In this document: piece after piece, positions 1-64,000 of the stretch
How positions within the stretch are numbered: the first letter of the stretch is position 1
How the letters are laid out: every line of letters starts with the position of its first letter
Assembly: GCA_004431415.1 (NCBI GenBank)
Contig: QPMI01000516.1
Span: forward strand, 1-64,000
Origin: Cyanophora paradoxa CCMP329
Taxonomy: Eukaryota; Plantae; Glaucophyta
Length of the DNA stretch: 64,000 bases
Direction of reading: 5' to 3'
Notes under the pieces: model-generated
Seen by the model: the letters and a program-made list of their open reading frames with translations, nothing else
Told to the model about the DNA's origin: nothing
The model's database searches: none
Program-made: the position numbers and the translations under genes

Positions 1-186
1 TATAGGAGTTATATATCCCCCCTAACCCCCCTAACCCCCCCACATGTATACATTATTACCATTTCTGGTCATAAAACAACCAGAAAGTAAAAAATGAAGG
101 TCCCCCAGAAGGTCCCCCAGACGTCTTGAACCCCCCCCAAAAACCTATCATGAGCCCCCCTAATCCTCCTCCTTTTCCAAGTGGTA

Positions 187-482
187 GGGATGGAGAGAGG
201 GGGATGGGGGGATAGGGGGATGGAGGGATGGGAAACCCATCCCCTTGAACTCGATTAGAAAATTTCAAAAAACAAAAACAAAATTATTTTTCTGAGAAAA
301 GTCCCATCCCCCTGACTGACTCCCATCCCCTACCCATCCCCCTGACTGGCTATGGTCACAAAATCAGCCACCTCCTTCCTTTTTTCCCATCCCCCTACCC
401 ATCCCCCTCCCATCCCCTCCCATCCCCCTACCCATCCCCTCAAACCACTCCTTACCAGACAGTCCCATCCCCTTCCATCCCC
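187..482. repeat. Opposed arrays of GGGATGG / CCATCCCC around palindrome GGGATGGG-AAA-CCCATCCC (225-243)
   Basis: GGGATGG at ~187, 202, 217 and 225; about ten CCATCCCC copies from 304 to 482. Confidence 0.85.
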
Positions 483-542
483 TGACTATTCAAGATATCT
501 CTTTATAGATAAATGGAAAAAATGAGTAGAAGGAGGGCAGTC

Positions 543-3002
543 TTAATCATCTTGAATCAGAATATTCTCTTCCTCTTTGATGCTATCATCATCTTCCAGC
601 TTACATTTCTTGAAGGCAGACATCATATCCTCCCATTTGAAATGATAGTAATTGATGCCTTGGCACTTTTTCACCTCAATAAAGGCTGTATTCCTCATCT
701 CAATATAGAACTTCTTTTGATTCATCTCACACTTGAATTTGGCCTTCTCCTGAAACTCTGCCCACCAAGTCCAAGCACTGATCAGATTTTGTGTCTTACA
801 TTTCTCCTTGGTGACCTTTCCATTGGCTGTTAGCCAGTAGGCAAAGTATTCAATAGGTGAAAGTGTTGCCTGTTGAGCAAGGAAATATTTGGCACTCAAT
901 GGCCTCTCTTTATCCCAATCCACATTGCTGATGTCCACCTGTTTCAGGAACCTGACAATCATGTGGATGTTGTCAGTATTGTCAAGCCAAGCATGAAGTG
1001 GCTTGAAGTACTCAGCATCTCTTTGGTGTTTTGTGCTGCTTTCAAAGAAGGCAAATCGCCTATCTCCAGACTCCACCTTCACAGGATATTACTATTTGTT
1101 GTGAAAACGAAGTGGACACAATTGGGGCTTGTGTAGCTGTCAATGCCTTTGTGTTCAATGGTGATCTTATCATTTGTTATATAATCCTTAAGCTTTCGCT
1201 GTACTCATAGTTATCCTTTGCTTTGGCCTCATTCAATGTCACCATAATTTTATGCTCTTTGTTGTGTGAGAATCTGGAAAATAGGTCATTCTCTCCATCA
1301 CATGTGGAGAAGGCCAATTTGTTGCCCAACACCTTTTTCTCAAAAATGTCCAGCAGTGTATTTTTTCCTGTGCCTTGGACACCCATGAAAACCAAGGCAA
1401 CCCCAATCTTTTCCCCAGGCCTCTGGAGCATATGAGCAAACCATTTCAAGGCATACTCTGTAGCTTTCTCATTCTCCCCACACATTAAACTCAAATGTTT
1501 CAGGAAAGGGCTGATCATCTCATCAGTGATCACATCAGGAATATCACCACATGGAGCATAATCGATTGCCATTCCCTGATAGAGGTTGAAGACACTGGCT
1601 GTTTTACATGGGAGCTTGGCAGGAGGTGGAAGGAACTCCACAAACTCATATCTGGTACTATCTCCATCCTCTATCCACTTCTTGAAGGTACTCTTATATT
1701 TACCATCCCCAGCATCATACTGGATGTGTGGGAAAGTCCCTTTCTTCACTTTTTCAATGTCATGAGGAATCCAAGATTTTTCTTTGTCATTCCACATAAA
1801 CACACACTTTTTATCAGTACAATGGATACACCTGGCATCCAAGTATCGTTTTTGTACCTCATATATATCCCTTGCTGGGATTGGATCCAGTTTGTAGTTG
1901 ACCTTTCCATTTTCTTCCCCCTCCTCATCATCCAAGAATAAGAATCCTGATACTTGGGGTGCTGAAAACATGACCTTGTAAAGTTCTGGATTATCCTGCT
2001 TCAGCCAGGTCCTGAGTGAACCCATTGTGATTTTGCTCCCCTTTCTCTTGCTGTTCCAGATGCTCTCAAAATCTTTGTCAGCCCCATCTTCATCATACTT
2101 GTCCAAGCATTTAGAGCTGAAGTCATGCCACAGTTCTCTGGCCTGTTTCTTTGGGATTTCCATGTCTTTGCTAACATTACAGATGGCATAGCCAACATTG
2201 ACCCATGCCTTTCTATCATCAGCGCGTTTTCCATCCAACCCCATAACAGCCTTTCTAAGAATGTCAAAGCCAGATAAGGTGGGGTTTGATGCCACTATAG
2301 GAGCCTTGAATGGAACAGCCTTGCCCCCCTCCTGAATTTGAAGTAGCTGCGCCCCAGCTTCATAGAACTGGACAAAGTAGTGTTTATAGGGACTCCTTGA
2401 AGGCAGTACATTGCTGGTTTGAAGACCACATCAATATCAACATCATGCTTTTTGGTCCTTTTGTCAAGCCCAGTATCCTTACAATTGTAGATACAGACAA
2501 TATTTTGTGTGGAACTGTATGGCTGAGGATCATAATCATCCCCTCTAACCAGCCCCCAAGAATCAAGTAGCTTTGGGATATCTTCATGCTTCATAACCAG
2601 ATCTGCCCAAATAAAATGGGCAGATTGCTTGAATTTAACCTCTCCTGAATCAACAAGCTTTACCCTTCGATGCCTCACACTAACAGCAATTTTATCCAAG
2701 TCAACCCCTGACAAGGCAGCAAGACGTTTGCGCAAATCCAATACAACTTGAGCAGCTTCTTTTTGGTTGATAGAAGCATCATTCTCGAGAGGGACAAGCC
2801 TGTCAAAGTCCAAATAAACCCTGGTCAGCTGTTCAGGGGTTAAATGCTCGACCCAGTGCTTCCCTTTTTGAATGATACAATTAGCCTCATCCCAGCTCAT
2901 GGAGATGATGCCAGACTTGTCAAAGTTTTGAAGCTGCTTCTTGAAAGTTGCCTCAGTGGGGGCACAAGTAATTTCGGTGGTGGTGAACATGGTGGATGTC
3001 AT
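543..3002 (-). CDS. AEP primase - PriCT-2 - SF3 (D5/DUF5906-like) helicase, split by three single-base frameshifts
   Basis: ORFs 2295-3002 (RVYLDFD and SAHF AEP motifs), 1177-2295 (WVNVGYA...W..FS PriCT-2; GVQGTGKN Walker A; TLNEA Walker B) and 543-1082 (GDRRF). They join if one base is restored at ~2385, ~1195 and ~1090. Confidence 0.85.
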
Positions 3003-3105
3003 TCTACAGTAGGGTGAGAAAATAATTTGATGATTCTATAAGGGCCCTTGTCCTTAAGTAGTTTATAGAATCATTAAATAAAACAATCAATTTTTCGCAA
3101 CCCCC

Positions 3106-3297
3106 TCAATACACCACTGTCCTTGGTCTGCCAACAAGGCACCTCCTTTCATCAAAGAGGTACCTCACACAGGGAAGGGGGTCACCTTTGTAGTATCTGC
3201 TCCTCAGACTATTAAGCTTCATTCTCTCACGGAAAGCAGGATCTTGAGCACGGCGACGAGTCACATAGGCAATTTGAGATGCCGCATGGTATGCCAT
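3106..3297 (-). CDS. Small basic hypothetical protein
   Basis: 63-aa Arg-rich ORF between the divergent helicase and polymerase genes. Confidence 0.45.
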   Translation of the reverse strand: MAYHAASQIAYVTRRRAQDPAFRERMKLNSLRSRYYKGDPLPCVRYLFDERRCLVGRPRTVVY

Positions 3298-3441
3298 TTT
3301 AATTCTTGTTCCTCTACACTATAGGTAAGATTTTATTCTTTAAATGCTGATTCTATTCGTTTTTTTAGCGCTGCGAATTGTCCACAATATAAACATTTAA
3401 AGATTATTTTCGTACCTAGATATAAGTACAACCCCCCAACC

Positions 3442-6400
3442 ATGCCCCGCCCCAGCCACTACCAAATTAAGGAGCTCCAGGACAAGATTCTCGGGAATCT
3501 GGCGTTCTTACTGGCCAATCACTCCATCAGTGAAAGTGAATATGAATCTTATATTAAACAGACCAACAAGAAGCTCAAGGGGCTTCAAGCTCTCAATCGA
3601 GAGCTATTAGGGAAAATCGAGACCCTTGATGAGACTGATCGCCTTGGCCAAATCCAAGTCGAACAAACTACCACAACTCAAGTCAGAGGAGATGAATACA
3701 CTACCTTAATAAATGAACATCGTGCTCTTAATAATAAATACATTGATTTTACCATCAGGGCTCACCACCAGATCCTGACCACTCAAGAGTTTATAGACAC
3801 CTACTCTGAGGAACTCCACACAAGGCTCCAAGATGCCATCAATTCACAGATGTCGATTAAAACTCGCTTTACGTTTGTCTGTCGCTTTTCAAAAGCAAAC
3901 AATTCGAGAGACTTTATTACCAAGCACATTTACAGCACCTATGCTATCATGACAAGATCTCGAACCCTCACTAAAGAAACTGCGAAATTGGCTAAGGAAT
4001 GCCAGTCGCAAATTAATGTCACAGACAGCTATAAACTCCAAAGCATTGAGGCTTTGAGAGTGATTGTTCTGTCCTTTAAACCCATCTCAGGAGGTGCTTT
4101 TATCCCACTCCCAGAGTGGCTCAAAAATAAACGAGCCATTGTCAATGTTAATAACAAGGACAATAGATGCTTTGAGTATGCTATCCTTTCTTATATTCAC
4201 AAGGACGAAGTAAATAGCCACAAGCGCAATGAGACTTCCCAATACAGGAGGTGGTTCAAAAAAGAACTAAATTTCGAGGGCATTGAGTTTCCTGTAAAGG
4301 CAGATGCTGATACTATTGATCTCTTTGAAAATCTCAATCCAGCAATCTCTGTTAATATTTACGACCCCTCTAACTCTACAGAAGAAATTAATCTACTCCA
4401 CAACAGCTCCTCAAGGAACAGGAAACACCAAGTGGATCTGCTGCTAATTACAGACGAAAATGGTAACAGTCATTATACCACAATATTCAGCATGTCCAGA
4501 GTCTTAGCTAAAAATGATAAGCAGCGACTCCATTTCTGTAAAACCTGTTCCAACCACTTCAAGACTGAGGAGAAGCTTCAATCCCACATTCAAAGCAAAC
4601 GTTGTGTGGATTGGAAGACAAGTGCTGGAGAGACCCCAAAACAACCCACATTCATTGAATTTGGTCTTAAACATCTCTCAAAGACTGTATTCCTCCCCGT
4701 GATTGCCTATTGCTATTTCGATTATGAAACAGATATTTCTGGTATGTTCAAGATCAAATCAATCTCACTGACAGCTCTTCATAATAATAGAGTAGTACTC
4801 ACTAAAACCCACTCCAACATCTTTGAGCTCCTGAGTACCCTCGACAGCACAGCCCCAGAGCTATTCAAAGCCCTATTTACCAACATCCCAATGTCACTGA
4901 CCAAAGAGCAGAAACGTACCCATTACCTTGCTAAAACCTGCTACATCTGCCAAGGTGATTTCACCCAAGACAATTATAAAGTGAGGGATCACGACCACCA
5001 AACTGGCGATTTTGTGGGCACAGCATGTCGCAAATGTAATCTCCACAGACGCACCAGCAATCTCACCAAGATTCCCATAGTGACCAATGATCTGTCCCTA
5101 TCTGGAACGCAGATATTCAAGGCAGTCGCCTTAAATCCCGAAAAAAGGGTGGACGTCCTTGCGAAATCATTTGACAACTACATGTCGATCACCTGGGGCT
5201 GTTTCAAATTCATTGACATCAAAAACTTTATTGATTATGGCGTCCAGAACGTGGAACAATTAATGGAAAAGTTCCAGCTTTTCCGCCAGAAATCACACAA
5301 AACTTTTGGGATGGATGCTGCCCACTATGTCTCAAGTCCAGGGCTTTCGTGGGACAGCATGCTATCGATTACCAAGCCCAAAATCGAACTCCTCTCCAAC
5401 CTTGATATGTACAACATGGTTGAAGGCATGATCAGGGGAGGCCTTTCGATTATGAATCATAAATATGCCAAAAAGGAAAGGGACAGCCACATTATATATT
5501 TAGATGCCAATAACCTATATGGTTATGCCCTGTCCCAAAAGCTTCCCCTCTCGAATTTCCAATGGTCCCCAGAACCCTCAAATTACGACCTGTCATCAGC
5601 AGAGGGGGCCATCTTAGAAGTTGACATCCATTATCCCCAGCACCTCCATCAACTCCACAAAGAACTGCCTCTTGTCATCAAGAGAACAGAGGATGGACTA
5701 CAAGCGGCCTGCGAAGACATATACAACTTTGTGGTGTCGAAACCTTTGCTCCAATTCATGGTAGCGCAAGGCTTAAAGGTCACCAAAATCCACAGGGTGC
5801 TAACATTTACTCAGGCTGCCTTTATGAAGCCTTACGTCGAATCCAATGCCCAAAACCGCAGAGCAGCCCCTTCCAAACCCGAAAAGGACTTCTTTAAAAT
5901 CATGAACAATAGCCTTTTCGGCAAAACCATTGAGAAAGTGAGAGGAAGGTCTAATGTCAAGATTGCCACCAACGAAAAGCAATTTATGAAATACGCCAGA
6001 TCGCCCCTACTCAAAGCAGAAACAAGACTAAGCGATTCAGCAGTAGCCTTCGAAATGCTACAGAAAAATGTCAAGTTAGATAAGCCCATAGCAATTGGGG
6101 CAGTTGTTTTAGATCTTGCCAAGCTGCGGCTATTTGATTATTATTATAACACCATCAAGCGGAAATGGCCAGACTGTAAACTGCTTTTTACTGATACAGA
6201 TTCGCTTTGCCTTCAAATAAATTCGAAAACTATAGCAAAAGACCTACAAGACATTGACACCCACCCCACAGAGCTTGGCAAGTTCAAAGATGAGTTTGAG
6301 GGCAGAACCATTATTGAATATGCTGGGGTAAGGCCGAAATGCTACAGCATTAAAACAGATGATGAGGAAATAAAAAAGCTGGCAGGTGTTTGTAAGGAGA

Positions 6401-6537
6401 CCATTCAAACAGATCTGTCTTTCCAAGATTATAAAGACCATGTGCTCCACCAAAAACCCAAGCAAATCGAAATGACTGTCCAAAAGAAGCTTGAAAATGA
6501 GACCTTCAATGTGAAGATGTCAAAGATTGCTTTCTAA
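3442..6537 (+). CDS. polB: Protein-primed family B DNA polymerase (Polinton type) with internal endonuclease-VII-like Zn finger
   Basis: YLDANNLYG, KIMNNSLFGK and FTDTDS polymerase motifs; CYIC...RDHDH..G...C..CN insert; Polinton-like N-terminal NKDNRCFEYAIL. Confidence 0.95.
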   Translation: MPRPSHYQIKELQDKILGNLAFLLANHSISESEYESYIKQTNKKLKGLQALNRELLGKIETLDETDRLGQIQVEQTTTTQVRGDEYTTLINEHRALNNKYIDFTIRAHHQILTTQEFIDTYSEELHTRLQDAINSQMSIKTRFTFVCRFSKANNSRDFITKHIYSTYAIMTRSRTLTKETAKLAKECQSQINVTDSYKLQSIEALRVIVLSFKPISGGAFIPLPEWLKNKRAIVNVNNKDNRCFEYAILSYIHKDEVNSHKRNETSQYRRWFKKELNFEGIEFPVKADADTIDLFENLNPAISVNIYDPSNSTEEINLLHNSSSRNRKHQVDLLLITDENGNSHYTTIFSMSRVLAKNDKQRLHFCKTCSNHFKTEEKLQSHIQSKRCVDWKTSAGETPKQPTFIEFGLKHLSKTVFLPVIAYCYFDYETDISGMFKIKSISLTALHNNRVVLTKTHSNIFELLSTLDSTAPELFKALFTNIPMSLTKEQKRTHYLAKTCYICQGDFTQDNYKVRDHDHQTGDFVGTACRKCNLHRRTSNLTKIPIVTNDLSLSGTQIFKAVALNPEKRVDVLAKSFDNYMSITWGCFKFIDIKNFIDYGVQNVEQLMEKFQLFRQKSHKTFGMDAAHYVSSPGLSWDSMLSITKPKIELLSNLDMYNMVEGMIRGGLSIMNHKYAKKERDSHIIYLDANNLYGYALSQKLPLSNFQWSPEPSNYDLSSAEGAILEVDIHYPQHLHQLHKELPLVIKRTEDGLQAACEDIYNFVVSKPLLQFMVAQGLKVTKIHRVLTFTQAAFMKPYVESNAQNRRAAPSKPEKDFFKIMNNSLFGKTIEKVRGRSNVKIATNEKQFMKYARSPLLKAETRLSDSAVAFEMLQKNVKLDKPIAIGAVVLDLAKLRLFDYYYNTIKRKWPDCKLLFTDTDSLCLQINSKTIAKDLQDIDTHPTELGKFKDEFEGRTIIEYAGVRPKCYSIKTDDEEIKKLAGVCKETIQTDLSFQDYKDHVLHQKPKQIEMTVQKKLENETFNVKMSKIAF

Positions 6538-6548
6538 TCCCAATATAG

Positions 6549-7919
6549 ATGTCATCAAAGATCACACGCAGACAAACAGAGTACGATGTGAGTATATTGC
6601 CAATCCCAATCCCTCAAGAGGAGAGAGGGGGTCGCATTCAGAAAAAGAGTGACCTCAAAGCTTTAGTTCCTGTGGATATCCCAACTGCCATTGCTGTGCC
6701 CCACTTGGATCCCTTAGCAAGGACATTCTATGACACCAAGGTAGGATTTAAAGGCCTTGCTTCATTGGCCAAAGAGCTTCCAGATGTGCCAAGAAAGACA
6801 ATCCGTAGATTCTATGATGCCCAAGAAATCAACCAGATAAATAAACCCCTCCCATCTGCCAAGAAGACTGCCTATATCCCAATAAGACAGCCACTCGACT
6901 GCTATGCCATAGACCTAATCTTTTATCCTTCGTACAGCAAACAGAATCAAGGCTACAACACATTCCTCACAGCTGTAGAAAACACCACCAGACTGGGCTT
7001 TATAATTCCCATGAGGGGAAAGACAGCAGAAAGCACATTGAACGCATTTAAGGAGCTTGAGCAACAAGTCCCTCGTCCAATTGTGAAGATACAAAGTGAT
7101 GCTGGGAGCGAATTCCTGAACAAGGTATTTAAAGACCATTTAGAAACCCAGATGATTGAGCACCAAGTTTCGCAGGTTGGAGATCACAATAGCCAAGGCC
7201 GAATAGAAGCCTTTAATCGCACAATAAAGAAGCTAATTAACTCGTATTGTATAGCGAATAATACTGTAAAGTTTTTCGACAAGCTCCAAGATTTTGCCTA
7301 CAACTACAATAATACCATCCACTCAGCAACGGGGATGAAACCAGCAGAGACCACAGAGGTACATGTTCCTCTAATACTCGGAAAAGAAAACGAGAAATTC
7401 ATGAAGTCAATTGAATATCTAAAAGACTATCCAGCAGGGAGCCACGTGAGAACTAAAATAGAGAAGAGCCCATTTGCCAAACAAGGGAATAATTGGAGCC
7501 GCGAAATATTCACAATAGAAGGAGTGGAGGGGTTCAAATTTAAACTAAGGGACATTTCTGGCAAACTAATAGATCGACTTTATGCCCACTACGAATTACA
7601 GAAAGTGGAAACCGTGGAGTTCTTGGAGGCGCCATCAATAAATGTCATTGAAGAGGCAAAGAAAGAGGCCAGAACAGAGCGACTTTTGGCCAGAGAGGGG
7701 ATTGAGAGGGCTCCAAATGTGCCGGATAAACCTTTATTGGAGGACAGAGCAGGGAAGAAGAAGAAACAAGGGAGAGAGTTGGAAAGATTGAGGGTGGCAG
7801 GGACAGAGAGATTAGCAGGGGGAGCAGAGGCAGTAAGGTGGTATAGAGATTTCTCAAATTCAAAGGAGACCTATGAAGCTCCAGCAATTTCCACGAGATC
7901 AAGGAGGAGGGCAGGATGA
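6549..7919 (+). CDS. Retroviral-like (RVE) DDE integrase, Polinton type
   Basis: YAIDL / IQSDAGSEF / GRIEAFNRTIK catalytic triad; YNNTIHSATGMKP; NWSREIFTI. Confidence 0.93.
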   Translation: MSSKITRRQTEYDVSILPIPIPQEERGGRIQKKSDLKALVPVDIPTAIAVPHLDPLARTFYDTKVGFKGLASLAKELPDVPRKTIRRFYDAQEINQINKPLPSAKKTAYIPIRQPLDCYAIDLIFYPSYSKQNQGYNTFLTAVENTTRLGFIIPMRGKTAESTLNAFKELEQQVPRPIVKIQSDAGSEFLNKVFKDHLETQMIEHQVSQVGDHNSQGRIEAFNRTIKKLINSYCIANNTVKFFDKLQDFAYNYNNTIHSATGMKPAETTEVHVPLILGKENEKFMKSIEYLKDYPAGSHVRTKIEKSPFAKQGNNWSREIFTIEGVEGFKFKLRDISGKLIDRLYAHYELQKVETVEFLEAPSINVIEEAKKEARTERLLAREGIERAPNVPDKPLLEDRAGKKKKQGRELERLRVAGTERLAGGAEAVRWYRDFSNSKETYEAPAISTRSRRRAG

Positions 7920-7966
7920 GACATCTGTTACACATTATTGTTTTTTCTTAGCTATTGGTATTCAAA

Positions 7967-8365
7967 ATGCTTGCCAAAGGTTACCATGTGATGCTTGATT
8001 TCCAATTCAGCCAACCAATCAGCGACCATGTGGAGCTCTCTAAATGGCTCATGAATGTCAGTGAAGACATCATCAAGAAATATGGAATACAGGTTGTCCA
8101 CAAACATGCTGAGATTTTTGATGGCACCAAATCACCCCCTGGATTTGCCCAAGTATTATTATTAGATGAAAGCCATTGCTCTGCTCATTGCTACAGTGAT
8201 CAAGGCATGTTAGCAATAGATATATTCAGCTGTGGAAAACAGGCAGAAAGGAATACAAGTTTAATTGCTTTTGAGCTGGAGGAGGAGATAAACAAATATG
8301 CTGTTGGATTTGGGGCAGTAATTAAAAAGAGATTACACCATGAGAAGAGGAGATTTGAGGTTTAA
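7967..8365 (+). CDS. speD: S-adenosylmethionine decarboxylase proenzyme (short prokaryotic type)
   Basis: GYHVMLDF start, LLDESHCSAH self-cleavage motif, AIDIFSCG. Confidence 0.88.
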   Translation: MLAKGYHVMLDFQFSQPISDHVELSKWLMNVSEDIIKKYGIQVVHKHAEIFDGTKSPPGFAQVLLLDESHCSAHCYSDQGMLAIDIFSCGKQAERNTSLIAFELEEEINKYAVGFGAVIKKRLHHEKRRFEV

Positions 8366-8371
8366 GAGAGG

Positions 8372-8480
8372 GGCAGGAGAGGCAAGAGAGGCAGGAGAGG
8401 CAGGAGGGTTATATGTAAAATCCCACACAAGAGGGGATTCCTTAGGAAAGTTTACAAATAACCCTCCTGCCTCTCCTGCC
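8372..8480. repeat. Four GGCAGGAGA-type 9-mers and a 30-bp inverted repeat (8390-8419 / 8451-8480) with two small hairpins in the loop
   Basis: Arms match with one mismatch; loop contains AATCCC..GGGATT and TTCC-TTA-GGAA. Confidence 0.9.
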
Positions 8481-8603
8481 TAATTGGTGCCGAATCCAAG
8501 CTTCTAATACCCCAGAGGCGGCCAACATACTGGTGCCAAAAAGACATGATTAATACCCTAAGACCTGAAATAAATGCTTACTACCCTAGTACCTGAAACG
8601 CGC

Positions 8604-8678
8604 ACACATAGGGATACCCCTGATCCAAGCCTGTAGGCCGAAGGCCGGAGGGCTTGGATCAGGGGTATCCCTATGTGT
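8604..8678. repeat. Perfect 28-bp inverted repeat at the left boundary of the GC-rich virus
   Basis: ACACATAGGGATACCCCTGATCCAAGCC (8604-8631) and its reverse complement (8651-8678); GGCC-GAA-GGCC in the loop. Confidence 0.95.
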
Positions 8679-9403
8679 TGCGTAACGCGTACATGGGGCC
8701 CACCCTCCGTCTGCGTCGCAGCGACGGAACGGAGACGGATTGGTTCGCAGACGGTGTAGGGTCCCTGAACTCTGCTTACGACAGACGTGGCACGGCCTAC
8801 GCCGCCTGGATCTCGGGGTATACAGCCGCGGTTGTAACACTATACGACCAGAGTGGAAGCAATCGAAATGCAACCCAAAGCGTGGAATCCAGGCAGCCGC
8901 AGTACTCAGGGGGCAGGGCGACCTTTGCATTCAACAATGGAACGTTCCTTGACGTACCCTACTCAGCGGCGCTGAATACGTCGACCTTTTCCTGTGTCTG
9001 TTCATGTCTCTACACAACCTCACAAGCGGAATACAGGTCCCCCCTCACCAACCGTGCATCTGGTGCTTCAAGGTATGGATACATGATCTATCGCACGCCT
9101 ACCTCAACTTGGCAGTACTGGGCGGCTATGCCCAGCAGTTGGAATCAACTCGGAACCACTGCTGCGGTCATCAATACAAAGTTCAAAATTGGGGTCGGGT
9201 ACAATGGGGCCTCGCATTCTATCACGATCAACGGCACAACGCAAACCGTGGCTGGTTCCTATGTCCAGAACTCTACGAATCCCTTCCGCATAGGAGCCAT
9301 ATCGGACGGCACTCCCGGGGGATTCTGGGACGGCTGGGTGGACGACATCATGTGCTTCAACGCGGCCATCGGGGATACGAACGCTGTCCACGCTCTCATG
9401 TAG
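8654..9403 (+). CDS. LamG/concanavalin A-like virion protein, apparently 5'-truncated
   Basis: LRNAYMGPTLRLRRSDG..LYDQSG.NRNATQ N-terminal module; FRIGA..FWDGWVDDIMCFN LamG C-terminus; annotated start is a TTG inside the hairpin arm. Confidence 0.7.
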   Translation: MDQGYPYVLRNAYMGPTLRLRRSDGTETDWFADGVGSLNSAYDRRGTAYAAWISGYTAAVVTLYDQSGSNRNATQSVESRQPQYSGGRATFAFNNGTFLDVPYSAALNTSTFSCVCSCLYTTSQAEYRSPLTNRASGASRYGYMIYRTPTSTWQYWAAMPSSWNQLGTTAAVINTKFKIGVGYNGASHSITINGTTQTVAGSYVQNSTNPFRIGAISDGTPGGFWDGWVDDIMCFNAAIGDTNAVHALM

Positions 9404-9407
9404 GCTG

Positions 9408-10244
9408 CTATGCAGCGCAAATCAGCTCCCCCGTCCACATCGTCGGGCTTCCACCGGGCCACGCATACATGGTGCCTGAACTCACGTAGATGCTCACGTT
9501 GGTCCCGGCTGATAGGTATAGGATCGCATTTAGGGTCAGGTACTTTGGTGATGCATCAGTTGTTGCATCGGCGCTTTGGTAAATGTTGATTCCGCCTGGA
9601 TACTGCCCGTTCACATGCAGCTCAACGCCAGCTTCGGCTGTGGTCTTTGATGTCTGCCCCGTGAAGAGAAATCTGTACAGTCCCGTAACGGGGACAACAA
9701 ACTTTCCGGTACTGAAGTCACGAACATCCGGGGCAGAGCGCCCAGACCAGCCACTAAGGAAATCTTTGGTCCATTGTGTTATCTCACCTGGCCCGGAGAA
9801 GCTATCGGCGAGGCCCAAGCAAAACACAGGGCGGTTGGGCGTCTGGACGTTGCCAGTCAGCCTCAGATTGCCGTTCACCCTAAGGCCCCCCACAACATTC
9901 GCCCCTCCCCCCTGCACATACAGCGCCGCGTTCCCCTCCCCATCGGCAGTATTGTTAAAGGTCAGGGCGTTTGTGGTGTACCCGCTCCCGTCCCAGGCCC
10001 CGTTTGTCACCGTGAGCCTCTGCGTCCTCACGCGCCCCGGCACGGCCGATCCGCCCTCCCGCGTGCGCATCTTGTCGCAGCGCAGCTCGCCGACGCGGAC
10101 AAGGTCGGCCTCGGTGAAGGGGACGGCCGTGGCGTTGTAGGGGGCCTCGGTGGCCTGGTTGCCGAGGGTGGTCTCCTTAATCGTGTGATCGCCCTTGTGA
10201 TTCACGCTGGCAGCGTAGGTGAATAGAGGAACAGCAACAGACAT
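9408..10244 (-). CDS. Fibre-like protein with C-terminal C1q/TNF-like domain
   Basis: RPVF...FSTGKFVVPVTGLYRF...ILYLSAGTNVSI...WTGELI is a C1q pattern. Confidence 0.8.
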   Translation of the reverse strand: MSVAVPLFTYAASVNHKGDHTIKETTLGNQATEAPYNATAVPFTEADLVRVGELRCDKMRTREGGSAVPGRVRTQRLTVTNGAWDGSGYTTNALTFNNTADGEGNAALYVQGGGANVVGGLRVNGNLRLTGNVQTPNRPVFCLGLADSFSGPGEITQWTKDFLSGWSGRSAPDVRDFSTGKFVVPVTGLYRFLFTGQTSKTTAEAGVELHVNGQYPGGINIYQSADATTDASPKYLTLNAILYLSAGTNVSIYVSSGTMYAWPGGSPTMWTGELICAA

Positions 10245-10664
10245 TTTTGGATTGCATCAGAAAATCGATTACATAAGCAGCTTGCCGATCGCGGTCCAGT
10301 GAATGAAAAGCTGGACAATTTGGGTGGGTGTGACCGTCATTCTGGGCTGGAATCTCACTTTAACTGTAAAGCCAGTATGACTCACCGCCGTGACGTTGGT
10401 CCCGTAGAAATCGACATCCGTGCTGCCGCCAGGATTGATGTCGAACGAGGGGGTTACGTTAATAACCGGCGTCGGGTTTGCTGGGGTCCCCAATCCGCCT
10501 CCAGTGTCGTACGCCTGTCCGAATGTAATGTTGAACGTCACCGTGTATGTTGAATTGATGTTAAACTCCGTGTACGCAGCGTACGAGTGGAAGGACGTGC
10601 CGTGCGTTATGTACGCATCCATGTTCACGTTTCTGTGCCCGTGGCCGGTGAGCGAGTACTCTGT

Positions 10665-10793
10665 GTGACTGTGTGTAGAGGGGGGGAAGGTGAGAGGCTT
10701 CCCCGTAACTTGAGTTTCCCAGTCCACGTTGTGACTGTGAGTCGAGGGGGGGAAGGTGGCTGGCCTTCCCGTAACTTGAGTTTCCCAGTCCAC
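10665..10793. repeat. Tandem 66-bp coding repeat (VDWETQVTG.P.TFPPSTHSH x2)
   Basis: Near-identical units at 10665 and 10731. Confidence 0.9.
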
Positions 10794-11431
10794 GGTGATG
10801 TTCGACAAGTCGGGGGCCGTCCAGTCGCTGATTTCTGAGATGGTGTGCTGGTGATCTGCGTGGGGGTACGTGCTCGGCTTCCCCGTGATGTTACCCCACG
10901 CCCAAGTTGCTGGAATTGTCGGTATCGTCGGCCTCCCTTTTAGATCTTGGTACTCTCCTGTATGCGCCACGGCCGCCAGCTGCGGTACGGCGACGCCCAC
11001 GGTACTGATGGCCTGACTGGGCCCCGAGGGCACGTGCCACTCGTAGTTCTGCGCCGCAAACACGGGCTGACCGGGCGAGGGTGCCCAGTACTCGACGCCC
11101 TTGGCGATTGTTTTATTGTAGGGTGCCGCCGGTCTGTCCATCAATTTATCGACGTACCCCTTGGGCACGAGCCAGTTGGCCTTGGGGCTCTGCGTCGCCA
11201 CGCCGTTGTCGATGTAGGTGCCGTAATTTCGAAAGGCGCCCGGCTCCCACCACTCCTGCATCTGGAAGCGATCGGGCAGCTCGATGCGCGCGATGGTGCC
11301 GGGGAGGCGCACGATGCGCTTGTTTCCCATGTGGTAATCGCGCTCGTAGATGATCGCGTTGCCTGGCCCGCCGCCGCCGCCGATGGGCGGAAGGGGCAGG
11401 AGGGGCGGAAGGGGTGGGAGGGGCGGGATAG

Positions 11432-12293
11432 CTAAAATCTCTTGCATTAGCACACAACACAACTACAATGAGTTTCACATCGCCCAATAAATCTCTCCGA
11501 CTAGATACTATCGAGGACCGTCGTATGCTGTGCTTTAGAAAGTACAAAATGAACGAAAGGTTTGAAGGGTTCGTGTCTAGATATCTAGCTAAGGAGGTTT
11601 CTAACTAATACTAATGATGTGGAAGCTAGCTGTATCGATTTCTAAACCAACCTAAACTCCCGGCTACGAGGTCCTATCTCTACAAAAGACTCCCAATCAT
11701 GGTATGTCCGCCGCCAGCGCTGCCCAAGGGCCTCGCCGCGCCGTGTGCCAGGCTCCTCGCCAGCCCCAGTAGATTGGGCTACTGGCCGCCTCCTGCCGTC
11801 GCCTCCGCCGCCTCCATTTGTTGGTGTTGCGTCCTCCGGCCCCGCCCCAGACCGCAATCCCCCAGTGTCTCCCTCTAGCGCGGGCGCGCCCTCTGTGTGC
11901 CCACGCCCCAAGCATACCTGTTCGTATGGTCGTATACTTGCATGGCCGCTGAAGCCCGGACCCAGCCGTAGTCGTCTGGCGGGCAGCTCAGGTGTGAGAG
12001 GGCTAGGGTTTCCCCGCCTTGGTGGCGGGACTCGAGGGCACCGCACTCCCTGCAGCGTTCCCGCTGCCGGGGCTCCGGATCCGCGCGCTTCCTGCGAGCG
12101 TTGCCAGCCGTATCGTCAGGCGGCGCGTCGGCCTCGCGCCCGCGCGCCTCAGTGCGCTTCGCCTTGGCGCGACGTTCTTTCATGACCTTCGTGATCCCGC
12201 ACGCCTTCTCCCACTCCGCGTACGCCTGGCATCTGGCGGCCCACGTTTTATGGGCCTGCTCGCCTATGGCCGTCGTCAGCTTGCGCACGACCT
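11432..12293 (-). mobile_element. 5'-truncated non-LTR-retrotransposon-like insertion flanked by a 38-bp direct duplication
   Basis: 11394-11431 equals 12294-12331 with one mismatch. The insert holds an ORF tail (KTWAARC.AYAEWEK...CRECG...H) followed by AT-rich non-coding DNA. Confidence 0.65.
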
Positions 12294-15200
12294 GGGCAGG
12301 AGGAGCGGAAGGGGTGGGAGGGGCGGGATAGGGGGGATGGGGGGAATGGGGGGGATGGGCGGCAGGCCGGGCGGGCTGAAGGAGGGCGGGCTGGGAGGGG
12401 AGGGTACGCCGCCCGGGCCCGAGGGGGGGTTGGGGGCCGTGGGCGGCGAGATGGGGGGGTTGCGCTGTGGCGGGGGCGGGCCCTGGCTCGTGGGAGGGCC
12501 GGGCTTGGGCGTCTCGGGGGCGATCTTCGGGGCCTGGAATCCCTTGAAGAGATCCTTGACGAAATCCGTGATGCGCGGTCCCAGAAACTCCCAGAGCTTC
12601 GAGAGGATCAAGTCGACCACGATTCCGATCGCGGTCGAGATCGCCACCTCCTTTGCAATCTGCGCGACCTGATCCCTGGTGACGTACCCCCCGTTGGCGA
12701 TCGCCTGCATGACGAGCCCACCGATAAAATCCTGTAGCCCCGACGAGACGGTACCGGCGATCAGCATCTTCGTCATGCTGGGGATTTCGCGCTTCAGCTG
12801 CTGCCAGGCGCTGTCCGTCTCCGCGCGAATCTTATCCTTCTTCGAGCTCACCTCCGAGCGCGCGTAGTCTTCCAGCTCTTGGCGCGCCCTCCTGTTCATC
12901 TCGGCGATTTCCTTGTCCAGCAGGCTCCAGTCTCCCGGCTTCACCTGCCCCCTGCCGTAAGGCGCAAGCACGTTCCTTAGGATGGTGTTTGCGTCGCCCA
13001 CGACTCGCGCGGCAGGCGGCTCGCGGCTCCGGTCGATCGGCAGGAAGCCCGGCGCGGGGCGCAGGCCGCTCCCGCCCACCGGCTCGGCCCCCCGCACGTC
13101 CAGGGCGTCGGGGTCCGGGGCGTTGCGCTGGACGGGCAGGTTGGCGGGCGACGGGCGCAGGCCCCAGCCCCCCGCCGGCTCAAACCGGTCGGGCCTCAGG
13201 TCGCCGCGCGAGACGCTGACGGGCCGGCCCGTCCGCCTGTCTCGCATGACGAGGGGCGCGCGGGGTACAATGTCCCGGGGCAGGCCTACCCCCGCCGCCG
13301 AGTCGACGGAGCTCCGCACCGAGCCGACGCTCGAGGGAGGTGGGCTCGGCCTGACCTGGGGCGGGGGCGGGTTGCGGATGACGGTGCGCGCCGTGCCATC
13401 GCCCGCCTCTCCGCTCGCGATGGACTGCACGTCGGCTCGCTGGCTGTATGGCAGAGTGGGCGCATCGCTGTAAGGGATTGTAGAAGCATCGCTCGCATCG
13501 CTTCTCGCAACGCTCACGGCGCTCCTGTTGTCGTAGGGGATGGTAGGGGGGATTGTGGTCGAGGCGGCCGTCGTCTCTCGGGGGGCGCGCGCCTGGCCCA
13601 TGAACTCCTGCAGCCTGCGCTCGGCCTCCAGGCGGGCCTGGCCCGACGTCCACGAGTTGCCCGACAGGCCGCTGTAGCCCGAGATCTGCGAGCGGGGGCT
13701 GGGGGGCGGCAGGTCGGTGGCGGGGCCGGGGATGGAGCCCGCGAGGGAGGGGGCGGAGGGGGGCCTTGCCGGGGGGATGGCGAGGGCCTGGTTTGCCCTG
13801 CGCATCTCCGGATCGGAGGTATCGGAGGGTGGCGCACCGGGGCCGGACCTCACGGAGAAGCCGGAGGAGATGGAGCCGGAGGAGAGGCGCGAAAGGGAGG
13901 GGGGCCCGCTGGAGGGGAGGCCGCTGGGAGGGGCGGGGTCGGAGCCGACGACGGAGGGGCTGGGCGGGGGCCTCGAGGGCTGCGCGCCGCGGGCCAGCGT
14001 GTCGTTTGCCTGCCGAAATTCGGGGTCGGAGGTGTCGGAGAAGGCGCCCGCAATCTCGGATGCCACGGACGCGACGTCGGAGCCGCCCTGCAGGTTGGGG
14101 AGGGTGTGGTAGCGCGTATCGGGATTCATGCGCCCCGTCGGCCCCGGGAGCCCAGGCGCCGGTGCCTGGCCCGCCGACGAGGCCCTGGAGCCCGCCCTGG
14201 AGGCCGCCCTGAGCGCCTGCTGGTAGTCTCGCAGGGCCGCCCGCTCCTCAGGCCTTCTGCGCCGCCTCAGCTCGGCCTCCGCCGCCTGCAGCCTGCGCCT
14301 GTCCATCTCCGCGTTGACGCGCTGCATCTCGGGGTCGGATGTATCGGAGAACCCTGCGGAGGAGGCCGCACCCGACTCCACGCGCCCGTACCCCGAGCGC
14401 TGGCTCCCCAGCGAGCCGTTGTCGAAGCCCGGGGCCGCGGACGACCGCGACTCGGTCACGAAGCTCACCTCGCTCGGCGAGACGGGCCGCGAGTGGAAGC
14501 TCACGACGCTGCCCACGTCCGAGGGCGGGCGGATGGCCTCCTGTATCATGAGCCCCTGCGGCCGCTGCCCCTGCAGTATGTTCCGCACGGCCGTCGTGTT
14601 GATTGCGCGTGGGTCGAAGCCCCACACGCCCGCCCCCATCTCGCGCAAGAAGCGCCGCGAGTAATCCGAGTCCTCCCAGAGGAAATCCGAGAAGGCCCGG
14701 TTCTCCGCCCCGAAGAACGTGTCGTCGAGGCGCAGGTTTTGGTTGTTGCGCGCCAGCCGCAGCATCCCCTCCGTCCAGGCATCCTCGCCCGCCCTCGTGA
14801 GCCGCGCGTCGGGCAGTATCCGAATCCACTCCGCCACGTTGTTCTGGCGCTCGTACTCGGCCTGCGTCCTGCGCGCCCCCTCCAGCAGCTCGTCCGCCCG
14901 CCTGCCCCAGCGCTCCTGCTCGCGTGGCGTAAAGGAGGGGTCCCTGATGGGGTTCTCCGCGAAGAACCGCGCCACGTACCCCGCCTGCGCGTCGCCCTGC
15001 GTCCAGGCGCGCCCGCTCCTCGTCCAGCGTCCGCTGCTGTGCGGGTCCCGGCCTTGCGAAAATTCCCTCCAGCCGCTCCCGCTCCTGCCTCTGCGTCAGG
15101 GCGCGGTACTCCGCCGCCTCGCGCGCCCGCCGCTCCTGTTCCATCTGGTGCGTGATCTGCTGCTCGTCCCGCGACAGCTGCATGCGCCTGTTGAAATCCT

Positions 15201-16165
15201 CCTGCTCCGCGCGCTCCCTTCGCGCCACCCTGTCCATGTCGTCGATCAGGCCGCCCGCGTTCGCGTAGAGCCCGCCGACGCGCGCCCCCTCGTCCGCCAA
15301 AGCCGCGTCCCTCCTATCCCTCTGCGCCTGCCGCCAGCCGTTGACGGCCGTGCGCGCCCTTCGCCCCAGGGCCCCGGCCATGAGCGCCGCGCCCAGGCCT
15401 CCCAGGCCCCCGAGCGCGAGCCCCGCGAGAATGCGCGCCAGCTCGTCCGCCCCTCCGTTGCCGGGCGGGCCCTGCCGCCCCTCCGGCCCCATCGGCCCCG
15501 GGCTCGTGCCCGGCGGCTTCTCGTCCCCGATGTCGGTTCGCGTGAGGGCGCGGATGTCGATGCCGAATTTATCGAACCAGTTGAGGAACTCCTTGCGGTC
15601 CCTGGCGTACTCGTTGGACTCGTAGTACGTGCGCGAGAGGGGGTCCGCCTGCCAGTAGAATTCGCGGAGGGGGCCCGCGAAGCGCGTGATGGCGTTCTGC
15701 GCCCCCACGTTCGTGCCCGTCGGCCTCAGGCTCCTGCTTACCACGTTGTTCGCGCCCAGGTTTAGCGTCTCCTGCAGCGCCACGTCCCCCGAGATGGCCC
15801 CCCACCTCAGGCTCACGATCTCGGAGCCGTCCCCGTGGAATTTATCCACCCACGCGTCCGCGATTCGATCGTCCGCCTTCCCTAGATCCGTCTGCCTGGT
15901 GTCGCGCGGAATAATCGCAACGTGCGTCGGCGAGTGGTTGTAATCGCGCAGGCTGAGGTACTGTCCCCCGGACCCGCCCGCGATCATCTGTATGTACTGC
16001 GCCAGCGAGAGCAGGGCACCGTCAATGAGAAGGCTCACGGACTTGGCCCGCAGATCTCGCACGTGCAGCACGCCGTCCACCGCGATGGCGCCGTTCAGCA
16101 CCTCGTCCAGCGGCGGTAAGAGCGATCTCCAGTCGTCCATCTTGCAGCGCCCAGAGAAAAAATAA

Positions 16166-16681
16166 TCAGGAGGCGAGGGTGCGCGTTGGCTCCCAGCAGT
16201 ACTGGATCAGCCCGCTGATGTACCGATCCGCCTGCGTCCAGGCCCCGTCCGGGGGCTGCCAGATCACCTCCACGGTCGTGTTAGCGAGCGTTGTCGTGAT
16301 GCTGTTATCGTTCGCGGGAACGGGCGCCCCGCCCAGGAACCGAACCGTCGGGGTCCAGATGGGCTTTACCGTCCCCTCTACCCCCTCCCCGTGCCCCTTT
16401 GAGTACCCCTCCCTCGTCGCCCTCACCCTGTACGAGTACTGCCCCGTCTCCGCGTCGACCCCCCTGTAACTAAATTCGAGCGTGAGTCCCAGATCCTGCC
16501 AGTCTAGCTCTACCCCCTCCCCGTTTCGAAGGCTCACGTGCGAGAGGCTTTGCAGCGTTGCGTGTTTAATTGGACCCGCGGTTTCCAACAGATCGAAGCG
16601 AAGGGAAATGGGCAGGTCTGCGGGGGGGATCCGCGAGAAGAATCTCTTGCGGCAGCGCTTCCCAAAGATGAAGAGGCGCAT
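16166..16681 (-). CDS. Hypothetical beta-rich protein (possible structural)
   Basis: 171-aa ORF preceded by a variant of the viral upstream motif, in the structural block. Confidence 0.6.
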   Translation of the reverse strand: MRLFIFGKRCRKRFFSRIPPADLPISLRFDLLETAGPIKHATLQSLSHVSLRNGEGVELDWQDLGLTLEFSYRGVDAETGQYSYRVRATREGYSKGHGEGVEGTVKPIWTPTVRFLGGAPVPANDNSITTTLANTTVEVIWQPPDGAWTQADRYISGLIQYCWEPTRTLAS

Positions 16682-16710
16682 TTAAGGGGCCTACGGAAAA
16701 TCTAGCCGGC

Positions 16711-17160
16711 CTACTTGGCGTAGGCCCAGAGGCCGAAGTTCTTGACGATGTAGGCGCCGTTCTTCTGCGTGGCGCCCGCTATGTCCGTGAAGCGCACGCG
16801 CATCTCGTGGAATTTATCGTAGGCCGTGTAATTCGGGCGCACGGCCATGGGCACCTCGAACCAGTAGAGGATGGTGTTCTCGAGGCCGTCGTGGCCCCAC
16901 GTCGGGATCACGACCTTGTTGATGCACGTGTTGACGTTCGAGATGGTCGTGACGTTCAAGTCGGGAACGTCCATCAGCAGAACGTTGACGGTTTTCGCGG
17001 TCTCCGGGTCCGGAATCGCGGTCGTGTCCAACTCCAGGTAGACTCCCTTGATCTGCAGCGTGTCGATGTCGGAGGGGATCTGGTTCAGCCTGAGGCGCCA
17101 GAAGCCCTCGGAATCCTGCGTCTCTCCGTTCGACTGGACGTAGAGGTTAACGCAGGACAT
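16711..17160 (-). CDS. Candidate minor capsid (penton-like single jelly-roll) protein
   Basis: LYVQS..F.LRL..IDTLQIKGVYL..MRVRFTDIAG pattern resembles NCLDV/PLV pentons. Confidence 0.45.
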   Translation of the reverse strand: MSCVNLYVQSNGETQDSEGFWRLRLNQIPSDIDTLQIKGVYLELDTTAIPDPETAKTVNVLLMDVPDLNVTTISNVNTCINKVVIPTWGHDGLENTILYWFEVPMAVRPNYTAYDKFHEMRVRFTDIAGATQKNGAYIVKNFGLWAYAK

Positions 17161-17189
17161 TATTTAGGGCCTTAGGAGGGGCTGAGAAA

Positions 17190-17378
17190 TTAAGCCCGCT
17201 TCGGTCCCATGTTCAGGAGGGTGGGCCCCACGAAGTAGTAGCCCGCGAATTGCGCGAGGAGGATCCGCAGCAGGTAGTAGCGCGCGGGCGACATGTACGC
17301 AACGGCGCCGAGGGTCAGCAGGCTGCCCAGGTAGCGCGAATCGCTGAGGATGTTGTCGAGGCTCGGCAGGGACATCAT
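17190..17378 (-). CDS. Small membrane protein
   Basis: 62 aa with two hydrophobic segments; TTTCT motif upstream. Confidence 0.6.
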   Translation of the reverse strand: MMSLPSLDNILSDSRYLGSLLTLGAVAYMSPARYYLLRILLAQFAGYYFVGPTLLNMGPKRA

Positions 17379-17406
17379 TCTCGGGTTTAAGGCCCCTTTC
17401 AGAAAT

Positions 17407-17763
17407 TTACTTGGGCATGAAGAAATTCCTGACGCGCTCTCCCTCCTCGTGCAGCGCCCACTGCAGCCGGTCGATGACGGCGGCCATCACGGGCGGGCTC
17501 GCGGCGGGGTTTTTCGCGTACGCCCTGGCGTCCTCTGCCATCTGGGGGTGGTACTGCTCGACCCGCTTGGCGTAGCTCGCGATGGCGCGGCGGGTGCACC
17601 GATCCAGGTCAGCCGCCATTTCGGCCGGTGCCTTCGGCTGCTGCTGCTTCTTTCGCGCGTAAGTCCTAAGAAGCCAAGGGTAGGCCGTGGTGCTGCTGCT
17701 GGTGCTGGTGTTGGTGGGCGCTGGAGCCTCTGCGCTGGGGGCTGGTGTCGCGGGAGTCTCCAT
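17407..17763 (-). CDS. Hypothetical protein
   Basis: 118-aa ORF preceded by TTTTTTCTAG. Confidence 0.6.
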   Translation of the reverse strand: METPATPAPSAEAPAPTNTSTSSSTTAYPWLLRTYARKKQQQPKAPAEMAADLDRCTRRAIASYAKRVEQYHPQMAEDARAYAKNPAASPPVMAAVIDRLQWALHEEGERVRNFFMPK

Positions 17764-18060
17764 TTCCCATGTTCTCTAGAAAAAAACGCGTACCGGTCTG
17801 CGTCATCTGAATGTCCACGTGGTGCGGGCCTATGTTCTGGACGCTCTCGCGCCTCTGCTCGGGCGGGGGCTCGGGCTCGGGCTGCCCGCGGCGCACGACC
17901 CTAAGGGCCGCCGCCTTCAGGGCGCCCAGCACGGTGTTGGGGCGCACTCGCTCCGTGCCGCCCAGCAGCTCGGAAATCAGGAAGAGCGCGCCGCATACGA
18001 CGGTGATGACGTCCGAGTGGGTGCATTCCCCTGGAACATCTTGCGGGCGCGTCAGATTAA

Positions 18061-20040
18061 TTAACCGCGGCCCCTGCCCCTTCCGCGCCCCTTGCCCTTT
18101 CCGCGCCCGCGGCCCAGCCCTCCGATCTCGGCGGCCTGCGGCGCGAAGCGCGGATCGTCCGAGGGGGCGGACTCCGTCTGGAAGATGGAGAAGAGGTAGC
18201 CGTCCGTGTTGTTGTCGGTGTTATTCTGGTTGCGCGCGTGCGACCACTGCTTCAGCAGGTCGCGCCGCTGCGTCTCGGGCAGCGTCTTCGTGAGGTACTC
18301 CTGCAGCCGCCCGCCGTAATTTTCCTCCGGAATCAGCTCGGCGAGGATGGTGGGCGGGTCTTTTCCCATGCCGATTCTCCCTCGGTTCAGGTCGTCGATG
18401 AGCTCCGCGTTCTGCAGGATTCTCTCCGCGTCCTGCCCCGCCTCTTGCTGCAGCTGCTCCACCAGCCTCCTTCCGGCCTCCGCGAATTTGCCGGCCAGAA
18501 TTTCGCCCAGCCTCTCGTAGACGGTTGTCGTACCCGGCTCCTTTTCCTTGAGTACCACGGCCCAATCGTACTTTGCCCAGAGCACCTGCAGGTTCGATAT
18601 GTGGTCGATCGTGACGAGCACGTGGGCGTGCAGGCAGCCGTCGGTCGGCCCCACTTCCACGCCCCCCTGCACGCGAATTCCGATGATGGCGTTTGCAAAG
18701 GTATCGTCCTTGTACTTGCCGTCCTCTTCCTTTAAATTAAATCGAATGAACTTGTAGAATTCGGCGTCCGAGAGCACCTGGGCCAGGCTGCCGCGGAAGG
18801 CCTCCACCTCGAATTCTCTCGCGGCGCCCAGCCTCTTGTGTGTGTTGAAGAGCACCCAGTACCGCGACTGGCGCGCCTGTCGAATATCGTAGCGCGTGCT
18901 GCCGTCGGCGTTCTTTTTGTTGAGGATGAAAACCGAGCGGCCCGTCTCGTTGATTTCGGTGATGACCTTTTCGAGCGCCTCCAGCCCGTTGGCCCTCGCG
19001 GCCTGCAGCCCCGTTTTCGTCTTTTCTATGTTCTCCCTCACCTCCGTCGATTTCCTCAGGATCTCGTCGATCCTGCTCATGTCGGGCGCGGCGATATCCT
19101 GCTTCCTAATTTTCTCCTGGCCCGACCCCGGCGCGATGGTCGACTGGCCGAAGGCGGCGGCCATATCCTTGGCGGATTTCGAGGCCTTCGTCTTCGGGCC
19201 GCCCAGCACCGTCTGCGCCATCTGATTCTGCGCCTGCGCCGACACGGCCGTGGTGTCGCCCCTCTTGCGCCGCTGCAGGCCCAAATTCGCGAGGAGGCCG
19301 CGATCGTCCAGGAATCGGTAGCACTGCATGCAGAGCCACGAGTTCTTCGGGTACACCGGGGGCAGCTGCGCGGGCTTCTTGTCTTTGATCGGGGGGTACT
19401 TGTTTTTTGGCCTTTGCGCCTTCGCCCACTCGTTTGCCTTGTCGACCTTTTTCGCGTAATCGGCGTACGCGGCCTCCTTCTTCGCGGTCGCCTCCGCGAC
19501 GGCCTCCGCGGTGCCCTTTTTGCGGGGTATGCTCGGGATTTCGTACATGAGGCGCAGGCAGCGGTAGCAGACGGGCGGCGATTTTTGGGCGCTCTGGAAG
19601 GCGCGCGGGATGGCCCGCAGGCGCTCCTCGGGCAGCGCGTCGTAGAACTGCTTGCTGTGGATGCTCCAGAACGTGGCATCTTCGTAGTAGGCGTCGAGCG
19701 CCTTGGTTTCCGGTACCTGGACGCGCGTGATCGGATCCTTGAGAATTTTAACTACATCCGGGATGCCCTTCTGCATTTCGATGATCTGCCCGTTTTCGCC
19801 CTCGACCAGCACGGCCCGCTTTGGAATTTCGACTATGGGCATATCGAGCTCGTTGTATTTCTTTTCCTTCATCTTCTTCCCCCGCTTCCCCTTTGGCTTC
19901 GGCTCATCCTCGGCCTCTTCCTCGTCTACCTCTTCCTCTGATTCCGACTCTGGCTTCTCCTCCTCTTCCTCGTACGCCGACCCCTCGGATTCGCTCTCCG
20001 GCTTCTTCTTGCGGCCTCGGCGCTTCGGAGGCATTTTCAT
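18061..20040 (-). CDS. Long HUH-superfamily endonuclease with charged N-terminus and CxxC...CxxC Zn finger
   Basis: Motif I YWVLFNTH, motif II EVGPTDGCLHAHVLV, motif III YLTK; CYRC and CMQC. Confidence 0.8.
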   Translation of the reverse strand: MKMPPKRRGRKKKPESESEGSAYEEEEEKPESESEEEVDEEEAEDEPKPKGKRGKKMKEKKYNELDMPIVEIPKRAVLVEGENGQIIEMQKGIPDVVKILKDPITRVQVPETKALDAYYEDATFWSIHSKQFYDALPEERLRAIPRAFQSAQKSPPVCYRCLRLMYEIPSIPRKKGTAEAVAEATAKKEAAYADYAKKVDKANEWAKAQRPKNKYPPIKDKKPAQLPPVYPKNSWLCMQCYRFLDDRGLLANLGLQRRKRGDTTAVSAQAQNQMAQTVLGGPKTKASKSAKDMAAAFGQSTIAPGSGQEKIRKQDIAAPDMSRIDEILRKSTEVRENIEKTKTGLQAARANGLEALEKVITEINETGRSVFILNKKNADGSTRYDIRQARQSRYWVLFNTHKRLGAAREFEVEAFRGSLAQVLSDAEFYKFIRFNLKEEDGKYKDDTFANAIIGIRVQGGVEVGPTDGCLHAHVLVTIDHISNLQVLWAKYDWAVVLKEKEPGTTTVYERLGEILAGKFAEAGRRLVEQLQQEAGQDAERILQNAELIDDLNRGRIGMGKDPPTILAELIPEENYGGRLQEYLTKTLPETQRRDLLKQWSHARNQNNTDNNTDGYLFSIFQTESAPSDDPRFAPQAAEIGGLGRGRGKGKGRGRGRGRG

Positions 20041-20057
20041 TGGCTACAAGAAAAAAT

Positions 20058-20899
20058 TTACACGAGCTTTACGGCGCCCGTCTCGAGGGCCTCTACCGTC
20101 TTCGTAATGTACAGCTGCAGCAGATCCTTGAGGTTGCTCTGCGGTAGCAATTTTACGTCTACGTGCATCTGCCTGGCGGTTTCTCGCTTCCTGTAGCCCG
20201 TCTCCTTGCCCGTCCACTGCATGCCGAGGGCGTCCTTTCTCCGTATCGGGCGCACCGCCGTCTTCTGGTACTCCTCTCCGAACCAGTCGTCCTTGTAAAA
20301 ATTCGGCAGGCCGCCCTGCCCCTCCGTCCGCATGAAATCGATGAGGAAATCCGACGCCCGCTTGCCGTCGAATTGCACGCGCGAGTAGTGCACCAGCGTG
20401 AGCAGGATGTGCGCGTGTAGCCGCCCCGACCGCGGCCCGTACTCGATGCCGATGTTCGCGTTGCCCCTCTCCACGTGCGTATCGTACTGGTCGGACTTGA
20501 AATCGAAGCCCTTGGGGTTCGCCTTGTCGGGGTACACCCCCATCTTTATGCACCGCGCCAGCTGCCTGTCGTCGTAGAAGAGGGCCTCCAGCCCCTGTGA
20601 AAGGCGTCCTGCACCTTGGAGCCTTCTCCCCTGCTCCGCGGCTTGTAGTTGGTCTGGATGGTGATCATGAAATTCGACTCGCGCTGGGGCCGATCCTCTC
20701 CGTTCAGTTTCCTCACGGGCGCCGCGTCCAGCACCTTCTGGAACCACGTCTTGTCGGGTGCCAGCACCTTGTCGTTGATGTTGCCCACCACGATGTGAGT
20801 CTCTACCCGGGAGCGGCCGGAGGCGTCCATGCGGAGGTGCGGGTTCGGGGCGCGGGCTTGCCTGTTTGCTGCTACGCCCCTCGCGATGAGGTTGAGCAT
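20058..20899 (-). CDS. HUH-superfamily (rolling-circle Rep-like) endonuclease, one frameshift near 20595
   Basis: Motif I FMITIQTN, motif II EYGPRSGRLHAHILL, motif III YITK; the frames join by adding one G to a G-run. Confidence 0.85.
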
Positions 20900-21119
20900 G
20901 TCAGACCAAGGCCTAGAAAATTTTCCGAGGCTAGGGTGAGCTTCCACGTGGGGCCCCGGGGTACGTTCACACCTCACCTGAGCCTCACATGAATCACCTG
21001 AGCAACGCCTTCTGTCACATCTGCGGCCTCACCTGCGGCTGGGACCCACTCGATTGCGCGAAGCCCGTTTGCCACTTCTGCAAGGGAATAGCGCAGCTGC
21101 AGTACGAGGACTCGGAGGA

Positions 21120-21947
21120 ATGGCGGACTCTGGCGAAATCGATCTCCTGCTCCGAAACTTCGAGCAGATCCAGCGCTACGGCGCCATCCTTCACGACGAG
21201 GGGGACCCAGACTTCGACACTCCGGCACCGTACCCCGCCGCCGCCGCCGCCATCGCCAACTCCTACCTCGGGGCCGGAGAGCGCCCCCGCAAGCGCAACC
21301 GCCGCACCCAAGGCCCCCAAGGCGAAGCCGCTGTCCCCTGCGGAAATTGCGGCTCTACCGCCCTCGTTGGTGTTCACCTGGATGGGGATCTGGTTTGCCA
21401 AGGCTGCGGTCTGGTCCTGGATTTTTATTATCCGGACCATCAACCCCTGGCTGTCAGCGAGCTCCACAGCAACTACCTGCGGAAGTACCACGTATCTGAG
21501 CGACTTAAGCAGCACTGCCTGGAGGATTCTCCAGTACCCGAGGACGTGCTGGCAGCTATTGCGAGGCGCATGGCGGGAAGGAGTGGAGCAAAGACAATAT
21601 CCGCCAAGTTCTCCGGGCTCTGAAGCAGCAGAAGTACATCGAGCGCTGGGCGCAGATCAAGTGGCGCATCACGGGCGAGCGCCCGCCTCCGATGAGCGCG
21701 GAGGACATGGACCGGGTGCAGGAGATGTTCGCCCTGGTGGAGGTCCCTTCAGCATCTTCAAGTCGCAGGGCAGGAAGAACATGCTCAACTACAACTACGT
21801 CTTCAGGCAGATTTTCGTGCTGCTAGATTTGCCCCAGCACCTCCCTTTTTCCCCTTGCTCAAGAGCAGGCAGAAACTCTCGGAGCTGGATTCCATTTGGA
21901 ACAGGATATGCGAGTACAACGACTGGCATTTCTTTCCTACTCTTTAG
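21120..21947 (+). CDS. Viral late transcription factor 3 (VLTF3-like), three single-base frameshifts
   Basis: CGNC..VCQGCG zinc ribbon, YLRKYHVSERL, IRQVLRALKQQKYIE, RKNMLNYNYVF, FPLLKS.KL..D.IW.RIC when the frames are joined at ~21580, 21745 and 21850. Confidence 0.9.
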
Positions 21948-22292
21948 CTACTCTTTAGTGATCGCGGCGGCCTTCCGCTCGAGCGCCTGCTTGATTCCGA
22001 AGCTAGCGCTGGTAGCCTTGATTAGCATGTTCGTCTGCCCGTGTGTAAATCCGAGGATGAACATAATTCCGCCGGTGGGGTCGTCGTCGAAGAACTTGAG
22101 GGTGAGCACGTACTTCGAGAGCAGGCCGAGGGAGAGGCCGTTGACGGCGACCTGCGCGGCGAGCTCGGCCGCGTGGCCGGCCCTGTTTTCGCCTTCGTGC
22201 GAGGAGAAGGCGGCGTCGATGAGGGAGCCGGATGCCAGGCCGAGGGCGTACTGCACGATGGCCTGGGAGAGCCCTAGGAGCACCTTTGACAT
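21948..22292 (-). CDS. Membrane protein
   Basis: 114 aa with hydrophobic helices; viral upstream motif variant. Confidence 0.6.
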   Translation of the reverse strand: MSKVLLGLSQAIVQYALGLASGSLIDAAFSSHEGENRAGHAAELAAQVAVNGLSLGLLSKYVLTLKFFDDDPTGGIMFILGFTHGQTNMLIKATSASFGIKQALERKAAAITKE

Positions 22293-22327
22293 TTTCCTGG
22301 GGCCTCGGAAATTTTTAAGGGGCGCGC

Positions 22328-22678
22328 CTAGGCGTCGGAGTCCTCGTCCTCGGTCTCCTCTGCCTCCTCCTCCGAGCCCGATTCCGAGGTCGCAAAATCG
22401 TCCGGGTCGCGCACGTAAATCACCCTGTCTCCCTCTTCGTCTGTCATCTCCTCCGAGCTGGTGTCCTCACTGCCCAGCGACTCGGCCGCGGCCTCGTCCG
22501 CCGCCTCCGCGGTCAGGCGCTCCCAGTTAATTCCCAGCGCGTCGCAGATCCTCTCCAGGGCGCTGCTGACCTCGCCGTCGTTAAAGGGCGAGGAGGGGTC
22601 GAGGCTGGCCTCGAGGAGGCAGTCGTAGGCGATGGACTCGACGCGGAAGACGGAGGCGATGTGGGCGCTGGGCGACAT
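22328..22678 (-). CDS. Acidic hypothetical protein
   Basis: 116-aa ORF; TTTTTTCTGAG upstream. Confidence 0.6.
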   Translation of the reverse strand: MSPSAHIASVFRVESIAYDCLLEASLDPSSPFNDGEVSSALERICDALGINWERLTAEAADEAAAESLGSEDTSSEEMTDEEGDRVIYVRDPDDFATSESGSEEEAEETEDEDSDA

Positions 22679-22704
22679 GGTTACGCACGAAGCCTCAGAA
22701 AAAA

Positions 22705-23775
22705 TCAGGCGAGGCCGCGGTGCTTCCTGAAATTATCTATCATGCCCAGGAGCGTCTTGTCCACCGTGCCGTCGTCCGGACCCACGAGATTTTCTCCGTT
22801 GACGGTTTCGCCCTCCCAGTACTCCTTGGATCCGATGCGGAAGGGGGGCGGCTCCTCGGCCTTGTAGACGTAAAGGACGTCCAGAGGGTTCGTAGAGTTG
22901 TTGGAAGAATCGATGATAAGGCAGTGGTTATCCTGCGTGTACTTGTCGAGCAGGTAGTAGAAGGCGCGCTGGGATATGATGTCGCCCCACTCCTTTGCGA
23001 GGGCCTCGCGCTGCATCGCCTGCGAGCACTTGAAAATGACAGCCAGATCAGTATTGGAGCGCAGGACGGGATTGATGCCCTTGGCATACTGCGTCGTGAT
23101 AAGGGTCATGATTTTGTAGTGGCGCCCCGCCACGAACAGCTCGTTGAGGGCCTCGTCGTACCGCAGCCGAGCGTCGGAAATCACGTCGTCGAGCAGCACG
23201 AAAAATCGCGGGTCGACGGGATCCTCCTTTCCCGCCAGCACGTCCTCGGACTTGTTGTGCTGCATGATCGCCTGCTGCCTTCTGAATAAGTGGAAGAGCA
23301 CGCCCGGGTTGTACTTGGGCCAGATGAAGCGCTGGGGTATGTACTGCTTCCAGTACCCGTTCAGGCGATCGGTCTGGCTGATCACGATACCCCCGGGGAA
23401 GGTGCCCGAGAGGTTGAACATGAGATCGCGGAGGAAGAAGGACTTGCCCGTGCGCCGCTTGCCGACGCAGACGACGGTGGCGTCGGACTTGACGGTGTTC
23501 ACGTCGAACCACTTGAGCTCGGGCAGGCAGGCCATGCGCTCGATGCCGCCCGTCTTCGAGTTGTCGAGGAAGGCGTTGACCTGCTCGGGCGTGAGCTGCT
23601 GGCCGTCCTCTGTCATGCCCATGGCGCAGCTGGCGCCGGCGGCGGGGGCCGTGCCCGCGCCCGTGCCGGTGGCCTGGCCCGCGGCGGGGGCGGGGGCCGG
23701 GGCGGCGCCCTGGGGCTGGGCGGCCTGGGGCTTGGCCGCCTTCGGCTTCTTCGGCTTCTTGGGGTCTTTGGCCAT
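22705..23775 (-). CDS. A32/FtsK-like DNA packaging ATPase
   Basis: GKRRTGKS Walker A, FVLLDD Walker B, GRHYKI..ITTQY..P.LRSN.D. Likely ATG at 23775. Confidence 0.95.
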   Translation of the reverse strand: MAKDPKKPKKPKAAKPQAAQPQGAAPAPAPAAGQATGTGAGTAPAAGASCAMGMTEDGQQLTPEQVNAFLDNSKTGGIERMACLPELKWFDVNTVKSDATVVCVGKRRTGKSFFLRDLMFNLSGTFPGGIVISQTDRLNGYWKQYIPQRFIWPKYNPGVLFHLFRRQQAIMQHNKSEDVLAGKEDPVDPRFFVLLDDVISDARLRYDEALNELFVAGRHYKIMTLITTQYAKGINPVLRSNTDLAVIFKCSQAMQREALAKEWGDIISQRAFYYLLDKYTQDNHCLIIDSSNNSTNPLDVLYVYKAEEPPPFRIGSKEYWEGETVNGENLVGPDDGTVDKTLLGMIDNFRKHRGLA

Positions 23776-23812
23776 TTTACCCCCTTCATTCAGATTTTCT
23801 TGTGACCTCGGA

Positions 23813-24289
23813 ATGAAGATTCTCGGCGTGGATGTGGGGGTCATTAATTTCGCCTGGTGCCTCATCGAATTCGATCCGCAGACAAAGGAATCCCAGATTC
23901 TCGACTGGCAAAAGATCGCCCTCTTCCCGTCTGCGCGCTGCTGTGGCCGCCTTGTGGCGCGCCTGGTTGAGGTTACTCGCGGCCATAGCGCCTTCGGCCT
24001 TCCCGACCAGATCGCGATCGAGGGCCAGAGGACGGGAATTAATCGCTGCATCGAGTGCACGCTCCACGCCCTCCTGTACGGGCGTGCGCGGATCGTGAGC
24101 CCGCGCGCCATCAAGCATTTCTTCAAGATCTCGAACCCGAGCTACAAGGAGCGCAAGCGCGGCGCCGTGGACAAGTGCCGCGACCTTGTACCCGCCGAGC
24201 TTGCCGATATCGCGGATCGCAACGGCAAGCTCGACGACCTCTGCGACGCCTACTTAATCGCCCTCTACGCCGCCCTCAATCCGTTGTGA
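23813..24289 (+). CDS. RuvC-like Holliday junction resolvase (poxvirus A22 type)
   Basis: MKILGVDVGVINFA, IAIEGQ, YKERK, KLDDLCDAYL. Confidence 0.9.
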   Translation: MKILGVDVGVINFAWCLIEFDPQTKESQILDWQKIALFPSARCCGRLVARLVEVTRGHSAFGLPDQIAIEGQRTGINRCIECTLHALLYGRARIVSPRAIKHFFKISNPSYKERKRGAVDKCRDLVPAELADIADRNGKLDDLCDAYLIALYAALNPL

Positions 24290-24307
24290 TTTCTGGAGGG
24301 CCCGCAG

Positions 24308-24475
24308 ATGGGATCCTCATGCCGTAAGCCGAGGCCCCTCTGCTGCGAAATCTGCCGCCTGCCGCAGACCAAGCGCGGCTGGGTGCTCAAGGTGGGCGTC
24401 TACGTCTGCTGCCCCCGGTGCGCCGTCCGCTACTACGCACTTTTTTCTGAAGGCTGCTTACATCCCCGTAGCTAG
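24308..24475 (+). CDS. Small Cys-rich zinc-finger protein (55 aa)
   Basis: Manually translated CCEIC...GVYVCCPRC; TTTCT motif upstream. Confidence 0.45.
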   Translation: MGSSCRKPRPLCCEICRLPQTKRGWVLKVGVYVCCPRCAVRYYALFSEGCLHPRS

Positions 24476-24476
24476 C

Positions 24477-24872
24477 ATGGAGCACGCCCACTACTGCTTC
24501 AAGTGCCGTTCCAACACCAAGCTCGCCAACGTCGAGGTGCGTACCAGCAAGAACAACCGCCAGGTGGCCGTCGGCTCCTGCACGCAATGCAGCGGCCGGG
24601 TCTCGCGCTTCATGCGCCGGGTCCTCGAGGAGGGGGCCCGGGAGACCAGCCCCCCGCCGCAGCGCCCCCAGGTGGCCCACGCCACTGGCCCGGCCGCCGG
24701 CTCGAGCCAGGCACCGGCAGCCCCTACGGCCCCGAAGCCCCCCGCGGCGCCCCGAGCGAGGAAGGCGGCGGCGCCGGCGGACGACTCGGCGCCCACCGAG
24801 AGCCAAGTCCCGAAGCGCCAGCGCGCGCCGAAGAAGGCGGCGAGCGAGCCCGCGATTGCAGTTCAGATGTAA
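24477..24872 (+). CDS. DUF5679-like zinc-ribbon protein with basic, Pro-rich tail
   Basis: YCFKCR...SKNNR..A.G.C.QC..RVSRF. Confidence 0.7.
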   Translation: MEHAHYCFKCRSNTKLANVEVRTSKNNRQVAVGSCTQCSGRVSRFMRRVLEEGARETSPPPQRPQVAHATGPAAGSSQAPAAPTAPKPPAAPRARKAAAPADDSAPTESQVPKRQRAPKKAASEPAIAVQM

Positions 24873-25094
24873 TTCGGCGGCGCAACTGCCCCTGCCACTG
24901 CTTCGTCTGCGACTACCCCCCCACCTGCTTCCCCGGCCACCTGCAGTTCGGCCACGAGATTTCGGTGGCGCGCGTGGGAGGGCGGGCCCGCCTCGTCTGC
25001 AGGCGCTGCGCGCGCGGCCTCTTCGCCGATTTTCGCAGGATTCGCGACAGGGAGCTCACGGGCAGTATTTCTAAGTCCCTCCCCAAATTAAGAA

Positions 25095-25358
25095 ATGGCC
25101 TCCCTGCTGTTCGATAGGGACATGTACCAAATGCAGAACCGATTCGACGGCGTCTACCCCGAGCGCATGCCGCAGGAGCAGTTCCCGCGCCCGCACTGGA
25201 CGGACCACCGCACGCACGGCCTGCGCAGGCCCGGGGCGGGGCAGCTGATGGTGACGCCCGGGGGCGCGCCGGCGGAGCGCGACTGGTCGCCCCTCTGGAT
25301 TATAGCGGGGATCCTGGTGGGGTACCTCCTCTTCCGACCCAGTGTAATTTCTCAGTGA
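25095..25358 (+). CDS. Small protein with C-terminal transmembrane helix
   Basis: LWIIAGILVGYLLF; TTTCT motif upstream. Confidence 0.65.
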   Translation: MASLLFDRDMYQMQNRFDGVYPERMPQEQFPRPHWTDHRTHGLRRPGAGQLMVTPGGAPAERDWSPLWIIAGILVGYLLFRPSVISQ

Positions 25359-25369
25359 CCCCGTACCCG

Positions 25370-25687
25370 ATGTCTGGAATTGACCTGCAAATCGAGATGC
25401 TGCGGCGGCGCATGCAAAAGCTGACGCTAGAGGAAGATCCCACAAACGTGCCCGAGATCAAGGCGGGGCTCGCTGCGCTGCCGACGGATATCGTCGAGTC
25501 CATCCGCGATTGGGTGTACAGACTCCAAGCCGAGGCGCGCGCACGGCTGTGGCAGATCGTAATGGGACAGAGGGCTGCGGCCCACCGCAGTTTCGAGGCT
25601 CAGAGGGACGCCGCCGTGCGCCGGTGGGAGCGGCAGTTCCCCGAGACGTACGGGGGCGCCAACACATATTTTTCTGGTGACGGGTAA
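25370..25687 (+). CDS. Hypothetical protein
   Basis: ORF in a co-oriented block; TTTCTCAG upstream. Confidence 0.6.
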   Translation: MSGIDLQIEMLRRRMQKLTLEEDPTNVPEIKAGLAALPTDIVESIRDWVYRLQAEARARLWQIVMGQRAAAHRSFEAQRDAAVRRWERQFPETYGGANTYFSGDG

Positions 25688-25689
25688 AC

Positions 25690-25968
25690 ATGCCGGAGGC
25701 GCAGAAGAAGCCCGCGAAAAAGGCGCCCACGAACGGACAGGAGCGGCCCACCAAGGCCGAGGTGAAGGAGGCGAAGGAGAAGCTGAAGGGGCCGCCCGAA
25801 TTTCCAAAGGGGCCGAAGCCGCTGTACGAGGACGTCTCGCCCGGCGAAATATTCGTGGCGATGCGCCCGACGAAGCAGGGGAAGAAGGGGGCCGATAAGA
25901 AGGACGGGAAGGAAGACAAGGCCAAGACCGATAAAATTTCAAAGCCCACCCCTAAGAAGAGCAAATGA
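25690..25968 (+). CDS. Small Lys-rich protein (possible DNA-condensing core protein)
   Basis: 92 aa, very Lys-rich. Confidence 0.55.
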   Translation: MPEAQKKPAKKAPTNGQERPTKAEVKEAKEKLKGPPEFPKGPKPLYEDVSPGEIFVAMRPTKQGKKGADKKDGKEDKAKTDKISKPTPKKSK

Positions 25969-27899
25969 GGGGGCTCGCATCGCGTTTCGCGCCGCGCAAC
26001 GTGCTCGCGATCCCGGGGGGCGGGGACTCGCACATCACGCCCTTCGAGAGCGATAAGTACGCGCACTTTCAGCAGATGGCCAAAACCGCGCTGCACCGCT
26101 CCGACGGGATGCGCGTCGAGGATAGGGCGAAAACCGACAAGCTCGCGGAGGTGGAGGCGCAGGCCATCGCCAACGCCTACTACATCAACAAATTCAAGGA
26201 GATGGAGTCCGGGCTCGACGAGGAGTACGAGGAGGGCTTCCGCTCCTGGCTGATGGGCCAATCCGCCTTTGCCATCGACGCCGCGAATCAAACGAACCGA
26301 AAGGCGCGGGGCGCAGGCGCGTGCGACGTGGACGGCAAGAATTTGACCATGCTCCCGGGCGTGCGCGATTTTTGCAAGTCGAAGGAAGACCAGATCACAG
26401 AGTTCTTGAAACGCAAAAAGCGACTCGAGACCCTCGGGCCCATGAACTTGGATGACGCGTACTACTACTACAAGTACATCGTGAACGGCGAGGAGTTCAA
26501 ACCGACGAGCATTTATGCGCGCGAAAACCTACCGGAGGAGAAGAAGAGCTACGCGGATAGGAACACCTCGCAGCCGTTCACCCAGGCCGAGCCACCCGGA
26601 TCGGACGACGAGGGCCCGGGCCCGGACGAGGGCCGGCTGAGGGACACGCGCGCCGAGATGCGACGCCTGACGGCCGCAATGACCAAGCTCGTTAAGATTG
26701 CCGAGGGCAAGGAGCAGGAGGCGCGGATCAGAAAGAGGGACAACGCGGCCATCGATGACAACGGGGCCATCGCTCTGGGGTCGAATGCGCGGAGGGGCGC
26801 CAAGGAGGCGCTGATCCAGAAGGCGCTGCCGGGTAGGCGCGAACGGCCCGCAGAAGGCGGCGGGGGCGGGGGCGGTGGCGGCGGGGGCAGCGGGGGCGGT
26901 GGCGGCGGCGGCGGCGGGGGCGGTGGCGGCGGGGACGACGGCGACGGAGGAGAGGGTGGCGGCGATGGTGGCGAGCCACAGCCACCGCCCCTTCCTAGCG
27001 TCCCCTCAACCCCGGCTCCATCGCCCGAAGCTTCCCCCCCGGCCGCCCCGGGCACATCCGTGGGAGCGCCCGCGGCCGGTCCTTCTGATGCCGAGCTGAC
27101 GCCGGCGACGGTAGAGGCCGCGGTGAGGGGGGCGCTGGCTGCCGTGGGCGTTCCGACTGCGCCGCCGGCGACGTACGCCGCATCGTCCGCGAAGTCGAAA
27201 GACCGCAAGCTCAAGAAGGGCATAGATGCGGACGAATCCCGGGAGGCGAGGCTGGAGTCGCTGGATGCGCTGCGTAGCGCAAAGGGGGCGGCTCTTCTTG
27301 CCAAGGCGCGCAGACAGCTGATCACCGACGTGGCGGCCGATGCGGCCCCTGACAGTGAGCTCGCGACCGTTTCGGAGTTCATCCAGACGGAGCGGCTGCA
27401 GGCGGACGTGATGGAGGCAGAGGCGACGCTTGAGGTACGCAAACGGGCACTCGAGGAGGCGGCCGAGCGCACACGCAGGCGCCGGTGGGACATTGGCCCC
27501 ACGGGAGAGGTGATGCCGGCGCCCGCCGCGGGGCCCAGTGCGCCCCCCAGCGTGCCCCCTCCCGCCCGCAAACAGCGATGGGACGTCGGCCCCGATGCAG
27601 CTCAGATTTCGGCGTTTCTCGCGGGCAACCCTGACGCGGAGGAGCGGCGCAGGTGGTTTGAGGATCAAAAGAGCGTGAAGATCCAGGGTGCCTACAGCAA
27701 GGCGCTCAAAGACATACAGAGGCGCTTCGGAAACAATGACGAGGCCCTCGGGAGCTTCGCGGAAATTGCGATTTCCCGGTACCACGCGGCCAAGGGCGTG
27801 CCCGGGCAGATTATTGCCAACGTGCCTGCGCGGCTGCTTCGAGATTATTTCTCGGGGGACGGGCCCGACATCGATTTTTGGAGGTTTGTGGACGCATAG
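25965..27899 (+). CDS. Hypothetical protein with Gly/Pro low-complexity linker, upstream of the MCP
   Basis: 644-aa ORF overlapping the previous stop (ATGA). Confidence 0.75.
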   Translation: MRGLASRFAPRNVLAIPGGGDSHITPFESDKYAHFQQMAKTALHRSDGMRVEDRAKTDKLAEVEAQAIANAYYINKFKEMESGLDEEYEEGFRSWLMGQSAFAIDAANQTNRKARGAGACDVDGKNLTMLPGVRDFCKSKEDQITEFLKRKKRLETLGPMNLDDAYYYYKYIVNGEEFKPTSIYARENLPEEKKSYADRNTSQPFTQAEPPGSDDEGPGPDEGRLRDTRAEMRRLTAAMTKLVKIAEGKEQEARIRKRDNAAIDDNGAIALGSNARRGAKEALIQKALPGRRERPAEGGGGGGGGGGGSGGGGGGGGGGGGGGDDGDGGEGGGDGGEPQPPPLPSVPSTPAPSPEASPPAAPGTSVGAPAAGPSDAELTPATVEAAVRGALAAVGVPTAPPATYAASSAKSKDRKLKKGIDADESREARLESLDALRSAKGAALLAKARRQLITDVAADAAPDSELATVSEFIQTERLQADVMEAEATLEVRKRALEEAAERTRRRRWDIGPTGEVMPAPAAGPSAPPSVPPPARKQRWDVGPDAAQISAFLAGNPDAEERRRWFEDQKSVKIQGAYSKALKDIQRRFGNNDEALGSFAEIAISRYHAAKGVPGQIIANVPARLLRDYFSGDGPDIDFWRFVDA

Positions 27900-27941
27900 G
27901 CGCCCATCCACAAAATTTTCTCAACGCACCCCTAAACCACC

Positions 27942-29324
27942 ATGGCTTCCGCGCTCATCTCCACCCCCACGACCGCCCTGCACCACTCGCTGCGCAGCTC
28001 CGACGCGTCGATGCACGTGCACGAGACCTTCGACACGGCGATGCCGTTCGTGGACGAGGTGCTCGAGGTGAGCCCCGTGCAGTCGGGCGTGGGCTTCGCC
28101 CAGACCGTCGACATCGTCATCCCGCACTCGGCGCCGATGTTCAACGACTCCTGGCTCAAGGTGACGCTGCCGGCGCTGACGAACGCGGACCACTTCTACA
28201 TCCCTAAGGCCGGCTACGTGCTGCTCAAGAACGTGAAGATCTTCGTGGGCGCGCAGCTGATCCACGAGTACACCGGCCACCACGACGCCATCTACGGCGA
28301 GTTCGAGGACGACAAGTCCGTCGTCCAGCACGTCGACATGGTGAACAACCTCTGGGCGCACCAGCCGCTGCGCCGCCGGGGCAAGGCCCCGAACACGCTG
28401 TACATACCGATTCGCATCGCGACGGGCCACGGTCGAAAGTTCGCCGTGCCGCTCCACAAGCTCCGATGCTCCGGAAACGACATGAAGCTGCAGATCACCT
28501 ACGCCTCGCAGAAGGAGATCACGGCCTCGTACGTGGACGGCGGCCTGCACACGAACACCAACCTGGCGGGCGTTACGGGAAGCACCGGCCTGGACACCAA
28601 GCTCATCCTGCGCTACGTGCACATCGACTCGCGCGAGCTGGCGCTGCACCCGAACTCGTTCACCTGGGCCGGCAAGTACGTGCAGCACTACCACGTCTCG
28701 TTCGAGTCGGGCAAGGCCATCCGCCTGCCCTTCACCGGAATCTGCTACGAGCTGATCATCGTGGTGCGCGACAAGCCGCACACCGACAACGGTGAGCACT
28801 TCTGGCGCTTCCGCCCGCTCGACAAGATCGAGCTGAAGTGCGACAACATCAAGGTGCTCGACAGCTCGAACCACGACGCGCACTTCCTGCGCACGGCCAT
28901 CGCGCACAAGGAGCACACGCACGCCCCCGCGCGCAAGCACCTCGAGCTGCTGCGGGGCGTGACCTCGATGGACGGGACGGCGGCGGCCGATGTGGCCGAC
29001 GCGCTGCACCCGCACCCGTGGTCGGGCAACGACACGCCCCCCACGACCCTCGCGACCCACGACGGCCACAGCAGCGACATCCAGCCCCGCAACGTGGGCC
29101 AGTTCGGGACGGAGTTCATCTACTCGCTCCCCTTCGGCACGGACGTGGCCGACAACACCAAGATGTTCGGCGGCCTCGACATGGGTGCCTTCAAGACCAT
29201 CGAGCTCACGCTCACCACGCTCAAGACCTACACGTCGGAGGCCAAGCCCGTGGCCGACATCTACTGCCGCTACTACAACGAGATCACCTTCACCAACGGC
29301 GGCGCCTACCGCCGCTTCCATTAG
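27942..29324 (+). CDS. Major capsid protein (divergent double jelly-roll)
   Basis: GFAQTVDIVIP..WLKVTLPAL, LLKNVKIFVGAQLIHEY, LYIPI, VPL, FIYSLPFG, GGLDM, YNEITFTNG follow the NCLDV MCP pattern; strong C/G third-position bias. Confidence 0.9.
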   Translation: MASALISTPTTALHHSLRSSDASMHVHETFDTAMPFVDEVLEVSPVQSGVGFAQTVDIVIPHSAPMFNDSWLKVTLPALTNADHFYIPKAGYVLLKNVKIFVGAQLIHEYTGHHDAIYGEFEDDKSVVQHVDMVNNLWAHQPLRRRGKAPNTLYIPIRIATGHGRKFAVPLHKLRCSGNDMKLQITYASQKEITASYVDGGLHTNTNLAGVTGSTGLDTKLILRYVHIDSRELALHPNSFTWAGKYVQHYHVSFESGKAIRLPFTGICYELIIVVRDKPHTDNGEHFWRFRPLDKIELKCDNIKVLDSSNHDAHFLRTAIAHKEHTHAPARKHLELLRGVTSMDGTAAADVADALHPHPWSGNDTPPTTLATHDGHSSDIQPRNVGQFGTEFIYSLPFGTDVADNTKMFGGLDMGAFKTIELTLTTLKTYTSEAKPVADIYCRYYNEITFTNGGAYRRFH

Positions 29325-29411
29325 ATTGCCAGCTAGATTGCCAGAGAGGGCGAGCCTTGGCCGCCGGTGTGAACCAATAAATTTTCCCACTGGGATCCTA
29401 ACCGAGGCGCG

Positions 29412-30521
29412 ATGACGAAGGGCCACTCTATGATGGACATTGGGGAGGGATCTAAGAAGCAGCGCCAGTCGCTGAAGAACGACCTGAAGGGTGAGGTGAC
29501 GGGAATTATCGAGAAGTATGCGCCCGGCACGATCATGCCCGAGGTGGCCGTGACGGATAAAACAAAGGCCGACGTCTACACGCCAGAGGATAAGGCCCGT
29601 GGTCTGGGGTGGAACGAAGCCGTCGATACCAAGGCCCTGCCGGCCATGAAGTACACCCCGCAGATGGAGAAGCTGATGCGGATGGGCATTCGACAGCAGC
29701 TACAGAACGCCTACCCCAGCCGCACGATCAACGAGGAGGACGTCGAGAATGCGTTCGCGCTGCGGAAGGAAATCATGATTCGCGATTTCGACCAGTGGGC
29801 GATGACGGCCTTCGACCTGAAGCAGCCGGGCGTCGCGAAAATGCTCGAGGAATATTACCCCGAGCTGCTCGAGCGAATTACGAACATGATCGAGCAGGAT
29901 ATCGAAATTCAGCGTTTCGATAAGTACCAGAAGGTTTTCTTCCCGATGAACTACGACGATCTCGTCATGAAGTGGGCGCGCGAGCGCGGCTGGATCAAAA
30001 CGATGGAAGAAATCGAGAAGGAGAACCTGCTCGGCCCCGTGGGCCGCTACGGCTCCGCCAACCTTCGTGCCGGCTACACGCCCGACCTGTCCCCCATGTT
30101 CAATGCACAGACCGCGCAGATCAGCGGGCCGGGCAACCTCCCCTACGGACGGAACGACATCGATTTCAGCAAGGGCAACCCGTTCAACGCCATCCTCATG
30201 GATCAGCACGGCACGCGGGGCCCGGCCATGGCAACATCGGTCCCGTACGCGGACCAGAACCTGCTCCCATCAACTGTCAACCCTATGGAGGGACTGGGGG
30301 CCGACCAGGCAGACAGTATGCTCATGGGTCAGATTGCAGCGTCAAGGGGCAGAGGCACCGTTCCCGGGGCCCCAGATACGGAGCAGGTGGGCCTTCGGGC
30401 TGCAATCCAGAATCTGGTTGGCATCACGACAGCACGGCAAGCGCAAGTGCGGACCCAGACCGCCGCGAACATGTCGGAGGCGTACAAGCTGGCCGCAGAC
30501 CAATACCGCCGTTTCCGCTAA
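29412..30521 (+). CDS. Hypothetical protein downstream of the MCP
   Basis: 369-aa clean ORF. Confidence 0.75.
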   Translation: MTKGHSMMDIGEGSKKQRQSLKNDLKGEVTGIIEKYAPGTIMPEVAVTDKTKADVYTPEDKARGLGWNEAVDTKALPAMKYTPQMEKLMRMGIRQQLQNAYPSRTINEEDVENAFALRKEIMIRDFDQWAMTAFDLKQPGVAKMLEEYYPELLERITNMIEQDIEIQRFDKYQKVFFPMNYDDLVMKWARERGWIKTMEEIEKENLLGPVGRYGSANLRAGYTPDLSPMFNAQTAQISGPGNLPYGRNDIDFSKGNPFNAILMDQHGTRGPAMATSVPYADQNLLPSTVNPMEGLGADQADSMLMGQIAASRGRGTVPGAPDTEQVGLRAAIQNLVGITTARQAQVRTQTAANMSEAYKLAADQYRRFR

Positions 30522-30543
30522 TTTCTGAGGCCCACGCGAGCAC

Positions 30544-30873
30544 ATGGCAGCGACGGAGGCGACGCTGGGCGAGCAGATCGAGGCGCGCTGGGGCCGCTTC
30601 CTCGACCTGCTGGAGCCGGAGGCCAAGGAGCCGGGGGTGCGGGCGCAGATCCAGTCGCTGCGCGGCATAGGGGCCACGGCGGTCATCGTTCTGTTCAGGA
30701 GGCACATCAACGCGGAGGCGGAATTGATCAAGGCGAAGGACGACTCGGTTTTCGAGAGGCTGCCGCAGGAGTACGCCTCGGCCGTGCGCTCGCTCTTCTA
30801 CGGCAGCGGGCCCGAGCTGCGCGAGAAGCTGTGGCTGTACGTCGAGCTCTTTGTCGAGCTGACCTCGGAGTAA
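30544..30873 (+). CDS. Small helical protein
   Basis: 109-aa ORF ending LREKLWLYVELFVEL; TTTCT motif upstream. Confidence 0.6.
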   Translation: MAATEATLGEQIEARWGRFLDLLEPEAKEPGVRAQIQSLRGIGATAVIVLFRRHINAEAELIKAKDDSVFERLPQEYASAVRSLFYGSGPELREKLWLYVELFVELTSE

Positions 30874-30911
30874 ATAGCCCGGATTAAATTTCTAAGGGGC
30901 AGGCGTAAAGG

Positions 30912-31715
30912 ATGGACCCCTCGGCGATGCTTGGCTTCGAGGCGCTGGCCGTGGACGGGCCGAACCCCGTGGGGATCCCGCAGCCCCGCAAGAAGGGCCG
31001 CCCCGCGAAGGAGGGCAAGGAAAAGGGGGAGAAGGCGCCGAAGGCCGACAAGACGGCGCTGCCCGGGGACGGGCCCCCCGTGACTTCCTCCGCGCCGAGC
31101 AAGGGCGCGAGCTTCAGCGTGCAGGAGCACATCGAAATGACGAAGAAAAAGGAGCAGAGCGTGAAAAAGGCGCTGGGGATCGACCTGCAGGAGCGGCCGC
31201 AGGACGAGGCGCAGACGGACGTGGACGAGAAGAAGCAGGTCCTGCGGCAGATCGCGCAGTACCGGCGCTCGTTCGGGGGCGAGCTGACGTCCACGAAGAA
31301 GCTGAGCCTGGCGACGCCGCTGGACGAGCTGAAGGAAGAGTACGAGGAGATTCAGCGCGAGCTGAGCACGCGGGGTTCGCTGGAGGCCGCGCGCCTCTTT
31401 CTGATCGCGGGCATGCACTCGCTGGAGCACCTGAACAAGGCGTACGATCCGATCGGCCTGAAGCTCGACGGGCTCGGGCAGGCGACGCTCTCGTCGATGG
31501 ACCAGGTGCAGCCGATCCTGGAGGAGCTGGTGATCAAGTACTCGCGCTACGTGACCCTGGGGCCCGAGGCGCGCCTGGGGATGGCCCTGGTGCAGACGGT
31601 GCTGGCGGTGCACGCGGCGAACGCGAACCCGGAGATGATGAAGGAGGTGACGGAGGCGGCGGCCTCGACGGCGGCGGAGCCCAAGGCGGTGGGCGGCAAG
31701 TTCAACGGCCTTTGA
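30912..31715 (+). CDS. NCLDV-type conserved protein (DUF5767-like)
   Basis: DPIGLKLDGL...LEELVIKY...GPEARLGMAL resembles the family pattern as recalled; needs HMM confirmation. Confidence 0.55.
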   Translation: MDPSAMLGFEALAVDGPNPVGIPQPRKKGRPAKEGKEKGEKAPKADKTALPGDGPPVTSSAPSKGASFSVQEHIEMTKKKEQSVKKALGIDLQERPQDEAQTDVDEKKQVLRQIAQYRRSFGGELTSTKKLSLATPLDELKEEYEEIQRELSTRGSLEAARLFLIAGMHSLEHLNKAYDPIGLKLDGLGQATLSSMDQVQPILEELVIKYSRYVTLGPEARLGMALVQTVLAVHAANANPEMMKEVTEAAASTAAEPKAVGGKFNGL

Positions 31716-31768
31716 GTGTAAACGCATGTAATCAATTGCACCAAAAATTCACAATTTATTCGTCCGAG

Positions 31769-32551
31769 CTACTGCATGGGGGCTGTGTACATAGACTCGG
31801 GGTTTAGGTAGGGCTCGAAGCTGGCCTCGTTGTCGTAGGGCCTGAAGGCCAGCTCGGGCGTGCGGCCTGCGAAGCGAAAGGCGCCGACCTTGCACTGCTG
31901 CACGGCGAGGAAGGACCACTTGAGGCCGAACTTGCCCTCGGGGATGGCGTAGGCGGTGTCGATTTTAACGAGGGCGGCCACCAGGTCGCCGGTGCCGATG
32001 GTGGCGCGCTCGGTGATGAGGTAGTTGGACATGTCGACGACGGGGATGGTCTTGCGCTTGCCCGCCATCGTCTGGGTGCGGATGCGCATGTTGAGGTACT
32101 TGTAGAAGGCCTGGCCCGACTCCTTGTCGACCTTGATGCGCACGCTGGGGGTCTGCAGCACCGAGATCTGGTCCTTGGAGAGGGAGCGGCCGGGCGAGAC
32201 CTTGAGCTTGGCCTGGTTCTGCTGCACGAACTCGCAGAATTTCGCGTCCAGGGCCTCGAGCAGCTTGAGGAACTCGTCCGCGGCGGGGTTCGTCTGGCCG
32301 TCGACGGCGCTGAGATCGGTGAGGTCCAGCGTGTAAAATCCGCCGTTTTCTTCCATGACGAAGGCCTTCTTCTCGTCGCTCCACGCCTTGCCTTGCTCGG
32401 TGTTGATGCAGGGGTTGATGGTGACCATGGGCGGCGCGTACATCATGAGGCCCTGCAGGCCGTCGTACTTGGCCTTGATGCGGCCGGTGGCGTCGATCTC
32501 GAAGGCGAGCTTGGCGGGGTCGATCTCGGTGGCGCTGCGGACGGTGGCCAT
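31769..32551 (-). CDS. Single-stranded DNA-binding protein (NCLDV OB-fold type)
   Basis: YTLDL...FLKLLEALD...GDLVAALV...KFGLKWSFLAVQ. Confidence 0.7.
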   Translation of the reverse strand: MATVRSATEIDPAKLAFEIDATGRIKAKYDGLQGLMMYAPPMVTINPCINTEQGKAWSDEKKAFVMEENGGFYTLDLTDLSAVDGQTNPAADEFLKLLEALDAKFCEFVQQNQAKLKVSPGRSLSKDQISVLQTPSVRIKVDKESGQAFYKYLNMRIRTQTMAGKRKTIPVVDMSNYLITERATIGTGDLVAALVKIDTAYAIPEGKFGLKWSFLAVQQCKVGAFRFAGRTPELAFRPYDNEASFEPYLNPESMYTAPMQ

Positions 32552-32661
32552 GGTTGCGTTAGCTTAGAGTGTGCTTCAGCCTAAGGCTAGAAAATATTTG
32601 AGGTCGCCCCGCCCGACTTCAGCTGAGCGCTCAGGTGATTCAGGTAAAACACGTGTTCAAT

Positions 32662-32946
32662 TCAGCTCACTGGGGAGGGGAGGGCCTCGATCACGGCTAC
32701 GCGAATATTCGAGAGTCTAAATCTGGCGCTGGGGCTGGCGACGGCGTACAGGGTGATCTCGTTCTTGGCGGGATTGAGCATGATGTGCTGGAAGCAGTCG
32801 CCCTTGCGGCACTCCAGCGAGATGTTGCGCAGCAGCCTGCAGTAGTTGAAGCAGATCTCGCCGTTCTCGTCGAGATCCTCTTCCGTGGCCTCGTACTCGA
32901 AGATGCCGAAGGTCAGGCAGCAGGTGAAGTACTTGGGGGCGCACAT
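32662..32946 (-). CDS. Hypothetical protein
   Basis: 94-aa ORF bounded by repeated intergenic motifs. Confidence 0.55.
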   Translation of the reverse strand: MCAPKYFTCCLTFGIFEYEATEEDLDENGEICFNYCRLLRNISLECRKGDCFQHIMLNPAKNEITLYAVASPSARFRLSNIRVAVIEALPSPVS

Positions 32947-33054
32947 TCTCTCGTTTGCTGGCCGATAAAGTGTGAGGAAACGAGGCCCCGCGCACCCTCT
33001 TAAGGCCCCGCGTCAGGTGAGCGTCGGGTGAAGCCAGAAAACACGTGTTCAATT

Positions 33055-33528
33055 TCAAAGGGATACAGAGCCCTCGAGATCAAAGGTAATCGACCTATCG
33101 TCTATGCTGAAGGGGTAGCCGCACTGCTGGTGCAGCTGATCGACCTTCATCTTGAGGGAGCCCATCTGCCTCCGCAAGACCCAGATGTTGCAGTCGTAGT
33201 CCTCGAAGAAGGTGTAGGCGAGGGAGCGGCCCGAGGGCGAGATCGCCGCGCAGAACGAGGCCCACTCGGGCACTTTAACGTGGGTGCAGCTCAAGCGCCC
33301 CGCGGAGAAGGTGACAATGTAGGCCGTGTGCCCGGTGTGAGTCTTGGCGCAGGAGACAAGCGTGAAGGAGAGGCCGTCGTCGGAGAGCTTCATGAGGAGG
33401 ATCTTGCCGGGGCAGTCCTTGCAGTCCTCCACCTCGCCGTTCTTGAGAACTTCCACCTCGCGGTCGATGGGCTCGCCGATCGCGCGCACGGTGTATTCCT
33501 CGACGAAGAACTGGGCGACAAGGGCCAT
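33055..33528 (-). CDS. Hypothetical protein
   Basis: 157-aa ORF; TTTATAA and TCACCTGA motifs upstream. Confidence 0.6.
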   Translation of the reverse strand: MALVAQFFVEEYTVRAIGEPIDREVEVLKNGEVEDCKDCPGKILLMKLSDDGLSFTLVSCAKTHTGHTAYIVTFSAGRLSCTHVKVPEWASFCAAISPSGRSLAYTFFEDYDCNIWVLRRQMGSLKMKVDQLHQQCGYPFSIDDRSITFDLEGSVSL

Positions 33529-33633
33529 GTTGCCTGCTGGTTGCGTTGAGAGAGATTGAGAGTGTGAGGGGAACGCAGCGTGCCGCGCGCTTATAAAGGC
33601 CGTTCAGGTGAGCGCTCAGCTGAGTTTCAGGTG

Positions 33634-33704
33634 AGGGCAACTTGAAAATTCGGCGTCATTTACGTCCGCGTCATTTACGTCAGCGTCATTTACGTCACGG
33701 AGTT
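33634..33704. repeat. Third copy of the (GCGTCATTTACGTC)x3 block
   Basis: Direct match to 34484-34534; ~70-bp inverted match to 34886-34955. Confidence 0.92.
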
Positions 33705-33791
33705 GGGACTCGGCCCTGGCCCCGGGCCCAGGCCTCGCCCGTAAAAAAAAGGACTTGGACTTGGCGCCATTTTCTAAAGCTCTGCTGTACC

Positions 33792-34175
33792 ATGGAGCCC
33801 GCCATCTCCCAGCTAGTCTCCCAGGGCGCCAAGCTCGACAAGGCCCTGAACATCTACCTTCAGCTGATCGAGCTGGCCTGGCCCGAGCCAATGATAGCTC
33901 AGGCCTGCAAATCGCTCCACGTGGCGTTCGATGCGCCGTTCTCAGGTGACCCGGATCAGGTGACATCCTGGACCAAGGAGGAGATAAAGGCCGACTTCGA
34001 GGCGCTTTTCTCATTTATGAGCAAGAAGTATGCCGAAATCGAAGCAGCTAAGGCCTCAGCAGCCGAAGGCGGTGAAGCCCCAGCCGAAGGCCCTGCCGGC
34101 GACGAAGGCACCGAAGTTCAAGGCGCTGGGCCCTCTGCAGAGGGCGAAGGCCAAGGCAGACCTGCGTCCGTGTAG
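33792..34175 (+). CDS. Hypothetical protein between repeat copies
   Basis: ATG 33792 preceded by TTTTCTAA. Confidence 0.6.
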   Translation: MEPAISQLVSQGAKLDKALNIYLQLIELAWPEPMIAQACKSLHVAFDAPFSGDPDQVTSWTKEEIKADFEALFSFMSKKYAEIEAAKASAAEGGEAPAEGPAGDEGTEVQGAGPSAEGEGQGRPASV

Positions 34176-34483
34176 CCCCAAGGAGATAGCCAAGGAGGCC
34201 AGCAGCCACAGGCCCGACTGGCCGGCGCCGGCGCCCTACCGCTACCTCAAGCTGGACAAGAGCAACGATACGGGCTTCACCAGGAGGAGGTGGCCTGAGC
34301 CCCTCAGGTGGCTGGAGCCAAGGGAGATCAAGTCCGGAGGCGGTATCGAGCTAGCGCTAGCGCTGGGCGGCGGCGGTGCAGACTTGGAAGAGCAGGCCCT
34401 GCTAGATACCATCAACTTGGGCCAGGTAGAGCTGTGATATCTAGCTAGCGCTAGCGCTTGCTGAATTAATTAACCGAAGGGTC

Positions 34484-34936
34484 GCGTCATTTACGTCCGC
34501 GTCATTTACGTCAGCGTCATTTACGTCACGGAGTTTGCCGGCGACTCGGGACCTGGGCCAGGGCCCGGGGAAAAAAATTCGAGACTTGGAAAAATAGGGT
34601 ATCCCTATTATTTATCGTTATTATTATTACTATTATCGTTATTCACATTGAATGAATGCTTAAATCTATAAAAGGTGTACCGGTACCGGTAGCTAGTAGT
34701 ACTGAGCAAGTAGTACTAAGTAGTACAGTAGTAGTACTAAGTAGTACAGTAGTAGTACTAAGTAGTACTACGTAGTACTAGCGGTACTAGTAGCTACTGG
34801 TACTAGCGGTATTAGGGATACCCTATTTTTCCAAGTCTCGAATTTTTTTCCTCGGGCCCTGGCCCAGGTCCCGAGTCGCCGGCAAACTCCGTGACGTAAA
34901 TGACGCTGACGTAAATGACGCGGACGTAAATGACGC
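34484..34936. repeat. 124-bp inverted repeat with a 205-bp AT-rich/AGTACT-repeat spacer (candidate origin or fused termini)
   Basis: Arms 34484-34607 and 34813-34936 with one mismatch; spacer has 21-bp tandem units and the palindrome TAGTACTACGTAGTACTA. Confidence 0.95.
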
Positions 34937-35007
34937 CGAAGTTTCAAGTTGCCCTTCGTTCGCAGCCTCCGGGCGCCTCCCACAATTTTCCAAGGTACCC
35001 AGCAAGC

Positions 35008-35298
35008 ATGGACTTCACCGATTGCGCAGGTATCAAGCAGGAGCCTGAGGACCTTCTCTCCGTTGCAGCCGCCTCTGCACCGAAGCAGCGCCGCCGCCGC
35101 GGGCCCAAGTCCCTTAGCTCCGAGCCCGAGATCCTGGCGACGCCGGCGCGCGAGCCCGAGGCCGTTGACCTGACCGCAGAGGAGCCCGCGCGCGGCCCGC
35201 CGCGCCTCCTGATCCTGGCCGCCGCGGCCGCCGCGCTCTACTACGCCGCCCGGCGCCTGGGCCCGCAGCTCTCGGGCCTGGCCCGGAACCTTTTCTAA
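35008..35298 (+). CDS. Small protein with C-terminal hydrophobic helix
   Basis: ATG 35008 after ATTTTCC; LLILAAAAAALYYAA. Confidence 0.55.
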   Translation: MDFTDCAGIKQEPEDLLSVAAASAPKQRRRRGPKSLSSEPEILATPAREPEAVDLTAEEPARGPPRLLILAAAAAALYYAARRLGPQLSGLARNLF

Positions 35299-35308
35299 GT
35301 CTTGCCCA

Positions 35309-35650
35309 ATGGAGGCCCTGCTAGATCTCATGGCCTTTGCGCTGCCCATCTTCTTCCTGGTGGGCCTCAGCCGCATGGAGCGCGAGGCGCGCCAGCCCGA
35401 GCGCGTCGAGCGCGGCCTGACCGCGGAAGAGCAGCGCGGCCTCACCGAGTGGGACCTGGCGCTCATGGCCGGCCGCATGCTCGACGGCAACCGGCTCGAG
35501 CCGGGCCACCGCCTCAAGCTAGAGGACGGCGGCACGGCCCTCTGGGACGGCGAGGCCTGGAAGCACGATTCGACGGGCGAGCCGATGAAGCTGCTCGCCT
35601 CCGGCAACAAGTACTGGCGCGGCGACTCGATGGAGTTCCGGCGCCCGTGA
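35309..35650 (+). CDS. Small protein with N-terminal membrane anchor
   Basis: 113 aa; TTTTCTAAG upstream. Confidence 0.6.
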   Translation: MEALLDLMAFALPIFFLVGLSRMEREARQPERVERGLTAEEQRGLTEWDLALMAGRMLDGNRLEPGHRLKLEDGGTALWDGEAWKHDSTGEPMKLLASGNKYWRGDSMEFRRP

Positions 35651-35676
35651 TTTTCTGGTCCCTCTTCTAGTAGAGA

Positions 35677-35961
35677 ATGCCCGACCCCTCGCCCGACCCC
35701 GCCGCAGGTGCCGAGAGCGCGGGCAGCTCGGACGAGTACTCCGAGCTCACGGATCCCGACCCCGACGAGCCCGGCGACGCCTTCGCGACGGAGAACGAGC
35801 GCTCCCTCATGCGCATCTACGAGGCGCTGCGCGAGGCGATCTACTGGGAGGATCCCCGCCTGGGAACCCTGATGAACTTTGCAAAGTTCGCCGAGTTCAT
35901 GTTCGCTATGACCGTGCCCTTCACCCGAGTCGTGCTCTGGGATAGGAACAGGAACTGGTAA
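35677..35961 (+). CDS. Small acidic protein
   Basis: 94 aa; TTTTCTGG upstream. Confidence 0.6.
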   Translation: MPDPSPDPAAGAESAGSSDEYSELTDPDPDEPGDAFATENERSLMRIYEALREAIYWEDPRLGTLMNFAKFAEFMFAMTVPFTRVVLWDRNRNW

Positions 35962-35988
35962 AGGCATTGAATACAACAGTACAGAGCC

Positions 35989-36363
35989 CTACGAGCTAGA
36001 GCTGCTATCGCCCGAGTCCAGGCGCGCCTTCTTGGCCTTGGAGCGGCGGAGGCGGGAGACGTACTGCAGGCGCAGGTTGCGCACTAGGAGCTCGCCGGCC
36101 GTGGTGCCCGGCAGCCCGGGAACCGAGTCCGTGGGCAGCAGCTGTCCCTCGCGTATCGCCTTGTACGTCTTGCGCTTGTTGAATGCAACCTTCTCCGTAT
36201 CCTCCGCGACCGGGACCTCCAGCGCCAGCGCGCGCTTGGCCTTCTTGACGGAGACTGCGTTCGCACGCTCCAGCTTCACTCCGGGCTCCAGGGGGGTAGG
36301 GGCGACTGCGTTCGCCACTGGGTTCTCAGCGAAGGAAACACGGGGGGAAGAGCCGCCGCGCAT
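35989..36363 (-). CDS. Basic hypothetical protein
   Basis: 124 aa; TATTTTCTAA upstream. Confidence 0.6.
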   Translation of the reverse strand: MRGGSSPRVSFAENPVANAVAPTPLEPGVKLERANAVSVKKAKRALALEVPVAEDTEKVAFNKRKTYKAIREGQLLPTDSVPGLPGTTAGELLVRNLRLQYVSRLRRSKAKKARLDSGDSSSSS

Positions 36364-36379
36364 GGTTCGCTCAGTTTAC

Positions 36380-36706
36380 CTAGCGTTTAGAAAATAGCGC
36401 GCGAGTCTCGAGCACCAGGAGACCCGCCACAACCGCTGCGGCGATGACAACGGCCACCTTGAGCCAGTGCCAGAAGCGCTCGGCCCCGTCCGTCAGCGCG
36501 CGGCCCGCCTTGCCCGGTGCGGTGAGCGCGGAGCCCAGGGCGCCCGCCGCAATGTCGGCCCACGCGCCTCCGTCGCCGCGCAGGACGTTCTCTCGGTTCT
36601 TCGTCTCCACCGTGGCGCCAATCGCCGCGTTGATCTCGCCGAACTGCAGGCGCGGCTGGCCCTTGGGGCCGAAGGTCTTCGTGAGCAGCGCATCGAGCCA
36701 GCTCAT
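36380..36706 (-). CDS. Protein with C-terminal transmembrane helix
   Basis: WLKVAVVIAAAVVAGLLVL. Confidence 0.6.
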   Translation of the reverse strand: MSWLDALLTKTFGPKGQPRLQFGEINAAIGATVETKNRENVLRGDGGAWADIAAGALGSALTAPGKAGRALTDGAERFWHWLKVAVVIAAAVVAGLLVLETRALFSKR

Positions 36707-36743
36707 CCTTGGCTAGCTTTCAACCGGGGTTTCGAAAAACTAT

Positions 36744-37221
36744 CTAAATGACCAGGCCGCGCAGGTACCAGACCATCAGGAGCGAGCCGCCCAGCGCCAC
36801 CAGCAGCGGCAGGTGCCCGTCCACGGCGCGCCGCATGCGGTTGTCGCACAGCTCCTGGCAGCTCAGCCGGTTGGCATCGTCGAAGTAGGCGCTCACGGCG
36901 TAGGGGCGGCCGGCCGGCGGGTGCAGCCCCTGGCCCAGGCACGGGTAGGCCTCCGCCTGCCGCCGCGCGGCCAGCGCCGCCGTCGCCGCGTGCGCCGCCT
37001 CCCTCTGCCCCGGCGCGATCGCCACGAGGGCAGCGCCCCCACGCTCCTGCCCTTGCCCGCCCCTTGATCGTTTTCAGCGACGGCGGCGCGGGATCCGCCG
37101 CCTTCACCCTGGGCCCCTCCGCCGCCGCCCCGCCCTTAGCCCTCGCCGCCTCGCCGATCTTGCTGCATCGCGAATCCGATTTGAACACGGTGCACAGCAG
37201 CTTCTCTACCGCGCTCGACAT
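36744..37221 (-). CDS. Cys-containing membrane protein, frameshifted near 37030-37060
   Basis: Start of ORF 36703-37221 plus C-terminal frame 36744-37025 ending in a TM helix. Confidence 0.5.
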
Positions 37222-37316
37222 CTTCGAACGTGTAACGAGAATGAAGAAAATTTAAAAGGGAACGCCAACGGACTCGGAACTCGGAAAAGGGGGAGGGGAG
37301 AATGAACTTTGAAATG

Positions 37317-37505
37317 TTAGCGCCCGGCGGGGCGCATGCCGGCCGCCGCCTGCGAGGCGCCGCCGGGGGCGTAGAGGGACTTGGCGGCGTAGCCGAAGCC
37401 CACGCCTATGACCGCCGAGGCCGTGGGGGTGCCGCCGAGGAGCCAGGTGAGGGTCGCGGCCAGCGCTCCTAGCGAGTAATGGGCAGGATAAGCTTCGAAG
37501 GCCAT
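37317..37505 (-). CDS. Small two-TM membrane protein
   Basis: MAFEAYPAHYSLGALAATLTWLLGG...; TTTTTTCTCA upstream. Confidence 0.6.
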   Translation of the reverse strand: MAFEAYPAHYSLGALAATLTWLLGGTPTASAVIGVGFGYAAKSLYAPGGASQAAAGMRPAGR

Positions 37506-37564
37506 CGCGGGACCGAATTGAGGGAGGGTTGAGAAAAAATACCGCCTCGGGGGCCTCGGGGGCC

Positions 37565-40500
37565 TCAGTGGTGCAGGTGCCGGAAGCGCGCCTGGTCCTC
37601 GGCCTCCTCGCGCGCCGCCTGCTCCTCCGCCGCGTCGATCTCCGCCCGCGAGGCCTCCAGCGCCGCGGCCGACGCGTAGTCCTTGAGCACGGGCACGCGC
37701 CGGTAGCTGTAGCCGAGGCCCTTCGCCAGCCCCGCCGACTCCGCCTCGAACGCCCGCCAGCGCTCCGAGGCTTCCGCGCCGGCGATCTGGCCGGCGCGGA
37801 AGCCCGCCTCCAGCTCGGCGCGGAAGGCGAGGGTGCGCTGGAGGCGCTGGGCCCAGAGGCCCTGGCGCCGCTCCTCCGCCTCGCGCGCCTGGCGCGCCGC
37901 CAGCGCCTGCCGCTCGGCCTCCTGCTGGGCCCCGAAGCCCTGGATCGCGGAGAGGACGGCGCCGGGGCCGGGGAGGGGGACGGGGCTGCGGTCGGCGAGG
38001 GAGAAGGGGACGGGGCTGGGGCCGGCGCTGCTGGAGGGGGCGGCCGAGGCCGAGCGCGCACGCGAGCCCAAGGCCGAGCGCGAGCCCGAGCTGCCGTAGC
38101 CGCTGGGGCCGGCGCCGCCGTCCACGGGGCTGCTGCGGAAGCTGCCCGCGGGGGAGGCGCCCTCGCCCTGGCCCGAGGGTCAGGAGGGGGGCGGGGGAAA
38201 GGGGGGTACGGGGAGGGCGCGGGTGCGGGGCCGGACCTGGCGCGGCAGCATCTCGTCGATGCGCTGCTGGCCGGCGTGCTGCTGGGCGGCGGGGGCGAAC
38301 GACGGGGGCGGGGGCGGGACGAAGCCGGGGGCCGAGTTGCGGGCGCGCTTGCCCCTGCCCCTGGTCGAGGCCTTGACGGGGAAGGGGCCGATCTCCGGGT
38401 CCGCCGGCAGGGTGAAGCGGATGGCCTGCAGGGCCGGCTGGCTCGCGCCGAGGGAGAGCGGGGCCTTGGGGACGATGCCGCGGATGTAGGTCTCCCAGAC
38501 GCCGCCGGCCTTGTAGGAGAAGAGGCCGCACTTGGGGCCGAAGGCGGCGATGGTCTCGTCCAGCGCGCCGTTCTCGATGTCGGCGGCGAGGGCGGCGGAG
38601 GCGTCCGGGCCCTCGGTGCGCGAGACGTACTCGCAGATGCCCGCCACGCTCGTCATGCCGCCCTCCGTCTCCGAGCCGACGAGGTAGGTGGTGGGGTCGA
38701 CGACGCAGTGGGTGATGATGAAGCGGGTGAGGGAGCAGGAGGCCGTCTCCTGCCAGAAGGCGAGGCGCTTCTCCCGCAGCCACGCCGGCTCGAAGGCCTG
38801 GATGCACGTCGCCTCGCCGTCGGAGAGCGCGTGGATGATCTTCCAGGCGTAGGTGTAGGCCACCACGTTCAGCGCCGGCAGCTCGTTCTCGCGGATGTCG
38901 GCCTGGAGGTGGGTGCGCTTCTTGAGCGGCTTGTGGTCGAGCGTGATGAGGACGATGCGCGAGAAGAACTCCAGCATGCGGTTCGCGAGCTGCGCGTGGG
39001 AGGGGTGAGAAAGGAAAGGAAAGGAAAAGGAAAGGAGGGGGGCGAACCTGGGGAAAGCCGTTGCAGACGATCACAAGCGACTTGCGCAGGGGCCTGCAGC
39101 GCCGGTCGTTGCCCTTCGCGAACTTGAAGTTGCGAGCGTAGGCGTCGCCCGAGCGCATCTTGAGCTCCTCCTCCGTGCAGGCCTTCGGGTCGAGGCCCTC
39201 CGCCATGATCATGCAGAGCGCCTCCTCGCCGCCGTGCTCCGAGAAGGCCGAGCCCCTGGAGGGGCGGTAGACGCAGATTTGACCCGGCGCGTAGCACTCG
39301 TTCATGATCCCCGTCACCGTCGACTTGCCTGCGCGCGCGGCCGCGGCGTCAGAGAGAAAGGGAAAAGGAAAGGAAAGGAAGGGGGCGCACCGGTGCCAGA
39401 CTGGCCCTTGATGACGCCGCAGTACTGCAGCTGGGCGCCCTCCGCCGGCGCCTCGAACTCCGCGCGCGGCGCACGGTCGAAGACGGGCTTGTCGCAGAAG
39501 TGCCACGGCCCGACGGTGTTGAAGGCGTAGAGGACGGCCGCCGCGTACCCGATCTCGTCCGGCGTCACGTAGCCGTTGTCCGCCAGGTGCTGAGCGCACT
39601 TGGGCATGTGGCCGATGAGCATGGAGAGGACGCGCGGGAAGTCGACGTTCGCCGCCGCCTCCTCGATGCCGTCCGGCAGGCGGCCCTGGATGTAGCAGGT
39701 GTTCATGTAGCCCTTGTACCGCTTCTCCGCCACCTCGTGCGTCATGATGAGGACGCAGGCGTCGCCGTTCTTGTCCTGCGGCGTCCGCACAACGAAATCT
39801 GCGCAAGGGAGGGCATCAGGGGGGTGCCGACCGGGAGGGGTAGGGGGGTACGGGGCGCACGGGAGTCGCAGGCGAAGGGGTGGCCCGGGATGACGGGCAT
39901 CTCGGGGCAGACGTCGTGGAGCAAGAGAGACTTCTCCACGAATCGGCGGATCTCCCCCGTGAGCACCTCCTTGGAGAAGGTGAACTCGAACAACTCGGGC
40001 TTGTCACCGTACGCGGCGTGAAAGGCCATCGCCAGCTTCGAGATCACCTCGTCCATCGTTCCGTTGCCGTCGAACTGCGTTGCGGTGACCTTCTCGTAGA
40101 CGAAGCAGCCCGGCAGCTTCTGCATGAAGACGGGGTCCTCCCCGGGGGCCATCGGCCGCTTGCGTGCGATTCCCTGCGGGCGCGGGCAAAAAGGGCGTTA
40201 GCGGGGCTCGATCCAGGGGAGGGGGGCGCACCGGCCGGAGGCGGCCAGCGCCTTAAGCAGCTGGGCCACGGCCGCCTCCGGCCTCTAAGGGGGCGGGCGC
40301 GCAGTCAAAGGGGCGCACCGACGCAGAAATCCAGGCGCGCAGCGAGTCCTGGATGGCAGCCTTCTTGCGCGCCATGTTGTCGTCCTTGTGCGTCGTCACT
40401 CGTTCGTACCGGCGCGTGTTGATCACCGGCGCCGGGATGACCGTCGCCGCCAGCTCCACCCGCGCCAGCTCCAGCTTGTTCGCGCGCGGCGGCTCGTCGT

Positions 40501-41146
40501 CGCTTGCCGTCTCCAGGCCCTCGTCGTAGTCCTTCTCCGCCCCCGCCTCCCGCCGCTGCCGCTGCCGCTCCTGCCGCTCGCGCTCCTTGCGCTGCTGGGC
40601 CCGGCGGGAGCGGGGCGCGGAGCGGGGGGCCGGAAGGGCAGGAGGGGCCGGAGGGGCCGGAGGGGCCGGAGGGGGCATGTGGGCCGGCGGCGGGAGCTGT
40701 GAGAGGCGCACCGGGCTGAACTCCCTGAACGCCGAGGGGTTGCCGCTCGGGCGCCAGGAGACGTCGGAGGCGGCGGGGCTGGCGGGGGGCACGGGGGCGG
40801 GCGGGCGGCGGGGGGAGACGAGGGGCGGCCTGGGGCCAGCGTCGCCGGGCTCGTCGTCCGAGAACTCCTCCACGGGCGGCGGCGGGGCGTACTCGAGGGA
40901 GGGGGAGGGCGGGAGGGGGTAGAACTCGTCGACGGGGGGCTCGGGCTCGAAGGTGTCCCCCGCCGCCGCCGCCGCCAGCTCGGCGTCGGCCTCGCCCTCG
41001 CGCTCGCGCTCGCGCTCCAGCTCCATCGCGTACTCCTCCGCCACCTCCAGCTCGCGCGCCGCCTTCGCGTCCGCCGCCGCCGCCAGCGCGGCCTCCTCCT
41101 CCATCTCGCGCTCGGCCTCCAGCTCCTCCTCTGTGGGCAGGGTCAT
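37565..41146 (-). CDS. Intron-containing SF3 helicase (6 predicted introns); may be fused to the upstream gene
   Basis: GT..AG introns at 40261-40318, 40174-40231, 39799-39860, 39329-39390, 38990-39047 and 38168-38236. Splicing gives GQSGTGKST, MIMAE, VIVCN and FFSRI. The junction at 40174 needs a 1-nt correction. Confidence 0.8.
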
Positions 41147-41174
41147 TCCTTTGCGGCGCCGGAACGCCCTAGGC

Positions 41175-42868
41175 TCAGAATTTTGGGGTGGGGAGGGCGC
41201 ACCGGCCGGCTCGGGCCGGCCGCCTTGGGGCCGCCGCCTCCATCTGCTCGCCGAGATCGCGCCGCGCCGCCGGGGCGGGCGCGTCCTCCTTCTCGAACTT
41301 GAGGTTGATGTAGGCGACCTTGCCCTTGCCCTTGCCCTTCGCCTGGGCCTGGGCCTGGGCCACGCGCATGGCGCGCGCGAGGCCCTCCGCCGTGATCTTG
41401 CTAACTCCGGCCCCGTCGCCGGAGGCGGAGGCCGTCGCCTCGCCGATCGCCGCCTGGAAGGCCGCGGCCATCGCCCGGCCGGCGCGCGGCAGGCTCCGCG
41501 CCCGCTCGAGCTCCTCCTCCGTGAAGTCCAGCGCCCGGGCCGCGGCGGCGGCCTCGGCGTCGCGCTCCTCCTCGGAATCCGAGCCGGAATCCGAGGACTC
41601 CGTGGCCGCGAGCATGGGGCGGGGGCGGGAGGCGGCGGCGGCGGCGGCGGCGGCCGCCTTGTCGAAGACGGGGACGAAGAAGGCGAGGGCGAGGGTGCGC
41701 CGCGGCACCACGTACTTCACGGCGCCGTGGATCATGGGGCGCCCGTGCGAGTCCGGCATCGAGCACCGCCGGATGACCTGCGAGGGGGTTTAAATGGCAT
41801 CTAAATAGTCTAAATAGCATCTAAATAGTCTAAATAGCATCTAAATAGCATCCAAATAGAAACGGCACACCTGCACGCGGTCGCCGATGGTGACGCCGGG
41901 CACCTCGAACTCCGGAACCAGGTCGAAGGCGCAGATGCCCTGGCGCCCGTGGCGGTCCCGGCACGTCCGGCAGGCCGCCTCCAGCACGATGCGGATGGCG
42001 TAGGCGTCGGTGAGGACGCCGGTGTCCGGCCGCTCGCCCCAGACCGCCGAGCTCTCGTGGCGCGTGATGAAGTCGCGGCTGTTCTGCTTGATGCAGCGCA
42101 CCTCGATGCCCATGATGCCCTTCGCCAGCATCTGCGGGCCGGCGGGGGTCGGCGGGGAGGGGCGGCCGCGGCTGCGCGGGCGGCTGGGGCGCACCTCGGG
42201 CTTGTAGGCCGGGTCCGAGCTGAGCACCAGCAGCCAGAGCAGGTGCCCGGCCGCCTCCGCCATGCGGTTGAAGTAGAACTCCTCCGGGCCCGTCAGCAGG
42301 CCAATCGTGCGCCACTCGCCCTTGGCGATGTGCCGGGGCACGGCGCCCATGAGCAGCCGCAGGCGCTGCGCCGCGAACAGCCGGCGGGCGTCGGCATCGC
42401 GCCCGGGCTTCGGCTTGCTCGGCGTGTCGAAGTTCTCCTCCGTCATGTTCAGCGCCGCGTGCATCGCCCGCACGTCCGCGTCCTGCGATGCGCCGCGGCG
42501 CCTCAGCCGCTGCGAGCGCAGAGAGAAAGAGGCAGCGAGCACCTCCGCGAGCCGCAGCCGCGACAGGACGGAGTCGATGGAGAACTGCACCGACGGGCCG
42601 GGGGCGCCCTCGAGGTTCAAGGTCCGCGCCGCGGCCAGCTTGCGCTTGCGCTCGGCCAGCTCGGTCTTGCGCAGCACATCCTTGCTGTTCGGGCTGAACT
42701 GCATGCCGTCCTCCAGCGCCCGGGCCTGCGCCTCCTTTGCCTGGTCGCTGATGCCGGCCTCGAAGACCGTCCAATCGATGCCAAAGCTGTCGCCGATGCA
42801 GAGAACGTCGTACAGCGTGTTCCTCGCCAGCTTAGCCGGGATCTCCGGAGGGAGCGCGAGCCGAGACA
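41175..42868 (-). CDS. Intron-containing hypothetical protein (possibly the N-terminal part of the helicase gene)
   Basis: Introns 42132-42194 and 41778-41870 join the ORFs in frame; a 34-nt GTGCGC..AG intron at 41169-41202 would fuse it in frame to ATG 41146. Confidence 0.65.
41791..41859. repeat. CTAAATAG(CAT/T) minisatellite inside a predicted intron
   Basis: About seven tandem TAAATAG-type units. Confidence 0.85.
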
Positions 42869-43209
42869 TGCTGCCGCCGCTGCTGCTGCCGCCGCTGCTG
42901 CGCGCGCTCTGCTGGGAGTGCTGCGCGCGCTGCGAAGGTTCTGGCGCCAAGTTCCCAGCCGATTTGAACGAGCGGCCTGCATTGCATCGCCAGAGAGAAA
43001 AAGCGAGAAACCGACGGGGGGTTGCAGCCTGGGGGGGTACGCGATTTTGAGGGGGGGAGAAGCGCGCTTCAAGTCTGAGTCTTTGCGAGTTAGGGGGGGA
43101 AGAAGTCAACGGGGGAATAAACCGTGAACGGAATCCGTTGAGACGTTGTTGTGAACCCCGCGGGCACTAACAGCTGCGCACGTAGTTCGTTAAACCCGTC
43201 TGCCGCACC

Positions 43210-45729
43210 ATGCAGGCGGCGACCTTCCGCTCGTGCGCGAAGCAGCAGCAGCCCGGCGAGCAGGACAGCATAGCCCGCGATCTCGGCAGCCTGTCAGCGG
43301 AGGAGGCGCTCAACGCGATGACCTACGATAGCGTGTTCAACTCGGCCGGCGTGCCGCGCTTCGAGCCGTTCGGCGGGCTGAAGAAGATCCAGAACACGGA
43401 CGGCCACCCGAAGCACTTGAAGACCAAGGGCCAGTTCACGCCGGTTAATAAGTTCAACGAGGTTCGCGGTTTCGCCCGCACCGCTTCGGCCCCGGCTCAC
43501 ATGCCCCGGCTCGCGTGCCCCGCGCGCAGATCGTGCCTTACAGCATTCACGAGCTGCCGGAGTATGTGAAGGCGAAGTACGGCTTCACGCACGGCGATGT
43601 GGCGCTGTTGCTGATGTCCGACAATGCGGCGGCGGGCTGCTTCAACAGCATCGCGCTCCATCGCGATTTCCATCCGCGCGCGATCTTCTCCGGCACTCCG
43701 GAGCAGAAGGAGTTCCTCGCGGACCTCAAATCCGGCAGCGGCGGCGCCCACGGGGTGAGGGCCCTTCCCTGCGCTCGCGTGCCCGCGCTTGCTCACGCGC
43801 GGGCCGCCGCAGCTCTTGATCGCGCGGGATCAGTGCCTGGCGTCGGTGACGGAGAAGGAGAAGGCCAGCCCGTCCGGCCTCGGCGTTCGGTGCGATTACG
43901 TCATCGTCACCAAGCGCATCAACCCGACGTACGCCAAGAAGTACGACCTCAACTTCGTCTACGTGAAGGAGGGGCCGCCGGCCTCGCAGTACACCGTCAC
44001 CGTCCAGGCCGGCATCTGCGCCGGTGAGACCATCCAAGGCGCGTACCACGGCGTCGGCACGCTCCCGTCCGGCGGCTTCTTCGACGTCGTTGATCACATG
44101 TTCCTCTCCTGCGCCGATGACATTTACGTGCGCGAGAGCCCGCCCTTTCCCCTTTCCCCTGCCCCTGCGCGCGCTAAGGTCGCGTCCGCAGGTCGGAGAG
44201 AACCCGAGCGCGGAGAGCCCGCTGGGCTACGCGTACTGGCTGGTCAGCGTGCAGAAGGTGCTCTCCTGCGCGGCCCTTCGGAAGTACGCCAGCGTCTGCG
44301 ACTCCGGCATGCGGCCCCAGCTCCAGCTTCTCGTGGATCAGGGCCGGAGCGACGAGGCCCGCCAGCGCCACCGCGATCTCGCGCGGGCGGCCGTGCTGAA
44401 GCTGGAGGAGGTTCTGCGCGAGGGCCACCCAAACGGGCCGGCCCGCGCCCGTGAGATCCTCTCGGTGGCCATCTCCGTGATCGTCGGCGAGCTCTCGCAC
44501 ACGGTCCGCCGCCGCCCCGCTTAGCCCGCCTCTCCTCCCTGACCCCGGGCCCTCGGAGCGCAGGAGGAGTCGGACGTTCTCACGGCGCGGGCGGACGAGT
44601 TCCAGCGCCAGGCGGAGAAGATCAAGTGCTGGTACGAGAAGGTGAAGAAGGCGGAGGAGACGGACCTGCGCGACTGGGGCAGCAAGAGCGGCGACGCCGA
44701 ATTCGACCGCGACAAGCTCAAGCGCGTCTTCTACTGGATGCGCATCTGCGCCAAGCTGGAGGCGCTGATGGACGAGTGGCACATCGAGGGCGTCCGTCTG
44801 GCGAAGGCGATGATCGCCATGGAGTGGGGCCACGGCCACCCGGCGCGCAAGGAGTGCAGCATGCTGGCCAAGGAGATCGGCCGCCGGGCCGCTACATCAA
44901 GGAGGTGGCCTACGGTATCGAATGTGCGTCCGCCCCGCCCTTGGCCTGCGCCCCGCCCTTGGCCTGCGCCCCGCGCTCTCCCCGCTCACCCCTCTCCCGC
45001 AGTTACCATCCCGCTCGTCCAATTCTTCCAGCGCGAGTTTGTGCTGATCCAGGCCTCCATCATCAAGATCGGGTCGCTCTCCGCCAAGGAGGTGGACGAG
45101 GCAAGGGACGAGGGCCAGGCGGAGGCGGAGGCGCGCTGGGACGATGCGGCGTTCAGCGCCGTCTGGGGCGTCGGGGACAACGCGCTCTCGCCCCCGCCCC
45201 GTTCGGCTTCAGCGGGCGGCCCGCGCTGGCGTTCGACGAGCACGGCCTCCCCGAGCTGGCGGAGGCGGACGCCGTCGGCTTCAACTGGGCGACGTTCGAG
45301 GCCCGCATCGACGAGAAGGCGAAGGAGGCGCAGATGCGGCTGCTGGAGGAGGGCCTCGTCCCGGCGCCGGTGCCCGCGCCCTTCCCCCTTCCTCTCCTCC
45401 TCGGCCCCTCTCACCGCCTCCTCCAGCCCCCGGCGTCCTCGGCTCCGGCGTCCTCGGCTCCGGCGTCCTTGGCTCCGGCGTCCTTGGCTCCGGCGCCCTC
45501 GGCCCCGGCCCTCTGCCCCACCTACGGAGAGAGGTGTGCCCACCGCGCCGATTGCGCCCTCAACGGCTCCCACCTCCTGCCCGCCAAGAAGGCCCGCCTC
45601 GGCCTCTTCTCACCCCACCCTCTCAGCCCGGTGAGTGACTCTGAATCGGAGGGCTCGGAGGCCTATAGCACGCCCCGCGACCCCGACGCCCCGCCCCACA
45701 AGGCCGGCGCCTTCGGCTTCTGTGAGTGA
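43210..45729 (+). CDS. Intron-containing protein of unknown function (at least 5 introns)
   Basis: Introns 43462-43529, 43755-43812, 44128-44191, 44504-44563 and 44924-45002 link successive ORFs; apparent 1-nt indels at ~44880 and ~45190; 3' end uncertain. Confidence 0.7.
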
Positions 45730-46302
45730 CGCCCCCGCGCAGGCCCTCTCGGCGCCGCCCGTCGCCAACCGCGCCGCCTTCGTCCAGGTGAGTGCCCGGG
45801 CTGCCGCGAGTGGCGGCTCGAGAACTTCTCGGCTCAGGTCCCCGCCACGCAGCAGGCCGGCGCGATCCCGGCCTCGCCGCCCGTGACCGTCGACGTCGAG
45901 GGCGGTATGTTCGAGATGGAGCTGGAGCCGGCGCCCTCGCAGGCCCTCGCCACCCAGGGCTCGGCCCCGGGCTCGCCGCCGCCGTCCCAGCCCTCCCTCC
46001 CCTGGTGCACGCCAACTCCAACATCTTCGAGGGCTGCTGAGGGCCCTGAAACGGTGCGCGCAGGCCCGTCCCGCCCTCCCAGAGCAAGTGGTCCACAACG
46101 CCATAGTGGACGCCATGTGGGATAACAGGGGCCGCCTCCCCCACCCCTTCCGCTACGTCTCTATGGCCCTCCGCGGCCTCGCCTTCCCGCCCCCCTGCAC
46201 CGAGCAGCTCAACCAAATCCTGCGCGGTCTGATTCATTACAGACTCGCCTACCCAGCCTGGGCCTGAGCTACACCAAGCTACGGTGAGTCCGACCAAGAG
46301 AC

Positions 46303-46354
46303 GTGTCCGGACCCTCCCTACTTTCTTTATAGATTATTGGAAAGGTCCGGACAC
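46303..46354. terminator. Hairpin with AT-rich loop between convergent genes
   Basis: GTGTCCGGACC ... GGTCCGGACAC abutting the YqaJ stop codon. Confidence 0.5.
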
Positions 46355-47010
46355 TAGAGGAGGGCGTACGACTTAAACTCGCGCAGCGCCGCCTGCTCCT
46401 CGCTGAGGTTCTCTGACTTCATTCGATCGCTGTAGGGCTCGGGCGGCGTGCCCTCCTTGACGTGCATCCAAAATAGATGTAAGCACTTCCTCATGAGCTC
46501 GATGTACCTCTCGTCGCGCCTGACGTACCACGTTTGCACGCGCAGAGGAGTGAAGCAAAAAAGTTCGGCCCACTCGCGGCCCGTGATGTCCAGAAGTCCT
46601 TGTAGTTGGGGCATGTAATAAGTAGGAACTTTATCGTACAGTTCGCCCTTGTACGGGCATTTCACCTCTAAAATTCTATCATTTCCTATAAGTCCGTCGG
46701 GACTACCGGCGAGGAACGGCATTTCTTTATGTTCGTGCAGTCCAGTATGTTTCACGTCCACGTTATTGTTCAGTGCCTTGTAGATAGAGACCGCGAGGGG
46801 CTCATAGTCATGCCCATAGGTTAGGGCAGGGTTGTCAAAGTTGTTTTCCTCCGCTATCCCGCTTAGCTCCGCCCAGAGGCGGGCCCTGGATTTCCAGGGA
46901 TTTATGCCGCACGCAGCCGCAAAGTTCGAGGCAGTTAGCTTTTCGCGGCGCGCCGCGTGCCACGCCGCGCTCCCCTGTTGCAAAGTCTCGCAATCTGTAT
47001 CGGTATGCAT
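46354..47010 (-). CDS. YqaJ/lambda-exonuclease family recombinase (PD-(D/E)XK)
   Basis: QGSAAWHAAR..LTAS, GHDYE, LAGSPDG, LEVKCP, YYMPQLQ. Confidence 0.93.
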   Translation of the reverse strand: MHTDTDCETLQQGSAAWHAARREKLTASNFAAACGINPWKSRARLWAELSGIAEENNFDNPALTYGHDYEPLAVSIYKALNNNVDVKHTGLHEHKEMPFLAGSPDGLIGNDRILEVKCPYKGELYDKVPTYYMPQLQGLLDITGREWAELFCFTPLRVQTWYVRRDERYIELMRKCLHLFWMHVKEGTPPEPYSDRMKSENLSEEQAALREFKSYALL

Positions 47011-47060
47011 AGCTTAGCCTCGCAGTGGCGTTTAGAATTTCTTGATGTGTGCAATTGCAA

Positions 47061-47758
47061 ATGTCCGATGCAGAGGAAGCGCCCAAGGACGTGATCGCAC
47101 AGTTCATAGATCAGGTCAAGGACCTTAGACGCTGGGTGGTAGAGCAGGCCTCGCGACCGAATCGACAGCGCCAACCCTGGCCGGTGCTAGAGCTGGCCCG
47201 GGCAGGGTGGCTAGACACGCATTACAACTCTGGCGGGGCCCTTTACGTTCGGAGCCACGACGAGGGCAGGATTATCGACGAGTTCAAGCGCATCTGGTTC
47301 GCCCTGGGCTCCAAGCTCAGCATACTCTCGACCCTCCCGGACCACATTCGCATGCAAATCCTCGAGTGGTACGCGAAGGCAAGGGACTCGCAATGGGACG
47401 ACGTAAATTTGCGCGACCTCTCGCGCTTGCGCTCGGCTGTGACGGCGTATGTCACAAACTATGATTATCACGTCAAAAAGCCCCAATTCGAAGTTGAGCC
47501 AATTCCGATGAATCTGGTACCCCTGGGATGGGAAGAGTACCCCGAGTACTCGTGGAACAGGGGCCTCAACCCCCGCGCCAGGCCCTGCCAGCCCCGCCCG
47601 CCCCACCGATAAACGGCCCCGCCCCGCGTGACGTCAGACGGGACATACGCGAATGGGAGGAGTGGAGCAACGACCCGAAGAACTGGCTACCCGGGGAGGC
47701 GGAGCTGCGCAAGCGCGCGAGGCTGATGCCCGGCGACAGGTACCCCGACCGCGAGTAG
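47061..47758 (+). CDS. Hypothetical protein, probable frameshift near 47590
   Basis: ORF 47061-47612 appears to continue in frame 47528-47758; divergent from YqaJ. Confidence 0.5.
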
Positions 47759-47795
47759 GGGGTACAGGTATAAATTCTCAGCGAGCCGCGAGCAA

Positions 47796-48521
47796 ATGTC
47801 GTACGGCGATCAGGAAGCATGGTTCAAGCTACACCGCCTCTTTCCTGATAAATTCGGCAATGCGCGCTACCCCCTCAACCTAATGACACGAGTCAACCGG
47901 CGGACCAGGGAATTCAAAATCGAAGTGTTTTCATCGTCCCCCGAGAGCGGCCGCTCCGCGGACAACGACTCCATGGCATGGTTATACGGCTTCGTCCAGC
48001 CTCGCGTCGGCAATAAGCCAGCCACCGTCGAAATAGAAAGCTACTACAACGATTACGGGCCGCAGGGGGGGTACGGGACGCCCGAGCAGAGGGATTCGAT
48101 GCGGGGGGCGGGCAAAATCCTGATGCGGGCCGCTGTAGACGCACTGCAGCGCTCCGGGCTCATTAGCTCGTCGGACCCGGGCGAGCACGCGGTGGAGCTC
48201 AGGGCCCTCCCGGACGCAGTGGAGTACTACGAAAGGGAATTGAGTCTGCGCAAGAGAGACCTCGCCTTTCTCACCTACACACCGTCCCTAACACCCATGG
48301 AGGGTACGGTGCAGAACATCATCGACAACACGTACAACGTGGCCGTTCGCTGGCGCAAAGCGGCGGCGGATCTCGTAAAGGGCAACTACAAGGACCTCGC
48401 AGACGAAGACAACCCCGTGGGGGAGTACATGGAGCTGGCAAGCGGGAGCATCGTACCCCGCCGGAGGCCCCCAAGGCCCGACCCCGACCTCGAGTGGGGA
48501 CCGTCGCACTTCGGCCAGTGA
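47796..48521 (+). CDS. GNAT-like acetyltransferase-fold protein
   Basis: MRGAGKILMRAAV acetyl-CoA loop; VELRA..AVEYYE. Confidence 0.5.
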   Translation: MSYGDQEAWFKLHRLFPDKFGNARYPLNLMTRVNRRTREFKIEVFSSSPESGRSADNDSMAWLYGFVQPRVGNKPATVEIESYYNDYGPQGGYGTPEQRDSMRGAGKILMRAAVDALQRSGLISSSDPGEHAVELRALPDAVEYYERELSLRKRDLAFLTYTPSLTPMEGTVQNIIDNTYNVAVRWRKAAADLVKGNYKDLADEDNPVGEYMELASGSIVPRRRPPRPDPDLEWGPSHFGQ

Positions 48522-48561
48522 GGGGGTACGGGTAGATATTCTCAGCGAGTCGCATTGCTCT

Positions 48562-48653
48562 TGTCCCGGGTCCCTGGAATCTTAATATAAATTTTCCGGG
48601 GACCCGGGACACTCCCGGTCAGACGATTCTTCAATTGGGGGTTCAATTGGGGG
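48562..48653. repeat. 18-bp stem hairpin with TCTTAATATAAATT loop, followed by tandem TTCAATTGGGGG x2
   Basis: Arms 48562-48579 / 48594-48611 (one mismatch); direct repeats 48630-48641 and 48642-48653. Confidence 0.9.
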
Positions 48654-51600
48654 TACAGAATTCAGTTAGAGCCTGAGCCTAGTCAGAGGCCGGGAGGGCC
48701 CCCCTGGGGGTACGTCGGCTGTTACTCCCCGCGTCGGTTAGTGCTAGCCCCCCTGTTAGTGCGGGGCGTACCTGATCGCAATATAACACCCAAACCTCCA
48801 TGACGCGTGACTCATGCAACCTCCGAGGGTTAACAATGCATTGACAGCGAAGGGGCAAGCTCGAGAGCTCGACCTTTGGCAAGAGCCCACCATATATATA
48901 GCTGACCAGCTGGCCCAGTGGATATGGCCATGGATTCCGATTCCGCTGACCAGCCGCTGGCTGGCAGAACCCCAGCGGGTCAGCCTAGCGAGACGGTCAA
49001 GATCTGAATCCGTGAAAGCAAGCCTGGCAAGCTTTAGTCGTCATATGCATATGCATGGTGTTGGACGCGTCGAACCGACTCGAACGCTGCGCGCGCGCGT
49101 GTGCCGGGCCCGCGGCCAGCAGTGCCCAGCACTAGTACTGCGCATGCCGCGAGTGCGCATGCGGCATGCATGCGCATAAAGCTGCATATATGCATGTGCA
49201 TGTGTTTGCGCTGTGCATGTGGCAGCGCGGCCGGCCGTAGTATCAATCCGTCCGTATACGTATACGCTGATCATGAGCCGTCTCCGAGTTTGTAAGCAGC
49301 CTCTGCAACCGCACGCGCGGCGCCCGGCAGCTGCAGCCTCTGTAGCTGGGCCCGCGGCCATGGCCATATGCATGGGCAATTGCAACCGCGGCCTGCCATC
49401 GGTATTGCCATTGCAACCGGTGCCAACCCCGCGCGGCCGGCGTCGGCATTCGCACCTGGACAGACGGCGGCAACACCCGCTACGAGCGCATATGCGCATG
49501 CGTGCGCATCAGGCATCAGGCCCAGATCATCCTTCGACGCGCATAACCTCGCGATCGATAGGAGCAGCGCGTACACACATATATATGGCAGCACCGGCTT
49601 TCCGCATGCTGCGGCCATCGCCTGCCGAGGCGGTGCATGCATGTGGACTAGTACTCGAGCCCGTGATCGGAGCGAGCTCGAGCACGCTCAGAAAGGGCGA
49701 CGCCAGCTTGCTATCCGGCCGCGGCCAGCGCCGGCGCCGGCGCCCGCCTCGAGCTCGCAATCGGATGCGGCAGCCGAGGATTTCGAATTCCGCGGCCGCT
49801 AGTGCTGCATTTCGAATTCGCACGCAGCCGAATCCAGCACGCGCATACGTGCGCGCGGTACTGTCCACCGGCTCCGCGGCCGGCGCCATCGCCGCCTTTC
49901 TCGTAGTGGCAGTTGCCCTCGCGCTGCTCCCGCGGACCCTCGGTCAGGGTACGTTTCTGTACATGTGCCATTAATATTGCTTCCGGATTCGGCCTGCCGC
50001 CCCCTACGTATGCCCATTTGCAATCCCTCCGCCCCTCCAACCTCCTTAAGCTTCCCCTGCCGCCCCCCCCCCTCCCCTCCTTCTCCCCCTGCCCCCTCCC
50101 CTGCCACCCCCCCCCCCCCCCCCCCGCCCCGCACCCCCCCCCCCCCCCCCTTTCGAATTCTTCCAACCATCCATATCCTCCGGCCCCCGCCCCCGCCGGG
50201 CCCCCGGCCCTTCCTTGATCTCCTCTAGACAACGACATGCATTTTACTGATGCAGATCGCTTCCCAACGCATGCGCAGCCGGTCTCGACCCCTCGCCGGA
50301 GGCCTACAGCGTATCGTTCAAAGCGCACACGCCGCCTGCCTTTGGACGCCGCATGAGGGCGGATTTGGTCTTCTTTCGCAACGCGAGCGGAAGCTCCAAA
50401 CTCCTGCTCATCGGCGGGGGCGTCGACGAGGCCTGGGTCTATGATATTGGCGCGTTCTGTTGGCACTTGAACCGAATCCAGCTCAGAAATTAATCATAAC
50501 GCCCGTGCGCAGGCGCTGACCGGTGGGAGCTGACACCCATGAAAGTCCCGGCGGGTTATGGCATCTCTTTGTACGACATCAAATGCATCTGGGATGAGGC
50601 GTCCAAGATATAGTGAAGCATTGTATTTTAATGGTTAGATGCATTACATCCTTCTAATCTTCTCGAAGTTGCACTGGAGCTCGAGGGGGCAGCATTCCTT
50701 TTGGAAACTGCTGGTATTGTTTCGGTATGATTTCTCATGATTAATAAGCAAACTCTATTGCCGTCTAACCTCTTCCCTCGCCTTTTTCTGCATTACCCGG
50801 GTGCAGAGACAGACTCTGGAGACTCAAGAATCCAATCGAGCAATCACTTCTGGTCCTTTCCAACAACGATGGACTTGGCTGGTATAGAAATGCTACCGCA
50901 CTCTATTCCCTTATTCGGCCGCAACGATCACTGTGCGTAGTACGTGCTGGCTCTGTTGCGAATTGAAGTGCAATTGCTACTTAACGATCAGCGATCGCGC
51001 GAGCTTCTGAATCTCCATTTTATATTTCGAAGTGCCAGTTTGCTGAGCTTTAAAACTCTGACGCGTTCCTGCATGCACAGGCCTAACGTATTACAACGGA
51101 AGTATCTATGTGCGTGGCTTTAAACAGACATGGATATATGCATCGATTTGTTTTTCAAATTGACCTACGTGTACTCCGACTCATCGCTCGACATTTGGCG
51201 ACCAGGCCGCTGCAGGAACGGCCGGAGGGGACTGCTATTCATTTTCAGCGTGCCCAAATTTCGAGTCCCTCACATCACAGCCGGGTTCAGGCTACCGAAA
51301 CGATCTCGTCCGGTGCTACGGATCGCGATCGCGATTTCGTCTTATGTCCTCTTATATTTATTGTTTGGAGGGGGACATCCTCGCCCTTCGACAGATACTC
51401 CATCGCAAATCGCATTTGGACTACCGAAATTTCGCTCTGGCAATCGACAATGACGCCACGAAAATTCCCGATATGCGCTCGGAGTGGTGCGTGCTTACAA
51501 ACCGCAACCGTATACTGTGACTGTATTACTGACGCTCGTTAACTCGCATCGCCCGAGCAGGCAGTCGATTTTATATCGCAGCCGGCTTAAACCTAAATAC

Positions 51601-51664
51601 CGCCGTCTTTTATAACGACGTGTAGTGCGCGGCGAATATCAAAATTGTCGGTTTTCATCGAAAT

Positions 51665-54600
51665 TTGCTCAATTGCTGTCTTTGCCGCAGTATGGTCGAC
51701 CTTGCCGCTCCCAACAAGTCTTTTCAATACATCGATAAATTTAACTACTTCGATCTCATGCCGGAGAGGCCGATAACCCCGGAAGGGCTGGGCATTTGCA
51801 AGGGGGTGCTGGGCGTCTACGCATACGGCGGCCAGTTGTATTACTTTGCCGACGCGCCTTTCCGCTTTTCCGACCCCGATACCGAAGCGCAAGGTACACA
51901 TCCGATCCGCTTGCGCCATATTTCTATGTATTGCAATTGCATGTATTGTTTATACTACATTTGCGCATGCAGGCGTGTGGATTCTGGCGGCACTGTTACA
52001 TTCGGTTCACGGAAGTTTTGCCAACGCAAGATATTTAGACCCGTCCCCCACATTTTTAACCGACACTATTAGCCCCCGGGCAGTCGATCCCTCGACTTGC
52101 ACATCGTAAGCAAGCGATCCGGGGCATGCATCGATATCTGTTGCTATTGACGATCCGGATTCGATGATTACAGATATTTTATGTACAGCCGGCGATATAA
52201 CGCGACTGCGGCGGATCCGGATTGGCCGGGGCCCTGGGATAATCTGGCGGACTTGTTTTCAGTGACTGGTGTGCCGCTGCGCCGGCCGCAAGGCACTGCT
52301 GCTCCGATTGACGCCGCACCCGCTCTTCGCAGCGATCGTGCCACAGCCCCGCATAACGTGGCACTCTCCGGAAGACATGGCCACCATAGCCGTGGGAGCT
52401 TCGGTTGCGTTTTCGTACTCGGATCCTGGCAGATCTTTTGACCGAGCATCCATCCGTATCGTTTCTGCAAGTAGCGCCACGGCTCCTACCGATGTGCGCT
52501 CAATTGTTTCAAGCCCTCATAGACGCCGGCGGTAAGATTAATTATATTGTATACGTAATCATTCAACCAGGTCGTTCTGTGGAGCGCAAATGCTACTATT
52601 CGGAAATTTGGCGAGAGCTCCAGTCTGGGCGTGTTCATTTCAAGCGAGGTCAATTCGGGCGTGTACAGGCTCGAGATATTCAACGACGAAGGAACGAGCG
52701 TCTCTTCCACAAGATTCGTCGTGCCGCCTCGTGAGCCTATATATATGTCTCGTCCTCCGATTCGCTCGCATGTATAATTAAGTTAGTGGCTACTAGAGGT
52801 CCTGCAGCTGACGCACGTGAATTTAACAGGGACGCCGGCGCTCGTCAGCCTCATCCCGCGGGCGGGTGGCGTCGAACTCTCGACAACGAGCAACGATTCC
52901 CTTCGGCTCCGGTGGATCTCTGCGGCCTACAACTTCAGCGCGCAAGTGTACCTCGTTCCCAGCACCGCAGACGTTGTACAGGTGCATATTGCTGCTGTAC
53001 ATGTCTAGATTGGTTCTCTGCGACTGGAATTTATCGGCCCTCATCATATGACGCATGCACAGTCCTGGACTGGTGTGGTCGTCGGCGAGCTCGCGATCAC
53101 GACCGGTCCTGGGGAAGCGTCGCTACAGCTGCCACCCGGGATTTCCGAAGGAGGTTACGTGCCTCGGATCGTGGACAGGTCGTCGGCTTTCAGCGCCCAT
53201 GAGCTTGCCCCGTACATCGTCGTGAAGCAGGGAGCACCGTCCCCGCTCGCTTGCTCTGGCTTCAACAGCAGCTCTCAGTTCGTGTGGGTTATCGCAACCT
53301 TCACGCCCGGCGTAGGCATAGCTCGCCTTGCTGCCAACTGCACCAGCCTTGGCCGCATCTTTTCGTCGAGCTTAAGCATCAGCGACGCAGACGCTTTTTA
53401 TACATTAATTCGCAGCCCGATCGCACTTTCGTACTCGGGAGATCAATCTGTTAGCTGCAGCGTTTCCGCTCTATCTGCCGTTGGCGACGTCTTAAGCAAT
53501 TGCGCGATCGCAACACCCATCACGGCACCCGCAGGTGCGCGCCCCAATTTTGCGATCTCATTTGCTCATTACATCGAATAATCTCTTCGATCTCGTCGCA
53601 GAGCCGCCAATGTACCCATTTATCGCTGCGAGAGCGGGAAGCAGTATCGGACGTGTGCAGATCCGCGTGCTCTATTCTCCGGGGCAGAGCGTCATCGCCG
53701 GCGATGCCACGTGCACGGGCGAGACAGGGACCTGGCACTCCATGACTTATTGGCATCCCCAATATCTTGACGCAGAGGAGGGCAGTTGGCTGTACGTCGA
53801 CATGCAGCCTTCGTTCACGGGTGACCTAGAAGTGACCTGCACCGCCACCGTCGTCTCGTCGTCGGGACTCCGGTCCGCGGCGTCGCTCCCGTCGACATGC
53901 ACCCTGCCTCCCGCGCCCGCGTCGCCGCCGACGGTTTTATATTACTCGGCGCTCAGTTCGGTTCTCGTGCGTCTCCGAGTCAGCTTTGTTGCAAATCAGA
54001 ACGTAAAGACAAGCGCGGCCGCCTGCTATGGCTACGGTGGGCCGTACACTGGCGCGCAGCCTGCCGTGGACTCGTACTTAAGCGACTTTAATCTTTCCGT
54101 CGCGCCTTCCTACAGCGGCGAGTACGTTTTAATATGCAACGCAACCGTGCAAACCGGGATAGGACTCACCACGGATTCCACGTCTGTGTCAGTGACAGTT
54201 CCGCCGACTGCACCCTCGCCGCCGGATCATGCCTTTGCAGAGGCTCTCAATGCAACGCTTGTTGTGCTAGAGCTTCGATTCCCAAGCAATCAGAGCATCG
54301 CATCGCTCGAGGCGCGCTGTGTGGGGATTGGAATAGAGTTCAACGCGAGTCGATTGCAGACGGTCTCGATTGGAAACTCTACGCGCGTTGGATTCAGTTT
54401 TGTCACGCCGCCAATGTACAACAGCAGCTACGGGCTGTCTTGCATGGTCACTGTTCGCGCCACCACACAACTCGCTGCGTCAAAAAACGTTTACATTACC
54501 GTGCCGCCGGCTCCCCCGTCACCGCCCTTCATTATCAGAGCCGTAGCGCTGGAACCGACGGTCAGCAACTTCACGATTCGCTTTGTGCGCGGTCAAAGCG

Positions 54601-57600
54601 TCGTTGCTGTCAACATGAGCTGCAGCGGCAGCAGAGGGGAGCCTGGATTCGTCGCGACGCAAGCAGTCTTCGATGACATTGCTGAGGGATTCAACGTCAG
54701 CGTTCCTTTGCGGCCAGAGTACGGCGGCGCAACCGAAAGGAACTGCACGACAACGGCGGTCACTTCTGCTGGCGTCGCTTCGGAGTCCGAACGAGTGGCG
54801 CTGCTTGTGCCGCCCGCAGCGCCGGCTGCACCCAGCATCGCCTTCCTCGGGGCGCTCAATTCGACTGCCGTACAGCTTGTGGCTCGCTTTGCGCCCCATC
54901 AGAGCGTCCAGGCCGTTGAAGTCAGTTGCTCGGGAAGCAAAGGCACTTTCAATGCGAGCAGTGACACTTCGTCGGCCATCGATGTCGCTGTTCTGGAAAT
55001 CGAGGTCAGCGCATCCGCAAGCTTAGAACTCGAACTCATCATGCCAGTCCCACCTGCGTACGACGGAGGCTTCTCCCTCGTTTGCACGGCAGCGGCGCGC
55101 GCGGTGACGGGGCTGTTTGGAGTATCTTCTCGGGAAACGGTGCTGGTGCCGCCAACGCCGCCGTCGGCTCCACTTCTCCATTCAGCCGCAGCATTCAATG
55201 CAACTCTCGTGATCTTGCATACACGCATCCAAGCGGAGCAGAGTGTAATCGCAGTCGAAGCAAAATGCGAGGGTGCAGGTGGTTCTTTCTCCTCGACGCT
55301 AAGCGTGAGCGACACTTTCGATCGATCTTCGGACTTCAACGTCAGCGTCCCTGTTCCCCCCTTTTATGCCGGATATACTCGCCTCTCGTGCGTTGTTGTG
55401 GCGCGTTCTGCTACGGGCCTGGGTACGGCATCGACGGCAATGAGCGCGGAAGTCCCCCCAACTGCTCCTTCGGCTCCAACAATTGCGTCATCGTTCGCTC
55501 GGAACGCCACAATCATCGAGCTCGCTGTGAGGTTCACGGCGGGGCAGAACGTTGCCTTGGTGACTGCGAACTGCACGAGCGGGCTGTTGTCGAGTTCCGC
55601 GAGCATTGCAATCAACGGCAGCAATGCGAGCATTTCTACGTCTGTGCTCGTCGTTCCTGTGCCTCCTTTGTACAGCAGCTCCTCGAACTGGACTTGCGAT
55701 GCGTCTGTGCATGCAAGTAGCGGGCTTTCGGCGCATCTCGGCACAAACATACCGCCGCAAGTTACGGTTCCGGAAGCTCCTCCGTCAGCGCCTGCGTTGG
55801 TCTTCTCATCGGCCCTTAATGCAACACTCGCGTCGCTTGAAGCGCGGTTCTCACCTGGGCAAAGCATCGTGGCGCTCGATGTTAGTTGTTCAGGGATGGG
55901 CGGACCGTACGCTTCGAGCCTCGCGGTGTCGGATGCAAACGCTACGGGAGTCGTGGTTCTTATCCAACTTGCAATGTCTTCTGGCGGCAGCTTCGATATC
56001 GACTGCAGCGTGTCCGCTCGGTCGTCGGCTGGTGCGCTCTCTGATGCGGAGCGCAGCGGACCAATCACTGTGCCAGGTACAGTCACAATTGTTCTGGCAA
56101 ACTGAAGCTTAAGATTGCGCCGAGCTGTATTTTTGACAGTGGATTCCGCGCGCAGGCATCTACAGCGCGCGCGCAACTCGGAAATCCGTCGCCGAATTGC
56201 TCTCCTGGCAAGGCTTTTCGTCAGGCGTCTACCTTCGCACGCCAGCCGGGGGCGCTTTCTTTGCAGTCCTCGGCGGCTCTTCGGACAACATATTCGTTCT
56301 GGATGTTGGTAAGCGCAGCGATTGATATCCATGTCCGGATTTTGAACCATAACGATTGGCTATATATATACTATTATATTATTTTCTGTAGGTCGGAACA
56401 TATGGAGCCTGCTGGAGCAAGAATCACCGTTCAGTGCATCGGGAATGGCGTGCAGCTGGGACAGAGCCAGCACGCTGTACTGCTCTGGTGTGTTTGCATA
56501 CTTGTTGTATTTATTCAAAGCAAAACACGAGTGCTGCTATTCAGGCGGATTCAACGGTGGCGCCGGTGATGGAGGACACGTGGCCTCTTTCTTCAGCCTG
56601 TCTGTGTCGAGCGAGACGATTCTCGACAATGTCCGTGTTCTGCCGAGCATGCCCGTCGCCCGGTCGCAGCATTGTTCGTCATTTCATTTTGTCGGTTTCG
56701 AGTTCGCTTCTCTGGTTCTTATTAGCTACCTGTTCTGCAGGCATGAGCGTTTTCAATCGAAGCGTATGGGTGCGATTGCAATTAAGTATTTCGCGCATAC
56801 ATCATGCGCGAGTTTTGAAACTGAAACTGTGTTAGGTGTTTGGAGGCATCGACGATTCTTCCACATGGCGCAATGACCTCGTGCGGTGCGTTCATTTTAC
56901 GATATGCACTCAGCCACTCCGAGGCTGAGTGTCTCGAAATCGCTCCGAGACTAAGGGTCTCGCAGGTTCGACGTGCTCACGCTCGCGTGGTCCACGGAGA
57001 TTCTGGATGGGAACTTGGGCTTGCCTCGGCTCCGATCTCCGACCCGCACTCTCATCGGTTCGATCTCGCGTTGAATATTTATGTAATTCTCACCGCTCTG
57101 ACCGAAGCGCGGCACGCTTAGGCTCCCAGTTGCTCGTAGCAAGTTCAATCGCCACAGCGACTCCCGGGGCGTTTACGGTCTATAGCTAGTTCGTCATTTG
57201 CTCTCCCATCACATGCGAGCCTAGATCTCGGCGAAATCTCTGACTCGAGCTGTTGCGTTTGCAGCTCGACGGACCTCGCAGAAACTGCGGCCAAGGGCTC
57301 GAATCGGCGCTCGTTCCGCCCTGCAGCAACCGTCACGTTCCCTGCGGCCGCCGCTGCATCGGCGGGAGATCTAGAGCCTCGGCTCGTGCTCGGCGTCTGC
57401 CATGGACTTCTTTTCGCCCTCCACGGCGCCCATTTTGCGCTGTTGGACCCCGCGGGTGCGCCTTTAATATCGCTGAGGGATAAGCGCGCGCGTACGCTGA
57501 TTCTACGGCTTTTTGATCCGTTCCAGATGGCTCCCTCGAGTTTGAAGGGCGGATGTAGGCCGAAGTCGCACTGCGCGGCGCAGTGCACGACACCTCCTGC

Positions 57601-60600
57601 GCCGCGTGCAGCGGGTGCGAAATTAAACCCACCACGATCGCAAAGAATGATAGGAGCATTGAATTGAGTCTCCCCTTAGCATCTTTGCGTTCAACAACGC
57701 CACGATCCGAGCGGACGCCATCGATGTGTATGGCGTTTCAGGTGAGCGCCCGCTCTTCTTGTAAATTCAATGCCGTCTGACGATCTGTCTATGCAAGGAA
57801 CCGTGCCCCTCGTCGACCCCAGCAGCTGCCTGTACCCCTGGCCAGGGGAGCTCGTCGCTGCAGTACCCTCCGCCGGATCTACACCGCCCACCCCCTCGCC
57901 ATCACCGTCTCCGCCCAATCTGACGCCCATCGTCGTGGTCTCTTCTTCGCCGCCCACGCCCACGGCGCTTGCAGCCTCAAGTGAGAGTCCGGACGTGACG
58001 CCGACCACGACACCTTCGCCTTCCCCCGTGGCCACTCCTTCCCTACCCCCGAGCCCATCTCCGCCGCCTCTCCCCTCCCCGTCTCCCAGCCTCCAAGCCG
58101 TCGTCGTCGCCACTTTCTGGGCGTCCGTCCCCGCATCTCGCCCCGAGTGCGACGCGTACAGACAGCGCTACACGCCCTCCGATGTCGCCGAGAGCGTCAC
58201 CTCTCTCGTCGCTGTGTACCTCGGCAAGCCCTCCGAATCGGTGCGTGTTTTGATCACTGGTTCTGCAGCTAGATATCGATTCGATTCGGAATAATCGACA
58301 GCTCCCGGCGCGCCTGCGCGGCGACGAGATATTGTGCGGGTCCATCCTCGTTCGATTCTCGCTGGTGTCGGACCCCCTCTCGGCCCCCATCGAGTCTGTC
58401 GATGTGCTGCGTGGCCTCGCGAATCTGACGAGAAGCGCGCGGCTCTTTCTCCCCGGCCTGACGGACCGTTACGCATTGTCTCTTTCAAACGCTTCGTTTT
58501 CGTTGAGCTCTCTTGGAGCCCTTGTCCCTGAGCTGGCAGCCGGCGGAACGATCCTTGCAAACCCTCAGCAGCCTTCAATTGCAAACCCGTCGGATCCGGC
58601 GCCCAGCTCCGGTTCAGGCTCTGGATCGGCGGCGGGCATTGCCGGCGGGATGGCCGCAGCAGTCGCCGTCCTCGCGGGGGCCGTTGGTGGGATATTGTGG
58701 CTCCGGCGGCGGCGCATGCGGGCATATGAACAGGCGGAAAGGGCTGGGCGCGACGTCGAAATAGCAGCGGTAACTGCGATTTAATGAATATACCCGTCTC
58801 AAATGCATGCGCATCTATCTCACGCGGCGAGCAGGTCACTGCGGAGACAGCCATCGGCCGCTCGCCGGTCGCCACTTCTGGCGCTTTTGCGCGACTAACT
58901 GACCATGGCGAAATGGTCGCCACAGTATGGCCGGGGGTGCGTGCACATACACATCACATGAGGTTCCGACGCGTGAGATATTCGCAAATCAAACGAATTT
59001 CGCAGACATTGTTCCCCGAGTTGACTGGAAAGCCTAAGCCTCCGGCACAAGCTGAGAGCCCGAAGCTAAAAGACACCCAATGGGTTCGACAAAAGAAGCC
59101 GGACGCCCCTGCGCCATCCGCAGCAGCTCCTCCCCCGCCCCAGGGCCAGGGCCCCTGGTCGCCACCGGCGCCTCCGGACGCTCTCCTCGCGAGCATCCGC
59201 GAGCCGATTGGATTGCTCGGAGAAGGCGCCTTTGGGAGAGGTGCCTTTCATAATATATAGACGTCGACCCGGGTTCAATTTGCGATCCTGTCTCTTTGCC
59301 TAAGCAAGAGCGCCGGCTCGCAGTTTACGCAGTGGCTTTGGAAGAGTCGCAGGCGACGTGGCTCCCGACGAACGCGTCCCCTCAATCACAGCCGAGCATG
59401 GGCCCATCCGACTCTGGACACGTGCGGATCAAGCGCGCCGTGAAACAGGTAACCTTTATACATAATCGTTTGCAATGCGTCCTTCGGATTGGGGTTGATG
59501 TACATATATTGCAAAACGCGCAGGTAGCGCTTACCGATCCAGAAGTCGGAGCCCGCGAAATCCACGGGGCGAAGATGCAGATGGTACTTATTATGCACTA
59601 AGCTCCCGAAACCTGACGGGCCGAAGCTCTCATCGACGTTCGCGCCTCTATCGTGCAGGACTCTGTCCATCCGCACGTCTTGCACTGCGAGGCGATCTTC
59701 GCCGACCGGATCCACCTCTACATCGGTGCGGCATCGACAGCTGCAGCATGTCGAATGCGCGCCGCGCATGCCTGACGCACTCTTGGCAGTTCTGCCGCTC
59801 GCGGACACGTCCCTAAGCAGCCTGCTCGCCTCCAACCCCATCCTTCCGCCCCCCCTCGCCGTCAATTTCGCCGCACAGATCGCGAAAGGTGCGATGCTGT
59901 TTTCGTCGGATTAGTATCAGCGCGCCGTCACCAATTTGGTTTTCACCGATCCCACTCGCCTAGGCATGGCGTATCTGCACCACGAAAGGGTCCCACCGGT
60001 GGCCCACCGTGATCTTAAACCGCAGAACATCCTCGTCTTTAGAAATGAGCCGGTAATTATAAGCCGCCCTCTTGATCGCAATTGCAAATTTCTAAAACGC
60101 GCACATTTCATTCTATAGCTAGTCGGCATATCATTGAATTCTTTCCGTTGCACTCAGTTGCATTCGCAGCAGTCTGACGACACAAGCGCGTTGCCCAGTG
60201 CTACGCTTCGTCTCTGCGATTTCGGTCCGCATACGCCCTGAATGAACGGTTGTTTCATTGCTGTCTGATGGCGTCGAATATAAGGCATCTCCCGACACGC
60301 GGAGACCGTGAAATCCATACGAGGCACTCTGTAAGTGGTCTTTGTGTAGAACACTGACATGTTGATCACTGATATGTGCCGACGTTTTGCATGTGCAGAA
60401 TCTACATGCCCCCAGGTGCAAGGCGACACCGTATCAAAAACATATTGAGCATGCTCTAAATTTAAATTTGAACCTATTTATTCTGTCAATAACGCTCATC
60501 CATTTTGCGCATTTATTCTCAGAATCCTTTGCCGAGCACTCGCCCCTGAAAGCGGACGTGAGCCATTACTTTTTTTCTGCCTTTCTTTGATCCCCGCGCT

Positions 60601-61030
60601 GTTAAAATATTTGACGTTGTTTTCGCGGTCGGATCCCTGCGCATGCTCAGGTCTGGGCGTTTGGCCTCGTTCTTCTGGAGATGCTAACAGGTGCAAATTC
60701 AACTTGAGGATGACGCCCATGTCGTAATAAGGTGCTGAATACGAAAACCCGACCGCGATGCTCGTGCCTCTGTTTTGCAGGCGCAAGACCGTACGATGGC
60801 CGTTTAGTAGGACCGGAGGAGCTCATCCGCGGGCAACCGTTCCGCAAGGGTAATCGAATAAGCCGTCCCAGGGTGCTATATGCTATAAAACGATAAGCTA
60901 CAAGCTAGAGGGGGAGTACTCCCAGCATCTTTTAATTTCTTGCTGCCATGAATTCGCAGAGACTTTCGAGGCGCTTCCCAGGCAGCTCGAGAGCCTCGCA
61001 AGGGAGTGCCTCATGCGGAACCCCCTTCAT
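51665..61030 (+). CDS. Host intron-rich receptor-like protein kinase (Ig/FN3-like ectodomain repeats, Pro/Ser stalk, TM helix, TKL-type kinase); exon limits approximate
   Basis: ~100-aa VPPxxPSxP repeats at 53535-56105; TM AAAVAVLAGAVGGILWLRRRR at ~58650-58715; LGEGAFGR at 59215; AHRDLKPQNIL at 60000; LRLCDFG at 60205; many short GT-AG introns. Linkage into a single gene is inferred. Confidence 0.7.
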
Positions 61031-61899
61031 CGCCCCGATTTCATGTGCACAATTTGCTTGCGATTGCGCTAATCTGAACGCGGTCTAGTAACTTGAGCTT
61101 GCAATGTCCGCAGGACAATCTGCGGCAAGCTGGAAGATCTCCAGATTCAACTGCGCATCTCCCAAGCTGAGCCGCCAGCTGCAGCAAATGAAGCGAAAGT
61201 TATCGACCGTGGATACTTTCGCAATGCGAATCAGAATGTACAGTTGGCGTAGGCAGATCAATAGACCTGCGTAGGCAGCTGCAGGAGAGGCTAGTTTCAG
61301 TAATATGTATGCCCAGTGCGAGTACGCCAAGGCATAGGTTAGCGTAAGCCAGCGTGACAATGTATACGTATTTGAAACATAGCAATAGTATCAGACGCCT
61401 ATGCTCGAGTGGAGGTATCCCGAATAGATTTCCAAATATCGAACAGAAATTGTTGCGATTTCCTGTTCGAAATCTACGAACAGAAAGAACTACCTCGATC
61501 GATGCTCCACGGAAAAATTGAGAAGGATCTTGGGAGAGTGCATGTGCTGGGGTTAGGCCATCCGCTTGATTGCAAAGGAAGATAATTATAAAGACTTCGA
61601 AATTCGAGGCACCGTCAAGGCGACGCCCCCGCAAGGAGCTCAGCCCGCGATTGCAATTGGAAGCTTCCCAGCCCAGTATATCTATTAGCCATGCAGACCA
61701 TCGACCATCCACATATAAATGCAGCCGGCAGCATTAGGATCTATTGGAGAGATATGCATCTGAATTCACAGTCGCGATCGTCTGTACATGTGATTGTGGG
61801 TTCACCCCACAGCATTCTCTAAAGCGTTTGAGCGGCTGAAGTACAGCACTCGGAGTCCAGCGGCTGAATATACACGCTGCATGCTCGACGGCTCTTGGA

Positions 61900-62890
61900 C
61901 CCGATATTTCTTTTACTTGACGTAGTACGTGTACTTCCAGCTGCAGAAGTTCTCGGGCCTGAAGACGCGCGCCCCCGTGTCGGACACGATCGCCGTGAAC
62001 CGCGTCGGATGCTGCGAGCCCGAATATTGGAACCCCGGACAGATATCCCGAGATATCGATTGTTACGGCAGGGTGATTTCTAGCCAAATCCGGCGCCGAG
62101 CTAGTCTTCGTAGCATATTGGATAGGATTCTCGCGATCGCCTTTCTCGATTCTTGAAGCCCGAATATTACAATTAGAACCCCGGACATATATTTCGAAAT
62201 GGCCGAGATGCGCGGGCTTAAGCTTGCCTGCGGGCCGGTGAAGAACTCGTTGGCCTCGTCGAGGAGGTCCTGCAGCGTTCGCCCCGGCTTCCATTTCTGC
62301 GCGAGCGAGCCTCGGAGCGCGACGACGTCGACTCAAACTCGCGCCGCGTCCAAAATTAAATCGTTCGAATTGTATAATCAAGACTGAAAAAGGCGCCGGG
62401 TGACGCGGCGCACCACCTCCAGCGCTTCGCCGCCGGCCGTCGGGGGCCACACCGCCAGCGCCAGCATGCGGGGGGAGCCGACTTCCTGGACGGGCTGCGG
62501 CACGGCAGCCGGCACCGGCGCCGGAACCGGTGGCGCCGGCGCGGGCGGGGCCACCAATGCAGGGGCCGGCTGCGGTGCGGCAGCTGCAGCCAGCTGCAGC
62601 GCCTGCACTGCAGCTGGCGCCGCGGCCAGAACCGGTGGCGCGGGCGGCGCCGCCAATCCAGGGGCCGGCTGCGGCGCGCCGGCCGGCTCTGGCGCCGGAA
62701 CCGGTGGCGCGGGCGGCACAGCGAATGCAGGGGCCGCGGAGGCGGCAGGAGCAGCACAGGCCGGTGGGGCCGGTGGCCATGGGGCCGACTTCGCCGCCGC
62801 AGGCGCTGAGGCCGCCGCCGAGGTGCCCGTCGCTGCAAGAACCGCGAATTTAAAAGCATTTGCGCTGAGTTCACTGCCAGCGGCCCCCTG
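61900..62890. other. Probable host gene fragment with an Ala/Gly/Pro low-complexity exon
   Basis: Exon-like stretch at ~61930-62070 (+) and AGTGGAG-type repeats at 62400-62891; strand and product unresolved. Confidence 0.3.
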
Positions 62891-64000
62891 ATGAAATGCT
62901 CAGCGAGTACCTCAGTAGCTCTAGGCCTTAAACTATGCGAAGGCTAGCGCTCGATCGATATCGCGATCACCTGATCATGAGCGAGATTTAAATTTGAAGC
63001 GGCTCCCGGCGCGTACGCGAGCTGGAAGCCGGCGTTAACGTTGGTGTCGACGTCCTGCATTTGCACATGCTCAGCTGCAGCATGCGCAGCCTTTATCGTG
63101 GTCGCGACCGGCATCGTATCTTGCAGTCTCCCCAATTGCGATTCCAATATTGATGCAAGGAAATGCGAACCGGAGAGGGTGGAGCCAGATCGAGATCGCT
63201 TATGTTGTCGCCGGCTTTGTGCGCGTCGAACTCGAATTTGAAGTGCGCGGGCGGAGCGACGAAGACGGGGTCAGAGCTCGATGCGCCGGTGGTCGACGTC
63301 TGCAGCTGATTGACGTCAGCGGCGTCGTTTTCGATTTAACAAATAAGTGGCGAATCCAGGGATTCCGGAGAGCGCATCAAAGCGAACCTTCGGAATCCGC
63401 GCCTCAATTGTCCCCTTGTCGTTCTGATCATGACCAAGCCTGCAAATAAATTATAAATTAATTTGGAAGCGCGTCGGAAAGACTTTTATATTCTATGCAA
63501 ATTCGAAAGACCACTCGAGCCCAGATTTCATAAGCCGCTGAGCGCGCCTGGGAGACTCTGCAGCCTTGCTCTGGCCATGGGTCGCAGCCTTCAATCCTTG
63601 GACTCGGCGGCGCTTCACGGCAGGGGCGGCCACGGGCGGTCCCTGCGCATCGGGCGCCTGATGTCGGCTGTGAAAAATCGAACGAGCTCGCGCTGGAGCT
63701 TGTGTGCACCGCGTCGACGTCTTCGGTGTCGATGTCGGAGGCGTCGAATCCGGATTCCCGAGAACCCCTCTTCGGTGCGCTCAATTGCAGCCTGCCCTTG
63801 CAGTTTCCGGGGGGCGCCGGCAGCGTGTGCGCGTCGGCGATGTTCTGCATGTCAATCGTGTCGAAGAACTCTTGCTGAAGATTGCGCGCTCTGCGGTTTA
63901 ATTTTGCGTGAAGGCGTGTGAAGTCTGCGCCGTAATTTTAACGGCGCATCGCACTCACTCGCGAATGGCCTGCATTACGACGCGGCGGCGCGCGCGGATC

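Follow-up and report, generated by a model that had tools for sequence, protein, structure and literature searches.

A Polinton-type polymerase/integrase element adjoins a mriyavirus-like provirus in Cyanophora paradoxa

Results

Organization of the locus

The window, the whole stretch of 64,000 nucleotides that was analysed from Cyanophora paradoxa CCMP329, was found to contain two real parts, a Polinton-type polymerase/integrase element on the left and a mriyavirus-like provirus on the right (Table 1). The GC content was 0.41–0.45 across positions 1–8000 (element) and 0.54–0.76 across 9000–49000 (virus), in agreement with a preliminary description that had set an AT-richer element against a GC-rich virus. 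The Pfam profile scan covered 56 proteins of the window, the Rfam search gave no match, and uncorrected indels were present in the window assembly relative to the short-read contigs. Searches of viral contigs with the element's DNA polymerase (pPolB), the pPolB alignment, the major capsid protein (MCP), the ORF at 8693 and the ATPase gave zero related loci; none was found among metagenome contigs with the integrase alignment, and a pattern search with the terminus sequence gave 0 matches.

Table 1. Features of the element, the junction and the provirus (positions in the window).
Feature	Position	Strand	Evidence or remark
Non-coding C/G-rich stretch of element	1..540	.	left terminus of element not inside window
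Primase-PriCT2-SF3 helicase	543..3002	-	Pfam PriCT_2 E 3.6e-11, DUF5906 E 1.8e-4
Small basic ORF, 63 aa	3106..3297	-	TTTCT absent upstream
Polinton-type protein-primed DNA polymerase (pPolB), endonuclease VII insert	3442..6537	+	Pfam Endonuclease_7; TATA box at -48
RVE (retrovirus-like) integrase	6549..7919	+	Pfam rve E 1.3e-5, under curated cut-off
SpeD/AdoMetDC-family protein	7967..8365	+	Pfam AdoMet_dc E 1.1e-11; strict W-TTTCT at -18
Subterminal hairpin, 31-nt arms	8389..8481	.	sequence
Multi-copy terminal repeat of element	8530..8678	.	ends in 28-bp perfect hairpin, 8604-8678
Element-virus junction	8678..8679	.	contigs 8653-9948, 0 differences, X1 + X3
Leftmost viral ORF	8693..9403	+	PHROG virion structural protein E 4.9e-5; no W-TTTCT promoter
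C1q-domain virion protein	9408..10244	-	Pfam C1q; N-terminus conserved, C-terminus variable
Long fibre-like gene	10269..16140	-	PHROG tail matches; broken by insertion and frameshift
900-bp insertion	11405..12304	-	27-38-nt direct repeat; Cys/His zinc-finger ORF
HUH_long-like protein, C-terminal HUH domain	18061..20040	-	His-hydrophobic-His and YxxK motifs
Short HUH endonuclease	20058..20899	-	motif-based; one frameshift in window
VLTF3 late transcription factor	21120..21947	+	frameshifted; three frame pieces and zinc ribbon
A32-like packaging ATPase	22705..23775	-	Pox_A32 E 1.1e-4, 22.2 bits vs cut-off 22.8
RuvC-like (A22) Holliday junction resolvase	23813..24289	+	Pox_A22 E 6.8e-8
MCP, nucleocytovirus type	27942..29324	+	Capsid_N E 2.5e-7, over cut-off
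DUF5767 protein	30912..31715	+	22-member cluster
Conserved 260-aa protein	31769..32551	-	22-member cluster
Inverted repeat, 124-127-bp arms, AT-rich spacer	34484..34936	.	three 15-bp TGACGT-type repeats per arm
Intron-containing P-loop gene, likely SF3 helicase	38180..40231	-	sequence reading; no profile match
YqaJ/PDDEXK nuclease	46354..47010	-	Pfam YqaJ E 7.3e-29
Last viral gene	47796..48521	+	then hairpin 48562-48611
Change to host-like composition	~48.75 kb	.	boundary read from sequence

Genes of the element

The element contained both pPolB and an RVE integrase, a pair expected of Polintons/Mavericks or Polinton-like viruses. Its gene content was as first described, with PriCT_2/DUF5906, rve and AdoMet_dc matches and with pPolB relatives carrying PF03175; among the 3382 homologues of pPolB, the best (P0001, 48%) was one with PF03175. 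The integrase frame was open and its DDE region was conserved with P0155. The primase part of the primase-helicase was taken by us, on its motifs, to be AEP-like, and the three frameshifts in this gene were assembly errors, because one extra base was present at 1083, 1193, and 2388 in the contigs of all three DNA runs. The element proteins were not found as exact sequences in the protein collection, and no proteome-named homologue was seen among the matches listed for pPolB and the integrase. MCP, packaging ATPase and protease were not found by Pfam in 1–8678. The second terminal repeat, i.e., an inverted copy of 8340–8720, was absent from the window and hence the element is incomplete there; the earlier statement that it has no capsid gene holds for the window and is only tentative for the element as a whole.

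Terminus and junction

The terminal repeat was found to stop sharply at 8678. A gap of ~120 bp between element and virus had been proposed, but the 8604–8678 hairpin belongs to the repeat and no such gap exists. One X8 contig departs at 8678 into unlike DNA; this was the only other flank seen, and other ends could abut other virus copies. The depth at 8591 was 2535 (X1) and 163 (X8) against 1295 and 59 on SpeD, which gives 2.0–2.8 element ends per element body. The terminus depth divided by the junction-contig depth was 2535/173 in X1 and 163/10.4 in X8 (~15 in both), and the SpeD depth divided by the junction depth was 7.5 (X1), 8.7 (X3), and 5.7 (X8); although contig depth is not copy number, the first of these ratios suggests ~15 element ends per junction of the present type.

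The adjacency of terminus and virus was supported by contigs of two runs, which cross 8678 without differences, starting 26 nt inside the terminus and running 1270 nt into the virus; the 26 letters on the element side are below the 31-letter bridging rule. The first viral ATG was present at 8693, 14 nt past the junction. To the left, no short-read contig matched 8359–8386, a gap that contig filtering makes non-diagnostic, and the contig at 8387–8568 extended upstream into 479–505-like sequence and not into SpeD. Inspection of 8,300–8,700 thus upheld the adjacency but gave no 31-letter bridge. The test of linkage between the two parts leans against a pairing: their contact is real, but in both X1 and X8 the element ends exceed the junction ~15:1, and another end lies in different DNA. 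No empty site was seen for the element, and no 5–6-bp duplication of the post-junction bases was found in 48400–49300.

The left viral end

The reading frame of the ORF at 8693 stays open upstream through the junction into the terminus; this open frame and the missing promoter suggest that the ORF is possibly cut at its 5' end. It gave no match among phages, plasmids, PDB and Pfam, its AlphaFold model had a pLDDT of 31, and it may begin inside a known beta-domain. The C1q protein belonged to a 10-member cluster with matches over the first 88–127 residues. Both ends of the fibre-like gene were matched by P0253 (1643 aa), and an X3 contig links 11404 to 12305, the empty site of the 900-bp insertion. 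This insertion, which had no Pfam match, was taken by us to be likely a 5'-truncated LINE; it lies 2.7 kb from the element-virus junction.

Genes of the virus

The virus resembles gamadvirus-type mriyaviruses. It spans 8679 to about 48750 (40 kb, within the 35–45 kb of Mriyaviricetes), although its real left end could be on the far side of the element. Capsid_N and Pox_A32 were matched, and DNA polymerase, RNA polymerase and integrase gave no Pfam or PHROG match in the viral ORFs scanned, which confirmed the account of a virus with capsid and packaging genes and without recognisable polymerase or integrase; intron-split genes at 41–46 kb carry no assigned function. No Pfam match to VLTF2 was found in the ORFs scanned. 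The virus was found to carry its own replication set of HUH, HUH_long and a putative helicase. The two HUH proteins were adjacent paralogues (E 2e-7) with motifs II and III as in PMC11253617, a likeness at the motif level only. The VLTF3 pieces matched Pox_VLTF3 54–102, 109–134, and 140–168, each under the whole-protein cut-off. The 260-aa protein may resemble SSB. In the P-loop gene, Walker A was split by a 62-nt GT-AG intron (39329–39390).

The MCP was distant from everything outside one proteome, and beyond the seven strongest its matches had E 1.3e-10 or weaker; the AlphaFold model had a pLDDT of 36.5, and the homologue P0122 showed Atlas feature matches with a recognition score under the threshold. 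One glaucophyte proteome had MCP relatives on 30 named contigs, which were colinear wherever this could be compared; the family is endogenous and multi-copy. In a sequence search of the window, the right end of the virus showed no terminus of the element.

The inverted repeat at 34484 is a candidate origin, judged from its sequence, and may be the place where a circular genome is always opened. Its inner ends have 12 and 11 bp in common with the terminal hairpin of the element, and no match longer than these 12 bp links the 149-bp terminus to the 40-kb virus. The shuffle P of this post hoc match was 0.003 for the 453-bp target and 0.35 for anywhere in the virus. Fused genome ends were also considered for the inverted repeat and set aside, as in two or more other copies the gene numbers give it an internal position.

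The W-TTTCT start motif

W-TTTCT was present 5–40 nt upstream of 26 of the 42 viral starts (shuffle mean 1.8). Four of these starts had been chosen after the motif list was seen; with these removed and the ATPase start added, the motif was found at 22/39 starts (shuffle mean 1.4, maximum 7 in 1000), and the upstream motif reported for the virus was therefore sustained. Of 12 stops selected because they close convergent or last genes, none was followed by W-TTTCT; one of the 12 (22328) actually precedes a same-strand ORF. The motif thus goes with starts, and a terminator role was ruled out.

The claim that element genes also carry the motif was sustained in part. Strict W-TTTCT was present at 2/5 genes, counting the small ORF 3106–3297 (shuffle P 0.035), and TTTCT, a motif relaxed after looking, at 3/5 (P 0.004–0.007). 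The ~6530 site contained C instead of A/T before TTTCT and overlapped the final codons of pPolB, a gene that has only a variant of the motif before its own start. Scored with a weight matrix built on 33 viral sites, the four large genes of the element ranked high relative to 329 other ATGs (combined P 7e-4), whereas their ranks against the element's own non-coding windows were weaker (0.02, 0.13, 0.27, and 0.04). TATA boxes were found in 2/5 element genes vs. 1/39 viral starts. In 15 kb of host flank, W-TTTCT preceded 4/459 ATGs, a count that is no control because the true starts there are not known. On sequence grounds, W-TTTCT is a candidate viral late promoter.

Discussion

We consider it somewhat probable that the locus arose by nested insertion, i.e., that a multi-copy element was put by its own integrase against the leftmost gene of a provirus, with no mutual need. 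The gene content, the junction position, the multi-copy depth and the motif statistics were observed directly. Nested insertion is favoured because the repeat stops sharply at 8678, where another end enters unlike DNA, because ~15 terminus copies were present per junction by depth (X1, X8), and because the virus has MCP relatives on 30 contigs, two other genes in 22-member clusters and no element end on its right side. The first viral ORF, without viral promoter and with its frame open into the terminus, the second insertion with an empty-site contig nearby, and the unequal share of TATA boxes argue for the same reading. pPolB+DDE modules integrate in tandem and nested, according to the accessible text of bioRxiv 2026.10.13.758929. 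Mriyaviruses as a family have no DNA polymerase (main text of PMC11253617), and integration genes are also absent family-wide (bioRxiv 2026.06.19.733378). Because mriyaviruses normally lack both, their absence here fits nested insertion and is no sign of a partner, and the complementarity earlier read as partnership loses its force. The TTTCT statistics, the weight-matrix ranks, the 12-bp match and the failure to see an empty site of the element stand against nested insertion.

For the insertion mechanism, the direction of events and the function of the promoter, we infer the following. The virus would replicate as other mriyaviruses do, by HUH nucleases, helicase and host polymerase, and host RNA polymerase II, together with VLTF3, would transcribe it from T-rich start sites. 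Protein-primed synthesis from hairpin-tipped terminal repeats would copy the element, which would integrate via its DDE integrase. Insertions into proviral DNA may be tolerated, to judge from the LINE-like insertion close by. The common TTTCT would be an initiator-like start-site sequence for both parts and not proof of dependence.

Because the junction and the start motif are real and a second common signal was found, we also hold a satellite link possible, if rather unlikely. The family would then consist of capsid-less, transpoviron-like satellites of mriyaviruses, with VLTF-dependent late promoters, a terminus mimicking the viral origin/packaging signal, capsid travel and occasional insertion into the helper. 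The start motif and the 12-bp signal common to both parts agree with this, and the 2–3 ends per body together with gene-less contigs joining 479–505 to 8387 point to a modular family with common termini. Transpoviron-like elements were reported under a prefix given to the same alga in the accessible part of PMC10120064. Against a satellite, the strict motif is present at only 2/5 genes and two genes have TATA boxes, the element has a complete replication and integration set, its left end lies outside the window, this viral gene is touched by ~1/15 of the element ends, and 366 other MCP matches reported for the same species are possible alternative packagers. That the element is the first mriyavirus satellite, a capsid-less integrating linear replicon with the helper's late promoter and 12-bp signal, riding in the capsid and lending its RVE integrase in trans, is in our view unlikely; under this same unlikely reading, an integrase acting in trans would partly account for the dozens of colinear proviruses without integrase that one alga carries. 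A literature search, with subscription papers and bioRxiv supplements mostly outside its reach, found no description of a mriyavirus satellite. The two-part-system interpretation is partly supported, and an obligate two-part system is most likely not present.

A long-read misjoin across the repeated terminus, bringing in a wrong body or neighbour, is improbable; the virus would then abut another family member, e.g., an ends-only copy. The uncorrected indels, the 8387–8568 contig and the lack of any contig with 31 letters on both sides of the junction would suit a misjoin, whereas the junction contigs of two runs speak against it, and the hole at 8359–8386 proves nothing because the contig records were partly filtered. 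It is very improbable that element and provirus formed one composite unit, comparable to Teratorn, in which piggyBac is fused to a herpesvirus, and that the element thus gave the integrase for endogenisation in cis. An integrase-bearing terminus does directly abut a virus without integrase, of a family endogenous on 30 contigs, but the right side of the virus lacks an element terminus, which leaves a supply in cis unsupported. Moreover, virus copies are apparently more numerous than element bodies, and what meets the element at the junction is the beginning of a viral gene rather than a recognisable viral terminus. In Teratorn, as far as the available text of PMC10175614 goes, a transposon is likewise joined to a large DNA virus, whereas here the virus is not enclosed by a second element terminus.

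The element resembles the transpoviron-like pPolB+DDE modules of bioRxiv 2026.10.13.758929, which are capsid-less and repeat-bracketed, have an AEP gene, and integrate in tandem or into viruses; in the accessible text, where 'mriya' has 0 occurrences, they adjoin Polisuviricotina genomes and not a mriyavirus, and the likeness to the present locus is one of description only. Transpovirons of mimivirids and pacmanvirus (accessible parts of PMC11161782 and PMC11788076) are also small linear TIR elements that can bring helper promoters with them and integrate into the helper's genome, which counts for a satellite. They encode a pPolB-SF1 helicase fusion (PMC11161782, same part), whereas here the pPolB is of Polinton type, the primase-SF3 helicase is a separate gene, and an RVE integrase and SpeD are present as well. 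Packaging in helper virions, a transpoviron trait, would be a prediction for the present element. In Mavirus/EMALE and CroV, an RVE and pPolB element likewise has promoters that match the helper's late motif, but Mavirus has its own capsid and its helper its own transcription machinery (PMC10945749, accessible text). The mriyavirus is predicted to use the host polymerase in the nucleus, and the common motif is therefore weaker evidence of dependence than in Mavirus/CroV.

The locus makes testable the late transcription of polymerase-less nucleocytoviruses on host polymerase and the genome entry of integrase-less mriyaviruses, in a likely culturable alga with a colinear family on 30 named contigs and no integrase found in the present copy. 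Were the satellite reading true, pairs of helper and satellite would occur not just among giant viruses but also among nuclear viruses of 40 kb.

The virus is similar to the Gamadviridae (Pleurochrysis endemic viruses) within Mriyaviricetes, as given in the main text of PMC11253617, in its ~40 kb, MCP, A32, VLTF3, RuvC, PDDEXK-type nuclease and adjacent HUH and HUH_long, and in that no DNA or RNA polymerase was found. It differs from them in being endogenous and multi-copy, with a distant MCP and no VLTF2 among the ORFs scanned. Endogenous Mriyaviricetes regions of a Glaucocystophyceae assembly (bioRxiv 2025.04.19.649669, accessible text) are likewise glaucophyte mriyavirus-type proviruses with few mobility genes, which the authors explain for the most part by accidental insertion; that text mentions neither a pPolB/RVE element next to a provirus nor a promoter motif or colinear copies, although figure 5f and the supplements may show more. 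The candidate late promoter, the candidate origin and the intron-bearing replication genes of the present locus are not discussed in the main text of PMC11253617, where 'intron', 'promoter' and 'integrat' have 0 occurrences, and the helicase-block introns and the promoter motif further set the present virus apart from Gamadviridae.

Gene content of the element and the virus

The window was found to contain three compartments, an AT-richer element, a GC-rich virus and intron-rich host DNA. The element encoded a primase-PriCT2-SF3 helicase, a 63-aa ORF, a Polinton-type pPolB, an RVE integrase and a SpeD-family protein; the primase would be AEP-like by its motifs. The three frameshifts of the primase gene are assembly errors, because the contigs of all three DNA sequencing runs contained an extra base at each of them, and uncorrected indels are thus present in the window sequence. 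The contig depth of the primase was about 1/4 to 1/3 of that of pPolB-integrase, hence the element family is modular. The left end of the element was not within the window, therefore the label capsid-less covers only nucleotides 1–8678 and is unproven for the whole element.

The virus encoded a nucleocytovirus-type MCP, A32 ATPase, VLTF3, A22-type RuvC, YqaJ nuclease, two adjacent HUH paralogues, a likely intron-split helicase and a putative SSB. The VLTF3 was found in three frame pieces that align one after another to the Pfam model. The gene content would place the virus in the gamadvirus branch of the mriyaviruses, for which a matching content is described in the available text of PMC11253617. 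According to the available texts, mriyaviruses are devoid of DNA polymerase and RNA polymerase (PMC11253617) and of integration genes (bioRxiv 2026.06.19.733378). The preliminary description argued from complementarity, with the missing polymerase and integrase at its core; this argument falls, as both absences are family traits. The virus adds a member to an established class, and the element is similar to modules that had been noted before.

All 15 MCP homologues found were from a single proteome, that of the glaucophyte Cyanophora paradoxa, and the identity of the 14 long matches ranged between 41 and 95%; together with their cluster members, these MCP homologues were spread over 30 named contigs. 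This alga, rather than an animal or a crop, is thus the likely host. Two further viral genes formed clusters of 22 members each. As read from gene numbers, the gene order from the C1q gene through the gene at 47796 was the same as in the window on the five contigs compared. Endogenous mriyavirus regions in a glaucophyte were published previously (bioRxiv 2025.04.19.649669, available text). The accessible PMC10120064 supplement contained 366 MCP hits of Cyanophora paradoxa, in groups of 272 and 94, whose six example sequences appeared by eye unlike the MCP of this virus; other capsid sources are thus available to the element.

Features of the window
Feature	Position (nt)	Observation
Telomere-like units	18–40	Two degenerate CCCCTAA units at the window start
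Element	1–8678
SpeD-family gene	7967–8365	Putative decarboxylase carried by a Polinton-type element
Terminus	8530–8678	Multi-copy terminal repeat
Hairpin	8604–8678	End of the terminus
Virus	8679 to ~48750
Insertion in fibre gene	11405–12304	High depth near the 3' end in a presumed RNA run
Divergent gene pairs	23775–23813; 47010–47061	One short AT-rich site shared within each pair
Site of the second pair	47030–47045	Motif or variant readable on both strands
Candidate early genes (minus strand)	Starts 32946; 33528	Beside the inverted repeat; no W-TTTCT; pyrimidine-rich upstream stretch; one with TATA-like box
Partial third copy of inverted repeat	33634–33734
Inverted repeat	34484–34936	Triple TGACGT-type repeats around AT-rich spacer
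Intron candidates	37986–45002	Seven by pattern search, GT-AG, 58–79 nt, pyrimidine-rich, all beginning GTGCG
Last viral gene, promoter stretch	47757–47785	29 bp
Recurrence of that stretch	48521–48549	After the stop; no gene behind
Host gene	50200–61300	Many short introns; by eye, long extracellular repeat region, transmembrane stretch, protein-kinase-like end

The junction of the element and the virus

The contigs of sequencing runs X1 and X8 were aligned to nucleotides 8200–8900. The terminus was a high-depth repeat with several different inner continuations, and one X8 contig of 1677 nt departed at 8678 into unlike, GC-rich DNA. The repeat stops at this position, so the hairpin is part of the element. 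This puts the junction at 8678/8679, 14 nt upstream of the first viral ATG, and the gap of ~120 bp reported in the preliminary description does not exist. Summed depth was 2535 (X1) and 163 (X8) at 8591 and 1295 (X1) and 59 (X8) on SpeD, giving 2.0–2.8 ends per element body, as expected of a terminal repeat. The contigs of runs X1 and X3 that start at 8653 and end at 9948 showed zero differences from the window, which supports that the terminus adjoins virus DNA, with an element-side overlap of 26 letters, below the bridging rule of 31 letters. The ratio of terminus depth to junction depth was ~15 in both X1 and X8, a rough value, since contig depth does not measure copy number. By this ratio, the majority of element ends are not in contact with the viral gene at the junction; it is silent on their actual neighbours. 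The first viral ORF was without W-TTTCT and its reading frame was open across the junction, as would be expected for an element landing in its 5' part with a putative truncation.

The start motif and the 12-bp match

The W-TTTCT motif was found upstream of 22 of the 39 viral starts in an unbiased list (shuffle mean 1.4); in an initial list the count was 26 of 42. It was present at divergent starts and after none of 12 chosen gene ends, thus it marks starts. The motif covered structural and packaging genes and was absent from the intron-bearing block at 38–45 kb, where some starts counted may be exons; this distribution would fit a late promoter. All pattern-passing intron candidates of the virus were within this block, alongside the likely helicase. 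A similar split between intron-bearing and late-promoter genes is described in the available punuivirus text, the introns here being predicted from sequence.

Among the element genes, strict W-TTTCT was found in 2/5 (P 0.035) and TTTCT, relaxed post hoc, in 3/5 (shuffle P 0.004; P 0.007 relative to other ATGs). When scored with a matrix built from 33 viral sites, the four large element genes reached a combined P of 7e-4 in comparison with 329 other ATGs; the result was weaker against non-coding windows. TATA boxes were present at −59 of the primase and −48 of pPolB. The upstream motif previously ascribed to both parts is therefore strong in the virus and modest in the element. Transcription of a mriyavirus is predicted to depend on host polymerase II, so the two could be converging on a host-type pyrimidine-rich initiator; the TTTCT sites would then be initiator-like.

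The longest exact match of the 149-bp terminus to the 40-kb virus spanned 12 bp and fell on the inner end of the inverted repeat, whose other arm contained 11 bp matching the terminus. In 20000 trials, 0.3% of shuffled termini matched the 453-bp target and 35% matched anywhere in the virus; the target was picked after the match was known, hence the match is a lead only. The inverted repeat and its partial copy are a candidate origin or early enhancer, and its repeats are putatively of ATF/CRE type.

Origin of the arrangement

The explanation we favour, with some reserve, is that one provirus received, near its left end, an insertion of an autonomous multi-copy replication-integration element, and that neither depends on the other; the element's own integrase would have performed the insertion. 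Transpoviron-like pPolB+DDE modules that integrate in tandem or nested fashion are on record (bioRxiv 2026.10.13.758929, available text). A satellite of the virus, acting in trans, is compatible with the same junction and draws on two signals common to both parts, the start motif and the 12-bp match, the latter being its best new argument; we consider it rather unlikely, and no mriyavirus satellite was described in the literature searched. It is improbable that the assembler joined the wrong element body to the terminus. In favour of such an error, nucleotides 8359–8386 were covered by no contig and the contig of 8387–8568 extended upstream into 479–550-like sequence, so the link from SpeD to the terminus rests on the assembly. 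The preliminary description also suggested that the element may have supplied the integrase that endogenised the virus. Such a supply in cis is the least credible reading, as no further copy of the terminus was found within the window, the right end of the virus included, and the virus is thus not enclosed as a composite transposon.

Neighbouring rearrangements

A high-depth contig linked the 479–505 region, via a diverged stretch, to 8387 with no element genes between; it may stem from derivatives reduced to their ends, or from other copies at their opposite terminus. No pairing of SpeD with a Polinton-type element was found in the titles and abstract openings of the papers surveyed. The fibre gene was interrupted 2.7 kb from the junction by a second insertion with a direct repeat, presumably a LINE fragment and likely 5'-truncated; an X3 contig from a related copy contained the empty site. 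The depth of nucleotides 9973–10850 (fibre tip and start of the C1q gene) was 30–70x (X1) and 190–300x (X8) that of the neighbouring 8653–9948 contig, which suggests that these pieces are shared with an element family of much higher abundance, or that they vary from culture to culture.

What the first reader, a model, noticed from the sequence alone, without database searches (positions are those of the whole stretch)
8600..48700. Near-complete endogenous Mriyavirus-like genome in a eukaryotic chromosome
Seen: MCP, packaging ATPase, VLTF3, RuvC, two HUH endonucleases, SSB, PD-(D/E)XK exonuclease and SF3 helicase in ~40 kb, followed by intron-rich host DNA. Known: mriyaviruses (Yaravirus relatives) are ~35-45 kb Nucleocytoviricota-related viruses characterised by this set and by lacking DNA polymerase, and are known mostly from metagenomes. 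Inference: an integrated copy identifies a host and implies a nuclear stage or latency without a dedicated integrase.
Basis: partly seen in the sequence, partly recalled or inferred. Interest (0 to 1): 0.9.

Follow-up and report, generated by a model that had tools for sequence, protein, structure and literature searches.

The report
Intron-bearing mriyavirus proviruses in a glaucophyte
A 40-kb small relative of giant viruses sits in about 20-30 copies in the genome of the freshwater alga Cyanophora paradoxa, and its helicase gene and one other gene are spliced like host genes, so these viruses likely use the nucleus, and the copies would be dormant proviruses that could be studied in a cultured alga.

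Summary
Confirmed and extended. Window ~8.6-48.9 kb is a ~40-kb mriyavirus-like element: NCLDV-type capsid, A32 ATPase (49% to Pleurochrysis endemic virus 2), VLTF3, RuvC, two HUH proteins, SSB, YqaJ, SF3 helicase, no polymerase or integrase, gene order partly shared with gamadviruses. It is a deep branch beside them, not a clear member. The host is Cyanophora paradoxa. Capsid genes lie on 29 other named contigs, and read depth is ~20x the host flank. Mriyaviricetes in a glaucophyte assembly is already one sentence in a 2026 preprint, so the host link is not new. What I did not find in print: (1) the helicase and a neighbouring gene are split by GT-AG introns; seven joints are spliced in RNA-type runs and not in the DNA run, one predicted intron cuts Walker A; (2) nine marine gamadvirus-like contigs also carry intron-like segments in the helicase, which may explain published 'frameshifts'; (3) a TTTCTRA motif precedes 32 of 38 intronless genes and is shared with gamadviruses; (4) an iteron palindrome beside ANTANTAC repeats recurs in both, a candidate HUH origin. 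The left junction, virions and integration route are untested; this copy carries frameshifts.

The parts
1..8480 (.). Neighbouring Polinton-like element, not part of the mriyavirus: primase-helicase pieces 1177-3002-, protein-primed PolB-like ORF 3442-6537+, rve integrase 6549-7919+, AdoMet decarboxylase 7967-8365+, hairpin 8389-8481
   Evidence: Pfam PriCT_2, rve, AdoMet_dc; PolB motifs read by eye (label recalled; Pfam did not name it); GC 43%, CpG o/e 0.32
8604..8678 (.). 28-bp perfect hairpin at the likely left end; shares the 11-mer TAGGGATACCC only with the central palindrome
   Evidence: 4 matches, 0.61 expected; z -9.6; the junction itself is untested
8693..11447 (.). Fibre/accessory structural genes: 8693-9403+, C1q/TNF jelly-roll 9408-10244- (minor capsid candidate), tail-fibre-like 10269-11447-
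   Evidence: Pfam C1q 5e-5; PHROG structural/tail hits; C1q paralogs lie 10-12 gene numbers from the ATPase on two other contigs
12276..16140 (-). Large unknown gene in two overlapping ORFs (frameshift)
   Evidence: no Pfam hit for either ORF, no PHROG hit for the one ORF scanned
18061..20040 (-). HUH_long (C-terminal HUH endonuclease domain)
   Evidence: motifs; Atlas Rep_OBD/Viral_Rep 0.90-0.92; BLAST 4e-9 to gamadvirus-like HUH in L188
20058..20899 (-). HUH endonuclease, broken by one frameshift in this sequence
21120..21947 (+). VLTF3 late transcription factor, in four frame-shifted pieces
   Evidence: Pfam Pox_VLTF3 on three consecutive pieces, profile 52-168; gamadvirus cluster c2 on four
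22705..23775 (-). A32 packaging ATPase, intact
23832..24289 (+). RuvC/A22 resolvase
   Evidence: Pfam Pox_A22; gamadvirus c13 5e-16
25965..27899 (+). Mriya_1-like protein (name from gene order)
   Evidence: gamadvirus c4 5e-12; Table 1 of PMC11253617
27942..29324 (+). Double jelly-roll major capsid protein, intact
29412..31715 (+). Mriya_51-like 29412-30521, PEV_20-like 30544-30873, Mriya_48 30912-31715, in gamadvirus order
   Evidence: c7 9e-8, c10 0.003 (weak), c9 1e-32; DUF5767; names from gene order
31769..32551 (-). SSB (PEV_26-like)
   Evidence: c3 1e-26; 30% to gamadvirus ORFs; no significant PDB sequence hit
33634..34955 (.). Candidate replication origin: 127-bp inverted arms 34484-34610/34810-34936, each with three 15-bp iteron-like repeats; AT-rich spacer with 18 ANTANTAC matches; third partial arm 33634-33734
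   Evidence: z -40; similar layout in marine contigs L192, L195, L196
37565..42869 (-). Large SF3 helicase gene (~1,500 aa) with nine predicted GT-AG introns; intron 39329-39390 splits Walker A (GQSGT|GKST)
   Evidence: RNA joints for 42132-42194 and 41778-41870; ORF restored and 14-20 of 20 paralog models continuous at three core junctions; last acceptor not resolved; one 1-nt break at 41226
43210..46060 (+). Unknown gene with eight predicted introns, four of them seen spliced; transcript runs on antisense into YqaJ with a further spliced intron 46479-46545
   Evidence: no family hit on four exons
46354..47010 (-). YqaJ-like PD-(D/E)XK exonuclease
   Evidence: Pfam 7e-29; c1 7e-45
47061..48521 (+). 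Two unknown genes of the right-end module
   Evidence: paralogs of 47796-48521 lie three gene numbers from the helicase on three other contigs
48870..48936 (.). Right boundary zone between multi-copy element and single-copy host DNA
   Evidence: single-copy contig 48862-50050 (depth 166); another contig diverges after 48870; bin depth falls from 4157 to 229
49700..61200 (+). Host flank: intron-rich receptor-like kinase gene
   Evidence: sequence; Pkinase 8.5e-6 on one exon; single-copy depth 166-180 up to 52.9 kb

Best explanation
This is one of about 20-30 integrated copies of a 40-kb mriyavirus-like genome in Cyanophora paradoxa, whose helicase and one neighbouring gene are spliced by the host, and which likely behaves as a temperate nuclear virus. 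Shown: gene set, copy number, spliced transcripts from this family, a shared upstream motif, the palindrome. Inferred: host Pol II and spliceosome express the intron-bearing genes without viral factors (the entry step); HUH nicks at the ANTANTAC repeats beside the iteron palindrome and, with the SF3 helicase, SSB and a host polymerase, drives rolling-circle replication; YqaJ and RuvC process the products; VLTF3 with host polymerase fires the TTTCTRA promoters of the intronless structural genes; A32 fills the double jelly-roll capsid. Integration (least sure, ~45%): unit-length genomes with fixed ends, likely cut at hairpin sites by HUH, are joined to host DNA by HUH or host end-joining, with no integrase.
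For: Markers. Multi-copy: MCP gene models on 29 named contigs besides the window's own, helicase on 20 contigs, depth 3,212-3,532 against 166-180 (table 8). Same gene order on other contigs, no permutation seen (e.g. C1q g14242, ATPase g14254, MCP g14259, helicase g14272). Splicing: 7 of the 15 joints shown (of 182) have GT-AG ends, occur in 2-3 of 3 RNA-type runs from three studies and have depth 0 in the DNA run, so close copies carry these introns. Marine relatives: helicase segments bounded by GT..AG, 175/176/198 nt in 9 of 9 contigs and 235/236 nt in 8 of 8, lower GC, many stops, while the exon between changes only in multiples of three. Promoter motif 32 of 38 intronless genes, 0 of 2 intron genes, 57 of 778 other ATGs; 308 of 570 gamadvirus gene starts against 2,454 of 22,801 background. 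Origin layout shared. 19 of 32 fetched MCP sequences are full length at 52-100% identity.
Against: No virions, episomes or induction shown. This copy has frameshifts in VLTF3 (three), HUH, the 12-16 kb gene, the helicase and the intron gene; the 41226 break is absent from ~99% of short-read depth, so likely an assembly error, but the breaks left of 33 kb could not be checked. RNA evidence is from contigs of runs only guessed to be RNA, may come from any copy, and also covers intronless genes, so expression is not confined to intron genes. RNA for the structural module was not examined, so 'intronless' rests on continuous ORFs. Viral genes in C. paradoxa are reported as methylated (10.1101/2025.04.15.648976). 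No terminal repeats were found, and no target-site duplication could be read. The nine marine contigs are near-identical relatives (92-100%), one lineage, with no RNA support, and may themselves be endogenous. The promoter pattern was fitted on this window. VLTF2 was not found.
Confidence: 0.62

Rival explanations
1. Decaying relics: a few old insertions were multiplied by host duplication or as passive repeats, gained introns after insertion and no longer make virus.
For: Frameshifts in core genes of this copy; 13 of 32 MCP sequences are not full length; methylation of viral genes in this host; no particle evidence; intron ends match host style.
Against: Intron-like segments also in marine gamadvirus-like helicases; no intronless DNA copy at the seven RNA joints; full-length MCPs in three subfamilies; promoter motif and palindrome intact; many truncated gene models may be long-read indel errors.
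Confidence: 0.25
2. The element moves with the help of the neighbouring Polinton-like element (rve integrase, PolB), or the two form one composite element.
For: Direct adjacency at ~8.5 kb, with an rve ORF 700 bp from the left hairpin; Mriyavirus-related PLV groups carry rve or YR integrases.
Against: Sharp GC and CpG contrast; no shared repeats or TIRs enclosing both; HUH-based replication needs no PolB. The exact rve and PolB proteins were not in the collection, so linkage in other copies is unknown.
Confidence: 0.08
3. A free or persistent virus of the culture was mis-joined to host contigs.
For: Only contigs, not raw reads, were laid; at most ~30-70 letters overlap the right boundary; the left junction is untested; high depth could be episomal.
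Against: An independent short-read run holds a single-copy contig from 48862 into host DNA; 16 DNA runs hold 75-80% of the words of 44-53 kb; ~30 diverged copies match the ~20x depth; embedded regions are reported in a preprint.
Confidence: 0.05

Closest known systems
'Gamadviridae' (Pleurochrysis sp. endemic viruses, NDDVs; Yutin et al. 2024, PMC11253617)
   Same: Size ~40 kb; ATPase 49% to PEV2; HUH plus HUH_long, SSB, Mriya_1/48/51-like genes, YqaJ, RuvC, VLTF3; partial gene order (Mriya_1-MCP; c7-c10-c9; ATPase convergent with VLTF3); same upstream motif; iteron palindrome with ANTANTAC repeats.
   Different: Long branch outside the sampled gamadviruses in the ATPase tree (they are 61-80% to PEV2); MCP barely alignable (16%); VLTF2, PEV_22 minor capsid and PEV_27 not detected; helicase not alignable to the one gamadvirus-like helicase tested; glaucophyte host; introns not described in that paper.
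Mriyaviricetes-related regions in a Glaucocystophyceae assembly (10.1101/2025.04.19.649669)
   Same: Very likely the same element family: embedded mriyavirus-like regions in a glaucophyte.
   Different: One sentence and a figure; introns explicitly not considered; no copy structure, promoter, origin or expression in the text I read. Supplements not visible.
Endogenous Yaravirus-like NCLDVs of Phaeocystis (PMC12480563; Phaglo-G in 10.1101/2022.07.28.501842)
   Same: 47-54 kb integrated relatives of PEV/yaravirus in algal genomes.
   Different: Haptophyte hosts; ORFs called with a prokaryotic tool; no introns reported in the passages and the searchable supplements.
Punuivirus GEVE of Chlamydomonas (10.64898/2026.10.09.758095)
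   Same: Two-part design: intron-bearing genes in host style, and virion genes behind a viral promoter motif.
   Different: A giant virus (506 genes) with shown reactivation; here 40 kb, no polymerase, HUH replication, reactivation untested.
CRESS-DNA virus origins (PMC9872696 for layout; ANTANTAC consensus recalled)
   Same: HUH Rep, SF3 helicase, stem-loop, iterons, nonamer-like repeats.
   Different: dsDNA 40-kb genome, separate HUH and helicase genes, arrays of nonamer-like repeats rather than one loop site.

Membership tests
Mriyaviricetes | Genome 35-45 kb | tested here: met
   ~8.6 to ~48.9 kb = ~40.3 kb; left end inferred, right end
Mriyaviricetes | NCLDV-type double jelly-roll MCP of the mriyavirus clade | tested here: inconclusive
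   Fold is NCLDV-type, but the model used an NCLDV-rich alignment. 9 of 9 host MCPs score higher on the gamadvirus than the NCLDV profile, by small margins; the reverse search ranks NCLDV rows first; hhalign 97.7% vs 96.4%. No MCP tree, no Yaraviridae reference.
Mriyaviricetes | A32 ATPase grouping with mriyaviruses | tested here: met
   49% to PEV2; falls with gamadvirus-like rows against one NCLDV group, SH-aLRT 100 (quick tree, long-branch warning, no Yaraviridae or Zoravirus rows)
Mriyaviricetes | VLTF3 | tested here: met
   frame-broken in this sequence
Mriyaviricetes | HUH endonuclease with motifs I-III | tested here: met
Mriyaviricetes | RuvC, PD-(D/E)XK nuclease, SF3 or SF2 helicase | tested here: met
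Mriyaviricetes | Mriya_1, Mriya_48, Mriya_51 | tested here: met
   clusters c4, c9, c7, named by matching cluster order to PEV2 gene order in Table 1
Mriyaviricetes | Mriya_50 | tested here: inconclusive
   c12 profile gave no hit at E<=1; 21948-22292 matches an ORF in 26 loci by BLAST, identity unknown
Mriyaviricetes | No DNA polymerase or RNA polymerase | tested here: met
   none among the element ORFs in the 52 scanned; the PolB-like ORF lies in the neighbouring element
'Gamadviridae' | HUH_long, SSB (PEV_26), PEV_20 | tested here: met
   (PEV_20-like only E 0.003)
'Gamadviridae' | VLTF2, PEV_22 minor capsid, PEV_27 | tested here: not met
   profiles c16, c5, c6 gave no meaningful hit on ORFs or spliced products; divergence could hide them
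'Gamadviridae' | SF3_hel2-type helicase | tested here: inconclusive
   similar size and layout, but no alignment to the L188 helicase; single comparison
'Gamadviridae' | Nested inside the gamadvirus clade | tested here: not met
   ATPase branch lies outside the 47-row gamadvirus-like group (support 85), long branch
Yaraviridae | Marker phylogeny with yaravirus | not testable with these tools
   no identified Yaraviridae sequence was returned by any search
Polinton-like viruses / Zoravirus-type groups | 15-30 kb, rve or YR integrase, terminal repeats | tested here: not met
   40 kb, no integrase inside, no TIR; VLTF3 present; group traits

The most novel reading that the evidence does not exclude
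Gamadvirus-like mriyaviruses, from the deepest branch of the giant-virus phylum, are temperate nuclear viruses with spliceosomal introns in their replication genes, a conserved late promoter and a CRESS-like HUH origin; they integrate repeatedly without an integrase, and intact copies in Cyanophora paradoxa can be induced to make virions.
Probability: 0.3. Interest if true: 0.88.

Novelty: new variant of a known kind. Interest (0 to 1): 0.7.

Why it matters
Mriyaviruses are proposed as the closest living relatives of the giant-virus ancestor. Their nuclear life and rolling-circle replication are inferred only from missing or present genes, and one member is in culture. Spliced introns are positive evidence of nuclear transcription. 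If the same holds for marine gamadviruses, published 'frameshifts' and 'degrading' helicase N-termini need re-annotation. A named candidate origin and late promoter make HUH nicking and VLTF3 function directly testable. About 20-30 copies in a cultured model glaucophyte with public RNA and methylome data give a system for latency, induction and integrase-free integration.

Tried and rejected
No whole genome was held. Close relatives were not found in IMG/VR with MCP, MCP alignment or ATPase, nor in JGI metagenomes with the lineage ATPase alignment; two environmental ATPases at 83-90% exist (P0132, P0135) without context. First MCP fold failed (pLDDT 35). Handle searches for helicases reached only 1 and 3 records and found nothing; uninformative. 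No run was on record as RNA. The literal search for the nonamer consensus found 0 papers, so it is recalled. Terminal inverted or direct repeats: none at E<1e-3; right-end stretches do not fold better than shuffles. A Helitron-type end was considered (hairpin then CTAG on the minus strand at 8586-8589) but the next base is not T and no matching other end was found. The idea that the central palindrome is fused genome termini lost weight because in L192, L195 and L196 the like structure is internal, between genes. The last helicase intron acceptor could not be placed. The scan for the iteron 15-mer in viral contigs got no answer. Four look-ups of earlier findings returned nothing. L079 and L080 proved to be NCLDV and served as outgroup seeds.
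Full report
Observation. The window has three compositional blocks: 1-8.4 kb (GC 43%, CpG o/e 0.32), 8.6-48.9 kb (GC 58-70%, CpG o/e about 1.0-1.1) and a host flank. Pfam on 52 ORFs found Capsid_N at 27942-29324, Pox_A32 at 22705-24111, Pox_A22 at 23264-24289, YqaJ at 46354-47010, DUF5767 at 30912-31715 and C1q at 9408-10244, and no polymerase or integrase inside 8.6-48.9 kb. VLTF3 is present in four frame-shifted pieces. Both HUH genes carry motifs I-III, and the HUH_long domain draws Rep families in the Atlas at 0.90-0.92. The left block holds primase-helicase pieces, an rve integrase and a PolB-like ORF (label recalled from motifs): a separate Polinton-like element. The right flank holds an intron-rich kinase gene.

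Host and copy number. All 15 MCP homologue clusters in the 5.8-billion set are eukaryotic gene models, labelled Cyanophora paradoxa; the window's own proteins sit in the same clusters. Counting names gives MCP models on 29 contigs besides the window's own; a helicase exon hits 20 models on 20 contigs. Gene numbers show the same order elsewhere: C1q g14242, ATPase g14254, MCP g14259, Mriya_48 g14262, helicase g14272 on one contig; the 47.8-kb gene, helicase, SSB and MCP at g11455, 11458, 11465, 11469 on another. The repeated unit therefore runs from at least 9.4 to 48.5 kb. In DNA run X1, long element contigs have depth 3,212-3,532 and host contigs 166-180, about 18-21-fold (contig depth is a rough measure, and redundant contigs may inflate the name count). 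A single-copy contig starts at 48862 and runs into the host flank; another contig diverges after 48870, so the right end lies at about 48.87-48.94 kb. No read evidence was obtained for the left half, so the left junction, the frameshifts there and structural-gene expression stay open. MCPs fall into at least three subfamilies; 19 of 32 fetched MCP sequences, the window's own included, are full length at 52-100% identity.

Classification. The ATPase is 49% identical to PEV2 AUD57306.1; many of its next relatives lie on 34-45 kb contigs. I fetched 106 loci with the ATPase alignment and the PEV2 ATPase, clustered their ORFs and built 34 profiles. The cluster order reproduces the PEV2 gene order in Table 1 of PMC11253617, which names them. 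The window hits ATPase, PDDEXK, VLTF3, SSB, Mriya_1, Mriya_51, MCP, Mriya_48, RuvC and, weakly, PEV_20, with partial synteny; it misses VLTF2, PEV_22, PEV_27 and the Mriya_50 profile. In a 68-row ATPase tree (quick mode, a subsample of 22 gamadvirus-like and 14 NCLDV loci and 25 hits) the six lineage rows form one group (98) on a long branch outside the main gamadvirus-like group (85), on their side of the split from one NCLDV family (100); the program warns of long-branch attraction, and no Yaraviridae row was available. The MCP is very divergent: best outside hit E 9e-12 among 1.84 billion representatives, and 77 of 83 distant hits score as NCLDV-like. Its fold is NCLDV-type, though the model leaned on an NCLDV-rich alignment. 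Verdict: Mriyaviricetes, a deep lineage nearest 'Gamadviridae', not filed in it.

Introns. The helicase is one gene from 42869 to about 37565. Of 182 joints, 15 were shown; seven have GT-AG ends, are found in two or three of the three RNA-type runs (three studies) and have depth 0 in the DNA run: two in the helicase gene, four in the 43.2-46.1 kb gene, one antisense inside YqaJ. Removing predicted introns 4-9 gives a stop-free frame of 1,005 codons that is 90% identical to a paralog model over 797 aa; leaving in intron 5, 6, 7 or 9 gives a stop, leaving in 4 or 8 does not. The Walker A junction GQSGT|GKST is continuous in 20 of 20 paralog models, two other core junctions in 14 of 20; introns 4, 5 and 9 have support in only 1, 1 and 0 of 20, and the tail frame after intron 9 is unresolved. 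The spliced domain is D5/SF3-like (Atlas 0.97). Structural genes are continuous ORFs; 27 hand-picked genes cover 90% of 8.7-33.5 kb. The runs are only guessed to be RNA, and they also cover intronless genes at 33-37.6 kb and YqaJ.

The same feature in marine relatives. A 38.8-kb gamadvirus-like contig (L188) and eight metagenome relatives (one is identical in protein) have a helicase ORF flanked by two lower-GC, stop-rich segments with GT..AG ends. Their lengths vary out of frame (175/176/198 nt in 9 of 9; 235/236 nt in 8 of 8), removal keeps the frame, and the exon between varies only by multiples of three in the 7 contigs measured. A third such segment (96-100 nt) lies in the first gene of 5 of 7 contigs tested. 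Yutin et al. note frameshifts in SF3_hel2 genes; these may be introns. This rests on one closely related lineage without RNA.

Cis signals. A WWTTYY/TTTTY pattern (core TTTCTRA) lies 10-48 nt upstream of 32 of 38 intronless genes, of neither intron gene, and of 57 of 778 other ATGs. The pattern was fitted on the window, but in gamadvirus loci TTCTGA, TTTCTG and TTTTCT are the top upstream 6-mers and the pattern precedes 308 of 570 starts against 2,454 of 22,801 ATGs. At 34.5-34.9 kb, 127-bp inverted arms with three 15-bp repeats each enclose an AT-rich spacer holding 18 of the window's 36 ANTANTAC matches (5.6 expected). In L192, L195 and L196 all seven ANTANTAC matches cluster within 45 nt just upstream of a palindrome of 13-bp repeats with an extra repeat set 100 nt on. 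This fits the stem-loop/iteron/nonamer layout of HUH origins (PMC9872696 passages; consensus recalled). The left hairpin shares an 11-mer only with these arms.

Mechanism. Best reading (0.62): a temperate nuclear virus. Intron-bearing genes are read as host genes; HUH, helicase and SSB with a host polymerase replicate from the palindrome; VLTF3 drives the TTTCTRA genes; A32 packages. Integration needs no integrase and seems to use fixed ends; HUH cutting with HUH or host joining is my pick, untested. Rivals: decaying relics (0.25), help from the Polinton neighbour (0.08), chimeric assembly (0.05). Against activity of this copy: several frameshifts. The one at 41226 is contradicted by 7,046 of 7,101 depth in X1, so long-read error is likely there, but not shown for the rest.

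Literature seen. PMC11253617: parts 1-4 of 7, term search (0 hits for intron, integrat-, endogen-, promoter), supplement search (figures are pictures). 10.1101/2025.04.19.649669: passages and section 10; it reports Mriyaviricetes-related regions in a Glaucocystophyceae assembly and did not consider introns; supplements closed and may hold more. Passages only: 10.64898/2026.06.19.733378, PMC12480563 (11 of 14 supplements not searched), 10.1101/2025.04.15.648976, 10.64898/2026.10.09.758095, PMC12166617, 10.1101/2022.07.28.501842, PMC9872696, PMC13768754, 10.64898/2026.08.29.747986, 10.64898/2026.07.28.741200. Searches gave no paper describing introns, a promoter or an origin in mriyaviruses; the library lacks most subscription journals. 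Introns in nuclear-stage large DNA viruses are known (punuivirus, mirusviruses, skiavirus).

Verdict. Real and largely as described. The host link is already in a preprint; the intron architecture, its echo in marine gamadviruses, the promoter and the candidate origin appear new. New variant of a known kind, interest 0.70.

Noticed in passing
window 1-8480: Polinton-like element with intact-looking PolB-like ORF, rve integrase and an AdoMet decarboxylase gene; strongly CpG-depleted (o/e 0.32) while the mriyavirus is not (1.09), suggesting different histories with host CpG methylation.
   Followed up: partly
window 46287-48611: Contigs in the DNA run and two RNA-type runs join 46287 to 48562 on opposite strands; both places carry hairpins. 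The YqaJ module may be inverted or differently placed in many copies, or this is hairpin mis-mapping.
   Followed up: no
window 46479-46545: A spliced GT-AG intron on the + strand lies antisense within the YqaJ gene, in three RNA-type runs.
   Followed up: partly
window 42705-42791 and 45268-45354: The two intron-bearing genes share a short homologous motif (74% DNA identity, about 50% protein over 30 aa), hinting at a common domain or interaction.
   Followed up: no
window 20974-21035 and 32632-33963: CAGGTGA repeats cluster upstream of VLTF3 and around the 32.6-34 kb genes, two of which lack the TTTCT motif; possible second promoter class. The iteron arms contain TGACGT, a bZIP-type site (recalled).
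   Followed up: no
L188:3517-3751, 5578-5752, 978-1073; L190-L197: Intron-like segments in marine gamadvirus-like genomes; may explain the SF3_hel2 frameshifts in Yutin et al. 2024.
   Followed up: yes
P0132 (ENA, 3.3-kb contig), P0135 (Logan, 8.2-kb contig): ATPases 83-90% identical to the Cyanophora lineage from other sources; may be free viruses or other glaucophyte genomes.
   Followed up: partly
window 49700-61200: Host receptor-like kinase with a single 2.5-kb exon of repeated extracellular domains without Pfam match; the element ends about 0.8 kb upstream of it.
   Followed up: no

Follow-up and report, generated by a model that had tools for sequence, protein, structure and literature searches.

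An inverted repeat within a mriyavirus-like virus endogenous in Cyanophora paradoxa, possibly an internal replication origin with enhancer

Mriyaviruses and other systems with comparable elements

Among living viruses, Mriyaviricetes have been proposed as the nearest kin of giant-virus ancestors, and HUH-driven, rolling-circle replication has been proposed for them from gene content, according to the sections of PMC11253617 covered here. In the passages considered, two HUH genes mark the gamadviruses (PMC11253617; 10.1101/2024.02.29.582850), and the structure named by Yutin et al. for the mriyavirus HUH protein is that of SIRV1 ORF119 (PMC11253617). Within the 45 rows covered out of the 60 mriyavirus representatives (PMC11253617, supplement 2), at least seven are marked as having direct terminal repeats, which means that they map as circles, at least one is marked as ITR and at least one as “palindrom”; none of the 21 gamadvirus rows is marked. 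The passages and the table of that paper covered here name no origin and no internal repeat. The literature searched, with most subscription journals outside it and preprint supplements that may hold genome maps, contained no paper on the origin, the termini or an internal repeat of a mriyavirus.

Regions related to Mriyaviricetes have already been reported in a glaucophyte assembly (10.1101/2025.04.19.649669, in the part covered), and giant-virus-like insertions are already known in Cyanophora paradoxa (PMC12344493, in the part covered): what is new here is the cis elements. According to a 2026 framework, mriyaviruses have no integration genes (10.64898/2026.06.19.733378), and in the covered part of 10.1101/2025.04.19.649669 Nucleocytoviricota-related insertions without such genes are suggested to be mostly accidental. 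In the present case the gene order is the same in dozens of copies, which also seem to end at a common point on the right.

The locus described here is an inverted repeat at 34484–34936 of the window, i.e., the whole stretch of 64,000 nucleotides that was analysed. It is a real, virus-encoded cis element, new in its detail, whose role we infer from its anatomy. This 450-bp element and its 11-nt box are defined substrates on which the resolvase and both HUH proteins of the virus could be assayed, and the origin, the genome topology and the integration route become testable in a cultured alga.

The passages considered for four other virus groups allow a comparison. Rudiviruses have linear genomes with ITRs (PMC5062984), and SIRV1 and SIRV2 carry the same pair of Rep and Holliday junction resolvase as this virus, whose predicted HUH structure has SIRV1 ORF119 as its top match; rudivirus dimer junctions, however, are perfect palindromes centred on the terminal hairpin, unlike our locus with its asymmetric spacer and unique flanks. 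For a poxvirus junction to be resolved, an inverted repeat has to lie between two resolution sites (PMC8956199). The poxvirus junction shares with our locus inverted arms, conserved boxes and A/T tracts around an AT-rich core, with an A22 homologue in cis, but here no inverted repeat lies about the axis between the boxes (only 64 of the 199 spacer positions pair across it), two-thirds of the spacer has a GC content of 42%, and the flanks are not mirrored. Adenovirus ITRs are similar in length (148 bp) and in the order of their parts, with genome-facing TGACGT motifs that are ATF sites (PMC2794291); unlike them, the arms of our repeat are internal and face each other across 199 nt, and no protein-primed polymerase was found in the element. 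Baculovirus hrs contain palindromes together with CRE motifs and act as origin and enhancer at once (PMC13513840). Being internal, AT-rich and palindromic with CRE-like motifs, they offer an analogy, in role only, to our locus, where one large repeat and a partial copy stand against dispersed 70-bp units, and HUH against IE1. Lastly, HUH transposons (Helitron, IS91, IS200/IS605 and Replitron; 10.1101/2022.12.15.520654) resemble the present element in their fixed ends, end hairpins and many copies, and HUH is the only evident integration candidate in this virus; the difference is that this element has a full capsid module.

The virus that carries the repeat

The repeat belongs to a mriyavirus-like virus of approximately 40 kb, endogenous in Cyanophora paradoxa, which extends from about 9.4 to 48.9 kb of the window. 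Its major capsid protein, of the Nucleocytoviricota type, is encoded at 27942–29324 on the plus strand (PF16903, 30.9 bits, cut-off 24). The capsid search gave eight matches (E up to 1e-10), seven of them from the Cyanophora paradoxa proteome and one a distant protein of 460 aa, and all of the 15 close capsid homologues listed carry EukProt identifiers of one form, which resolved to Cyanophora paradoxa. The A32-like packaging ATPase (22705–24111, minus strand, true start probably internal) matches PF04665 with an E value of 1e-4 and 22.2 bits, just under the cut-off of 22.8, and shares 33–38% identity with the ATPases of 80 viral loci. An ORF at 23264–24289 on the plus strand holds an A22/RuvC-like resolvase in its C-terminal part (PF04848, 30 bits), and a PD-(D/E)XK-type nuclease matches YqaJ (PF09588, 101 bits). 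A TFIIB zinc ribbon (PF08271) was found in the candidate VLTF3, whose remainder is spread over three frames; going by its motifs, we take this remainder to be recognisable and VLTF3 to be probable.

Two HUH genes adjoin each other on the minus strand. The HUH_long-like protein (18061–20040) has C-terminal HUH and YxxK motifs and matches the metagenomic protein P0191 in BLASTP with an E value of 2e-7. The short HUH endonuclease gene (20058–20899), with HUH and YxxK motifs, is broken here into two ORFs (20546–20899 and 20058–20543) and encodes one protein in other copies. P0191 and P0018, encoded on JGI contigs (P0018 on 1363 nt, P0191 on 1459 nt), are metagenomic homologues at 56–63% identity, and their sequences suggest a related virus in the environment. 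The short HUH protein was modelled from its homologue P0191 (54–56% identical), and the model is weak, with a mean pLDDT of 48. SIRV1 Rep ORF119 (2x3g) ranked first for it in VIA (Z 6.8, rmsd 3.4, 99 aligned), with a score tied within 1 Z with unrelated folds, and second in Foldseek (probability 0.99, E 3.8e-3). A PDB sequence search with the HUH alignment gave nothing under E 0.2, and an Atlas search with HUH gave 0.92–0.93 at low recognition, with one Rep family at 18% of members, which is a lead only.

The size of approximately 40 kb, the capsid, the A32 ATPase, the RuvC/A22 resolvase, the PD-(D/E)XK-type nuclease and the adjacent HUH and HUH_long genes are shared with “Gamadviridae” as described in the covered parts of PMC11253617; the differences are the glaucophyte host and a helicase and VLTF2, which were not found here in the 74 plus 40 proteins scanned. 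By gene content, the virus is mriyavirus-like with gamadvirus features. Pfam gave no match to an SF3/SF2 helicase, VLTF2, or a DNA or RNA polymerase in the same 74 plus 40 proteins, misses that weigh little because the genes at 37–46 kb are spliced and frameshifted.

Frameshifts split viral genes at 20546, 21600–21900, 34150 and 37027–47569. At some of these splits one more base is present, at high depth, in the contigs of public runs, and therefore many of the breaks may be assembly errors rather than decay. The window also has single-base indels that are absent from the contigs of public runs; thus, it holds errors or private changes. At 43812–44923 and 45629–45850, contigs of a run guessed to be RNA join across gaps, two of them with GT..AG ends, where the DNA runs cover the stretch. 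These joined contigs are likely spliced viral transcripts, and some copies may be expressed. The same run has no cover in the bin with the repeat, to which we attach no weight, and no listed run is recorded as RNA.

Tandem repeats containing TAAATAG lie at 41791–41859, between two minus-strand ORFs; we take them to resemble the poxvirus late promoter core.

Relatives of this virus were sought at the DNA level. None was found in viral contigs with the capsid, the ATPase, the HUH alignment or two distant capsid proteins, none in metagenome contigs with a flanking gene or the TGACG pattern, and none with the capsid against phages. The box pattern hit four viral loci that have neither proteins similar to those of this virus nor an inverted repeat; we treated these as chance. 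A distant capsid query and the ATPase alignment gave 12, 5 and 80 loci. Across all 101 loci, two had one match each to other proteins of this virus, and there was no convincing HUH motif and no comparable repeat. One of them, L006, has the appearance of an ordinary giant virus, and therefore we consider the 101 loci uninformative on mriyaviruses.

In the contigs of three DNA runs the depth of the virus is tens of times that of the host flank (e.g., 2565 against 61.5 in X1), where contig depth does not equal copy number and one run may be the source of the window itself. The bin with the repeat has depths of 4608, 9153 and 2844 in the three runs, values that fall among those of the viral bins and exceed the host flank 70-fold or more. 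The 24 listed runs are contigs, a format in which molecule ends, fold-backs and the orientation of the spacer across the arms are not visible. Up to about 48,800 the depth remains high, contigs of single depth start at 48853–48862, and at 48850–48892 the depth drops to the level of the host flank. We read this as the common right end of the element: the copies appear to stop at the same point near 48,890, and therefore the repeat is not the integration site. On the other side, the C1q-like gene at 9408 adjoins other viral genes in several copies, and therefore the left end lies at or left of 9408.

The genes flanking the repeat are neighbours (within eight identifiers) at no fewer than 22 of the 32 right-side loci listed, against a chance mean of 0.76 and a maximum of 5 in 2000 draws; similarly, at least 22 of the 30 left-side loci listed have a right-side partner. 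This linkage concerns neighbouring genes in other copies and not the repeat itself. The suggestion of the earlier note that the repeat lies inside the integrated form is borne out, as a viral cis element with linked flanking genes. In a gene stretch close by, 58 of 571 positions depart from the commonest type.

Anatomy of the repeat, its flanks and the left edge

The left arm (34484–34610, plus strand) and the right arm (34810–34936, minus strand) are 127 nt each, complementary at 125 positions (two mismatches), and separated by 199 nt. The arms of 124 bp and the spacer of 205 bp claimed in the earlier note are real and are the same structure, with the cut made three bases earlier. The longest exact inverted match of the repeat is 84 nt, whereas none of 30 block shuffles of the element gave one above 24 nt. 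From outside to inside, each arm is composed of three 15-nt repeats bearing TGACG, a GC-rich middle, A-tracts and a small inner palindrome, the TAGGG-TAT-CCCTA box. Both inner arm ends carry the TAGGGATACCC box followed by TCCAAG, with the boxes facing inward. No arm substitution occurs among the 40 heavily filtered variant rows listed of 993.

The earlier note had described the spacer as half AT-rich and half repeats; the two parts are not equal. The AT-rich part (34611–34677) has 67 nt at 22% GC and is a candidate unwinding element. The AT-richest 60 nt of 9400–48900 start at 34606 (82% A+T), directly beside the left inner box. The AGTAGTACT repeat array (34678–34809, plus strand) follows with 132 nt at 42% GC and an off-centre, imperfect hairpin. 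The whole spacer folds at −36.3 kcal/mol (z −4.8), with none of 200 shuffles equally stable, into a long imperfect hairpin that is off-centre. An Rfam search gave six weak matches, all far below the gathering score, which reflect this hairpin. Cumulative GC skew shows no clear turn at the repeat, and no sigma-70 promoter was found, as expected. Although the repeat was first called the largest non-coding gap of the virus, it is one of the two largest: by plain ORF cover it comes second, with 330 nt against 427 nt (11448–11874), and it spans 570 nt once a minus-strand shadow ORF is disregarded.

The left neighbour gene (33792–34437, plus strand), which is in two frames here and encodes one protein of 215 aa in other copies, stops 47 nt short of the left arm and is directed into the repeat, contrary to the view that most nearby genes point away from it. 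On the right, the TGACG block of the right arm lies approximately 70 nt upstream of the gene at 35008–35298 (plus strand, 96 aa), the first of three plus-strand genes (35008, 35309 and 35677). The actual divergence point of the genes, missed by the earlier note, is a third, decayed arm copy at 33634–33759, which sits 830 bp from the repeat between the genes at 33528 (minus) and 33792 (plus) and forms a divergent promoter. It matches the right arm, extended by the adjoining 19 nt, at 107 of 126 positions, with the TGACG block intact and the inner box absent. Short matches were also found beyond the left arm. The TGACG 15-mer has nine matches, all of them within the three arm copies, where 0.06 would be expected.

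Upstream of the three minus-strand genes behind the third copy (32552–32661, 32947–33054 and 33529–33650) there are common motifs: TCACCTGA, in two cases AACACGTG, and CACACT near the start. To judge from their sequence, they form a candidate early promoter class. The last of these genes (31769–32551, minus strand) encodes a DUF5871/DUF2738-like protein, and proteins of this kind have a role in ssDNA binding. Because the third copy lies in a divergent promoter with these common upstream motifs, the outer arm looks like a promoter/enhancer module. Being internal and between divergent genes, the third copy also suggests that the arm works apart from any terminus. By analogy with the adenovirus ATF sites, factors may bind the TGACG blocks of the repeat.

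A perfect 28-bp hairpin lies at the left edge of the element (8604–8678), at the GC step between a Polinton-like virus and the mriyavirus-like virus. Each of its arms carries TAGGGATACCC and then TCCAAG, with the boxes facing outward. About 0.016 copies of the exact 11-mer TAGGGATACCC are expected in 40 kb, and it recurs in this hairpin together with a second common hexamer; the box was picked out after being seen (post hoc), and with two mismatches allowed the window has four matches against 2.8 expected, which is not above chance. The hairpin may belong to this virus or to the neighbouring Polinton-like virus.

This Polinton-like virus (1–8365, 41–45% GC) abuts the left edge, so that nesting or targeting is possible, and contains primase-helicase pieces, a 1031-aa ORF with an endonuclease VII domain, an rve integrase and a SAM decarboxylase; directly downstream of the SAM decarboxylase gene there is a hairpin with 31-nt arms (8389–8481). 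Three fibre- or minor-capsid-like genes, one with a C1q domain and one with a 66-nt tandem repeat, lie at 8693–11447 and have a GC content above that of the Polinton-like virus.

Readings of the repeat

Starting from the anatomy, the viral context and the gene linkage observed across the site, we tentatively prefer the reading that the repeat is an internal, HUH-driven replication origin plus enhancer of the virus, a function and a topology read from the anatomy. Host bZIP-type factors would bind the TGACG blocks and drive the flanking genes, and the third arm copy would likewise drive the divergent early genes. The viral HUH protein would bind the two inward-facing TAGGGATACCC boxes, the AT-rich 67 nt would melt, and the protein would nick at a box or in the repeat hairpin, so that a template, circular or concatemeric, would be copied by rolling-circle or strand-displacement synthesis. 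Integration would take place elsewhere, at fixed ends, possibly by the same HUH protein at the left-edge hairpin.

The build of an HUH double-strand origin is present, with a hairpin and inverted boxes next to an AT-rich stretch and HUH genes in cis. The internal origin is favoured by the AT-richest 60 nt beside the left inner box and the stable spacer hairpin (z −4.8), by the restriction of the TGACG 15-mer to the arm copies and a third copy away from any terminus, and by the TAGGGATACCC 11-mer in the left-edge hairpin, the two HUH genes in cis and the SIRV1 Rep-like model. The linkage of the flanking genes, the mriyavirus contigs with direct terminal repeats and the baculovirus hr analogy point the same way. 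It is weakened by the count of TAGGGATACCC, not above chance with mismatches, and by a hairpin that is perhaps the Polinton-like virus's. The 98% alike arms, against 58 differences in 571 nearby positions, are a pattern of terminal repeats, and none of the 21 gamadvirus contigs marked circular, a weak HUH model and no GC-skew turn also count against it.

Somewhat unlikely, and next in probability, is a linear virion DNA with the arms as its terminal inverted repeats. Its ends would have been joined in an intermediate, either a circle or a concatemer, which then integrated through some other, fixed site; on this reading the spacer would consist of the unique sequences of the two ends, and the repeat would remain an origin. 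Outward from the spacer, each arm has a short box, A/T tracts, a GC-rich middle and TGACGT motifs, an adenovirus-ITR-like order (PMC2794291, in the passages covered), and near-identical arms with an end motif inward and transcription-factor sites outward are the layout expected of ITRs. Between the arms 2 of 127 positions differ, whereas the third copy has decayed, and the short matches beyond the left arm suggest a formerly longer repeat. Moreover, the HUH protein resembles the Rep of rudiviruses, which pair it with a Holliday junction resolvase in the passages covered of PMC5062984, and the mriyavirus contigs covered include at least one marked ITR and at least one “palindrom”, with 0 of 21 gamadvirus contigs marked circular. 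Against this, every integration would need an extra circularisation step, an internal repeat would probably break short-read assemblies into ITR-ended contigs just as well, and the unique, unmirrored flanks and the 64 of 199 axis pairings are not those of a poxvirus or rudivirus hairpin-telomere junction. Such a concatemer junction, which the earlier note had proposed after the poxvirus model, is not supported: there is no axis-centred near-palindrome, the hairpin being off-centre, and the genes on either side are different. The alternative offered in the same note, an HUH origin, fits the anatomy better. Both the internal origin and the joined termini make the site an origin, and they differ in where the virion DNA would open.

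That the repeat is a promoter/enhancer cassette only, an inverted duplication upstream of the 35008 gene kept by intramolecular gene conversion and with no role in replication, would agree with a TGACG block intact in all three copies and with a third copy that lies in a divergent promoter, next to the module common to three minus-strand genes. This is clearly unlikely, as it leaves unexplained the inner boxes, which the third copy does not have, the AT-rich stretch, the hairpin and the left-edge box, and there is no gene where the left arm would fire outward. We consider it very unlikely that recombination at the arms inverts the spacer, or else the segment of 1.1 kb from the third copy to the right arm, as a switch or a by-product of replication; two nested pairs of inverted repeats and the encoded resolvase and YqaJ-type nuclease would suit it, but no site-specific recombinase was found in the 74 plus 40 proteins scanned. 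An assembly artefact, or the insertion of a host MITE into the virus, is scarcely credible despite the long inverted arms around a non-coding core and the single-base indels of the window. The dispersed host MITE that the earlier note had set against a viral repeat is disfavoured: no target-site duplication is flush with the arms at any of the eight lengths from 3 to 10 nt, the 15 kb of host flank hold no match with an E value below 0.83, depth at the repeat is viral-like (in three DNA runs, 70-fold that of the host flank or more), and a third, decayed copy lies within a viral promoter.

Going further than the preferred internal origin, the duplicated HUH proteins could serve as both replicase and integrase, recognising one TAGGGATACCC/TCCAAG site at the internal origin and again in a terminal hairpin, there for a site-specific, integrase-free insertion of the entire 40 kb; we regard this extension as speculative and unlikely. 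If true, the element would be a rolling-circle transposon that encodes a capsid and is present in a cultured alga in dozens of copies, colinear and in part transcribed.

Near the right end, two related hairpins with GC stems and AT loops lie just 3' of genes (46303–46354 and 48562–48611), and some copies show a joint at the latter. They are possible 3'-end signals or subterminal HUH sites.

Follow-up and report, generated by a model that had tools for sequence, protein, structure and literature searches.

A likely replicative helicase gene with spliced introns in an integrated gamadvirus-like mriyavirus of Cyanophora paradoxa

The 'Gamadviridae' (Mriyaviricetes; Pleurochrysis endemic viruses, Phaglo-G) are viruses of about 40 kb that encode a capsid protein, an A32 ATPase, RuvC, PDDEXK, ssb-like and VLTF3-like proteins, duplicated HUH endonucleases and a large SF3_hel2 helicase with an N-terminal domain of no known family (PMC11253617). 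Breaks in this helicase gene were taken by Yutin 2024 as frameshifts and degradation, and the word 'intron' is absent from the main text and text supplements of that work (PMC11253617). Mriyaviricetes-related regions in a Glaucocystophyceae assembly are probably the same kind of element as the one analysed here, in the same host class; in the accessible portion of that report the authors leave introns out of account and give no helicase model (bioRxiv 10.1101/2025.04.19.649669). Intron-rich early genes are already known from other viruses. Punuivirus, a 617 kb giant virus that is likewise integrated, in Chlamydomonas, has spliceosomal introns in its latent genes (61 of 506 genes carry introns) and a viral promoter on its virion genes (10.64898/2026.10.09.758095). 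Intron-rich mirusviruses and pandoraviruses provide a further comparison, with GT-AG introns, intron-internal ORFs and a nuclear trap model; the accessible portion of that study restricts introns to early genes in demutoviruses and pandoraviruses, and places them in morphogenesis genes in the most intron-rich mirusviruses, while 'mriya' appears nowhere in the paper (PMC12768974).

Here we analyse a window of 64,000 nucleotides (the whole stretch of DNA studied; contig QPMI01000516.1, assembly GCA_004431415.1) from the glaucophyte Cyanophora paradoxa CCMP329. Judged by its genes, the window holds a gamadvirus-like mriyavirus of ~40 kb, multicopy in this host according to gene-model names. The element resembles the 'Gamadviridae' in size, in its capsid, A32 ATPase, RuvC, PDDEXK, ssb-like, putative VLTF3-like and duplicated HUH genes and in possessing a large helicase with an N-terminal domain of no known family; it differs in its glaucophyte host and in a helicase that is not SF3_hel2. 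Two of its about 30 genes, one of them the replication helicase, have introns, and its morphogenesis genes, unlike those of the most intron-rich mirusviruses, do not. Its main features are as follows.

8600..48800, no strand: approximate extent of the endogenous virus; no terminal repeat found
18061..20899, minus strand: a long and a short HUH endonuclease gene in tandem, with HxH and YxxK-type motifs that line up with gamadvirus HUH proteins
21120..21823, plus strand: putative VLTF3-like gene in two frames, so labelled from a TFIIB zinc ribbon and a match to 77 of 80 IMG/VR loci
22705..23775, minus strand: A32 packaging ATPase, single ORF (Pfam Pox_A32); closest outside relatives gamadvirus-type, 46-55%
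23264..24289, plus strand: RuvC/A22 resolvase (Pfam Pox_A22), in 58 of 80 IMG/VR loci
27942..29324, plus strand: major capsid protein, single ORF (Pfam Capsid_N), identical to host model P0041
31769..32551, minus strand: putative ssDNA-binding-like protein, in 72 of 80 IMG/VR loci
37565..42869, minus strand: helicase gene, ten exons, product about 1,540 aa
43210..46545, plus strand: divergent partner gene with ten spliced introns; among the joints listed, present in 3/3 probable RNA runs and 0 in DNA run X1
46354..47010, minus strand: PDDEXK/YqaJ nuclease (Pfam YqaJ), in 68 of 80 IMG/VR loci

A genome of 35-45 kb with an NCLDV-type capsid, an A32 ATPase, an HUH endonuclease, RuvC and PDDEXK agrees with the Mriyaviricetes, and duplicated HUH (HUH_long plus HUH) together with ssb agrees with the 'Gamadviridae'; because the helicase is not SF3_hel2, we class the element as gamadvirus-like rather than as a 'Gamadviridae' member. 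No DNA or RNA polymerase was found in the 53 ORFs scanned, a search that intron-split genes could escape, and the element holds no second helicase.

The ten helicase exons join across nine introns into a single frame of 1,539 positions, in which an X was placed over one break near 41203-41227. At this point the window is two single bases shorter than the sequencing runs (one listed in 5/5 runs, the other deduced), probably through assembly error. All nine introns run from GT to AG with a pyrimidine-rich 3' part, a U2-type spliceosomal signature, and host gene models for sibling copies (1,435-1,519 aa) can be aligned across the junctions, with GTGKS present in 14 of 17. The gene is laid out as follows.

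42869-42543, 42482-42195, 42131-41871, 41777-41203, 41130-40319, 40173-39861, 39798-39391, 39328-39048, 38989-38237, 38167-37565, minus strand: helicase exons
41660..42869, minus strand: N-terminal region, about 330 aa, nearly invariant between copies, of no known family
38950..39420, minus strand: P-loop core, with motif order and spacing like D5-type SF3 helicases
42483..42542, minus strand: intron 1, 60 nt, in frame
42132..42194, minus strand: intron 2, 63 nt, in frame
41778..41870, minus strand: intron 3, 93 nt, AT-rich repeats and stops
41131..41202, minus strand: intron 4, 72 nt, linking the N-terminal half with the helicase half; record arithmetic from X17 record 11 and X18 record 16
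40174..40318, minus strand: intron 5, 145 nt, with a mini-exon-like stretch inside that RNA contigs skip; arithmetic from X15 record 5 and X18 record 15
39799..39860, minus strand: intron 6, 62 nt
39329..39390, minus strand: intron 7, 62 nt, phase 1 within the Gly of Walker A GKS
38990..39047, minus strand: intron 8, 58 nt, separating motif C from the arginine finger; indirect support from frame, X17 bin depth and a junction peptide that 11 of 17 sibling models contain
38168..38236, minus strand: intron 9, 69 nt, containing a stop in frame; indirect support from the loose ends of a sibling copy when RNA X15 is compared with DNA X2

The helicase introns appear to be spliced out in probable RNA and are present in DNA. 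Among the joints listed, those of four of the nine introns (42542-42483, 42194-42132, 41870-41778, 39860-39799) occur in 3/3 probable RNA runs, which stem from three studies, are guessed rather than recorded to be RNA and consist solely of assembled contigs, compared with the window over 36.3-47.2 kb; all four joints have depth 0 in DNA run X2, and 41870-41778 also in DNA run X1. The other five introns, that in Walker A included, draw indirect support from arithmetic on the contigs or from a sibling copy. For the Walker A intron, X15 record 3 would end at 39547 if spliced and at 39485 if unspliced, with depth counted at 39516-39517 (in one run only), and DNA record X2-20 runs through the intron unbroken. 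Since the contigs represent sibling copies of the window gene, mostly 95-99% alike, splicing is demonstrated for the family rather than for the window copy itself. A splice-signal matrix scan was tried and set aside, as it failed to distinguish genes with introns from the capsid gene, at 7.2 versus 10-12 hits per kb.

These contigs bear out the splicing foreseen in the original prediction, in probable RNA, and revise its gene model in part. Its upper count of nine introns stands, with a size range of 58-145 nt in place of mostly 58-69 nt, and its single fused protein of ~1,550 aa agrees with the spliced frame; excision of 39390-39329 does join GQSGT to GKS, the spliced form spanned by X15 record 3. 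The 34-nt intron proposed to fuse the two halves gives way to the 72-nt intron 41202-41131, the pieces in X17 and X18 lying 10 letters apart where 34 nt would require 47. No 1-nt fix is needed at 40318-40174, which X15 and X18 show as one 145-nt intron; a two-intron reading of this stretch and a 33-nt first intron were also rejected.

Taking these data with those below, we assign a probability of about 80% to the following reading: this is the likely replicative helicase gene of an integrated, multicopy gamadvirus-like mriyavirus, its introns are removed, likely by the host spliceosome, and they are likely an inherited viral trait and not post-integration decay.

The SF3 label given to the protein holds at the level of motifs. 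Its P-loop core contains, in D5-type order and spacing, what we take to be Walker A (GQSGTGKS), a Walker B-like motif (IMAE, with one acidic residue), a motif C-like stretch (VIVCN) and an Arg-finger-like one (FSR). In the spacing of Walker A, B, C and Arg finger it is like the D5/P4-type SF3 primase-helicases, from which it differs in lacking a detected primase domain or a profile match above threshold. Profile-level homology is modest: hhalign to SF3 gave 80% with E 1.4e-5 over 49 columns, a score equalled in 1/300 shuffles, and Pfam returned AAA_22 alone, under the cut-off. Searches of PHROGs, NCBIfam and PDB gave no match, the N-terminal ORF had no usable match in a protein atlas search, two structure predictions reached pLDDT 31 and 33, and phmmer, hmmsearch and hhalign detected no similarity to SF3_hel2. 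Of the sibling copies and free relatives that the prediction had named, the former show the same junctions; no free (non-integrated) relative was found for helicase, capsid or ATPase, and 13/13 helicase matches (query limited to residues up to Walker A) lie within Cyanophora. With no relative outside Cyanophora and no similarity to SF3_hel2, the introns of the window helicase are undatable.

The helicase and its partner, which share a 38-aa motif in the helicase N-terminus, could instead form a two-gene module of host type, similar to a transposon, which was taken up by the virus and can also move by itself. The departure from SF3_hel2 would fit such an origin, as would the high GC of the block, its want of the late motif described below, a partner unmatched in 80 IMG/VR loci, and the 9 of 17 sibling helicase models whose contig has no listed capsid model. 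Yet 7/17 siblings sit 7-14 gene numbers from a capsid model, as in the window, neither transposase nor terminal repeat was seen, and the element would be left with no helicase, whereas 55/60 mriyaviruses encode one; we regard this origin as improbable.

Evidence for an inherited viral trait comes from environmental gamadviruses. Seven of eight helicase loci on IMG/VR contigs contain apparent introns, 22 in total, read from DNA alone in loci of which some may be integrated copies. They start with GT (21) or GC (1), all end in AG, and 18 break the frame or contain stops; once they are taken out, the ORFs measure 1,209-1,375 aa and, at the junctions, can be aligned to orthologs that have no intron. 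When cut pairs were ranked blind, GT-AG came near the top at 9/14 breaks (chance 0.024 or less each), with 3/14 not significant and 2/14 unscored. Loci L085 and L086 have an intron at the same column and phase with a homologous antisense ORF nested inside (60% over 84 aa), L084 and L090 have an intron position in common, and a phase-0 intron precedes the last exon in 7/7 intron-bearing genes. No intron-type breaks were found in ATPase (80 loci) or capsid (38 loci, where stop-free in-frame introns could escape), the ATPase splits in 6/80 loci being due to a 1-nt shift or a stop codon and adding no DNA, and there were 0 splits in ssb (74 loci), VLTF3 (78) and RuvC (31). Breaks published as decay are therefore likely to be intact helicase genes that would require the host nucleus. 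That prokaryote-style callers break such genes, as foreseen, is seen in the SF3_hel2 of 8/16 gamadvirus genomes, which lies in 2-4 ORFs (supplement, PMC11253617).

These loci also bear on whether an intron-less viral gene acquired host introns after integration and its copies then multiplied or were domesticated. Host-like intron signals (GTGCGC donor in 7/19, GCAG acceptor in 15/19) and the missing free relative point that way, and introns of endogenous nucleocytoviruses are regarded as decay in the accessible part of PMC12768974. Against this, junctions are identical in siblings only 61-72% identical overall, environmental gamadvirus helicases have introns too, and the adjoining capsid and ATPase genes remained intron-free, each consisting, as predicted for structural genes, of one ORF that matches the host's gene model exactly. 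We therefore judge intronisation after integration to be very unlikely.

Splicing-gated control had further been proposed, under which regulated helicase splicing would set latency versus replication. Unspliced helicase RNA would be dead, because 4/9 introns cause a frameshift and one interrupts Walker A, and the latency genes of Punuivirus are intron-rich (10.64898/2026.10.09.758095). Such a switch nonetheless seems a poor prospect, since spliced contigs come from three separate studies and from RNA of ordinary cultures, where nothing points to a closed gate, no retained-intron isoform is shown and the splice signals are ordinary. Nor did the accompanying idea of late genes outside nuclear transcription find support: RNA contigs cover small intronless genes at 36.3-37.5 kb and, with no RNA polymerase among the 53 ORFs, late genes likely use the host polymerase too. 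The motif WWTTYY, defined after inspection of the window, lies 5' of 23/28 intronless window ORFs (background 7%) and is missing before helicase and partner; it is found upstream of 216/395 IMG/VR genes, and 2/7 gamadvirus helicases have it.

On the preferred reading of an inherited viral trait, helicase and divergent partner would be early genes that share one promoter of host type and are transcribed by host RNA polymerase II, and the predicted helicase hexamer may unwind DNA for HUH-primed rolling-circle replication. The intronless genes preceded by the T-rich motif would be the late ones, activated by viral late factors. Introns would build up in early genes because early transcripts undergo normal host mRNA processing; they would bind the virus to the nucleus and need not be a switch. 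More tentatively, and less likely than not, gamadvirus-branch mriyaviruses (candidates for the lineage nearest the giant-virus ancestor) might carry introns almost only in the helicase for early replication, a pattern common to two unrelated helicases and in some cases with conserved antisense genes inside the introns; host splicing of the helicase gene alone would then decide replication of the integrated copy.

These results would supply sequence evidence for mriyavirus reliance on the host nucleus, argued earlier from missing polymerases only, and would overturn the published view of decaying gamadvirus helicase genes with a dispensable N-terminal domain. With prokaryotic gene callers, such genes are lost from virus catalogues. 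As its host is an alga in culture, this multicopy and apparently transcribed mriyavirus-like element would allow tests of induction, of early and late promoters and of rolling-circle replication.

One further probable intron lies 3' of the helicase stop codon.

37470..37543, minus strand: probable GT..AG intron, whose removal would strip the next small gene's start from read-through RNA

The corresponding joint, 37469-37559 with 5 other letters, is present in 3/3 probable RNA runs and 0 in DNA run X1.

The helicase gene of this element, a multicopy gamadvirus-like mriyavirus integrated in the host genome, resolves into ten exons and nine GT-AG introns that join into a single frame of 1,539 positions, with an X covering one break. 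The features concerned are:

42869-37565, minus strand: helicase gene
41202-41131, minus strand: intron 4 of the helicase gene
40318-40174, minus strand: intron 5
39390-39329, minus strand: intron 7, within Walker A
43210-46545, plus strand: divergent partner gene

Splicing was judged from contigs of three runs that are probably RNA, each from a different study (10 presumed RNA runs listed), and of two DNA runs (14 listed). Joints across introns 1, 2, 3 and 6 occur in all three probable RNA runs and, among the joints listed, are absent from DNA; splicing of introns 4, 5 and 7 was deduced from contig record lengths, and introns 8 and 9 have indirect support. The original prediction of a helicase gene cut by up to nine spliceosomal introns is thereby confirmed with corrections: the intron proposed to fuse the frame at 34 nt actually measures 72 nt. 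A two-intron reading of 40318-40174 was rejected in favour of a single 145-nt intron. The predicted split of Walker A also held, the length of record 3 in the probable RNA run X15 fitting the spliced form (end at 39547 if spliced, 39485 if unspliced; depth counted at 39516-39517) and a DNA record (X2-20) running unspliced and continuous through the intron. Relative to the runs, exon 4 of the window is short by two single bases and the partner gene has several similar gaps, all of which look like assembly error. Host annotation of the siblings already has most junctions (11-16 of 17 models for introns 1-8), as predictions and not as independent proof of splicing. Splicing is thus shown for the family of sibling copies rather than for the window copy itself.

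Pfam searches of window ORFs identified an NCLDV-type capsid, an A32 ATPase and a YqaJ nuclease flanking the helicase gene, together with an A22 resolvase and a TFIIB zinc ribbon; the element spans ~8.6-48.8 kb, and a search for terminal repeats found none. Its two tandem HUH genes can be aligned with gamadvirus HUH proteins. The HUH (20058-20899) and VLTF3-like (21120-21823) genes are each split over two frames without added DNA, which we liken to the other single-base gaps of the window. The sibling protein clusters include exact matches to the window capsid and ATPase ORFs, the sibling proteins bear the EukProt label Cyanophora paradoxa, and host models number 17 for the helicase (at least 600 aa) and about 30 for the capsid. 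Among the 120 of 264 matches listed, the closest non-host ATPases are gamadvirus-type (46-55%), one Pleurochrysis entry included. ATPases P0063 and P0068, from ENA and Logan contigs, would by their 90% and 80% identity to the window ATPase be close relatives from beyond the reference assembly. The best 80 of 138 IMG/VR loci, retrieved with an alignment of 25 gamadvirus-type ATPases, have in common with the window VLTF3-like (77), ssb-like (72), PDDEXK (68), RuvC (58) and other genes.

Frameshifts in SF3_hel2, the gamadvirus helicase family, were taken as degradation by Yutin et al. (PMC11253617), whose available text does not contain the word "intron" and whose supplement, as accessible, spreads SF3_hel2 over 2-4 ORFs in 8 of 16 genomes. 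Seven of the eight gamadvirus helicase loci sampled here (one partial) carry introns, 22 in total and 59-549 nt long, with 21 GT donors and one GC donor and AG acceptors throughout (22/22); 18 of the 22 disrupt the frame or contain a stop, and taking out all the introns leaves ORFs of 1,209-1,375 aa. Within the conserved part, the junctions give gap-free alignments with orthologs that have no intron there. When all frame-restoring cut pairs at each break were ranked blindly by protein score, a GT-AG pair was reached at chance ≤0.024 for 9 of 14 breaks; three were not significant and two had no score. L085 and L086 have an intron in common, with identical codon position and phase, and in both it encloses a homologous, zinc-knuckle-like antisense ORF; L084 and L090 have an N-terminal site in common, and a phase-0 intron precedes the final exon in all seven carriers, in a poorly aligned region. 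Antisense ORFs lie within long introns at 5527-6045 (L085) and at 2856-3392 and 1421-1927 (L086), with one homologous pair. The ATPase is broken in six of 80 loci, always by 1-nt shifts or a stop, the capsid has one shift in 38 loci plus several open in-frame insertions, and no breaks were found in ssb, VLTF3 or RuvC. Introns are concentrated in the helicases. Walker A is also split in L086 (phase 0) and L092 (phase 1, like the window), which may reflect parallel gain, since the helicases are unrelated.

The window helicase does not belong to SF3_hel2, to which sequence comparison showed no similarity. Its Walker A, IMAE, VIVCN and FSR motifs are spaced as in phage D5-type SF3 helicases; we take IMAE, ~40 residues after Walker A, to be Walker B-like and VIVCN to be motif C-like. 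An hhalign comparison with a profile built from five phage primase-helicases, excluding one more that has a variant Walker A, gave 80% and E 1.4e-5 over 49 columns, a score reached by 1 of 300 shuffles retaining Walker A. Pfam returned AAA matches only, below threshold, no relatives were found in PHROGs, NCBIfam, PDB or phage searches, and the N-terminal 330 residues have no family match. An 874-aa sibling searched against 1.84 billion representatives retrieved 13 proteins, all close copies. Siblings P0002-P0015 are mosaic, with an almost invariant N-terminal domain and a helicase half of two types ~70% alike, which suggests recombination among copies of the element. SF3_hel2 of L084-L092 matches the D5-type profile weakly (33%), and its superfamily placement may merit rechecking against DUF927/Cch-type helicases.

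The partner gene shows ten spliced joints in all three probable RNA runs, and a 38-aa motif is common to it and the helicase N-terminus (47%, E 1.4e-8). That the two form a module that also moves alone seems improbable, and the 17 sibling helicase models bear on it both ways: a capsid lies within 14 gene numbers in seven and at 58 in one, and none is among those listed for nine. Helicase and partner would be early genes under host-type promoters, the helicase presumably serving HUH-initiated rolling-circle replication, as in the model accessible in PMC11253617. WWTTYY, a motif chosen once the window had been viewed, is present 11-50 nt before 23 of the 28 window ORFs that have no introns, against a background of 7%, and is absent ahead of helicase and partner. 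In the IMG/VR loci, which played no part in its choice, 216 of 395 genes from nine families are preceded by the motif (background 7%), as are 2 of 7 gamadvirus helicases, so the motif is general in these viruses and the contrast with helicases weak. Intronless WWTTYY genes would constitute a late class, probably also transcribed by the host polymerase, since no polymerase was identified among the ORFs scanned. Splicing-gated control, as originally proposed, might possibly operate. The partner transcript is still spliced across the YqaJ antisense strand (45631-46545, plus strand), and the helicase transcript apparently over the start of the following gene; such read-through could dampen late genes.

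The accessible part of 10.64898/2026.10.09.758095 sets intron-rich latent genes of punuivirus against its virion genes, which are driven by a promoter, and that of PMC12768974 describes introns in early genes of demutoviruses and pandoraviruses. A study noting mriyavirus regions in a glaucophyte assembly (10.1101/2025.04.19.649669) leaves introns out of consideration in its available text, and the available portions of 10.64898/2026.06.19.733378, 10.1101/2022.07.28.501842 and PMC13768754 make no mention of mriyavirus introns. No paper on these introns was found by title and abstract opening, a search whose coverage excludes most subscription papers.

Within 33634-34955, a TGACGTAAATGACGC-type repeat block occurs three times, two copies forming a 127-nt inverted repeat; the blocks are a candidate replication origin or regulatory site. 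Positions 1-8400 hold a separate Polinton-like element of low GC (about 43%) encoding a PriCT-2/DUF5906 primase-helicase whose frames are broken, an endonuclease VII protein of 1,031 aa bearing what we take to be polymerase-like motifs, an rve integrase and an AdoMet decarboxylase, and a hairpin at 8389-8481 adjoins the mriyavirus.
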